Below are positions 1-64,000 of a DNA stretch of 64,000 nucleotides, one piece after another. This DNA is from Pocillopora damicornis (taxonomy: Eukaryota). The translations under genes and the position numbers were made by a program. The notes beneath the pieces are model-generated. The model did not search any database. It was not told the DNA's origin and saw nothing but the letters and a program-made list of their open reading frames with translations. Each line of letters begins with the position of its first letter. Position 1 is the stretch's first letter. Location of the stretch: positions 1 to 64,000 of the forward strand of contig NW_020843512.1 in the NCBI RefSeq assembly GCF_003704095.1. The letters are read 5' to 3'.

Positions 1-1678
1 CATAGTATGAGAAAAACATGTATTTTTGGGTTTACATGCCCTTTAAGGTATTCGTTTGGTCACCATTGAATTAATCGATGAAACTTTCACTCATTTTATA
101 TCTGAATTCCCTCAAACAATTTGTTCGAAGTAAAAGAGCGAGCAAAGTTTTCAGTTCTACAACAAATATACGCTTTCGGTAAGTCTTTCCAAGTCTGTTC
201 AATTTGGACATTTGTACCGTAAATTGCACAACAGAAACTGAAGCAATTAAATTAGAAAAAGCTGCATAAATCCCCTTGTGTCTAATTGAAGTGTCTCATT
301 CGAATTTAGTTTTTGTGGAGGAAAGACCCGATTTACACACACCATTGCAGCAAAAAAACGAGCAAACTCTCACAACTTCAAAAGAAATCATTCGAATTTC
401 CTTTTAATTACTTTCCTTGCCATTTACTTACCGAACAGAGGTAAATCTTCGTACATTACTTAATCGCCGATGAGAGTTAATAATACTTTCTGACTGTTTT
501 TGAAAAAAACTTTGTCGTGACAGTCCTTGCCAAACGTAGCTCTGTTGTTTCATTCAAAAGTGCACATGTGTCAATCACAAATAATCCCTTTCAGTTTTTA
601 GAGTAAACAAAACATTGCGCAAGAATACTAAGCAAGAATAAATCGGAATTTTGACGCCTTTTTATTTTGTTCATTTGTTTTCAGTCTCAGAGAAACAACA
701 TATTATTATCTGCGGGCTCTCCTGCGGGTAAGATCGACTTTAGAAGTCGTAGAGTTCGCTTGAATATACATAATTTGGTCTTCTCAGCTAAATTGATGGT
801 GTGAATTGACCATCATATAGAATTTCTAAACGGTTTACGTTTAGACCGATGGCCCTTCGTCAGAACTTGAATAGGGTTCATTTACTCTTTGCCCCTCTGG
901 CAACGCCGAGATAACGAATCTTATGCAATACACCAGACTCCTAATTCGTTGTGACATACATAGAAAGAATAATTACCTTAGTTTCCCAAAATATCGTTGG
1001 CACAGCAAATACACCTTATTTCTTCTTTCTCCAGGTANNNNNNNNNNNNNNNNNNNNNNNNNNNNNNNNNNNNNNNNNNNNNNNNNNNNNNNNNNNNNNN
1101 NNNNNNNNNNNNNNNNNNNNNNNNNNNNNNNNNNNNNCAGCTAAAATCGACCTGCTACAGTCGAAAAACCTAGAATAAAAAATCTAAATGAGGAAGAACA
1201 ACACTCGTCTCTAAAGCCTAGATCATTTCCACATTGTCACTACGTAAACCTAACCTGACGGACGATAAAGCTTTATTTGAAGCAAACAAAAGATCTTCGT
1301 TTTCAACCAGCATTAGCAGCCTGTGATATATAACAAATTTAATACGTTCAGCAATTCCTGCTTAGAAACTTTTGCGGGGGCTTTTCCTTGCCCCCTAAAA
1401 TTTTTGTTTGAGGGAGGGGGTTACAGTCATTCCTATCCTTCCTTGAGCTCCCCCCCCCCCTCACCGATCAAAGTGAGTCAATCAATTAATAAAATTGTGT
1501 TTTCCTGACCAAGATAAAAGGGTATTACCCTTAAATTGAGACCATGATCCTGTGACAAGCAACTGATCGAGAAAAACACTGAAATATGGGCCAAGTGTCT
1601 AAAGCCATCGTTAAAGATGCAAGTCAAACTGCGTTGATTCAATGTACATAACCCAATCAATATAGAACTTTTTAGCAA

Positions 1679-2674
1679 TTACAAGCTGGTTCCAGGTCTA
1701 AAGTAGACAAACTTAATGCTATCCCGCTTGACTGCACTTTGTATGTCTCTGAGTGCCTTTTGAAGGACGTGAACGAAAATTGCTTCAACTTCTGCTGACC
1801 TGGGTTTTTCAAACATATGTAATATCTGCGAAAGGATTCCAAATACCCTCTGGGATGGTTTGCGCTGCATACAAGTAAGTTGTTCTGTTGTGCCCAGGAT
1901 GTGGCAGGCAGTCTTTTCCACGTTAGTAGTTGATACGGGCAAGGTAATCGTCTCGGGATCTGTCCGAGTCCGTTTGGCAGTACTCCTTCCTTGGGATTCT
2001 TTCATAGGCCGGTGAGCAGATTCATCTGTTGACGTAAACTGTTCATAATAATTAAGAAAGATAGGGTCTTGATTAGATTCTGTACTATGTATCATTTTGG
2101 GATTAGAGGGCTCTTTGAAAGTAGCACCTCCCCTATCAAATAAGGTGTCGTACTCAGGGGGCTCTCGTTGGTGTTTTCTTGCCTCCTCGGCTGGTATCTG
2201 TCGAAGAAACTGAACATCGTCTTTTGAAGAGTAAGAGGGCAGCGGGTGTGTCTGTGTGGAAACCTGACAATCCTCTCGAGCGGTGTAAGATGGCGAAGAA
2301 TTCTGCTGATCAATCTTATAAAAATCTCGGTTAAAACCAGGATGAGGTCCAAAGTCAGCCATCTGTCCCTCAAGGATCCTCTCAAACTCCTGAATGTCAT
2401 CTAGCAGCTGTTTTTCTGCATCGTGGTCCAGAATGGCTTGATTCAGGGACATCAGCTTGTCTCGATCATTATTCTTTCGGATGTTCACAGCTACGTCCGA
2501 AGGAGCCATGTCCCTGCCGGTGCAATTTCTTTGTTTGTCTTTTTGAAGTGTATTGGTATGCCTAGTTTGCAGCTTAAAGTTCACGCATTGTGGCAGAACA
2601 CACAGAGTGTCTGAACAATTCTTTCCATGAAAAGCATTATCAAAGCTCTTTTGAAACGTTAGTGTATGCTGCAT
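1679..2674 (-). CDS. TAZ-zinc-site + NCBD-like ('mini-CBP') family protein, copy 1 (about 331 aa; ORF is open up to 2800)
   Basis: Long open frame. It has an HCCC motif HGKNCSDTLCVLPQCVNFK (2629-2585) and a C-terminal ILSQILHMFEKPRSAEVEAIFVHVLQKALRDI shared with the other paralogs. The start is placed at ATG 2674 because the upstream hydrophobic stretch is a pyrimidine tract ending in TAG (2718-2720), i.e. a likely splice acceptor. Confidence 0.8.
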   Translation of the reverse strand: MQHTLTFQKSFDNAFHGKNCSDTLCVLPQCVNFKLQTRHTNTLQKDKQRNCTGRDMAPSDVAVNIRKNNDRDKLMSLNQAILDHDAEKQLLDDIQEFERILEGQMADFGPHPGFNRDFYKIDQQNSSPSYTAREDCQVSTQTHPLPSYSSKDDVQFLRQIPAEEARKHQREPPEYDTLFDRGGATFKEPSNPKMIHSTESNQDPIFLNYYEQFTSTDESAHRPMKESQGRSTAKRTRTDPETITLPVSTTNVEKTACHILGTTEQLTCMQRKPSQRVFGILSQILHMFEKPRSAEVEAIFVHVLQKALRDIQSAVKRDSIKFVYFRPGTSL

Positions 2675-4352
2675 AACCTCGGAAGGGTATTGAAGTCGGT
2701 TTATGTTGGTGAAATATCTATAGCAGAAAAACAAAAATACCATAAGGAGGAATATCCGTATGAACTTTAGCCCCTTAATTGCTAAGAGAGTGACCAGCAT
2801 CTAGTTTCTCCTTACAATATCAGTCCTGAATCACACATTAAGTCACGAGAATTAAGTAAATTATCGTCAACAAAAGAGGCTCTGAATTGCTCGCCAATTC
2901 TCCTTGTCAGCACCTTAGGAAATGTAAAGGGAACAGTCTGGAGAGAGTGGATGCTGATGTTAGGGTGTAAAGGTTTAAATAGTACAATCATCTCCATGCC
3001 ACGAGTGCAAAAGCACGTTCATGCTTACGAACCGAGCTGATTGCTTTCAATTTTCGCAGTTGATTAACAGTGCGAGAGAAACATGGAGGTATATTGTTTA
3101 ATTATTATGTAAATGATGAAAGGAAGTTCAAAATAATTTCACCGAGGGGCCACACAATCGAGCGAACTTATTTGTGAAAGAGAATGCAAAACAGTTTGTT
3201 CACGAAAAAAACTGGATCATTTTCTGCACTTTCATTAATTAATTTATTCTGACTTACGATATGACTGTAAAAAAAGAGGGAAGAAAGGTTGTCGTGGTCA
3301 CCTCTTCCATTAACAACCACAAGCGACCTATTATGGTCAAATCTATACAATCAATTTTGCCTCCAGCAAATTGTGGTCATGTTAATCTAAATTCTATTTT
3401 ATGATCTGTTCCAAATTGCATGTTTAGACACAAGTTATAGTCCATGTTTTACGAAAGCAAGTTCGTCAAAACTTTTGGAATTGTTTCCGTTTATAGTGCA
3501 AAGACCTTAACAAATTGTGTCTTGTAAATATGTTTTACAAGCCAGAAGATCAATTACATGCGGTCGAAGTTAATCAAACGAGTGGGAAACGACAAGAGTA
3601 ATGCAGGAAAAGGAACATGCTGAATCAGCCGAAAGAAGGAGAAGAGGAATCGAACCTTCTACTTGACATGTTTCTAATAAACATAGTTCCTATCCAACCA
3701 AAGTTCGATGACGTTAACATTGATAACTAAACACTGATCACACGTTAACACTTTTGAGTAAAAAACAAGATCTGCTCTCCGCAAAACCATTCCCATCGCC
3801 TCTCTTGACTTAAAAGGACGAGGACAGTTGACCGCGTAGTAGCCTACATTGACGCAATGTAAAATAGAATATTAATTACCTCGTGTCTTCGTGTTTGAAA
3901 ATGTCTCTATTTCTGATGCGCGTACTCCTGATAAAGTTTAAAGACTACGGAGACCACAAGCACATGATAGAACCGCCTACTCTGAGTTTACTCCGTTGAA
4001 TTTACCGCCTTTATAATAAACGATTTTACAAATTATATTTTGAACTTTCTAGAACATAATGACGAGCGTTTACGAAGGAGAATCCCGAACGGTGCCGACG
4101 CCTTAAGATATTGTGAAGTGGAGCTTCGAGAAAAATCGGTTTATGCAAATTACTTTGCCGTGGTTTCCGAAGAAAGAGGAAGATAGAACAATATTGTGTT
4201 CAATAGGAAATAAGCAAACCAAACTTAACTTAAGCAGTTATAGGGCATCCAGTTGCGGTTCATAAATCGATTAGGAAAAGCAGAAACCAAATGTAAACAC
4301 CAATTCTCTAAACAAACAAGGAAAAATATGTTTAAAAATAGCTAGAACTTGG

Positions 4353-4549
4353 TGACGTCAAGAATTCAACAATGATCCTCCCTGAACTAACCCAGCCGTG
4401 TAAAATCCAAATACGAAATATTTGTTTATTGTTTGATGTATCAAAGAGGGAAAAAATTCCAAATCCATGGGGAATTTCAAGTCCGTTGAGTGACATCAAG
4501 TTTTTTCGGTGTGCAATATTATATGCAAATTTTAATTGCGTGACGTGAC
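4353..4549. promoter_or_regulatory. Motif cluster upstream of copy 1: CRE, kB-like, octamer
   Basis: TGACGTCA 4353-4360, GGGGAATTTC 4469-4478, TGACATCA 4491-4498, ATGCAAAT 4523-4530, TGCGTGACGTGAC 4537-4549. Motif matches only. Confidence 0.35.
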
Positions 4550-7500
4550 AAATAGATCTGACTTGATTGAAAAAAACAAGCGCACGTTATGATCTAATGA
4601 ATACACCTAATTGACTTAAACGCTTTTAAAGTGTATTTTTTTAAACATGGAGAACAAAACGCGTTTTCAAATTTCACGCGATCAATCATCATCAATAAGC
4701 AATCGATTATCATCACTAAGTTCTAATGTCTCTCTTCGTGTTACTTGCGTCATGTCGTTGCGGAAATGTTTCGCGGTAACATTTACGTGGGCAGATCTCG
4801 GGGAACTTACGACTATTCCCGAGCACTTGAAAACATTTCAAGTGAAAATTAACAAAAGGGTTTGTCTATGAAAATACCTACGTAAGCAGAACTCGTGGGG
4901 CCACGACGACAACGGCCCGAGCACTTCCGAAGTACCTCTCGACTCAGAGTGATATAACCGAAAGTAACGAAGTTCAACTTGTAACACAATATCTGTGACG
5001 TGTTTTAATTCGTAAGCCTGTCTGCTTTGAAAACCTACACGTGGCGCTTGATAAACTGTATATAGGCTAAGGTTATGAATAACAAATATTCATAATAGCA
5101 CTGTAGAACTCCTCGACAACCCACCTGAAAACTTTGAATTCTTATAATCCTTCTATAAAAATCTCTTACAAAAGCGGAAAAAAAAACACGAAGAATCAAT
5201 AACACTGTAACAAGTTCCACCTCAAAAAACGGGAAATGTATCTTCAACATATCATCGCCCACGCCACGAGACTACATACACCTTAAACTCGTTGTTTTAC
5301 TCTTTATAAAATCAATTCGCACCCACGCATGAGACATGCCAAAAACTGCGGAAAAAACAGTATATTTGCTTCATTACGGTCGGGTGAAGATGAAGTTCAA
5401 ACGTGATAATCGTATTTCTTCAGTAAACACTTTCTAAAACTTTTACTTTGCGTCCAGTTTAGTATATGGTTTAACACATAAGCAAACCCAAAAAGTTGAG
5501 ACGGTTTCAGTTAATTTCATAGCATGTTACTGATACCGATGTAAAAAAAGAGAAGACGTTCAAACGTACAAATAAACACCCACGCTTGTACAAGTCCTAT
5601 ATGAAAAACCAAGATTAAGAAAATGATAAAAAGTTGCAAGTTAACTGTCAGTTAAAGGTTTCAGGGATTGAGATAAAAAAAAAAAAAAAAAAAAACAGAA
5701 GAACAAAAACTTATCAACCTTATATCAGTCATGACAGTTGCTGTTTGCGAGCAGACGTTTGTTATACTTAAACCTAAGCCGAAAAAACTTATTCATTATT
5801 ACAAGTGGATTAGCGGAAGTAGATTTCACTGAAACAACAAATACAACGGAAACAGAGACTTGGAGCGAACCCTCGCAATATCCAGACCCCAAGCCGACAA
5901 AGGCGCAAAAATACTGTATTCTTACGAAGGACATTGGCAGTGTAATGCTCCATAATTAATTCCGATGAAATAGTGGTATAACGGTATAACGTAGCTTCAG
6001 AAATGCGATGTGACTTATGTGAATTAACTAAGCTGTAACTTACGACACTTACTTTTATTTTCGAGAATGTCTTTTTTAATAACCTAGCTTATCATTGTTA
6101 ATTTCCTACTGGTTCTGCGCTAATGGTATCCTAACTGACGTTCTTTGAATTATTGAGCAATCTTCCCACGTTATACGAACAATACACTACATGGATGTCT
6201 CAGCGTAAAATTTATCTGAATTGCCGAATTTTCTACTACGAGTTTTTGTGCTTTCGTTGGCCAGTAAAAACAACAAACTTTCAGAGGCTTAATAAAAATT
6301 AGTCAAAAATGTTACTCTGTTATCCTAACTTTAATTATCATTGTTGATATGATTATTTAATATAAATCTAAACATTATTGAATATTCTGCAATTTTTCAG
6401 TCTCTGTCTGTATTATTAGTTTTATAATTCATTGTCATAGTTATCGTAAGAATTAATGGCCATAAGTTATTTCACCGATGATAACAATCTCTAAATCGAA
6501 CTCCGTCCACGAGGCATACCAGGCATCTAGAAGAAAAACACTTGAAATCGTTCACTTGAAAATTTAAATGACAAAACCTATCGAGACAGGAACACTCCAC
6601 TCAGTCGGTATTAAACACGCTGGGATCGGATGGGTGACTCTCTATACTCTCCTTAAAGTTTGATATTAGTGAGACAAGGAAACCCTGGAAGACTAAACTT
6701 GTCATCTTTATCATAATACCCATCTTTTAAACAGAAGCGCAAAAATACAATCGACTCTTGTTTTGACCAGTTGTATGAATATTTAATGAGTCGTGTAATT
6801 CAGGTCGATTTTTTGCCTTAGGGTATTTTGATAGTGCTTGGTAATCATACACTTTGATGAACTGTGCATGCGTGCGTGTCGGTACACGTTGCTTGAGATA
6901 AAGAAGGTTGTATCATCGAANNNNNNNNNNCCCCCGGACTGTAGTCTCAATCCTAGGAAGTATGATCAAGATGTCGTTGATATATGACTTGCCATTTTCA
7001 GGTAACTCGCAGCCTTACAACAGAAGACTTGCCCTCTAGTGCGTGACGGTTATAAGCGGGGGCGGTTTCCGGATTATAATACGATACAACGATTTAACGG
7101 TCGGTGCGCATTTCTCGCATATCGGTTGCGTGCAGATGAAAACCCTGAGGCCATTTGTGAATCAAAAACAAAACAGCTATTAGCGACGTCAAACTGAGCT
7201 CAGCAACACCGAAAACTGCTTGATTGCTCAATACATCCGTTGAATTAAAGTTTTGAATCGTTTCTTAAAGAGAGGCTTGATCATTAATTTCTAAGTAATC
7301 AAAAGCTCAACTAATTTTCAAGTTTGCCACGAAAATAAACTATGCTTAAGGATGTAAGGCAAGAGTCGCCGAGGGGAAGTTGAACGGTTCGACTTGGAAA
7401 TTTATGTAGCTTTCTTAACTCAAATAATCTAAACCGTCCGAGTGAGCCAATCATAAAGTCAGGAATAGATGACCCACAAAACACCTTATTGGAAGTCATT

Positions 7501-8584
7501 TTTCGATTTGAGAAGTAGATTCATCGGTCAATTCGACATTTCAGTAAGCTTGAGCATCCATGGAAGACCAAAAGCTGGTATTTGTATGTGTGAGAGCTGA
7601 TTAGAGAGCAGCTTCAAATCCCATTCGGCTGCAGCCATCCTGTTTTCTGCTGCCTCTGATTGTTCCAATGCGATGAAATTGGTTGAGAAAAAAAAGATAC
7701 CAATTCTAAAATAGCAAAAGAAAAATAATGTTTAATTCTGGAGATCCAGCTCTCAAGTAATTAATAAAGAGGAGGAAATAACAGGTGCACCGTTAGAGTT
7801 TATAGGGCATGGATAATTCCTTTCACGAAAGCCAACTTAGCCCGGTGCTGCTTGGGAAACCATGTAAATTACGATATTTTTGTGTCAATTCGGAAACTAG
7901 AAACAAAAGTTACATGCTACGACTTATGTATTCAAAAGCTCATGGAAGGAAATGCGTCACGTTATGGCAACGAGCTTTGTTTTTGATTGAAAATGCGTAG
8001 CCATGTGGAAGTGCTTTAAAGTAAACTCGGAAACACTAACGAGTCTTTGTGGCGGTTTCACAATGTTTCAAACGAACTTATTGATAAGTACGGGGGCGGT
8101 TTTATCATTGTAACAAAACAACGTCATTGTGCCCAGAATTTTCGTTATCGACCGGGGATAAATTGCCTTTAATATAAAGACAAGTGTAAAAAGAGGAATC
8201 TTGAGAGGTTTTGCTTCTACGACGTTTTCCCTTTTGGCCAGTTGTTAATCACGTGTCTACAGGTTGGTCAGAAACTTTCCAACTCTATACACTTAGGACT
8301 TAATTGCTAGTATGTTTGTGAGTTTACTGATGATCTGTTTATGTGCGTTGTAATTGTATCACTTTTAGAAAATATTTATCAGTTTTCACATTTGCGCTAT
8401 TTATCTCCGAAAGATGGTACAAACTGTTTGGACGTTAAATTGGAGCAGATTAGATTAGGATTCAACCACAAAAAGGCTTTAATTCTACTAAGATACTGTT
8501 CTAAATTGTGCTACTATGATAATCTTCTCTATAATAACAAGAAGAAAAACAAAAAGAAGTTAAATTATATAAATAACATTTATG

Positions 8585-8588
<4 letters not shown>

Positions 8589-8620
<32 letters not shown>
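8589..8620. repeat. (TA)n microsatellite
   Basis: Perfect TA run. Confidence 0.95.
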
Positions 8621-8625
<5 letters not shown>

Positions 8626-8659
8626 TATTAAACATTAGACATTTAACATTAACATTAAA

Positions 8660-8700
8660 CCCCTGAAGAGTGAAGCGATTCACGAAACAGGCTTGTCGGG
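8660..8700 (+). ncRNA. Minimal type I hammerhead ribozyme (Penelope/retrozyme type)
   Basis: CCC-CTGAAGA-GTGAA-gcga-TTCAC-GAA-ACAGGCTTGT-C-GGG. Intact CUGANGA and GAAA cores, 5-bp stem II with GNRA-like loop, self-complementary stem III, GUC cleavage triplet and 3-bp stem I. Confidence 0.75.
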
Positions 8701-8796
8701 ATATGTAGTTGCGTCGTTTTTTCCTCTCATAATATTTATTCTGCTCTGCTTCAACGTATTGAGCACTGTTCCACGCGAAAATCGACTTGCAGACTT

Positions 8797-8798
<2 letters not shown>

Positions 8799-8846
<48 letters not shown>
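8799..8846. repeat. (TA)n microsatellite
   Basis: Perfect TA run. Confidence 0.95.
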
Positions 8847-8849
<3 letters not shown>

Positions 8850-11800
8850 AATTGGATACTTTCCTTTATAAACTTAAAAGACGGAGAGTTTACACTTTAT
8901 CTTGAGCAGATACATCTTCAAATACAAAATGTGCAGTCGTAACTTATGGATAATTTAGGCCTCGTGTGGAACGTAATTATTTTATATTATTGTCAGTTCG
9001 GTGAGTCACTTTACTTCCAGAAATTAAGCTCCTGGAGTATAGTGCATTGCAATTCAAAGCCGAAGAGTTATTTAAAAGAGACGTTTCAAAATGGTCATCA
9101 AAACAGGTTTTTAAAGATATTCTTCTGTTATTTTGACCCCTTCGGTAAATTGCTGAGGTGAATGAATTCTTAACTTAATTGTTTTCCTGAAGTTTTTTTA
9201 AACAAGTAATTTTACTGGGGGGTTTTTTGTAGTCCTTAGTCGTGCATCAGGAATGCAGTTGATCGATGAATAACTTTCACACACGAATTGACTCTACTTT
9301 TGTCCCAGATTTGATCTTCCAAAGAATAAATAGCTTTATTGACTTCAAACGTAGATGCAACCGTCCGGAATTGGATCAACGTCATGTGTATTTCTTTTAA
9401 AAATGACTGAAAGCCAATTATGAAACCTCAAAATAAAAAAAACAATTGTTTAAGCAGTGACGCAGCAATATCGAAGCGTGCGAAATTAAACGTTAACACC
9501 TCACAACTTGCTAGGCAGAACTTCTCGTATGTGCTCGTATTTCTCAGTCATAGTATTCTCAAACGAAACTCATATTTACCCTGCAACCGATAAGAACTTG
9601 TGGCAAGTAAATGTTGCGACTGACTTGTCCTACAGAATAACGTTGTTGATGTGCTACCCACCAGTGAAAGGAACTAAGGTCTACCCGGACATGCACCTCT
9701 TTATACATTTAAGAAATGATGTCCGTACAATTCATACTCAGAGCTACGCCCTACGTTATTGGCCGGGAATACTAGTTATAACAAAATATTTAATACTAAC
9801 AAGTGTACAATAATTATTACGACATCACTGTCCATTACCTCTCAAGCGAGATAAAGCTAAACCTGTATCAGATTGTATCTAGAACAGTGTCTTATATACT
9901 ACGAAGACTCTTCCATGATCTTTCACCCAGTGTTAGTATAGCTGAACACTGACTGCGTATAACGAAGCACTTACTGACTTCCAAGCACGGTAGAAAACTA
10001 ATATAGATCGATTTCGATTTGTGATTCGAATTAGCCATCGAGAAGTTTCTCATTCGATCTTTGTAACGGTATCATGTAAAATGATTCTCCACAAAGCATG
10101 AGCTTTGTAGATTAAAGTAAACTTGCACATAAGCAACACTGAGCTAAGGAAGCAAAGATCGGTATGAAATCGAACTTAACTGCTCAAGTGCCTTGCAATA
10201 GAAAAATCACACATACTGCGAGAGACATCAATGCGCGAGGAGATTTTTGTATTAATCGTTTTAAAGCTCGGTATAGTAAGTTGGGGTATCCTAGAAAAAT
10301 CCAGTCGTCATACAAGTTCATAAGTCTTGGTTGCTGATAGGGTGTTAAATTGACAAAGTTTTGAGGCTTGAGAATTAACGAGGGCTGGTGATGTCGTGGC
10401 TGATGATGCTAGGTGGCTCGAAAACAACAAGGCTTTCTGAAACTGATCAACCGCCTGACAATGTGCGTGCTTCAAAGTGCGTTGCTACATACATTGACTC
10501 TTACCTGAGCAAGTCGGATGTATCACATCTAGCATAAGGCTTTAGAACTGGAAAAAATTAGAAAGTAATTGAGTGAACACCCTTCGCCTCGACGAAGTTC
10601 ACCACAAGACCAGAGTATACATCCATCTCGATTTTCCATCGTCCAAAATCCTTGACAGTTTCTACCGTAAATAGGCTCAAATAAAATGACGTCCCCGGCT
10701 CTTTAATAAGATAACAAGGTCATGAATTCCTGGCCAACTCCTCAAACTTTGATAAGGATTCTGCGAGTCAAGTCAACGTTCGCAGCTGCTCAGGCTTTTG
10801 ATCGAAGTAGTCGGTACATCATAGATAGTCATCGAATAAGGTTTTGGTCCATGCCCAGTAATGTTTCTTCTTTGGACGAACAAATTCTTTCACATGTCCA
10901 TATGTGTATTCCAGTGTTGTTTCATTTCTTTCAAAAGTCTTATGAATCATGTTAAAAGAATAGACGATAACGGAAAAAAAATTAAAACGTCGGCGAATAT
11001 GCAGAATATATGTATATATGCGAATATGCTGGTCAGGAATTTTGCCATCATGGCTTCCTAAACTAAGACCATGGCCGAAAAGGGTAATGGGTAGACAGTT
11101 TCCTTCAAAATGTAAACGATGCAGCTGTTTCTCTGTGAATTGATGGTTCAAACTTTTTCGCAACCAACTCTTTTTTTTAAGTCATTCATGCCAGATATTT
11201 TGATATTTGACAAGTCCGTGCTTCTGCCACCTTACCACGGGGCGCGATATGGCACAAAGATTAAGCAATCCTTCGAACAAGTTCCAAATCTTGCTCTCTA
11301 CAGGGGGTGCAAAACACGATGTTAGGCCAGTACGCTTCGTGATGGACAATATTTTAAAACTGTCGGTTTTGTTTCCTTTGGACGGAAATAAGCACGAAAG
11401 ACAACTAAATTTAAAATCTTTACTTTATGGCTAACACAAGTAAATTTATGTAAATGAATTTTTGTTGCATTTACGTTTAAATTTTTAGGTTATAAGATGT
11501 CACTGACGCTTTTGATTAACAGAAGACGAAAACATACAGTACGCATCGAGCCTAATGTTTCTTTAAATTTAATAAACTAGCCTCTTTAACGAAGCTGATC
11601 GCGTGAACAGCTCTACTTATTGAGATGATCTTAAACACCAGGAAAAAAACTGCACATAACCTCTGGGCGATCTTACATGATTAATGCAACACAGGTTAAA
11701 TTCATAAAAGAGAAGTAAAAGCTCATTTGATGGTTAAAACCCAAAGCTTTAGCGCGGTCTTTTTGATGGGTTCACCCGGAAGGAAGGAAGGAAGGTCAGA

Positions 11801-12536
11801 CGCACACCAGAGAGGGTTGGTCACGCACCAATTTTTAATTATTTGATAACATCTTTAAAATACTTGCCTGATTGATGAACGGAAATTTCTTTTCCCAATC
11901 AACTTTACGTTATGCACGCGATTGCCAAGATGTTGACACCTAACAAGCTTTTACCGCGATCGATGAGACCTGGCTTTATGGGTCACATGTACGTCATAAC
12001 CACCATTAGTTGCACGTGGTGAATGATGGAAGCTATCTAAGCTTTCCTGAAAAAGAAAAAGGATTATTAATGAAAAATAATCAATATAAATAACGAATAA
12101 GGAAATCACTGATTATGTATCTGTGTGAACGTTTCCCGTCAAGCCATCGGATCTCACTGTCAATGGATCACGCTTTTAGGTATAAACCTTTTAGCAATCG
12201 AGCGAGTATAATCAGAACTAATCAAAGCCAACTCCTCTTCGTATTGCAAACTCTGCACTTCAAGGATGGTACAAAATATTTGTCCTGTTCGACACAGGCA
12301 AAACTGATCGTTCATATGTGGGAAAAGTTTTTGATAAGTATGTTTAGGGTTTGTGAGTATAAGCTCTTTTGGTTTGTATGTTTATTTTCAATGAGTGAGC
12401 CTGACAGAGGATTCGCTGCGCTGCGTAAATTGGCAACGCTGTGGCAAACATATCTGTGCATACAGATCTTTTAAAGATTTAGGCATGAAATAATTACGTC
12501 TGTGTGTTCTCATTGCAGAAAAGGAAAGAAATCAAA

Positions 12537-24203: not shown

Positions 24204-24794
24204 GTCAGAAATATCAGCTATTTTTAGAAACAACTGATGTCTTATTTTTCGTCCTAAGTTGAAATTATCTCCGTTCCTCGACTTTAAATTTTTAAAAAAG
24301 AAAACAATTGCAAAACAACACAAGATCATAGATGGAGGACGCGAATAACTTCCGAAAGAGAAACGGATAGGAAAAACTGGAGAATAGGAAACTTCAGATT
24401 TTACATTACACACCCGACAATTGACAATTTCCTACACTAAAAAAAGTATCACACTTAGCAGTCTGTCATCGCTGTATTTAAATATCGGCCGTTACGGTCC
24501 CTCGTGTTCTCTTATCTCCTACTTAGTGCCTATGGATGTCAACCTTTTTTAACCACGTTTTCGGACAGTTTGTTGATCTAATTCTGTTGTGCCGAACTTG
24601 CTAAAGAAGGATCGATGTTGATACTTTAAAACATCATACAAATCAGTTCACCACTTCTCCCAAATCGCTAAAAAAAAAAAAGGGTGGATGTGGAAGAAGG
24701 GAAATTATGAACTAACTCATAAAAACTATGAGAACACATTCGCTGATCAGTTTGTTTGGATCACCATCTGTTGCTGCCGAAAGCCTGGCCATTT

Positions 24795-26709
24795 AATTCA
24801 CCTTTTGGGCTTTACCTTTCACGTGTAGTGTCACGTAACTTTTGATGTCAACAAACCCCGAAAGTTCGGACATTGAGTCGAGCTCGCAGCATATGTGTCC
24901 AGACTTCGGCTTTAGAAATTTTTATTAAATAACTACCCACTTTAAAGAAGTGTTCTTCGCTCAAAATTGGCGTCTTTCTTTTATCATTTTCTGATCGTTT
25001 ATCAAGTAAGTTGTCATTTCGCTGCCGTTGAAACAGATGCGAAGAATGTTACAGGAAGAGTTGCGGCATGGAATAATCGAACTAGTTCTGTGTTTAGTGA
25101 TGTATCTGATCAGGTATTTTCGGGGTGTTGTGTGCGTAGATTGTTAAATAAAATCACTTCTGTTCGAAAATTAGTGCCCAGGAATCGCCGTAGAACGTGA
25201 GGAAGCCTTAATTCCCACACGAAATTACGTATCTGGGTGTGGATTTCCTTAGCTGATAAATATACCGATTTTTTTTAACATAAGTAACGCAAGTGGGAAA
25301 TTCTGCGAAACTCAGAACAACTTTCAAGAAGAGTTAAACTTAAGAATGGCATATCACAAAGTAAAGTTGACTCAACGCAATGAGTGTGGCATAGCTTAAA
25401 AAACATCTACAAGAACGGGGGATTTCAGCAACCGGATACTTGAAACCTCGTTAATGAAAATCACCTCCACAGTCGAAAAAATGGCTGTGCCAGTGGATCC
25501 AAATTTCGAAAAGGCGACGCCACTGCTTTGGACGAATTAATCATTCATAATATGTTAATACCCAGTCCATTTTTCCTGGAGACTGTTAACAATTTTAACG
25601 AGTCGCCGCCGTTTGGATTGTACGACATTTTTAATAATTTGATTTGCTCTCCTGAACTCATCACTGGCTCTACGCTCAGATTTAAAAGGGCTTTGCCTAC
25701 TGCGTATTCCTCTTTCGATTCACCAGTTTTGACGATCAAGTGTCAGAAGGGTTTTTGCCACTGATCGTTCAAGGCAAACTTTACTGCACCTCTCTTTGTC
25801 TGCTTCTCGTTCGCAAGATGCGTTCTGTTTACGATTGAGTCGCGACGTCTACTCATGGTATACATATTTATCCCAAAGACAAAACAACGATTTAAAGAAT
25901 GACTGAATTAACTTACCCTTTCTTTACTAACTAAAGCAGATATGGGATCAGGATCCTCTTCTGTTGGCCCATTTCACCGACAAAATTTAGACTACAAACG
26001 TTGCTGTCCTTCGTGCACACAAACCAGTCACCTCGATGACATAACCTTATCCACCTTTGCATTCTCTCCTTTTTTTTGTAACTGTCCCCGGAAAATGGAA
26101 AAACTTGACCGGGTCGCCGTTAGCGTTTCTTACCCAGGAGTTGAGGTATCATGAATCGTTTCTGCAGTTGCCATAAGCACATCTCTTTGTCATAACCATT
26201 ATGTTTAGGTATACACTTACTAAACAACTGCAATCGGTTAGGTTCATAGAGTTGAAATCGGCTATGTCTTTGGGAATCAAGACTTCCTCATGTTCTACAG
26301 CGATTCGTGGGCACTAATTTCTTGTCAGACGAGGATTTAACTGACAATCTACGTACTAAACACCCTGAAAATACCTGATCAGATACATCACTGTAGAACT
26401 GTATGCAGAACTTGTTCGATTATTCGATGCCGCAACGCTTCCTGTAACATTCTTCGCATCTGCTTCAACGGCAGCGAAATGACAACTTGCTTGACAAACG
26501 ATCAGATAAATGATAAAAGAAAGATGGCAATTTTGAGCGAAGAAACGTTTTTTGAAAGTGGGCAGTTATTTAAGGAAAATTTCCATAAAAAAAGCCGAAG
26601 TTTGGGCACATGTGCTGCGAGCTCGACTAAATGTCCGAACTTTCGGGGTTTGTTGACATAAAAAGTCGCGTGACACTACAGGTGAAATTTAAAGCCCAAA
26701 AAGTGAATT
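24795..26709. mobile_element. Non-autonomous DNA transposon with about 430-bp terminal inverted repeats
   Basis: About 24795-25220 is the diverged reverse complement of about 26268-26709 (e.g. TGTCAACAAACCCCGAAAGTTCGGACATT). The interior holds only decayed coding-like sequence (NFNESPPFGLYDIFNNLI). Confidence 0.8.
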
Positions 26710-27942
26710 GCGGAGTATCGCATTCATTTCAAATTTCCATAAAACTGCGTTAAATGTTGCTGGGTGTCTGAGGGAATTTTTTCTCAGTGACTTTGTGACA
26801 CTCTATGGCTTAAAGAACAGTACCGTATTAGAAAAACAGATCGCTTACCATACAAAATTTATAATAATCATACGCTTACCTTTAAGTTCACGACACTTCT
26901 GCAGCTGTTTCTAGCTGTGGCTCACTGAACAAATTATTAAAATGTGAAACAGAGTTACAAAATTTATGTTTTTATTTTTGTGGGTCGTTAGCAAAGAGGG
27001 GGTGTTAGTCAAGACACCTATCATACAGCTTTTGGATACGTGTCAAAACTGGTTGAGCCTAGAACTTCCACAGGAACCTGCGCAAAAACCGTCATTCCTT
27101 TTAAGGATATACCTAAATGAATAAACATTTGCGGAAACGAAATGTAGGTGTAAACTTTTGAACGCCACTTGTGGTTTTCAGTTACCTCTGTTTTATTTTT
27201 TTCCTACCAAAGTAAACAAAGTTTCCGCGGAAGGTTTTTCGGCGCATCCGATAGGAACAAATATTTCAAGCAAAGCACTTTGAAGCAGGTGGGTCCAGTC
27301 CTTTCGAACGGTACTAGGATCTTGGAAGACAGAGACGAGGAAGATTTCCATCGTATTCTGTCTTAGTACAATAGAAAATTCACAACAAAAAGAAAGAAAG
27401 TCGCAATTCCTAGATGGTTGAAAATGAGTCGATCCGCAAACCTATTCAGACCCTAAGGAAAACGGATGCTATTACTAGACTTCATTTAATCAAAAAAATG
27501 AACGAGGAGAAAATCTGATAACTCTTAAAATTACTTTATCGAACGGGCACGAACGTAAAATCTGTGGAGCCACAGCAGCTAGCAATTACTTCTCGCGAAA
27601 GAACGATCTAGCGTTGTCAGTTTACACAGACGTCATAAGTTACTCGTGGGGCATCTCAGAAAACGAGACTCGAGGAAGGGAGGTAATTAGGAGATGGAGA
27701 TCGGAGATGCTGGCACAGGTTTTCTAGTGTGGGAGGAAGCTTGGTCAAAAATAGGGCCTTTTTCATGAAAATGGTATGCTAGGAAAAGGAGAAATTGGCA
27801 GCACGATGGCGATATTTTTGTGGCAATCGGTATTTTTGTGGTAATTTCTTCTTGCGGAAGAAAAAATTGATCATACCACACTCGAACTGATGCTAGCTGT
27901 CTTCATAACATAACTATAAATAGAGAAACATAATCGGTACCT

Positions 27943-28085
27943 ATGAGGAATCGAACCTCAGACCTTAGCATACCGCGAACCGATGCTCTATCACCGAGAC
28001 TCAATGAGGAGCCAGGCTATTGCGAGGTTCATATCACACGCTTACTACATATTGTTAGGATCAGTATTGTCGAAAGCGTCATGTT
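27943..28085 (-). repeat. tRNA-derived SINE fragment
   Basis: The reverse strand reads CTCGGTGATAGAGCATCGG...AAGGTCTGAGGTTCGATTCCTCAT (B box GGTTCGATTCC). A more decayed copy lies at about 53190-53240. Confidence 0.6.
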
Positions 28086-28663
28086 TAAGTGCCTATGGCT
28101 CGGAATTTCTTTTGGCATTTTTTGGTTGATAGCTGTATTCAGAATTAGAACAATTTGTTGCTAAAGAGGAACACGAAAATCCTTGCGAGCATTCCGAGAA
28201 AGGTGAAATTGTTGATCCACCACGTTTTCATTCATACATCAATTTTTTTTATTGAAGTTTGCCATCCTTGTTAAATAGGACCAAGGGTCAGTTGAAGTTT
28301 CCTGNNNNNNNNNNNNNNNNNNNNNNNNNNNNNNNNNNNNNNNNNNNNNNNNNNNNNNNNNNNNNNNNNNNNNNNNNNNNNNNNNNNNNNNNNNNNNNNN
28401 NNNNCCCTGTACACAGAGTGCGAAGAGATCCAAGCGTGACACAATTTTCAGCGGACACTACCGGACACGGTCATCGAATAACTAAACGTCCGGCAGTCTG
28501 ATATTTTTCCAACTTTTCTGTTTGAAAAATACCAATTTCTATTGGGAAATATTTTATCTTTATTTAGAATCCTCAAGCGCTTCTAAAAAATAAAAAAATT
28601 CGAACGTTGTCCTCTTCGCCGACTCTTTTCACAAAGTACTAAGAGATCCAAGCGTGACACTTA

Positions 28664-29917
28664 AGGCCTGTTTACATGGAAGTGGGGTGTTGAAGGCTTA
28701 AATTTAATAACTGTCCTAAATGTAACAACATTTGGTCCTAAATGTAATGAAGTCCTAAATGTAATAACATTTAGTCATAAAAGTAATAAGCCTCCAATGT
28801 AATCGTTGAACTCATTCAGTGCATTGGTCAGACAATTTGCAGACTTGGATATATTTTTTTTGTCTTTCCATGCCTGAATGGACCTTGTTAGCATGCACAT
28901 TTTGTTTCCCAATTCGGGCTTCTAAAGAGTTATTACTTTGAAATTTCCGAATATCTTCGTGAGTATATGAATATATACTCACGAAAGGACATAACTGGGA
29001 CAATTATGTTCTCTTGATCTTGAAATATATGCAACAAATCCGAAAAACGGATAAGGTATTGCATGTGTCTGCATCAAATTATATACTCAGTGACGTACAT
29101 TTAACAGGTGTAAATGCAAAGAAGCTGCTGTCCAGCACATCATCACAAATCATCGTCTCAGATTGTCAATCGCAAAACAGACATTTAACAAAAATCTGGA
29201 GCATGTCATGAACGAGCTCATCGACGCAAATGTTTTGGTATCGCCCGCATTGACCCCGCGCAAGAAACTTACAAAGTTCCTAAGTTTTGGACAATGTCGA
29301 CTTGAACATAGAAGAAATCAAACGACCCTCTTAGGTTTACTGTGCTACAAACACAGTTGGCTTTCACTCTCGGCTCTCGAAATAAGTCATTCTTGATTCT
29401 TATAAAGCGAAATAGTACCAATAACTTAAATAATAAATAACAATAGTAAAAATAGAAATAGTAACAGGTAGGTGAGGTAACCCGCCTAGCCGTGGTCGAA
29501 AAATAAAATGCGTTTACATACAATCTTACGTCCCCGGGGTGCTGGGGTGAGGTTTCTTGAGGTTGTTGTTACGCTTGCAATTCGGGAGTTTGAGCAGAGA
29601 CGTCCCAAGCTCATGTCTCGAGAAAAACGAAAGATTAATTCCTGGACATGTATGTATTTATCCATGAAAGCGTCACGCGTTGTGTTACGCGGTGTTAGGT
29701 TACGCGAGGAACCATTAACTTAGTACGTTATACGAAATAGTTTGAAATACTGTCGATACACAACGCTAAATATTCCGAAATGTGAACTTTTTACACTCCT
29801 CTTATCATGTAAACGTGATCAATATAAAATAAGAAATTATATGGACAGGCGGGTTACGCCACCAAGGCGGGCTACCTCACCTACCTTTGGTCCCCCACCT
29901 CCATGTAAACAGGCCCT
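28664..29917. mobile_element. MITE interrupted by a nested insertion (about 28688-29465)
   Basis: TIRs AGGCCTGTTTACATGGAAGTGGGG / CCCCACCTCCATGTAAACAGGCC. The left arm resumes at about 29465. The insert carries GTCCTAAATGTAA subterminal repeats. Confidence 0.7.
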
Positions 29918-30237
29918 TAAAAAATTTTTTTTTGGTTTCTTACCGGACAAAATTCAAAATACTGCAAGGAAACTGTAAAACGACGAACGGCGAATGCATT
30001 AACTATAAAACAGTTGACTATATGTCTAGGATGGCTCTTGAGAAAGACGATTTTAGAAGGTTTTCTTCCAGGTAATCTAGGAATTTCGTGTTACAAGAAA
30101 TTAGGTCGAGGCGCGCGTTGCATCAATGGTGAAAATGGGCCTTTAACGGCCAAAAAGTGTCCTCATTAAGCACGCGGCCAAAACGATCATGTTACATCGT
30201 TGTGACGTAGAAAACTGTGAAGACACGTCAGCAACTA

Positions 30238-31925
30238 TGATGGAGAAAGGAAAAATTTGGAAGATAGGACAAACGTATTGCGTGGTCGGAGCGCCAAACG
30301 ATATTAGCTACCAGAATAATACACATATACCAGGTATTTTCGGCTGACACGTCGCAAGCGAAGAATGGTAAGTTCCTTATTGTTCATATGTATTTCACGC
30401 GCTTGAGATGTGCTCATACCGGCCTTTTCTTTCCAATGACTACATTTGCGCTTTTCTTATCGTATGAAAATCCTACCAGTCGTAGTTTCCAACGTATTTT
30501 GTTACCAGAAAAGCATAATTTGTGATAAAGTTCAAGCCCTTTCCTGAACTGGCCGATATCCTGTTGCGTGAACAGTGCGAAACTTCTGGCGGATACTGGC
30601 ATAAACAAAAGCTCGAAGGGGCTGTGTATTCTTCTAACCTAGGTCTCCGAAAATAAATCCCACGAGCTATCAATTCTCCCCTGCCTTCAAGAAACTAAAA
30701 GTAGCAACAGTGACAATGTCAATGTGATAACAGCACTCCAACGAGATCAATAAAGAAACAAAAAAATGTATTGAATCAGATGGTAGCGAATCCAAGCACT
30801 GTGTGAAAGACGAATCTTAATTTGCAATACTGATGTCAATTATTTGCCATTGAGCGAAATGGGTCATATGGCAATGCTGCACTTAAACTAAAANNNNNNN
30901 NNNNNNNNNNNNNNNNNNNNNNNNNNNNNNNNNNNNNNNNNNNNNNNNNNNNNNNNNNNNNNNNNNNNNNNNNNNNNNNNNNNNNNNNNNNNNATTTGCC
31001 ATTGAGCGAAATGGGTCATATGGCAATGCTGCACTTAAACTAAAAAAATTTTCTCCATTAAAATCTCTATTTGAGGTTAAATTGAATCAGATAAACTCGC
31101 TCGTTTTCTGTTTGACAGGCTCGACGACGACAGCCTCAGCCTTTGCAATCTTTGAGAAAAGGAGCAACTTGCAAAGAAACTGCCCGATGACCTCTCGGCA
31201 CAAAATCATCGTGCCTCGTGATATAGCCGACTCTTTCGTCGAAAGTTAGCTTGTGGTTTGCTAAGGGAATCATTCTACAGCAACGAAACTCTAGAGCACT
31301 GATCAAGGGTAACCTTCGCCGCACTTGGTGCGGAGGAATAAAATGTTATGTCAACAAAAACGAACACAGCTACCCATTCTTAACATAGATATCGCCATAG
31401 AAAACAAAACACAAACGCAACAAACTAAACATTCAGTCACGGGAGTTTTTTGTTCTGATCTTGACCTGAACACCGCACGCGAGAAACCGTCTTAGTCAGT
31501 CTTCGTCGAAATCTTCGTTTGATGCACTCGGTTCTCCTTCGTAGGGCTGAATCGTACTCGCAACTTCCATTTCTTCTTTATTACCTAAGTACGATGTATC
31601 AAAACTCTCGGTAGAGCTTGCTGAAGTTAGGTAAACATCGCTATCGGACATTATTTCGAGAGTATTTCAACGCTGACCGATACAAAATTACAAGAGGTTT
31701 GAGAGATTTGTAAGTGTCAACGGAGAGTTTTCACAGTTTTTACGTCATCACTCTCTAATTTGTTACCAGTCCACGGGATACTTTAAAGACAAAATAAGAG
31801 CACTTTAAGGCCCGAAAAACCGAGTTTTATGTTATTTGAAATTTTTCTTCGACCGAAATTGGTTTATACACATGATAAGCTAAATATTTAGACAAAAAAA
31901 AAAATTCGCGTCGTGGACACTTTAA
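30238..31925. mobile_element. Degenerate DNA transposon remnant(s) with THAP-like N-terminus
   Basis: 30238+ translates YCVVGAPNDISYQNNTHIPGI, resembling a THAP start. A Kolobok-like terminus (GTGGACACTTTAA) ends at 31925. Spans a gap, so it may not be one element. Confidence 0.35.
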
Positions 31926-32219
31926 CCGAACTGCAAATGTACCACCTTTTCTAATCTGTTTGTAATTAACTGCCTCTAGCAGGTATCATCTGATTGGTCA
32001 ATCAGTCTCCTTAACTTATGTTTTACACGTATAAGCCAATTTAAATGTGCACGTGAACTCAGAAGAACGACAAATGAACTCATAGCAATGAAATGTACTC
32101 AGATGAAAGAGCAAATGACAGTTCTTACACTGATCTGTACTTAGCTGGTCATAGCTAAAAAACAACACTTGCGGTACTTATTGTACTTCGAAGGCAACAT
32201 GAACTCACAATAATCGGCG

Positions 32220-32954
32220 GTGATCCTTCCGTACCTCACCTACTGCCATCTCACCTGGCATTTTTGCCGCGCAAGTGACAAGAGAAAATTTGAACGCACT
32301 CAGGAGAGGGGTTTGCGTGCAGTCTTCAGAGATAGTAAATCTACATATGAGCAATTACTTAAGAAGGCTAATTTAAAATCTCTTTATGAAAGAAGGCTAC
32401 AGGATATAGCTTGTTTAATGTTTAAAGTGAGGCATAATCTGTGCCCACCGACTGTCAAAAATTTGTTTTCATCGAAAAGTTCCACTTACAACCTCAGAGG
32501 CGCAGATTTCCACATTCCTAGATTTAATACTGTTACCTATGGAAAACATTCCCTAAGATGTATTGGCCCTTTGCTATGGAATCGACTTTCAGCTAACATA
32601 AAAACCTCACCTTCTCTACAATCTTTTAAAAAACAGATCTGTTTAACTAACCTTTCGTCTAAATTAGAATACGATTGTGAGAACTGTGTTCTATGTAGCA
32701 CATGAACAATTATCTGGCTCAGGGAACGCTCTATGTGTTTATTTGATTTAATAATGAGTATTAAATAAGGTAGTTTAAACTTTTAGTTCTTAATGTCAAT
32801 GACGTATTTAAATTTTATCTATTGTAAATAGTTAAATTAGTTGAATTTTAACTTATTGTATTGAGTTTAGGTGTCCCCTATTAGTAAAGGGTTTCTTACC
32901 CTCAGCTAGATCGATTTGACACATGAACAAAGTTTTTCATTCATTCATTCATTC
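32220..32954 (+). mobile_element. 5'-truncated L2-type LINE
   Basis: ILPYLTYCHLTWHFC..ERTQERGLRAV..RRLQDIACLMFKV..YNLR..YGKHSLR..GPLLWNRL (RT C-terminus), with a 3' (CATT)n tail. Confidence 0.88.
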
Positions 32955-33406
32955 TTGGAGGGAAGAAATAGCTTTAAAGAAAGTCAAATGACCACAGCCA
33001 TAAACCGTGTGTTTCTTTTATTCTTTTGTTTCATATTACTTTGCAGTTTCTGCAATGCTTATATTTAATTTTTTGGTGCGAACGGCTTTAACGAGTAAAA
33101 TAACGCCCAAGCTCTTGGGCATTATTTTTTTTGTTCACAGTTTTACTGGTTGCAAATCGTTTCATGTTATCAACATAAACTAGTGTAGGGATTGAAACAG
33201 AGACTAGAGGAGATGATTGAGGCTGATATATTTGGAATCTGCGTTGATATCTGTAAGCCGTAACAGTGTTAATGAGAGGTTGATTTTAACCGGTCTTGGA
33301 GGATTTTGGTAGTCATTAGGAAATTTGCCTGATCCTTCTATAAGGCTCTGACTGGTCCTCGACTCTTCTTGATCCACGGTGACATCATACGCAGTAACAA
33401 AAAAGT

Positions 33407-34465
33407 TCACGGATCATAAACGAACGCCGTTGTAAGTTCCACCACGGTCCACATCCAAACTCTTTCCCCTGTTCTGACGTCACAGTCTTGAACCAGACCC
33501 TTGAGTGAATATCGCACTTCGCGGCAGGAGGATGTGCAGTTAGGGCAAACAGCTTTGGTCAAAAATCGAGGAAAACGATTTGGGTCGTCATCTACGCCCC
33601 AGCTCCAAGGGCACCTTGAGGTACCTGGCAACTGTACAGTGCCGTCACGGGTAGTTTGTCTTGAAGTTCTAGGAGCTGACTTAGTCCTTGAGACGAACAT
33701 GAAATGACGGCGAAGACGTTTGAGTGTTTTTTGAGGAGTTAGACTGGACACTGTTGGGCATGAGGAAACTTGAAGGGACCACGAAGTTACGCCCAAAATA
33801 ACAATCACGAGATAAATCTGACGATAAAACAAAATCATTTTCAATATTGCTTGAAGCTGACTCGAATACCCATTTCTGTTCTCTATGACTACCACGATAT
33901 GAATTCTCTCTCAAAATTTTAAACTTCGACTATTTTGAAAATGACTTCTTTCCAGGACACAAACTTTGTAGCCCAACTTCACTAACGCTTAATTACTCAC
34001 TCAACAGTCAAAAAGAGGATGGCAGGTAATCTGATGATCTTATGGCGTTAGATTTAATGACCAAAACAAACAATGCGCACAGGATACAGTAAATAGATAA
34101 GAAAACTGAAATATCATTTCTTAAAAGCTTATACGTGTAGGAAACTACAAAAATAAAACTATAAAAATAAAAGAGAAGAGTATACGAGTATCGTACAATC
34201 ATAGAAGAGAAAAAAAAATTGGTTTTAGTAAAGTTTAAATCAACTTCAGCGAAGATGCTTTATTTGTTGTTATTTTTGCATCTCAGTGGTGTGGAAGATA
34301 GTGCAAGAGGCCAACTTCACACTATAACGTCAAGAAAAACTAATACATTCCTAAATTATTCTTGAAATTTTAAATCGCTATCTTTGAAAAAACTATTCGA
34401 ACAATCCTGGCTGAGGAACTATTATTTAAAAATAAAACACTTACTTTGTTAAAATAGGAAGCCAT
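33407..34465 (-). CDS. IL17: IL-17-like cytokine C (143 aa; exons 34465-34445 and 33817-33407)
   Basis: SRCPWSWGVDDDPNRFPRFLTKAVC is the IL-17 signature. Exon 1 MASYFNK|GTAAGT splices in phase 0 at TTTTATCGTCAG|IYLVIVILG to give a signal peptide. Confidence 0.85.
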
Positions 34466-34574
34466 CCTCTCCCTCTTTTTGAGTTCTTCTTGTTTTCTTC
34501 GTCACCAACTGAGAGGCCTGCACTAACAGCAAAGTAAGCTTTTTCGACTCCTGAAAAATATGGCAGTGAGCTGT

Positions 34575-34643
34575 CTTTTATATCATCCGTTTTTCCCTTG
34601 TGTAATTAAATTTTATCTTTCTTCATCCTTTCGGAGCACTCCC
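34575..34643 (-). promoter_or_regulatory. IL-17 C promoter: TATA and kB-like site
   Basis: TATAAAAG at 34582-34575 (same GATG.TATAAAAGA context as IL-17 B) and GGGAGTGCTCC at 34643-34633. Confidence 0.5.
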
Positions 34644-35424
34644 ACGTCCAAATATATTAGCTAACCTTTCTTTTCTCAGAACTTGCGTTCCAGAAGCGGG
34701 CAACACGAATTGACTTCCCGACTATTTTTGTAGTCAGAATTTATCAATATTTTTGACCTAGGGGCTAAAATAGAATGAGACGCAACGTTATGTGTAATTT
34801 CTCGCTATATTGTATCTCTTGTGAATTAATACTTACGCGTTACACTATGGAAATATAAGGTTTTTGGTTCCCACTCTCTCCTTCCCATGTGTCAATGTAT
34901 CGTTCCGCATCTTTTTGTCGTGAGTGTACTTTTATGACTAAAAAAAAGTTTAACAGGAATTTGAATTATTTTGTTCCTGTCGTTAAGAAATATTGGACTT
35001 GTAGTTCAGAAGACGAAAACTTGAAACGACTTCTCAATTTCTTAGATAGTCAAAAAAAATTGCAATTTGGTCTGTTAACAAGTGTAATGTTTTATATGGA
35101 GGTATCTTTGCAGACTGAGCGAAAGATCTTCCTGTTTTTTTAAGTTAACGGAGGTAAGCTAATATCAAGTCTTGATCGAACTGTTCCGAACTGTTGAATC
35201 GTTCGTTTGTACATTCGAGACCATCTTGACTACTGCAGTTGTTTTATACAGCTAACCGCAAATTTGCTATTCCTTTCATAATGGTATGATTTACATGATT
35301 TTCACTCACTTGTATTTTTTGCTAGTAGATTTTGCGCATACATGCTATCCCATAAAATATAATTTGTCATAGATATGCAAAGTCACGTTTAGTTATAAGA
35401 AACCCTAAACGGTAGCGCTCGATA

Positions 35425-35725
35425 CAATGGATTTTATTAGTTACTACATTAACTTCTACCGATGTAAAAGATGTATTGGAGAGCTTTCACTCACAAAGTC
35501 TTACTACTGCCTTGGCTTAGTCAATTATGTCAGTCTTAAGTTCCCCCAAATTGCTTCCCCTGGCTAACATGATTATAGGGTAATTTAGAATGATCGACTG
35601 AGTTGATAACGTAAATTGGCCACCGTAAAGAACTCAACTCAATCGATGAATACGCTGTTATACGAACTCTCCCTCCGACGCAACACCACAGTTTCTTTAG
35701 AAACTTACCCTCTTTATTCATTTGA
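35425..35725. repeat. Segment duplicated in inverted orientation at 39262-39570
   Basis: Reverse-complement match; includes a common Penelope-associated repeat fragment. Confidence 0.75.
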
Positions 35726-35821
35726 CATGATTATAGCAATTTGCACAGCTTTAAGGAGAATAGGAAGTTGGCTAGACTAGGAAGTTGTTATAGTAGATCC
35801 ATGACACACTTAAGATATATT

Positions 35822-36195
35822 AGGGACCCTAAGCAAACCACGACGGCGACGGCAACGAGGACATGGAAAAACAAAAGATCTAATTGGCAGAACAATAGCT
35901 CAGCACGTGCGTTTTAAAACTTGGTACATTTCTTAGCCGTCCTATGCAAAACAATAACGTGAAATCACCACAATTTGCGTCGTCTGCGAACCGAAACCGC
36001 GACGGCAAATTATTTTAATTTCCATTTGGAACTCAACGCTTCTTTTAGACGTTATGCTGAACGCTATGTGGAGGTGTGGCGCCGTATGGGACGGTAAACA
36101 CATGCAGCCATTTTTTAAATTCTAATTTAAGGCAGAAATTCATTTTTCAATCGAAGTATTCCTTGGCTTTGCCGTCCTGACTGCATAAGGTCCCT
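35822..36195. mobile_element. PIF/Harbinger-like MITE
   Basis: TIRs AGGGACC(C/T)TA...TAAGGTCCCT; close copy at 50856-51227. Confidence 0.8.
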
Positions 36196-37689
36196 AAAAT
36201 TAAGCTTACAACGTACGTGCATTAGGTTGAGATTAGCAGTAGCTCTTTATAAAGATAACACTCATAAATTTAAGTAGTCTTTAGAGAGGATCACCTCTCT
36301 TAAACAATACCGTAAAAATCAAATCAACCACAAAGAGCAAATTCAAACACGATTATGTCTGAGCCGACTGTCTAAAAAAAGTTTTGTATTCCGGCCGTAT
36401 ACGTCATATATTACATCACTCGCTTGACTCTTTCGTCGCGGACTAATACATATTTATTGTTTGGAAGCTGTAATGCAGAAAAAAACTAATTATTTTGCAG
36501 TCGGACCTAGGTATGTGTTTTGCTTTAATCTTAAGTTGAATGTTTCCGATGATTTCCAATCTCTCCGAAAACTTGAAATAGGAACCTCTATGAAACCCAG
36601 ACAAGGAGCCCACATTTAGAATTTGCTTAAAATAAAATCCGCTAATTTCCTGGTTTCCACCCATCTCTAGATGTTGATCTGGTGGCAACATTACTGGAAG
36701 TCCTTCCACCAAATACATATTATTGATAATGACGACATTGCTTAAAGTAGCCAGAGAAAAATCAGGAATGACATTATATTGTGGTAAATATCTGAAAAAT
36801 GTTATGGCCTTGCAATAACTTCCTCTCACGAGGTTATCAAGTGGTAGCCCATCCATGGACGATTGATCAAATTTTTGTTCATCAAGGTAATTTGACTATG
36901 ACTCTGAACGCTTATCCTCCTCCTACCAAATCGACTTTTTCATCGACAGGCTAAGCAATCCGACTGACATCAAATCAAGAACTGCAAGGGAAAAGTAATT
37001 ATTCCAGGAAACTATTCACTGATAATGGAAAATGACATATGTTGAATATAATTTCAATTCAATTTTACAAGAAAAGAGGAAATTTTCGCTGTCGAGTAGA
37101 AATGTATTGAGTAAACTTAATTCTTAGTAAGGTCAAAGGTAGTGAGGAAATGTGAGGGTTAAGGAAAATGAAATTCAGCATCTATAACAAGCAACCAATT
37201 GATTTCACGGCAAAGAACAAGATGGTCTACCCTGAGAAACCGTACAAAACTTCTCCGCTGCGATTGATAACTTTCACTAAACCCTACTATTAGTCCGAGA
37301 TCTATAAACACATAATTTTTTAAGTGCAGATTTTCTGAAGTAAAGAAAATTTGGTAAAAAACACTATTTAAGAGATGGTTCTTTGCCACTTCAGTATATG
37401 CTGGGTTACATGTACTCTACATTATACATTCTTGACCAGGAAACTTAGCAATGTTGAAGAAAAAAATTTTAATGGCTAATAAAAACCGCCTCACAGTTGA
37501 ATTGATTCCAACAACTTTTACAACATAGAAAGGAATTATTTTTTGAGAAATATACAGGTATAGAGAAATAAATATACATATATATATAAATGTATATATG
37601 CATTTATATATGTGTGTGTGTGTGTGCTTTAGATATGAGAAATAAAATATCAACACTTGACAGTGATTTTCCTGAGAATTTTTACAAAT

Positions 37690-38405
37690 ATATCTGCAGA
37701 AACTTCCATAGAGATGTCTAAACCAAAAGCAGTAAATAGTCATGTTACATTTTATCAAGCTACCAGCAGATCTATGGGAAATTCCATATACACAAGTCTG
37801 GATCTAGTAAAACTGAACATCTCACATTCTGCCATGTTATTTGAAGATCTATAGAAATTTCTATGCACATGTCTGGATCGATTATATAACAGAACATCTC
37901 GCATTTTTCTATGTTACTGGAAGATCTATGGAAATTTATATGCACATGTCTGGATATTTTGTAACTGAACATCTCACATCTTTCCATGTTGCTGAAAAAT
38001 CTATGGAAATATCCATGCACACGCCTGGATCAATTGCAACTGAACATCTTACATTTTGCCATGTAAATTGAAGGTATATGGAAATTAATATGTACGTCTG
38101 GATCGCTTATAACTAAACATCTCACAATTTTTCATGTTACTGGAAGATCTAGGTAAATTTCCATACAAATGTCTGGATCAGTTAAAAGCAAACATCTCAC
38201 ATTTTTCCATGTTACTAGAAGATCTATGGAAAATTCCATATACACAAGTCTGGATCTAGTAAAACTGAAGATCTCACATTTTGCCATGTTATTTGAAGAT
38301 CTACAGAAATTTCTATGCACATTTTTGGATCAATTGCAACTGGACATCTCTCATTTTGTCATGTTAATAGCAGATCTATGGTAATTTCCCTAAACATGTC
38401 TGGAG
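37690..38405. repeat. About 75-bp minisatellite, about 9 units, with a 6-unit higher-order period
   Basis: AGATCTATGGAAATT..CACATGTCTGGATC..AACATCTCACATTTT..CATGTTA recurs at about 37769, 37846, 37922, 37998, 38072, 38145, 38220, 38297, 38372. A partial inverted copy with flank lies at 39008-39260. Confidence 0.9.
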
Positions 38406-38868
38406 CGAAGATTTATGGATGGTACTAAAATGACCTTAAATATCCTACAGTTAACCACATTACTGTGTCATCAAGAAATAAGTAGACCTATAGATTGAAG
38501 TCTCAGTGGAAAGCCTACATCTATATCTACATATATACATGAACATGCACTTTACCTTTTTAACAACCTTGTTTATGTTTATTACTTTACGCAGAGATCA
38601 AAAACAAATTTACATCGATGCGTGTATATTTTCTCATTTCTCACTACCTTTCGAGTCAAATTGATATTTTTAATTTGTTTATTATTGTTTCTCAAAAGTA
38701 ATCTATATTTTGCATACAAAATGTCTCTATTAAAATTCTTCGTATCGACGTTGATAATAATATTTACAAACATTTAGACAACCAGCTCCTTTTTAAAATT
38801 TAACCCTAAAAGAACTATTCCACCAAAACTGCCTTATTTTCCATTGAATGAATTTTTTTTTTGTCAAT

Positions 38869-38907
38869 TTAGGGATCATAAATGAATGCCACCGGAAGTT
38901 CAACCAC
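38869..38907 (-). CDS. IL17: IL-17-like cytokine D, 3' end only (rest in gap)
   Basis: VVELPVAFIYDP* matches the C-termini of the other three copies but is identical to none; truncated by Ns at 38908. Confidence 0.7.
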   Translation of the reverse strand: MVELPVAFIYDP

Positions 38908-39282
38908 NNNNNNNNNNNNNNNNNNNNNNNNNNNNNNNNNNNNNNNNNNNNNNNNNNNNNNNNNNNNNNNNNNNNNNNNNNNNNNNNNNNNNNNNNNNNN
39001 NNNNNNNCCAGATACTGATATTGATCCGAAATATCTATAGATCTTCAAATAACATGGCAAAATGTGAGATATTCAGTTTACTAGATCCAGACTTGTGTAT
39101 ATGGAATTTTCCATAGATCTGCTGGTAACTTGATAAAATGTAACGTGACTATTACTGCTTTTAGTTTAGACATCTCTATGGTAGTTTCTGCAGATATATT
39201 TGTAAATATTTTATTTCTCATATCTAAAGCACACACACACATATATAAATACATATACATAAGTTAATCGTGTCAAATGAAT

Positions 39283-39314
<32 letters not shown>

Positions 39315-40059
39315 TTGCGTCGGTGGGAGAGTATAACAAGGTATTCATCGACCGAGTTGAGTTCTTTACGGTGGCCAATTTACGTTATCAACTCAGTTGA
39401 TCATTCTAAATCACCCTGTAATCATGTTAGCCAGGGGAAGCAATTTGGGGGAAACTCAAGGCTGACATAATTGACTAAGCCAAGGCAGTAGTAAGACTTT
39501 GTGAGTGAAAGCTCTCCAATACATCTTTTACATCGGTAGAATTTACTGTAATTGCTTATAAAATCCATTGTGAACCAAATGTGAATCTTGACGTCATCGG
39601 TGATTTATTACTGTACAGGCGCACGGCAACATGGGATATATTTGTAAAATTGACAAAAGCTCTCGATCTATGAGCGCGCGCGAGAATTGCTACAGCTAAT
39701 GTAAACAGAACTTGAAGCAATAGATTTCACTTTAACTTTAGTTAACACGCAAACAACTGGTAAGGAAAGGACTTTATTTGTGTGGGTCTGTGACTACAAA
39801 AACAACTTCATTTGTTCTTTCACGAACAAATGCTCAGACCATGATGGTTTTGCGCACTTTTGTCGCTCAAAGTAGTCTAAAAAACTCATTTAAAAGGAAA
39901 CGTCTACAGTGTTAATTAAATCATTAAGACGTCTGACAGACGTTCTCGGACGAATCTCTCCAGAGCATTACGTCACGATTAAATCCCCCCTCATAAATCA
40001 CAAATTCTTAATTCATATTTCTTTTAGTTTAATCACCAGCAGATTAAAGGTCAGGGACC

Positions 40060-41381
40060 TCAGGGATCAAACAAGAATGCTACCGGAAGTTCAATTTCAG
40101 CCCACTTCCAAACCACTTCCCCAGTTCTGACATCACATTTCTGCTCCAGGCCCCTATGAGAGTATCTTACTGCGCGGCAAAAGTGCTTACAATTAGGACA
40201 CACGGCCTTGGTCAGGAATCGAGGGACACGATTTGGGTTGTCATCTTGTGCCCAGCTCCAGGGACACTTTGAGTTTCCTGGCAGCTGCTCGGTGACTTCA
40301 CGAGTTCTCCGCCCTGGAATTACAACAGACGACCGCGGTGAAGCTGAAGGTTTCTCGACAAACATGAAATTTCGGCAAAGACGTTTCAGGATCTTTTGAG
40401 AAGTAAGAGGAACTTTCGTACATGAAGGAACTTGTAGAGAGGATGAAATTATGCCAAAAAGGAAAAGTGCCACAAAAAGCTGTTTTAAAATAAAAACGTT
40501 CAACAAATGATAAGTATTTTGTTTCCAAATCCACACTCATTGATAGGCTCCTAGATTAATTTTTTTAGAGTCATGCAGTTACTTACATTGGTGCACTAAA
40601 AGCAAACACTGTACTTAGCGGAGAACAGGTTTTAATTTTGTCGGCTGCTCATTTTTAAGGTGCAGTCCAGACTCGATATGTTAAATTTAGTTTTGTTTGT
40701 TCCCCCTAAACATTATTGAGAATACCCATGAAGAATTCAATCTTAAACATCTCACTGTTTTATCTGTCCAAATTATGGCGCTGAATATTGTCTGAAAATA
40801 ATCGTCAAATAATCAATAATCGTACATCAGTTTTCCCTCGGAGTTTGGCATAAGAAATTCCACATCTAGCGTTTAAATCACCTGATTACGGTATCTTGGT
40901 TCACTTGAAATCGCGAGTAAGGCATGTACATCGGCCCTCTAGCGCTCATAATAATTTTTCAAGACCTCATTCTTACTGTTCTCACTGAATATGCTCGAAT
41001 CTGCTCCACTAGGCGCTATACTTCGTCTTGAACAGTGTAAAAGCGAAGTGAAAGGATTTTTTACCAATGTTAAACAAAATAAGGTTTGGAATGCCTAACT
41101 TCTCTTGAGAGACCAACCTCTCCCCAGAGTCGTTCACTTTTTGCCTTAGTACAATTCTAATATGACTCTTGATCAAAACGTTTTAAACAGTCAAGCCTAC
41201 ATGATAGGGTATAAATGGTACATCTTCGGGATTTAAATCAGTCATGAATGAATGAATAACTCGGGGCACAAATCACTTACTAAATGCAAAAAAAAAAAAA
41301 ACCTCAAATAATATCTGCGACAGTAAAAAAGGCTAAGGGAAACGAAGTAAATTTACTTACCTCTTGTGATGGTGAACCCAT
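40060..41381 (-). CDS. IL17: IL-17-like cytokine A (146 aa; exons 41381-41361 and 40479-40060)
   Basis: SKCPWSWAQDDNPNRVPRFLTKAVC. There is no in-frame ATG in exon 2. Exon 1 MGSPSQE|GTAAGT joins TTTTAAAACAG|LFVALFLFG in phase 0. Confidence 0.87.
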
Positions 41382-44373
41382 GTCTCTCCAAAATCTTCAC
41401 AGTTGACTCTATACTTGCGTTTGGGAGTGAGGCCAAGTGTTGTTTAATATACTGTCACACGTTATTTAATAAGCAACACAAAAGCCCAGCCTCTTTTGTA
41501 CCATCAATTTGTGTATACCTTTACATAATATTTTGGGTTGATTTCAAGAAACCTTTCCCTTTCACACCCATATCTTGTGCATGTTCCGTTGCAACAGTAT
41601 CCATAAAGCCGGGGAATTTTTGTGAAATACAAGGATGATAAAATTACTAAAAAGGTATTATTCGCCCAACAAAGGTCACTTTGTGAATAAAGTTATCCGT
41701 GGTTATACTTCAGTCTGATCAGATCGGAAATCTAAATTAAGCTCTTCTGTAGGGCTAAGGAAATCTCTTTATTCACTAAGTGTTTTCTTAATATGACTGA
41801 TGGGTATTTATTTTGGAAATATTAGGAGTCGATGGCTGCGTATGGATACTAAATTTATGCAAGAAGAGAAGATGACGACGTTCGTCCAGAAGCTGGCGTG
41901 TTATAATCTGTGTATTGCAAAACATAAATTAATTCTGTTGCATTAATGACAGGCAAAAAACGCATTTGGAGAGTTAGGAGAGCCGCCTTATTACTTCATC
42001 GCCTGTAAAGTCAGCATGCGGAAGTGCTGTTTCAACAAGTTTTGTCACGAAAATAAATACAAATGCCTCAAACAGAAACGTTTTTATTTAAAAAAAATTA
42101 GAATTCAATCTCAAAAAGTTTGGTAAATTTAAAAAATTCTTCATCAAACGTAAAACCGCCATGTTGCTATGTAGTTATATCTTGTAACAATGACAACAAT
42201 GATTCTTATTTAAAGGATATAAATAGTATTTTCGCTAAAAGAGGTGAATCTTTTTCAGTGCTTTTCAAACCAAGAAATTTGTACCTTGATTCCATTTTTA
42301 TTCGTTATCTCAAATCCAAATTATGCAGAGATAAAGTTTTCGACTCACTATAAAACGGAAATATACATTCAAGGAACACACATTTATAAAGTCTTGAGCA
42401 TATCACTAACGGCAAGTTCACCAACAGAAAAAAGATCAACTCCAACAGATCACGGTTCGTGTTTTTTCTTGTTGCATCTCAATAGAACCCCCTAGTTTCA
42501 GTATCAGTGCCATCAAAAGGAAAGCAACAGGAATTGACATTTTGGTCAAACACATTTCAACTAGATGAAGCGGAAAAATTACCGCACCCTTAATCTTCAG
42601 CTGACAAGCAAGTCCGACGTTTCTTTCATCTTTAGCGCTAGCTTAGAGGTACAAGTTTATGTGCTGTATACTGTTATGATGGAAATCCTTTTCGATCCAA
42701 TCCTTTTGAGTAGCAAGTGAATTAATACCAATAAATTGAAATGTTTTGTTCATTAACAGATTCAGTCATATCGTTTGCGCTTTTTGACATGGTGATTTTT
42801 GTGAAAACGAAACGGAAAAAAACACTTGATTAACGCAAGGAATTTAAAGAAGCTTTAAATAAATAACTTCTTACTACGACACATTTATTTAAAGAAGCTT
42901 TAAATAAATAACTTCTTACAACGACACAGTGAAATAACTGAACAAGCCTCTCTCGACTTAAGTAATTTCCCATGTTTGTATCCTTCAGCCTCGTTATCAA
43001 CTCGAGGCTAACATTTTAACTATGCCATCCCGTTCTTATCCCAACTGCCAACCACAAAACACCGTCAAACGTTTCTGAATTATTTATTTGTTCTCGAGAA
43101 AAACGCCACTATAACGCAATGTCTTCTTCGGCGGGCAATTTTTTTTCTTAAGTGTTCGAGAACGGACCATACAAGAAACTCATTTTTCAGAATTGGCGTA
43201 AATATCCGGAATAGTATTCTTATCAGCCATTGTTACCAAATTACAAATTTGAAGAGGTAATAGATCATTAGCATTTTACTTCAAGAGGATAATTATGTTG
43301 ACGTACATACTTTAATCGACATTCTTAGTAAATCATAACTTTCTGAGACTAATTTTTTTCTATATTTCTGTACATCTTGGCTGTAAATGTGTTTTCTATT
43401 TTATCCATTTCAAATGTATTACACTATTTGGTATTCGTGTATGTGCTCTTTTAAAGCTTCAACCTTTTAATTGTAATTTTTCAAAATTATTTTAGCTACT
43501 ATGCTATTTTGCGGTTAGGGAATAGTGTATCCCATGTGTAATTCATGTGGTTATAAGGTTGATACGTCTTAGATGATGTGTAAATATTTTAAAATTGAAG
43601 AGACAATGTTGGTGACTTATCTCTCTTGGGTGTTAAAGAAAAGAAGGGTATAATAATTCTGCGGTCAGTTAACTTGAAAGCTTTCTTAAATAAGTACTTT
43701 GGATCCAAAAGGGGTACGTTAATCGTCTGGTGCAGTCTCTGACACAAAACAACTGTTTTAATAGAGTGAAAGCAACTTAACGCGTGAAAAAAACGTTTTT
43801 GCAAGGATAGTGTTTTTCGCTTTAAAGGCGATTCAAATTGTCGTTTCTTACCTCCCTTGAGGAAATAACGTCATTTGTAATGCTTCTTGAAGACTATCTC
43901 AGTGATAATCGTCTCCACCCTCAGAAATAATCACGTTTAGAGTCTAAACTTCTCGCCGAGGTCAATTTAGGTCGCAAAGAGGGAGTTATCCCGCGTATGA
44001 CGAAACGTGTCTTCTCCAAATAGCTGGAGGGGCGCACGCAAGTAAAACTATCTGGGGGGTTTCTGAAAACCTGTGAAAAATGTGAAAAATTGATCTAAGG
44101 AGCGGGATTACAATTATTGAAATAGAAAAGTATCTAAGTTGTGTGTGAAATCATATAACTGAAGCGTGAAGGATGTTTGACATCTCTTGTTACATTCGTT
44201 GAAGCAAGGTCACTTTAGACCAAAACTGTTTCATTTCCAAGTCATGTGGAGTTTTCTGTTGTTGATTATTATGGTATCACACTACAAACTATAACGATCT
44301 GAGGTTTTATATCTATCAACAAAGAAGTAGAGGCGATCAGGGCTATTTGTGAATCTGTTGTGGGAATCTGTAA

Positions 44374-44528
44374 GGCCCCGGTTGTTCAACTTGAAGGGTG
44401 GATAACGCTATACACTGAATAACTCAGCTCTATCTAGTGGATACTGCAGTACGTTTTGTAAACACTCAACCGCTGGATAGCGATTCATCCGTCGGATAGT
44501 TTTATCCGCCCTTTATACAACTGGGCCC
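44374..44528. mobile_element. Small MITE present in both duplication arms (also about 46378-46523)
   Basis: GGCCCCGGTTGT ... ACAACTGGGCC termini with internal TGGATA/TATCC palindromes. Confidence 0.6.
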
Positions 44529-47500
44529 AGTTGTGTTAATCAATCAGGTTGTATATAGCTAATTTTTCGCATTAAACGGTTATTTTTGCCAAGAACGGAA
44601 CTGCAGTTGCCTTGAGAATAATAGCCTCATGCATTGATAAATCGGAGTTTGTTTCAAGGCTCTGGCCTAAATCACGTGCTCTAGCTCTAGCTCAGAGACT
44701 GAGAAAATTAGTCAGATATTGTACAATCAAATAAAATTTTCTGATATCTCACTTTGTGTAACAATTGTTTTGCCTGTGTCGTATTGCAGTTTCAAGTGTT
44801 TATTTTTTACCTCTAATTTTCACGGAAGGGCAACCGACACATGGAAGCTGAAGATAAAAATACTTTTTACATGACCTTTTCCACCTATCGAAGAATACGT
44901 GACAGTAGATCTGAAAGTAAATGCTCACGGACGAATACTTCTGGCATCAGGGTTCGTGAGTATCTACTTTCGATCGTCGTCCTCGTATTTACAAAACATA
45001 CTCAGGCATTAGATCTTTGTAACTCTATTTTCTCTAGAGGCTTTTTAGCCATCTTGCACTTTAATTCATTGAAGTATTATTCAGTTCATCATTTAATAAG
45101 TCTAACCTCCCCTCCAACTGAATTTAACGACCCTCATTGATGCATTGCGCATTCTCCATTCTTGAGCGCACGGAATCAAAATGGCCAGGGCTTGCTGGAG
45201 GAAGAGTCGTCATTTTTCCTCCTGATTTAACTGCAATTTTATTGTAGCAATTTCATACCTGCACACTGAATTTAGAGCGAATCGCATGGCAGAATAAAAA
45301 ACAATTGTTAATTTGTTGATAACGTTTACGGCAACGGGAAAAGAGAAATTTGAACTCTGGCTTTGCTTGTTCTTCCTGCTATAATCATTAAAATAAACTA
45401 GCGGAAAAAAAAATACAAAATTCTCAAGTGCTGAAATCTAATACGAATATTTTTTCGCAACTAAGTCTACCAAAGGCTTAAAAAACAAAGAGAAGTTCAA
45501 GTTTTGTTGTTTACCGTGCAAAATGCTATTAAAACGAAAGTAAGGACCTTGCGTGGTACATTCAAAATTTTTATCGCTCTTACATTTTTTTAAAGTTTTA
45601 ATGCGTGGATTTGGACTGTTTTCTCAGTTTCGATGCTATCTGCATATCGTTAGGTATATTTAGCTCTAATTTTATTGGTTTATAATNNNNNNNNNNNNNN
45701 NNNNNNNNNNNNNNNNNNNNNNNNNNNNNNNNNNNNNNNNNNNNNNNNNNNNNNNNNNNNNNNNNNNNNNNNNNNNNNNNNNNNNNCAGTTGGAGGGGAG
45801 GTTAGACTTATTAAATGATGAACTGAATAATACTTCAATGTATTAAAGTCCAAGATGGCTGAAAAGCCTCTAAAGAAAATAGAGTTACAAAGATCCAATG
45901 CCTGAGAATTTTTTGTAAATACGAGGACGACGATCGAAAGTAGATACTCACGAACCCTGATGCCAGAAGTATTCGTCCGTGAGCATTTACTTTCAGATCT
46001 ACTGTCACGTATTCTTCTATAGGTGGACAAAGTCACGTAAAGATTATTTTTATCTTCAGCTTCCATGTATCGGTTGCTCTTCCGTGAAAATTAGAGGTAA
46101 AAAATAAACACTTGAAACTGCGATACGACACAGGCAAAACAATTGTTACACAAAGTGAGATGTCAGAAAATTTTATTTGATTGTACAATGTCTAACTAAT
46201 TTTCTCAGTCTCTGAGCTAGAGCTAGAGCACGTGATTTAGGCCAGAGCCTTGAAACAAACTCCGATTTATCAATGCATGAGGCTATTATTCCCAAGGCAA
46301 CTGCAGTTCCGTTCTTGGCAAAAATAACCGTTTAATGCGAAAAATTAGCTATATACAACCTGATTGATTGACACAACTGGGCCCAGTTGTATAAAAGGCG
46401 GATAAAACTATCCAACGGATGAATCGCTATCCAGTTAGCAAAACGTACTGCAGTATCCACTGGATAGAGCTGAGTTATTCAGTGTATAGCGTTATCCACC
46501 CTTCAAGTTGAACAACCGGGGCCTTACAGATTCCCACAACAGATTCACAAAAAGCCCTGATCGCCTCTACTTCTTTGTTGATAGATATAAAACCTCAGAT
46601 CGTTATAGTTTGTAGTGTGATACCATAATAATTAACAACAGAAAACTCTACATGACTTGGAAATGAAACAGTTTTGGTCTAAAATGACCTTGCTTCAACG
46701 AATGTAACAAGAGATGTCAAACATCCTTCACCCTTCAGTTATACGATTTCACACACAACTTAGATACTTTTCTATTTCAATAATTGTAATCCCGCTCCTT
46801 AGATCAATTTTTCACATTTTTCACAGTTTTACTTGCGTGCGCCCCTCCAGCTATTTAGAGAAGAAACGTTTCGTTATACGCGGGATAACTCCCTCTTTGC
46901 GACCTGATTGACCTTGGCGAGAAGTTTAGACTCTAAACGTGATTATTTCTGAGGGTTGAGATGATTATCACTGAGATAGTCTTCAAGAAGCATTAACAAT
47001 GACGTTATTTCCTCAAAGGAGGTAAGAAACGACAATTTGAGTCGCCCAGAAAGCGAAATACCCTGCCAAAATGCTTATTTCACGCGTTAAGTTGTTTTCA
47101 CTTTATTAAAACAGTTGTTTTGTGTCAGGGACTGCAACGAACAACTAATGTATCCGTTTTAGATCCAAAGTACTTATTTAGGAGAGCTTTCAAGTTAACT
47201 GACCTTAAGATTATTATACCCTTCTTTTCTTTGACACCCAAGAGAGTTAAGTCACCAAAATTTCCCCTTCAATTATAAAATATTTACACATCATCTGAGA
47301 TGTATCCATGGATAAGGTCAAGTTCAAACTTATAACCACGTGAACGACATAACGGATACACTATTCCCTAACCGCAAAATAACATAGTAGCTAAAATAAT
47401 TTTAAAAAATTACATTACAAGGTTAAAGCTTTAAAAGAGCACATACACGAATATCAAATAGTGTAATAAATTTGAAATGGATAAAATAGAAAACACAGCC

Positions 47501-48799
47501 AACAATGTACAGAAATGAAAAAAAATTAATTTGAAAAAGTTATGATTTACTAAGGATGTCAATTAAAGTATATTCGTCAACATGATTATCCTCTAGAAGT
47601 AAAATGCTAATGATCTATTACCTCTTCAAAATTTGTAATTTGGTAACAGTGGCTGATAAGAATACTATTCCGGATATTTGCACAAATTCTAAAAAATGAA
47701 TTTATTGTATGGTCCGTTCTCGAACACTTAAGAAAAAAAAATTGCCCACCGAAGAGGACATTGCGTTATAGTGGTGTTTTTCTGGAGAACAAATGATTAA
47801 TTCAGAAACGTTTGATGGTGTTATATGGTTGATAACATTATATATAACAACGCAAATTGTTTTGAAATATAGGCAATGAAAAGGAGAAAAGTAAGACGAG
47901 TTAAAAACAGTTATTTCACCGTTCAGAAATCTAATTCTAATAGTTAAGAGAATAAGCTTACTGGTTTCGGAAGAAGAGCTTGACAGTAAGATGAAGTTCT
48001 CGGAATTTAGGGAAACGCCTTGACTTAATATAATGAGATTAGAACGGGATGGAACAGTTAAAATACTAGCCTCGAGATGATAACGAAGGTGAAGGATACA
48101 ACCAAAGGAAATTACCTAAGTCCGGAGAGGCTTGTTCAGTTATTTCACTGTGTCGTAGTAGGAAGTTATTTGTTTAAAGCTTCATTAAATTCCTTGTGTT
48201 AATTAAGTGTTTTCTTTCTCTGTTCCGTTTTCACGATAATCACTTTGTCAAGAAGCGCAAACAATGAGACTGAATCTGTTAATGAACAAAATGTTAAGTT
48301 TATCCGTATTAATTCACTCATTACTCAAAAGGATTGGATCGAAAAGGTTTTCCAACACAACAGTGAACAGCACATAAACTTGTACCTCTCAGCTAGCGCT
48401 GAATTCGAGAGAAAAGTCGGACTTGCTTGTCAGCCGAAGATAAAGGATGCGGTAGTTTGTTTGCGTCATCTAGTTGAAATATGTTTGACCAAAATGCGCA
48501 CTTCCTGTTGTTTTCCATTTGATGGCACTGTTGCTGAAACTATGTATCCATGCGCGGCCATCGGCTTTTAAAATTTCCAAACAAAACTCAACCCATTTTT
48601 ATATTAAGAAAATACTTAGTGGATAATAAGATTTCCTTAGCCCTACAGAAGGGATTAATTAAATTTCCGATCTAATGAGACTGAAGTAAAACCACGGAGA
48701 ATCTTATTTTCAACCAAAGTGATCTTTTTTTGTGTGTATAATACCTGTTTAGTAGTTTTGTTATCCTTTTATTTTACCAAAATTTCCTTTATGGATACT

Positions 48800-48904
48800 G
48801 TTGCAATGGAACATTCCCAAGATATAGGTGTGAAAGTGAAAGGTTTCTTGAAATGGACCCAAAAAATTTACTGTAAAGGTAAGCACAAATTGATGGTATA
48901 AAAG
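48800..48904 (+). promoter_or_regulatory. IL-17 B promoter: C/EBP half-site, kB-like, IRF-E-like, TATA
   Basis: GTTGCAAT 48800-48807, GGAACATTCCC 48808-48818, GAAAGTGAAA 48832-48841, TATAAAAG 48897-48904, about 110 bp before the ATG. Confidence 0.55.
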
Positions 48905-49010
48905 AGGCTTGGCTTTTGTGTTGTTTATTAAACGAGTGACAGTATATCAAACAACATTTGGCCTCACTCCTAGACGCAGGCAGAGTCAACTGTGAAGATT
49001 TTGGAGAGAC

Positions 49011-50358
49011 ATGGGTTCACGATTGCAAGAGGTAAGTAATTTTATTTTTTTTCACTCAGCCTTTTTTATTGTCGCAGATATTATTTGATTTTTTTTGTTT
49101 TTTTTTTTTTGCATTTAGTAAGTGATTTGTGTCCCAAGTTATTCAGTCATTCATAACTGATTTATGTCCCAAAGATGTACCAGCGCTGTTACATCTGTTG
49201 CACTAGATCCTATCATGTATAAGCTCGACTGTTTAAAACCTTTCGATTAAGAGTCATTAAAAGGCAAAAAGTGAACGATTCTGGGGGGAGAGGGTCGTGG
49301 GCGTCTTTTAGGGGAAGTTTGGCATTCCAAACCTTGACTTGTATAACATTGGTAGCAAAGCCTTTCAGTTCCCTTTTACAGTGTTCAAGACGAAATATAG
49401 CGCCTCGTGGGATCAGATTCGAGCATATTCAGTCAGAATAGTTAGAATGAGGTCTTGAAAATTTGTCAGTATATTGTGCATGCAGAGCACTGCAGCCAAT
49501 GTACATGCCTTACCTACGATTTCAAGTGGACCAAGATACCGTAATCAGATAATTTTAACGCTAGATGTGGAATTTCTTAAGGGAAAGTCCCCCGTCCTCC
49601 TCCCCACTCAAAGGGAAAACGAATCCGGAAAAAAGGGAAAATGTGTAAATTACTGAGCTTTGGACAGATAAAACAGTGAGATGTTTAAGATTGAATTCTT
49701 CATGAACTGAGGAGAACAAGCAAAAACGAAAATCAGTTAATCGAGCTTCCGGCCTGCACCTTAAAAATGAGCAGCCGAAAAAACTAAAAGCTGTTCTCAG
49801 CTAAGCACGGTGTTTCTTCTTCGTGAACCAATTTAAGTAACTGCATGACTCTAAAAAGTTAATCTAAGAACCTATCAGTGAGTGTGAATTTGGAAACAAA
49901 AAGCTCATCATTTGTTGAACATTTTTATTTTACAACAGCTTTTTGTGGCACTTTTCCTATTTGGCATAATTCCATCCTCTCTTCAAGTTCCTTCATGTGC
50001 GAAAGTTCCTCTTACTTCTCAAAAGATCCTGAAACGTCTACGCCGAAATTTCATGTTTGTCGAGAAACCTTCAGCTTCACCGCAGCCGTCCGTTGGGATT
50101 CCAAGGCGGAGTACTCGTGAAGTCACCTTGCGGCTGCAAGGATACTCAAAGTGCCCCTGGAGCTGGGCACAAGATGACAACCCAAATCGTTTTCCTCGAT
50201 TCCTGACCAAGGCCGTGTGTCCTAATTGTAAGCACTTCTGCCGTGCAGTGAGGTACTCTCATAGGGGCCTGGTACAGAAATGTGATGTCAGAACAGGGGA
50301 AGTGGTTTGGAAGTGGGCTGTAGTTGAACTTCCGGTAGCATTCTTGTTTGATCCCTGA
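49011..50358 (+). CDS. IL17: IL-17-like cytokine B (146 aa; exons 49011-49031 and 49939-50358)
   Basis: SKCPWSWAQDDNPNRFPRFLTKAVC. Exon 1 MGSRLQE|GTAAGT joins TTTTACAACAG|LFVALFLFG in phase 0. Confidence 0.88.
49581..49592 (-). promoter_or_regulatory. Canonical NF-kB site in IL-17 B intron
   Basis: GGGAAAGTCCCC is the reverse complement of GGGGACTTTCCC, containing the classic Ig-kappa site GGGACTTTCC. Confidence 0.55.
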
Positions 50359-50855
50359 GGTTCCTGAGCTTGAATCCGCGGTTGGTGATTTCGATGTGAA
50401 ATTATAAGAACGAGTGACATTAAACTTAAAGAAATATGAATTTTGAATATGCGATTTATGAGGAGCGATTTAATCAAGACGTAATGCTCTGGAGAGATTC
50501 GTCCGAGAACGTCTGTCAAACTTTATTTTCTTTAATGATTTAATTAACACTGTAGACGTTTCCTTTTTAAATAATTTTTTTAAACTACTTTGAGCGACAA
50601 AAATGCGCAAAACCATCATGGCCTGAGCATTTTTTCGTGAAAGACCAAATGAAGTTCTTTGTGTAGTCACAGAACCACACAAAATAAAGTCCTTTCCTTA
50701 CCAGTTGTTTGCGTGTTAACTAAAGTTGAAGTGAAGTCTATTCCTTAAAGTTCTGTTCACAATAGCTGTAACAATTCTCGTGCGCGCTCATAGATCGAGA
50801 GCTTTTGTCAATTTTACAAATATATCCCATGTTGCCGTGCGCCTGTACAGTAATT

Positions 50856-51227
50856 AGGGACCTTAAGCAAACCACGACGGCGACGGCAACAAGGACGTGG
50901 AAAAACAAAAGATCTAATTGGCAGAACAATAGCTCAGCAAGTGCGTTTTAAAACTTTGTACATTTCTTAGCCGTCCTATGCAAAACAACAACGTGAAATC
51001 ACCACAATTTGCGTCATCTGCGAACCGAAACCGCGACGGCAAATTTTTGTGATTTCCAGTTGGAGCTCAACGCTTCTTTTATACGTTATGCTGAAGTTGA
51101 GGTGTGGCGCTGTATGAGACGGTAAACACATGCAGCCATTTTTTAAATTCTAATTAAAGGCAGAAATTTATTTTTTAATCGAGGTCTTCCCTAGCGTTGC
51201 CGTCCTGACTCTCGGCTTAAGGTCCCT
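50856..51227. mobile_element. PIF/Harbinger-like MITE with ATT target duplication
   Basis: ATT|AGGGACCTTAAGC ... GCTTAAGGTCCCT|ATT. The corresponding site in the other arm (about 39605) is empty. Confidence 0.9.
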
Positions 51228-51427
51228 ATTAATCATTGATGACGTCAAGATTCACATTTGGTTCCATTACTGACCAGACCCAAGGAAACATGGAGTCTAT
51301 TTGTTCTTTCATGATAGAGAAGCAAAAAATGTAAATGGCGACGTCATCTAGCCGTCTATCCTTCAATAGATTATGAGTAAGAATCCATCAAAATGTGTGC
51401 GTAATTCAGCCTATTATCATTCAGTGG

Positions 51428-51925
51428 ATAGAGATTACTCCATGGAAAGTACGCACGAACGATTTTTATTCACGAGTCGCGGTGCATAAAAAAAGAGTTT
51501 TTTGATGCATGGTAACGAGTGAATAAAAATCGTTCGGGCGCACTTTACATGATATAATGTTTTCATTTCACACATAATGAGATTTTTTCTTTCCGACCAA
51601 CACATTTCAAAGATTGGATGCCGTTTAATTGCAAGAGCAAATTTTATTATAAACACCGCCAAAATGACGTAATCTATGGTTCCTTCAAGGAAAGCAAAAC
51701 TTGGAACTTCTTCTTTCCTTTTGTTTTTACGGAAAGGCGAGCGCTTGTTGCCCTCCATTTTGAAGAATAATATCGTTCGAGTGACTGATTGCACGAACGA
51801 TGCATTTTCACCGTCGTTTGCTTTTCTGATTGGTTGGTTGTGTACCACGTGCGCAGGCTCTTTTTCCATGTGTAAATCTTGGTACGTATGAAATAGAAGG
51901 TTACCGGTCATAAAAATTACCAAGA
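51428..51925. repeat. Hairpin-type interspersed repeat (related fragments 53000-53135, 57590-57676)
   Basis: Shared ATAGAGATTA..CATGGAAA..CGATTTTTATTCACGAG and the inverted GTGAATAAAAATCG. Confidence 0.55.
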
Positions 51926-53271
51926 GATTGTAATCTCTTGAAATTACAAAATTTGGTAACACTGGGTTTTCCTTACTTGGCTGGCAATAGAATTTCAATG
52001 CTCGTGGATTCACTTTAGTATCGAATATTGGTGACGTTATTTCTATGATCAATGAGGTTATAGACAATGATTTGTTATCTTGATATGTAGTAACATGTAG
52101 AGATCAATCTTTAAATAACACCTTTTTAAACAAAATAATGGGTACGAATCATTTCAGGAAGGTACAGTCATATCGCAAGCTTAAGCCATTACAGGAAATA
52201 AAAGAGAATTTCAATAGAATTTGATTTTTCTACACGCAAGTTAACCTTGAGTTGAAAACTTAGCTCTGGAAAGGAAACTGAAGGAAATTAATTTTTGGTT
52301 TGGCTACCGCTTTGAGTGGCACGAATGCTAGACTTCGCTTGACAGTTGAAGACTGAAGGAAGCATATGAATTTCCAAATTACGCACGTCCTGTTAATCAC
52401 ATAAGCCGAATCTGGGCGATATCCGAATTACAAAATAACTTACACATGAAAATATTTCCGTATTGGGACTTCATCATTTGTTGAAATCCTCCAACAAACT
52501 TAAATCTGTTCTCTCAGAGAGAATCAGAGGTGTCTTCCTAAATATAAAATAGTCCATTCTATATTCTACATTGTCAATTCAATTAAAAAAAATAAAAATA
52601 AGTAAGTCGATGAACAAACATAAATAACACTCCCAGAGAATTTCCCTTCTATAACAGTGAAGTTAATTTTCATTTCTGACCCGTTAACCAAAAGAGGAAG
52701 ACTGATGAGTTATTAATAGCAGCAAGACTGTTTGTGTAATTGAAGTTACTTTTAGAAATACCCCACGCCCTTTCCTATCTGTGAATGCAAATAGCATCCA
52801 CTAATTTCCAATTTTAAATTCTATTCATAAATTCTGGACAGCGTGGGAGTAGTATTGTTTATTTCCCAATGTCCAGTTCAGTTTCCTTTGAACTGCACTG
52901 GATACGAAAACGCGAGAAAAAAACCCTTGGATGCCAAGGTGATCAGTTTTATTTACAAAGTTCCCTAAGCTTCACAATTTGACTTGTTCGGTAATATGTT
53001 ATACGTATCAGAAAACTCACTTTGTGTAGTATCAGAAAACTCACTCGTTCGCTGCGCTCACTCGTTCGTTTTCTGATACTACACAACTCGTGAATAAAAA
53101 TCGTACGCGCGCATTTTCCATGAAGTTATCTCTATAAGTATGATCACTGAGATCATCGATAACACTTAATACTCTGTATCCCACTACAAAGAATCAAGCC
53201 AGAGACCCTCGGATTTTCCGGTCCGATGCTCTACCAATCAGAACTAAACGGTAAATTACGAAAATGAGCAG

Positions 53272-54146
53272 GATTTCTTGACTTGAATCAGTGCTTTATG
53301 TAATAGATAAATTATGATTTGAGAAGAGGGGGTAGGTTTTTAAAGCAACTGTTGGTTCCGTAAAGAGTTTTAAAGCTGACCGCGTTCCGATCGTTAGCCC
53401 TTCGTCAGAGCGAATTATGTTACATTTGTTCTACATTCTCTCACTGAAATATTGTCTTATACGATTTTTGTCTGGATTTGAACGAGTCAAAGTCGAAATA
53501 TGTCCAGTGTTAACGATGACATATTTGTCCATACTTGACGCAAGAGTAAATGCATAATCGCCCTGACTATTCTCAAGACAAATGCATCAGTTATTTGCCT
53601 TCTAAGCAAATATTCACAATGTTTAACAAAACAAATTTCATGTCAGAATCACATTTGTAAAATAGTTATTTTTATCCAAATTTATCTTTTCACCTAGTGT
53701 AATTATTTGCAATTCCAGGATCACGAGCTCCGTTTTCTCTATCCTCTTAGTGATAACAGACAGCCCTGAAACGGCTTTGTTGTCTCGGTGAGACTGCAGT
53801 TTTGATGCTAAGTGAATCTGATCAATTGCCAAAGAACCCTCTCAGCTTTCTGTTTGCAATGGGAGCATTTCTTCGTGTTTTTAATGACCTGTCTGATTAG
53901 GAAGGATTCCGTGACTTCAAAGAGACATCTTCCGCTTCTTTTGTGATACTGGTCAAATAGAGTAAATATGAAGAATACAAGAACCCCGTGCTCGATAGTA
54001 CATAAGGAAGTACATTGTAGAGCCATTTTTTATTTCATCTATTTCTGTCTTGAGATTTCGTCCATCACTGTGTGGAGATTAAATCAATAGCTATGTTGGA
54101 GATAACATTGAGAATACGCTGCCGTCCATGTCGGTCTTGGACATGA
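53272..54146. repeat. About 870-bp segment inverted-duplicated at 61257-62133
   Basis: Near-identical reverse complement; duplicated short ORFs 53808-54026 and 61377-61595. Confidence 0.9.
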
Positions 54147-54746
54147 NNNNNNNNNNNNNNNNNNNNNNNNNNNNNNNNNNNNNNNNNNNNNNNNNNNNNN
54201 NNNNNNNNNNNNNNNNNNNNNNNNNNNNNNNNNNNNNNNNNNNNNNAGAAATTGCAAATTTGGTTTTTGATTCTCTATGAAATTGCTAATATACTCGATC
54301 TGTTACCTTAAATGGCCATGCCTGTCGTGTGATTCTGGACTGCATCAGCAAGGAAGTTAAATGAAAATGTCAGGTGTTGTTCAGCCACATTAATTTTCCC
54401 TGAATGAAATAGTTAGTCCCTCTAAAACAGTTATCACTAAGGCTTTAAGGGTTATTACAACCACATCACTAAAAATTCAGATGCCGGACCACGTCGACAT
54501 TGGCTTAAACATGTCACTTAAAATACCTATTTCGTATTATGGAGTGAAGCCAGTAAACCTGATTGAAGGGACGCTCATTTACTCTACCGTCATTGAATAA
54601 TTTCTTCCTCCGTTCCCTTGTTTTTAAACTATATAATTCATAGCACTCTAATTTTCTATAGAATGAACAGCTTCCTTAAGCTCTAGCGTGATGGAAAGTC
54701 ATTGTGTGTGTGATTGGAAACACATTACGGGCGACGAGGCCTGTCA

Positions 54747-55706
54747 TCATGATGAGAGTTTGCCACTAGACAGGCATTTCGCCTCCCAAATTTCATTCAA
54801 AGCCTTTTGTAATACATGTACACAATGTTCTTCAAGTTCTGCCATGCAAGGATCATCTAACGCTTGAAAAATTAAAGAAAGGATTGCAAACAACTTTCTA
54901 GTACAATTTACACGGTGGGATGGCTTACGTGCGATTTCACAGGCGTTCTCAAACTTCCTCGCCTTGAAATGTTCGTAAAGACTGCTTCGGACATTGGGTT
55001 TGTTGTTGTTGGAACCTTCCAACAAGCTTGATTCAAATCCCATTATTCCACACTCGCCACCATTCGCACAGTATTGCATTTGGGGGTGAGATGAGCTATT
55101 GGTGGCTTTCAGGGGAGCTCTGATCATAACTTGTGAATCATGCGACAGCGCAATAAAAGCAGACCGGCTGGGCTCAGTTTGTTCAGTCGCCAATGGCTGA
55201 CTTACGGAAAACAGTTGGCGATTGTAGGTTTCAATGCTTTTCACCAAACCAGAGGATCTTTGGACAGAGGGAGATCGAGGAATTGCATCACCCAACCAAT
55301 GAATTGCACCAAGAGGTTTTGCCTGTGATTGGTCTCCAACCAAATGCTTCTCGTAGCCTAAACGACATGATTGTAATGCAGGCATGGGTTGGTCTTGTCG
55401 ATGATTCCAATCATCCTGTATCGCATTCGCATGGGTGTCCTGAAATAAAGTAATGTTGTCGATACTTCCATCTGCAGGCTGCTCCAACACTCCAAGACTT
55501 TGAAGGTCCTGCCACCATAGTTCCATATTGTCCTCTGTGTCCGAAGCACTGTGAGACCTACGTTTGCGGTTAGCTACTCTGTGGTCTGTATCTGTTTTCA
55601 TTTTCCCAACTTTGGAGTTGATGCACATAGGAAGAGGACAGTCCCTTTCTGAACATGGAAGACCGGCTGGATGACTGAGATCTTCTTGCATGGATTTTGC
55701 AGCCAT
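54747..55706 (-). CDS. TAZ-zinc-site + NCBD-like family protein, copy 5 (319 aa)
   Basis: HPAGLPCSERDCPLPMCINSK, RKRR, ELWWQDLQSLGVLE and ILSLIFQALDDPCMAELEEHCVHVLQKALNEI. Acceptor TTCTTTTCTTCTCGCCAG lies shortly before the ATG. Confidence 0.85.
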   Translation of the reverse strand: MAAKSMQEDLSHPAGLPCSERDCPLPMCINSKVGKMKTDTDHRVANRKRRSHSASDTEDNMELWWQDLQSLGVLEQPADGSIDNITLFQDTHANAIQDDWNHRQDQPMPALQSCRLGYEKHLVGDQSQAKPLGAIHWLGDAIPRSPSVQRSSGLVKSIETYNRQLFSVSQPLATEQTEPSRSAFIALSHDSQVMIRAPLKATNSSSHPQMQYCANGGECGIMGFESSLLEGSNNNKPNVRSSLYEHFKARKFENACEIARKPSHRVNCTRKLFAILSLIFQALDDPCMAELEEHCVHVLQKALNEIWEAKCLSSGKLSS

Positions 55707-58246
55707 AATTTCAGGAGAAACTCGCTGGCGAGAAGAAAAGAAGTTATTTCGACTTGTTAGTTGTTTCGAGACGTTACCTTACGATAATTACACCACTTGT
55801 TTACCTTTGGTATATGAATTTTAATTAGAACACTCTGTTTGACTGATTGACTCTTCTTCTCAAGGTGAAACTGCTTTAGTGTTAGGGTTCTGAATTCTTC
55901 GAGACGGAAAATAACACCAAAGATGTATTAATCACTAGTTTTGAAAACTGAATCTTATGATGTTTACTAGAGGCTTGCTGAAGTTCCCGATAAGATTGTG
56001 AAGGAAACATAAAATCACCACCAATTCTCAAAGCCATGTGACCCAAGCCAATTCTAGAATCCCTTCCGCTAAGCTTAACTTCAAGTTCAACTACATCACG
56101 CAGTTATATGAAACACTAACGAGAAATGGTCATATTCTGCCCATTCAGGAACACATGGTGAACTCAGGCGACAAATTTGCGACATAATCACTGTCGTGGA
56201 CTGTGTGTACTAAAATGGGCTGAAGTATCTCTATATGCGTGTCCAAAATATCAGAGAGAAACAAATCTAACGTAACACAGGTTATCTTAGGTAACTTAAC
56301 CCCTGACATTACGAGTTGCCGGTTCTTTGTGATACAACTCTCTCGGCTTCATAGCTTGTGCATGTCTGTTTCCCGTAAGGGAGGCGACGCCTGATAAAAA
56401 GTCAAGCCATATTGTATTTCAGAATCGCAAAATCATGGACAGCAAAGTGATTTAAAAATACTTAAGAAAGATGCCTCAGAATGTAGCTTGTACTCCACAA
56501 AAGAACTGCTCATCGTTTTGAAGTGCTATCTCTATGATTATGACGAGAGAAAGAGTAAAACGAATGACCAGTTTAGACCGTCTCCTGTGGAAAATTTGAT
56601 TTGACGTCATCCTAATTTGCAGGCAGCTTAAACATAAGTTAATATAAAATAGGCTCGATAGATTCATTGTACTGTATTAAGGACAACCTTACCATACACC
56701 TACCTCACAGTTCTCAACAGCAGTGACTCTGTTTCTTATCCTTGCTAATTTGGCAAAGGAGTTAAAAAGTGCAAAAGAGTCGAAAATGTTCCGTTCTTAT
56801 ATATTGCAGCCTGAGTAGTGTGAGGGGGCGTGAGGAAGTATCAATTTGTACTTGATTTTAAGCCGATATAAATCCCTTTAATTTTCCCTGGAGATGATTT
56901 TGGGTTAGCTTAACACTTCCATAGTTAAACAAAAACATTTGTAAGAGGCGTAGGTGGAGTAAAGTGATGTGTCATGGCTCTCAATTCTCGTCAATCAATC
57001 CCTGTTTGTTTTGGATTCACATTTCGGAATATTTAGCGTTGTAAATCGACCATATTTCAAACTATTCCTTGAAGTGTATTAAGTAAATGGTTCCTCGCGT
57101 AACGCTTCCATGGATAATGCGGGTCCAATAATTAATCCTTCGTCTTTCTCGAGACGTGAGCTTGGGAAAACTATGTTCAAACTCCCTAATTGCAAGCGCA
57201 ACGACAACCTCAGATTCTCTGTATCGCTCGTGCTGGAATTAAACAAAATCCTGGTTAAAAGGAGAGAAAGGAAAGAAATTATGTCCCTGCACGCGATGGA
57301 ATTCTGCATGATGTTTGTTTTTATACACTTCTACTAATGGAAAGTTGTAAAACCGACTCACCCCTTGACCTCTCAGGGCCGATTAGCACTCTACTTTCTC
57401 CATAAAGTATCACCCTGATTCAAACATTGAGGCAACGACAATCGAGAAGATGATCAGTAACTACTGAAGTTCTTGATTGCCAAATAATTATCCATGTCAG
57501 GACTATAGGAATGTAAAGAGAACGGCATGGAGAATATGTTTTCTAATGCGAGGGTGCAAAGAGTTATCGAAGATCTCAGTGATCATACTTATAGAGATTA
57601 TTTCATGGAAAATGCGCGCGTACGATTTTTATTCACGAGTTGTGTAGTATCAGAAAACGAACGAGTGAGCGCAGCACGGATCGAGTATATTAGCAATTTC
57701 ATAGAGAATCAAAAACCAAATTTGCAATTTCTTTTCACTACAAACGAAGATTCGAATTCCAATTTTCATTAAGTGAGGAAAAGTGAAAACGTAGATGGAT
57801 CTCGGATGTATGAAAAAACGAAATTCAAAGTACAGGACGCGGAAAGTTTAAAGAATTTTGAGGTGGTCTTCCATCCGGTTAAAATAGAAACAGTGAGTTT
57901 TTTGGGGGGATCCGTGCATGGCTTCTCTTCTTGATATTTTTAAAATGCTTTTCTGTGTTTAGCGACAGAAAAAGCCGTTCCATATCTTAAGTTCCGTTTT
58001 CTGTTGAATCAATTTCAATGTGGAATCGATTTCACGTGAAGGACACGGCTTAATTTAGGCCCATTTACATGACCCAATTAATATACTGAAGAAAAACGCT
58101 AAATCATACGAAATTTATAAAGACATAGTTGTCTTTACCTCTTAAGTGAGACGAAAGACAAAAAAAAAATTAACTTCCTGCAGTAAAGGTCGAGTCAATT
58201 GCTATCATACTGCAGTTTCGCTGATAGCAGTTTTACTAAGAACTCA

Positions 58247-60880
58247 GTCACGTATTACCGGCTTTCGGAATTTGGGCGAATCTGCAAATGAAAAAGAACC
58301 TGTGCCCGAGGTGTGATTTGATTTTTGTTTTCTTGTTTCAACAATGTTGATTTGCTGTCGCTGATCCTGTTTGTCAACGTAGCCGTTAAGAAAGAATAGA
58401 CCTATTAGTTATCCTTTCAGGAAGTGGTTATTTGAACTGTCACCATTTAGACCCAACTGTCGAGATTTTTCTAGATAGGTGCTTTCTGCTCTCTACAGTA
58501 TGTGGTCAGAGAGCGAAAGGCACGGCAAATTTGTTTATTAGTGCAGTCTAGCAAGGTCGGGGAGGTTTCAATGGAAATTGCTAATATGCTTAATATCAAA
58601 CTAAGAAGGCAGAATTTTTCGCTTCAACACTTTCAACACAACAGTTTTGAACAAGTCATGCCGAAAGTACAAAATAAAACAAGAAAGGAAGTTTTCTTTT
58701 GGCAAGTACTTCCTCCAGAGAACCAACGCCCGCTCTGATTTCGCTGTGAATAGCGAATAAGCTTTTCGCAAATTTGTGACAACGTAATTTAATGTTTAGG
58801 TAGAATTAGAGAGATGGAAAGCTTTTAGTTCGGCCGTAGGATAATGAAAGGTGTTGAACAATGGTCTCGTCCTTGAAGACACCTATCTCTTCCTGTCCAA
58901 AGCGTGTGGTTCAACAGGCGAAGGGACACACAACTTAAAAAAACAATGCAGAATGCGAAACGTTTAGTAAAAGAAAGTGGCTGTAATCGCACTTCACAAA
59001 ATTTTACCCTTTCTATAATTCCGTGATTTTCGTTACAGTAAATTTCGTGGTCGTTCGTTGAAAAAAGAGAAATGTGGAACACATGCAACACGCGTGGCTG
59101 TAAGCATGAATTTGAGTCACCTGTTAGGTATCTAATCTCAGACCTTCTAAATCTTTCCTTTCATTTTGAAATCAATAAAATAGTTCTAATGTGTTGTAAT
59201 CTTTNNNNNNNNNNNNNNNNNNNNNNNNNNNNNNNNNNNNNNNNNNNNNNNNNNNNNNNNNNNNNNNNNNNNNNNNNNNNNNNNNNNNNNNNNNNNNNNN
59301 NNNNTTGTTCAACACCTTTCATTATCCTACGGCCGAACTAAAAGCTTTCCATCTCTCTCATTCTACCTAAACATTAAATTACGTTGTCACAAATTTTGTG
59401 AAAAGCTTATTCGCTATTCACAGCGAAATCAGAGCGGGCGTTGGTTCTCTGGAGAAAGTACTCGACAAAAGAAAACTTCCTTTATTGTTTTATTTTGTAC
59501 TTTCGGCATGGTTTGTTCAAAACTGTTGTGTTGAAAGTGCTGAAGCGAAAAACTCTGCCTTCTATCTTAGTCACACGAGTTTTAGTGAAGCTACCAGCCC
59601 ACCTTCCTCAAAATCAAACACGCGGCGCAAACCACGTTGAAGGCACAAGAGTAGAGGAGTTACTTAATATTTTTTCCTGACATGCTTTGGAATGAAAAAA
59701 CCAAAATCAACAATCAAGAGAGCCCTTTCTAGCTTTTTGCTTCGCTTGACAGTCATAAATGAGCAGCATAACGAACACTGGTTTCAAGTTAAAATTTAGA
59801 ATGTTACTAAATTCAAAATGCACAGAATCCATGCAAGGATATAAGACTGCTCCGGAACTAGGACTCGTGGCCTTCTTCTCTGATATTAAGCATATTAGCA
59901 ATTTCCATTGAAACCTCCCCGACCTTGCTAGACTGCACTAATAAACAAATTTGCCGTGCCTTTCGCCTGGAAGAATTTTAGGCTATGTAAAGAGACCCGC
60001 AGACTCCGTACGGATATTGCGAAGAGACAATACGTAAAAGTTGAGAAGAGAAAAGAGAAGAGACCACATTCGAGTTTAGAGGTGAGATCAATGTCTTTAT
60101 TAAAAAAAAACAAAAGCACCTATCTAGAAAAATCTCGACAGTTGGGTCTAAATGGTGACAGTTCAAATAACCACTTCCTGAAAGGATAACTAATAGGTCT
60201 ATTCTTTCTTAACGGCTACGTTGAGAAACAGGATCAGCGACAGCAAATCAACATTGTTGAAACAAGAAAACCAAAAATCAATTCACACGTCGGGCACGGG
60301 TTCTTTTTCATTTGCAGATTCGCCCAAATTCCGAAAGCCGGTAATACGTGACNNNNNNNNNNNNNNNNNNNNNNNNNNNNNNNNNNNNNNNNNNNNNNNN
60401 NNNNNNNNNNNNNNNNNNNNNNNNNNNNNNNNNNNNNNNNNNNNNNNNNNNNGTGTGTGATCAAAAAGGCGAAGGGACACACAACTTAAAAAAACAATGC
60501 GGAATGCGAAACGTTTAGTAAAAGAAAGTGGCTGTAATCGTACGTCACAAAATTTTACCCTTTCTATAATTCCGTGATTTTCGTTATAGTAAAACCAGTG
60601 TTCGTTATGCTGTTCATCTATGGCTGTCAAGCGAAGCAAAAAGCTAGAAAGGGCTCTCTTGATTGTTGGTTTTGGTTTTTTCATTTCAAAGCATGCCAAG
60701 AAAAAATATTAAGTAACTCTTCTACTCTTCTGCCAAAATAAAACAACAAAGGAAGTTTTCTTTTGTCAAGTACTTCCTCCAGAGAACCAACTTCCGCTCT
60801 GATTTCGCTGCGAATAGAAATCTAGATCTTTCCTTTCATTTTGAAATCAATAAAATAGTTCTAATGTGTTGTAATCTTTA
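58247..60880. repeat. Shuffled inverted and direct duplications around two gaps
   Basis: 58247-58490 vs 60115-60352 (inverted), 58600-58865 vs 59305-59570 (inverted), 58905-59040 vs 60455-60590 (direct). Confidence 0.8.
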
Positions 60881-62667
60881 AACATACACAATGAATAACA
60901 CATTTCGTTCAAAAACAATGGTCAAAAACAATGGTCAAAAACAATTTCAGAGGTGTTGACGGGCCTGTAGGATGATCGTTAATGGACAGATGAGGATCTT
61001 CGTATCTTAACTGTGACATAATTTTAATTGATTATTTCTCTCCATAGGACGTCCCTTTGTGATGAGAAGGGGGCTGGGACCATTTGCCTTCTTGAGTAGC
61101 AAAGAAACAAACCCACAACAAGGGGAAAATAACTCGATAGGCACCTCTTGGCTCACTCGTCACAATTTACTGGTACACGGGACCTACCTTGATGGACTAA
61201 CTTCTGAAGTCAAGGACTAAAAACTGAGCTTGATTCCAACAGAACCCTTTTCTAGTTCATGTCCAAGACCGACATGGACGGCAGCGTATTCTCAATGTTA
61301 TCTCCAACATTGCTATTGTTTTAATCTCCACACAGTGATGGACGAAATCTCAAGACAGGAATAGATGAAATAAAAAATGGCTCTACAATGTACTTCCTTA
61401 TGTACTATCGAGCACTGGGTTCTTGTATTCTTCATATTTACTCTATTTGACCAGTATCACAAAAGAAGCGGAAGATGTCTCTTTGAAGTCACGGAATCCT
61501 TCCTAATCAGACAGGTCATTAAAAACACGAAGAAATGCTCCCATTGCAAACAGAAAGCTGAGAGAGTTCTTTGGCAATTGATCAGATTCACTTAGCATCA
61601 AAACTGCAGTCTCACCGAGACAACAAAACCGTTTCAAGGCTGTCTGTTATCACTAAGAGGATAGAGAAAACGGAGCTCGTGATCCTGGAACTGCAAATAA
61701 TTACTCTAGGTGAAAAGATGAATTTGGATAAAAAAAAAAAAAACTATTTTACAAATGTGATTCTGACATGACATTTTTTTTGTTAAACATTGTAAATATT
61801 TGCTTAGAAGACAAATAACTTATGCGTTTGTCGTGAGAATAGTCAGGGTGATTATGCATTTACTCTTGCGCCAAGTATGGACAAATATTTCATCGTTAAC
61901 ACTGGACATATTTCGACTTTGACTCGTTCAAATCCAGACAAAAATCGTTTAAGACAATATTTCTGTGAGAGAATGTAGAACAAATGTAACATAATTCGCT
62001 CTAACGAAGGGCTAAAGATCGGAACGCGGTCAGCTTTAAAAACTCTTTACGGAACCAACAGTTGCTTTAACTTCCCCCTTTACTCAAATCATAATTTATC
62101 CTTTACATAAAGCACTGATTCAAATCAAGAAATTCTTTTTAGGCAGGGTGGCCCGTTCAGCTATAGGCTAGTAACAATCAGGGCTCTGCGTGATTTGAAG
62201 ATTCGCTTTAAATAAACATATTTGCTTTTGCTGTAGATCATGTACGACTTTTCATGCCATTTTTTGTTGAAGTGAATACTCCATGGTAGTTGACATAATG
62301 ATAACTCATATTATCTTGACCGAAAATCTTGATATTTCCCTGAAAACGTTGCGTGTCAGCAGCGCTGGTACGTGATCAGTAAGTGTTTTTTGTGTCTAGT
62401 GCGTTAGCACGCAGACACAATGGAAGAGCGTACGGAATTCGAAAAGCACTTTATATACGCCACATTTGAGCACGAAATATGATGTTTTACTCATAGTTTA
62501 CCTTACGTGACATATAACATGAAGCGTACACTGATTTTCAACCAGTGGAATGTGTAACCATGTCGATATTTTATCGTTATAATTTCGGAAACTGTCGGTT
62601 GACCAATTGAATTCAAGTAGAAAACCGCAAGGAAGAGTCCGGAGCAATTGAATTCGGGGACGAAAAT

Positions 62668-64000
62668 ATGACGATGACACCATGTACTTTTACCCGTGTC
62701 TTTAGGAAAGGAGGAATTTCACACTTGTGGATCACACTTCGGGAAGTTGGTGAGTGTCCTTTTGCTCTTGTAAACTTTATGATGAACTTCTATAACGTTG
62801 GTTTCTCAGTATGCCACAGCTTTCAAAGTTTGAGTCAATGTGGTCGAGTAAAAGACTTTAAAGGATGTTTTCAAGTGTTCGATCGATGCTCTCCACGCCA
62901 ACAGAATAGTCATGCTGCGGTGTTGTTTACGATGCGTAAAGGAAAGAGCTTCAGCTTCGTGAGCCCCATTTGGGGAAAAGAAAAGGCCTTAAAGGCAAAC
63001 ATTGAGCCCCTTTTGGGGAAAATTGAGGCCCTTGTGGGGATTATTGAGCCTGCCCGTTTGGAGATTACACAAAATGTATATCGAAGAGCGAGAAACCTGA
63101 TTGATGTTAAAGGAAAGACTCCTTTGACTGACGAAACATCTGCGAAAGCTGTGGTATATATGAACAGAAAAAGTTATAGTAGTAGCAGTATAAATGCGAT
63201 TAAACGTAATGTAAGCGATTTCTCGAAAACAACTGATGTGGATTTGTTGTGTTCACGCGTTAAAGAAATCAAGCAGCCATTCTAGAAGATTTTCTGTATC
63301 AAGAATGAAGCTTATGACTTCAGGTGATATTGAATTAAATCCAGGCCCTCAACTACATGTAAATGTCAACGCTGAAACTACAGTATCAGTTGGTTCCACC
63401 ATATTGTTAAACTTTCGGGTACATCAGCTGGGATTGAGACCCCTAGATGTTGGGGGTGCTGGTGACTGTTTTTTTAGAGCTGTTTCTCATCAGTTACATG
63501 GTGATCCATGCCATCACTTGCATGTTAGGCAAACTGGTATTGATTATCTAAGAGCAAACCCAGAACGTTTCATTGAAAGCAATACCCAGAATTCATGGAA
63601 TGAATATTTGACCAACATGTCATTACAAGGTACATGGTGTGATGCACTTATTGTTCAAGCAGTTGCAGAGTCACATTATTTGAGAATTCACATCATAGAA
63701 TCCCATGAAAATTTTTGTCACACAACTATAGTACAGCCTGTTCAGTTATAAGAAGAGCCAGTTACATCAATATATTTAGGTCATGTAAGTGAAGTACATT
63801 GTGTCAACAGTGCCTTGTATGTTTGGCAGTAGCTCATCAGAAAGTCAGCAAAGTCATAGTGATTTAAATATGATTGAAGAAAGTGTTGTCTCTGGGAATT
63901 CACATATCAGCACTTCAAAAAGGAAGTGCAGCAGTTACATGAGGGAATATAGAAAAAGAAAGAAGGTTGATGAAAGAAGAAATTTACCATCTAAAGGAAG
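62668..64000 (+). mobile_element. Decayed transposon ORF with 2A-like peptide and OTU protease (Helitron/Helentron-like N-terminus probable)
   Basis: LMTSGDIELNPGP followed by DVGGAGDCFFRAVSHQL..WCDALIVQAVA. There is a stop at 63749-63751 and a frameshift near the His box (IYLGHVSEVH). Runs off the window. Confidence 0.7.

Follow-up and report, generated by a model that had tools for sequence, protein, structure and literature searches.

A 64,000-nucleotide stretch of the coral Pocillopora damicornis genome (contig C147; referred to here as the window) carries a cluster of small genes. The original prediction, made from the letters of the DNA, described them as an expanded family combining TAZ zinc sites with an NCBD-like module. 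The question raised by this locus is whether these genes are independent offshoots of CBP/p300, and which parts of CBP/p300 they have kept. The interpretation towards which we lean is that they are part of a tandemly expanded family in Scleractinia, derived from the last exon of CBP/p300, whose products may function as non-enzymatic adaptors or competitors.

Genes of the family in the window

The window contains five intact paralogous genes (c1 to c5) and one pseudogene, all belonging to one family. The predicted inventory was confirmed: a helical module of ~45 residues is common to all six copies, and an N-terminal HCCC zinc motif is present in four of them (c1, c3, c4, and c5) and missing from c2. 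The features are as follows.

1679..2800, minus strand: c1 ORF, 373 aa as listed
2522..2659, minus strand: remnant of TAZ2 in c1, retaining one HCCC zinc site and the His of site 2
1715..1864, minus strand: c1 C-terminal helical module (NCBD-like)
3901..3964, minus strand: c1 non-coding 5' exon, from the spliced Logan transcript L021 of a related coral
12504-13667, plus strand: c2 ORF; the gene spans 12537..13667 (376 aa from M12)
13203..13349, plus strand: c2 module
15295..15681, minus strand: c2-type pseudogene, interrupted by two in-frame stops, in which the module can still be recognised
16740..17882, minus strand: c3 gene, with all 380 aa encoded in one exon
17676..17834, minus strand: c3 half-TAZ2, with zinc sites 1 and 2 at TAZ2 spacing and the third site absent
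17178..17324, minus strand: c3 mid-protein module, the most diverged copy, without the central Pro
16743..16817, minus strand: c3 C-terminal acidic-hydrophobic motif, conserved and activation-domain-like (dN = 0 against the ortholog)
18386..18455, minus strand: c3 non-coding 5' exon 2, from the spliced Logan transcript L016
19323..19369, minus strand: c3 non-coding 5' exon 1 (part seen), from a spliced transcript
22533..23387, minus strand: c4 gene, 284 aa, with one HCCC site (23271-23387) and the module (22542-22673)
54747..55706, minus strand: c5 gene, 319 aa, with one HCCC site (55590-55706) and the module (54762-54902)

The c1 coding exon probably starts at an acceptor near 2720-2725. The start codon used by the c1 orthologs is ATA in this assembly, and the next ATG is M43. 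The c2 gene has no TAZ motif and includes an acidic motif, the module, and a basic patch; the motifs VDLT and FIALEDT are conserved in it.

Runs of N are found in the window at 1038, 6921, 28305, 30894, 38908, 45687, 54147, 59205, and 60353. None of the family ORFs contacts them, and no gap lies between the domains of any ORF. Each coding sequence analysed is one exon without any exon joining, and scaffolding affects only the order and spacing of c4 and c5. IL-17-like genes adjoin the family genes. A weak resemblance to the module at 42123-42323 is probably fortuitous.

Separation from the CBP gene

A splice acceptor is located 0 to 30 nt before the ATG in all family genes. This arrangement would also fit terminal exons of longer, HAT-containing CBP-like genes, but such an explanation is extremely improbable. 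The spliced transcripts L016 (c3) and L021 (c1), which come from related corals, join short non-coding 5' exons to the coding exon and contain in-frame stops ahead of its ATG, and the ortholog in Desmophyllum is predicted as a gene of one exon. Genome-wide matches to HAT_KAT11 and KIX are confined to contig C2761, a different contig, where the genome's only HAT/KIX gene resides. The absence of HAT, bromodomain, and KIX, claimed originally for the cluster, was borne out by Pfam scans of every family protein. The family genes are independent genes and not terminal exons of CBP.

Relationship to the TAZ2 domain

Further paralogs, including T1 and T3, were found on contig C1554. T1 is a protein of 482 aa with a complete three-zinc TAZ2 and the C-terminal module of the family, whose homology to the module of the other members is indicated by values of 4e-6 to 7e-6. 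Three zinc sites are present in both T1 and T3, and their scores against the Pfam TAZ model PF02135 (38.1 bits for T1 and 42.9 bits for T3) exceed its gathering cut-off of 25 bits. In the search against PDB, T1 matched p300 TAZ2 at E 7e-14, and no TAZ1 was listed within the E limit of 1. T1 is 36% identical to the TAZ2 of this coral's own CBP (E 3e-14) and 51% identical to c3 (E 1e-12). The search of ESM Atlas with T1 returned TAZ clusters only, at 0.80, while that with c1 gave no usable match.

The window copies are more diverged. PF02135 scored 18.8 bits for c3 and 13.2 bits for c1, both under the cut-off, and had no match in c2, c4, or c5. All 11 c3 orthologs matched PF02135 under the cut-off, with the best E-value 2.4e-4. 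Profiles built from the subfamilies point to the same domain. The significant PDB matches of the c3-family profile (A2) were exclusively p300/CBP TAZ2, with the best E-value 7e-6 and no TAZ1 listed. All 12 matches of the c1-family profile (A3) were p300/CBP TAZ2 (best E-value 0.0025), and the best three matches of the c4/c5 profile were also TAZ2. Thus the descent of the family from the TAZ2 of CBP, as originally proposed, is supported by these profile matches and by the complete TAZ2 in T1.

The conservation of the zinc sites is a different matter. Complete TAZ2 domains were found only in the paralogs outside the window. Of the three sites, two are kept in c3, one each in c1, c4, and c5, and none in c2, and no window copy has three HCCC sites at TAZ spacing. 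The His and Cys residues of the HCCC motif show no variation among orthologs. The designation of these motifs as TAZ zinc sites is too strong for the window copies if a TAZ fold is meant. Since one or two zinc sites cannot make the canonical TAZ fold, it is doubtful that the window copies bind ligands in the manner of TAZ2.

Identity of the C-terminal module

The modules of the window are homologous to one another in hhalign comparisons: c1 against c4/c5 at 1.8e-16, c1 against c2 at 1e-9, and c2 against c4/c5 at 1.3e-4. The c3 module was connected weakly (P 0.0014 to 0.04), yet the same gap-free register was obtained in all three comparisons.

It is fairly likely, on the basis of profile comparison and gene layout, that this module is a diverged NCBD. 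With a profile of 13 module sequences (A7), the top match among 177,635 PDB sequences was an NCBD, 7osw_A, at E 0.17 (conditional 9.7e-7), and a second NCBD entry, 6es5_B, was among the top six at E 2.1. These two entries are resurrected NCBDs of the bilaterian ancestor (PMC8967867); extant human and mouse NCBD chains were absent among the A7 matches in PDB. Neither the module alignment of five sequences (A6) nor the alignment of full-length c2 proteins (A5) retrieved anything relevant from PDB. The hhalign comparison of A7 with the NCBD of this coral's own CBP gave P 3.8e-4 over 38 gap-free columns, in exactly the register that had been predicted. Its score was reached by 0 of 700 shuffles (z about 6.9). 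The layout of the genes is consistent with this origin, as the terminal ORF/exon of the coral CBP encodes TAZ2 and NCBD together, and in T1, c1, c3, c4, and c5 one coding exon carries the zinc motif on the N-terminal side and the module on the C-terminal side.

A competing explanation accepts the TAZ2 origin of the family and attributes the module to a lineage-specific invention or another source, with the likeness to NCBD reflecting a common amphipathic helix-loop-helix pattern. Several observations fit it. The Pfam model Creb_binding (PF09030) matched no family member, either as whole proteins or as isolated modules, at E up to 10, and its genome-wide scan detected the true CBP only. The E-value of 0.17 is not significant in a blind PDB search, and the next matches, STI1 and a coronin coiled coil, were 1 to 2 bits behind NCBD. 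In HMMER, A7 gained only 3.7 bits when run against the NCBD of this coral, and single-subfamily profiles gave P 0.06 to 0.6 against NCBD. The AlphaFold2 model of the module (pLDDT 82.9) comprises a helix at residues 3-17, a loop at 18-23, and a long helix at 24-49; it has two helices, not three, the part corresponding to NCBD helices 2 and 3 being continuous. Foldseek and VIA-align with this model found generic helical hairpins only. Full-length c3 was unfit for fold search, as the mean pLDDT of its AlphaFold2 model is 40.6. The predicted complex of T1 TAZ2 (residues 1-100) with the T1 module (425-482) scored 0.01, which gives no verdict either way.

Against a source other than NCBD stand the facts that NCBD was named beforehand and then ranked first in the PDB search with another NCBD in the top six, that the hhalign score is far above the shuffles in the predicted register, and that TAZ2 precedes the module, an order also seen in the terminal exon of CBP. 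A non-NCBD source is rather unlikely. The predicted resemblance to NCBD is suggestive in the profile comparisons, and Pfam detection, E-value, and predicted helix number speak against it.

The identification of the module as a SERTA-type motif, as in the SERTAD/TRIP-Br co-regulators, was considered as well. A general pattern resemblance and acidic C-terminal motifs in both are all that favors it. PF06031 detects two true SERTA genes, both on contig C1921, and has no match in the window up to E 10, and no Pfam scan of the family gave a SERTA match. This identity is highly improbable and was rejected.

Selection and distribution among corals

Orthologs were found in Stylophora, Desmophyllum, and Montipora, covering both the robust and complex coral clades. 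Overall, dN/dS is close to 0.38; within the domains it falls to 0.08 to 0.21. For c3, the ratio of 0.38 is composed of 0.08 in the TAZ part, 0.16 in the module, 0 in the acidic tail, and 0.73 in the linker; for c1, it is 0.39. These values indicate purifying selection on the expanded family. The exact proteins of c3, c5, and T1 each recur in >100 sample blocks, and those of c2 and c4 were found on 19 and 22 contigs, respectively.

One clear pseudogene, the graded loss of zinc sites, the ATA at the c1 start, and the linker ratio of 0.73 could be taken as signs that the copies are functionless duplicates in decay, young and pseudogenising, with ORFs intact by chance. This is very unlikely, and is already contradicted for c1 and c3. 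The low ratios of the domains, the orthologs across both coral clades, the invariant His, Cys, and module residues, the spliced transcripts, and the recurrence of exact proteins in many wild colonies all stand against it.

A possible route from CBP/p300

TAZ2 of CBP/p300 is a main docking site for activation domains. The favored origin of the family is the last CBP/p300 exon, which carries TAZ2 and, after it, NCBD. T1 would represent the ancestral layout: all three zinc sites in TAZ2, then a disordered linker bearing an acidic-hydrophobic motif, and finally a C-terminal module of helix, Pro loop, and helix. In the window copies, TAZ2 would have eroded to two sites (c3), one site (c1, c4, and c5), and zero sites (c2), and the module and the acidic motifs have remained under purifying selection. 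The genes consist of one coding exon, preceded by an acceptor and non-coding 5' exons. The encoded proteins are small and mostly disordered, and NLS-like basic patches suggest nuclear location.

Because no enzyme part is present, binding of transcription factors by these proteins probably involves no acetylation. Activation domains of the factors would be contacted by the TAZ2 remnant and the module, and the bound factors might then be withheld from CBP, or co-activators might be recruited through the proteins' own acidic motifs. A more far-reaching version, which we regard as tentative and on the whole doubtful, is that this is the first NCBD outside CBP/p300: the family would have kept TAZ2 and NCBD, shed the chromatin-modifying parts, diversified, and come to tune or compete for the access of factors to CBP.

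On the favored reading, the family is a stand-alone, expanded, and selected CBP offshoot without the enzyme, and would supply naturally occurring variants of CBP, dominant-negative or adaptor-like, from a basal animal. It would also provide a series of zinc-site loss from three to zero, and a test case for the evolution of molten-globule interaction domains. If the NCBD origin is true, it would be a natural series in which to follow the evolution of a disordered interaction domain released from the protein it came from. For coral biology, the family adds at least 10 unannotated candidate transcription co-regulators conserved across reef-building corals.

Comparison with known proteins

No account of this family emerged from literature searches covering TAZ in corals, zf-TAZ, and the names of the loci. 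The closest known system is the C-terminus of CBP/p300. The HCCC domain of T1 is of the TAZ2 type, and its Cys and His residues are spaced identically to those of CBP/p300. This domain, partially retained in the window copies, is followed by a helical module with a Pro-containing loop that is aligned to NCBD without gaps. The domain order is the same, and both domains are in one exon in the CBP of this coral. The family differs from CBP/p300 in having no KIX, bromodomain, PHD/RING, HAT, ZZ, TAZ1, or Gln-rich tail. The window copies have 0 to 2 of the three zinc sites, and the module has two predicted helices and is under Pfam detection. The linkers of the family have acidic-hydrophobic motifs, whereas CBP has none there.

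CITED and SERTAD/TRIP-Br proteins are small co-regulators, largely disordered, in which short conserved helices are combined with an acidic motif of the activation type; their action depends on binding co-activators, not DNA. The coral proteins resemble them in general terms, in size, disorder, and the combination of short helical and acidic motifs, and would share this mode of action. No sequence relationship exists, however; PF06031 has no match in the window, and CITED has no zinc motif.

TAZ domains without HAT are seen in plant BTB-TAZ proteins, and a cluster of small HAT-less TAZ proteins in ESM Atlas has Nematoda as its commonest phylum. These proteins share with the coral family a TAZ domain outside an acetyltransferase, presumably used for protein binding. 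To our knowledge, no NCBD-like module accompanies TAZ in plant BTB-TAZ or small TAZ-only proteins. The partner domains differ, being BTB in plants, and the progressive loss of zinc sites characterizes the coral family, which probably originated independently of the other HAT-less TAZ proteins.

Family genes in the window

The genome scanned was the 234-Mb assembly of 4,393 contigs, in which the window is contig C147. The following family members were recognized in the window:

1679-2800, - strand: c1, long ORF
12504-13667, + strand: c2, long ORF
15295-15681, - strand: c2-like stretch with two in-frame stops (tblastn, 3e-18)
16740-17882, - strand: c3, long ORF
22533-23387, - strand: c4, long ORF
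54747-55706, - strand: c5, long ORF

By tblastn, c1, c4, and c5 were connected at their C-terminal ends (E ~1e-6), c1 was connected to c2 (1.6e-4), and c1, c3, and c5 were connected at their N-termini. With the ortholog alignments A2 to A5, hhalign connected the shared helical module of c1 to that of c4/5 (1.8e-16) and c2 (1e-9), and that of c2 to c4/5 (1.3e-4). The c3 module matched weakly (P 0.0014 to 0.04), in a single gap-free register every time. The zinc-motif His and Cys residues are invariant within each ortholog set. The original prediction of a paralog cluster with a common module and an HCCC motif is thus confirmed by ORFs, tblastn, hhalign, and the invariant residues.

N runs are present at 1038, 6921, 28305, 30894, 38908, 45687, 54147, 59205, and 60353; checked against all family ORFs, they lie inside none, and the closest are ~500 bp past the stops of c1 and c5. 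The reading frames are independent of continuity over any gap, and the c4-to-c5 spacing is the sole item resting on scaffolding. Independent metagenome contigs bearing c5 reach the edge of the gap 54147-54246 and then enter a copy of 57676-57986, which suggests a repeat at this gap. The c1 start codon of the ortholog transcript L021 and the paralog c1b (L027) is ATA here (2702-2704); the next in-frame ATG, M43, is still 5' of the zinc motif. A 176-aa antisense ORF over c3 (16726-17256, + strand) was rejected as a gene: it arises from the Ser-rich, low-complexity character of the coding strand.

Two IL-17-like ORFs, 33407-33895 (-) and 40060-40536 (-), lie between c4 and c5, with Pfam IL17 scores of 22.4 and 18.9 bits, just below the cut-off of 24. 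An OTU-like cysteine protease ORF at 62668-63751 (+), with a Pfam score of 40.5 bits, overlaps a 205-aa ORF at the latter's end and may be carried on a mobile element.

Relationship to TAZ2 and the second cluster

Pfam zf-TAZ scored c3 at 18.8 bits and c1 at 13.2 bits, under the cut-off of 25 bits. Matches, likewise below the cut-off, were obtained for 11 of 11 c3 orthologs. When the c3-family profile was run against all PDB sequences, its matches (best E 7e-6) were to TAZ2 of p300 and CBP and covered zinc sites 1 and 2; no TAZ1 chain was among them. TAZ2 accounted for 12 of 12 PDB matches of the c1-family profile and the best three of the c4/5 profile. A genome scan with PF02135 and its follow-up revealed a second cluster on contig C1554:

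C1554:83000-123400: second family cluster (L002, L037, L004, L027)
L004:301-1749, - strand: T1, complete three-site TAZ2 plus module, 482 aa (Pfam 38.1 bits; p300 TAZ2 E 7e-14)
C1554 cluster: T2, eroded TAZ plus module
C1554 cluster: T3, 177 aa, complete TAZ only
C1554 cluster: L027, c1-type paralog

T1 shows 36% identity to the CBP TAZ2 of the same coral (E 3e-14) and 51% to c3 (E 1e-12), and the family module is at its C-terminal end (hmmsearch 4e-6, hhalign 7e-6). Because T1 combines a complete TAZ2 with the family module and c3 is akin to it, the window copies are eroded members of a TAZ2-plus-module family. The predicted kinship to CBP TAZ2 is borne out by the TAZ2 matches in the PDB and by T1.

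The RefSeq protein XP_027041735.1 of Pocillopora damicornis is an exact match to a paralog protein, and the module profile found more copies on C1554, C3161, and C1689. The two clusters are probably linked, since in another assembly c3 is on a 1,374,789-bp contig and the longest T1-bearing contig is likewise 1,374,789 bp. A 261-aa ORF on C2134 (L005:1534-2319, +) matches Pfam zf-TAZ positions 20-71 with 17.8 bits.

Probable relationship of the module to the NCBD

The original prediction aligned the module to the NCBD of CBP. Pfam Creb_binding matched no family protein or isolated module, and the only genome-wide match of PF09030 was the true CBP. By HMMER, the module profile scored 3.7 bits against the NCBD of the same coral, and single-subfamily profiles were not significant. 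The AlphaFold2 model of the module (13 sequences, pLDDT 82.9) contains two helices rather than three, 3-17 and 24-49, joined by a Pro loop at 18-23, and fold searches with it gave non-specific matches.

With the balanced 13-sequence profile A7, NCBD was the best match in the whole PDB (7osw_A, E 0.17; conditional 9.7e-7), with a second NCBD entry, 6es5_B, at E 2.1; the alignment runs without gaps across NCBD helix 1, loop, and helix 2. Both belong to NCBDs resurrected from the deuterostome/protostome ancestor (PMC8967867), and closest likeness to an ancestral NCBD might be expected of an ancient offshoot. Against the coral's own NCBD, hhalign aligned A7 over 38 gap-free columns (P 3.8e-4), with a score of 20.1 that 0 of 700 shuffles matched (mean 8.2, sd 1.7); the score of a bigger, 44-sequence profile was reached in 2 of 500 shuffles. 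In the CBP of this coral, TAZ2 and NCBD are in one terminal exon, beginning within the ZZ finger. The register is that of the original prediction. Descent of the module from NCBD is judged rather likely.

Independent genes under constraint

The reading of the ORFs as terminal exons of a HAT gene is refuted. Among spliced Logan contigs of related corals, L016 (86% identical) aligns to 19369-19323, 18455-18386, and 17883-16725, L021 (80% identical) to 3964-3901 and then 2719-1630, and both contain in-frame stops 5' of the ATG. A pyrimidine tract and AG are found 0 to 30 nt 5' of the ATG in every family gene. HAT_KAT11 and KIX matches are confined to C2761, alongside TAZ1, TAZ2, and NCBD.

By the Nei-Gojobori method, dN/dS was 0.38 for c3 overall (TAZ 0.08, module 0.16, acidic tail 0, linker 0.73) and 0.39 for c1 overall (module 0.21). 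Orthologs are present in Stylophora, Desmophyllum, and Montipora, named at most "uncharacterized" or "TAZ-type domain-containing", and exhaustive HMMER search gave 25 representatives of c2. The exact c3, c5, and T1 proteins were found in >100 sample blocks each, and c2 was seen on 19 contigs and c4 on 22; most of the listed contigs with exact family proteins are Tara Pacific metagenome scaffolds. The c2 orthologs (A5; c2 at 12537-13667) keep a KRPR basic patch and, near the C-terminus, VDLT and FIALEDT, which resemble SUMO-interaction motifs.

Possible role and comparison with known systems

The family proteins are disordered for the most part. Basic patches and acidic-hydrophobic motifs occur in them, together with two conserved modules of the interaction type. 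Most likely, they would act in the nucleus as non-enzymatic adaptors or competitors where transcription factors meet CBP. The NCBD partner of vertebrates, CID, is deuterostome-specific (PMC5419745); therefore, any partner of the coral module must be something other than CID. The literature search found no description of a coral TAZ2-plus-module family; HAT-less TAZ proteins are present in other lineages as well.
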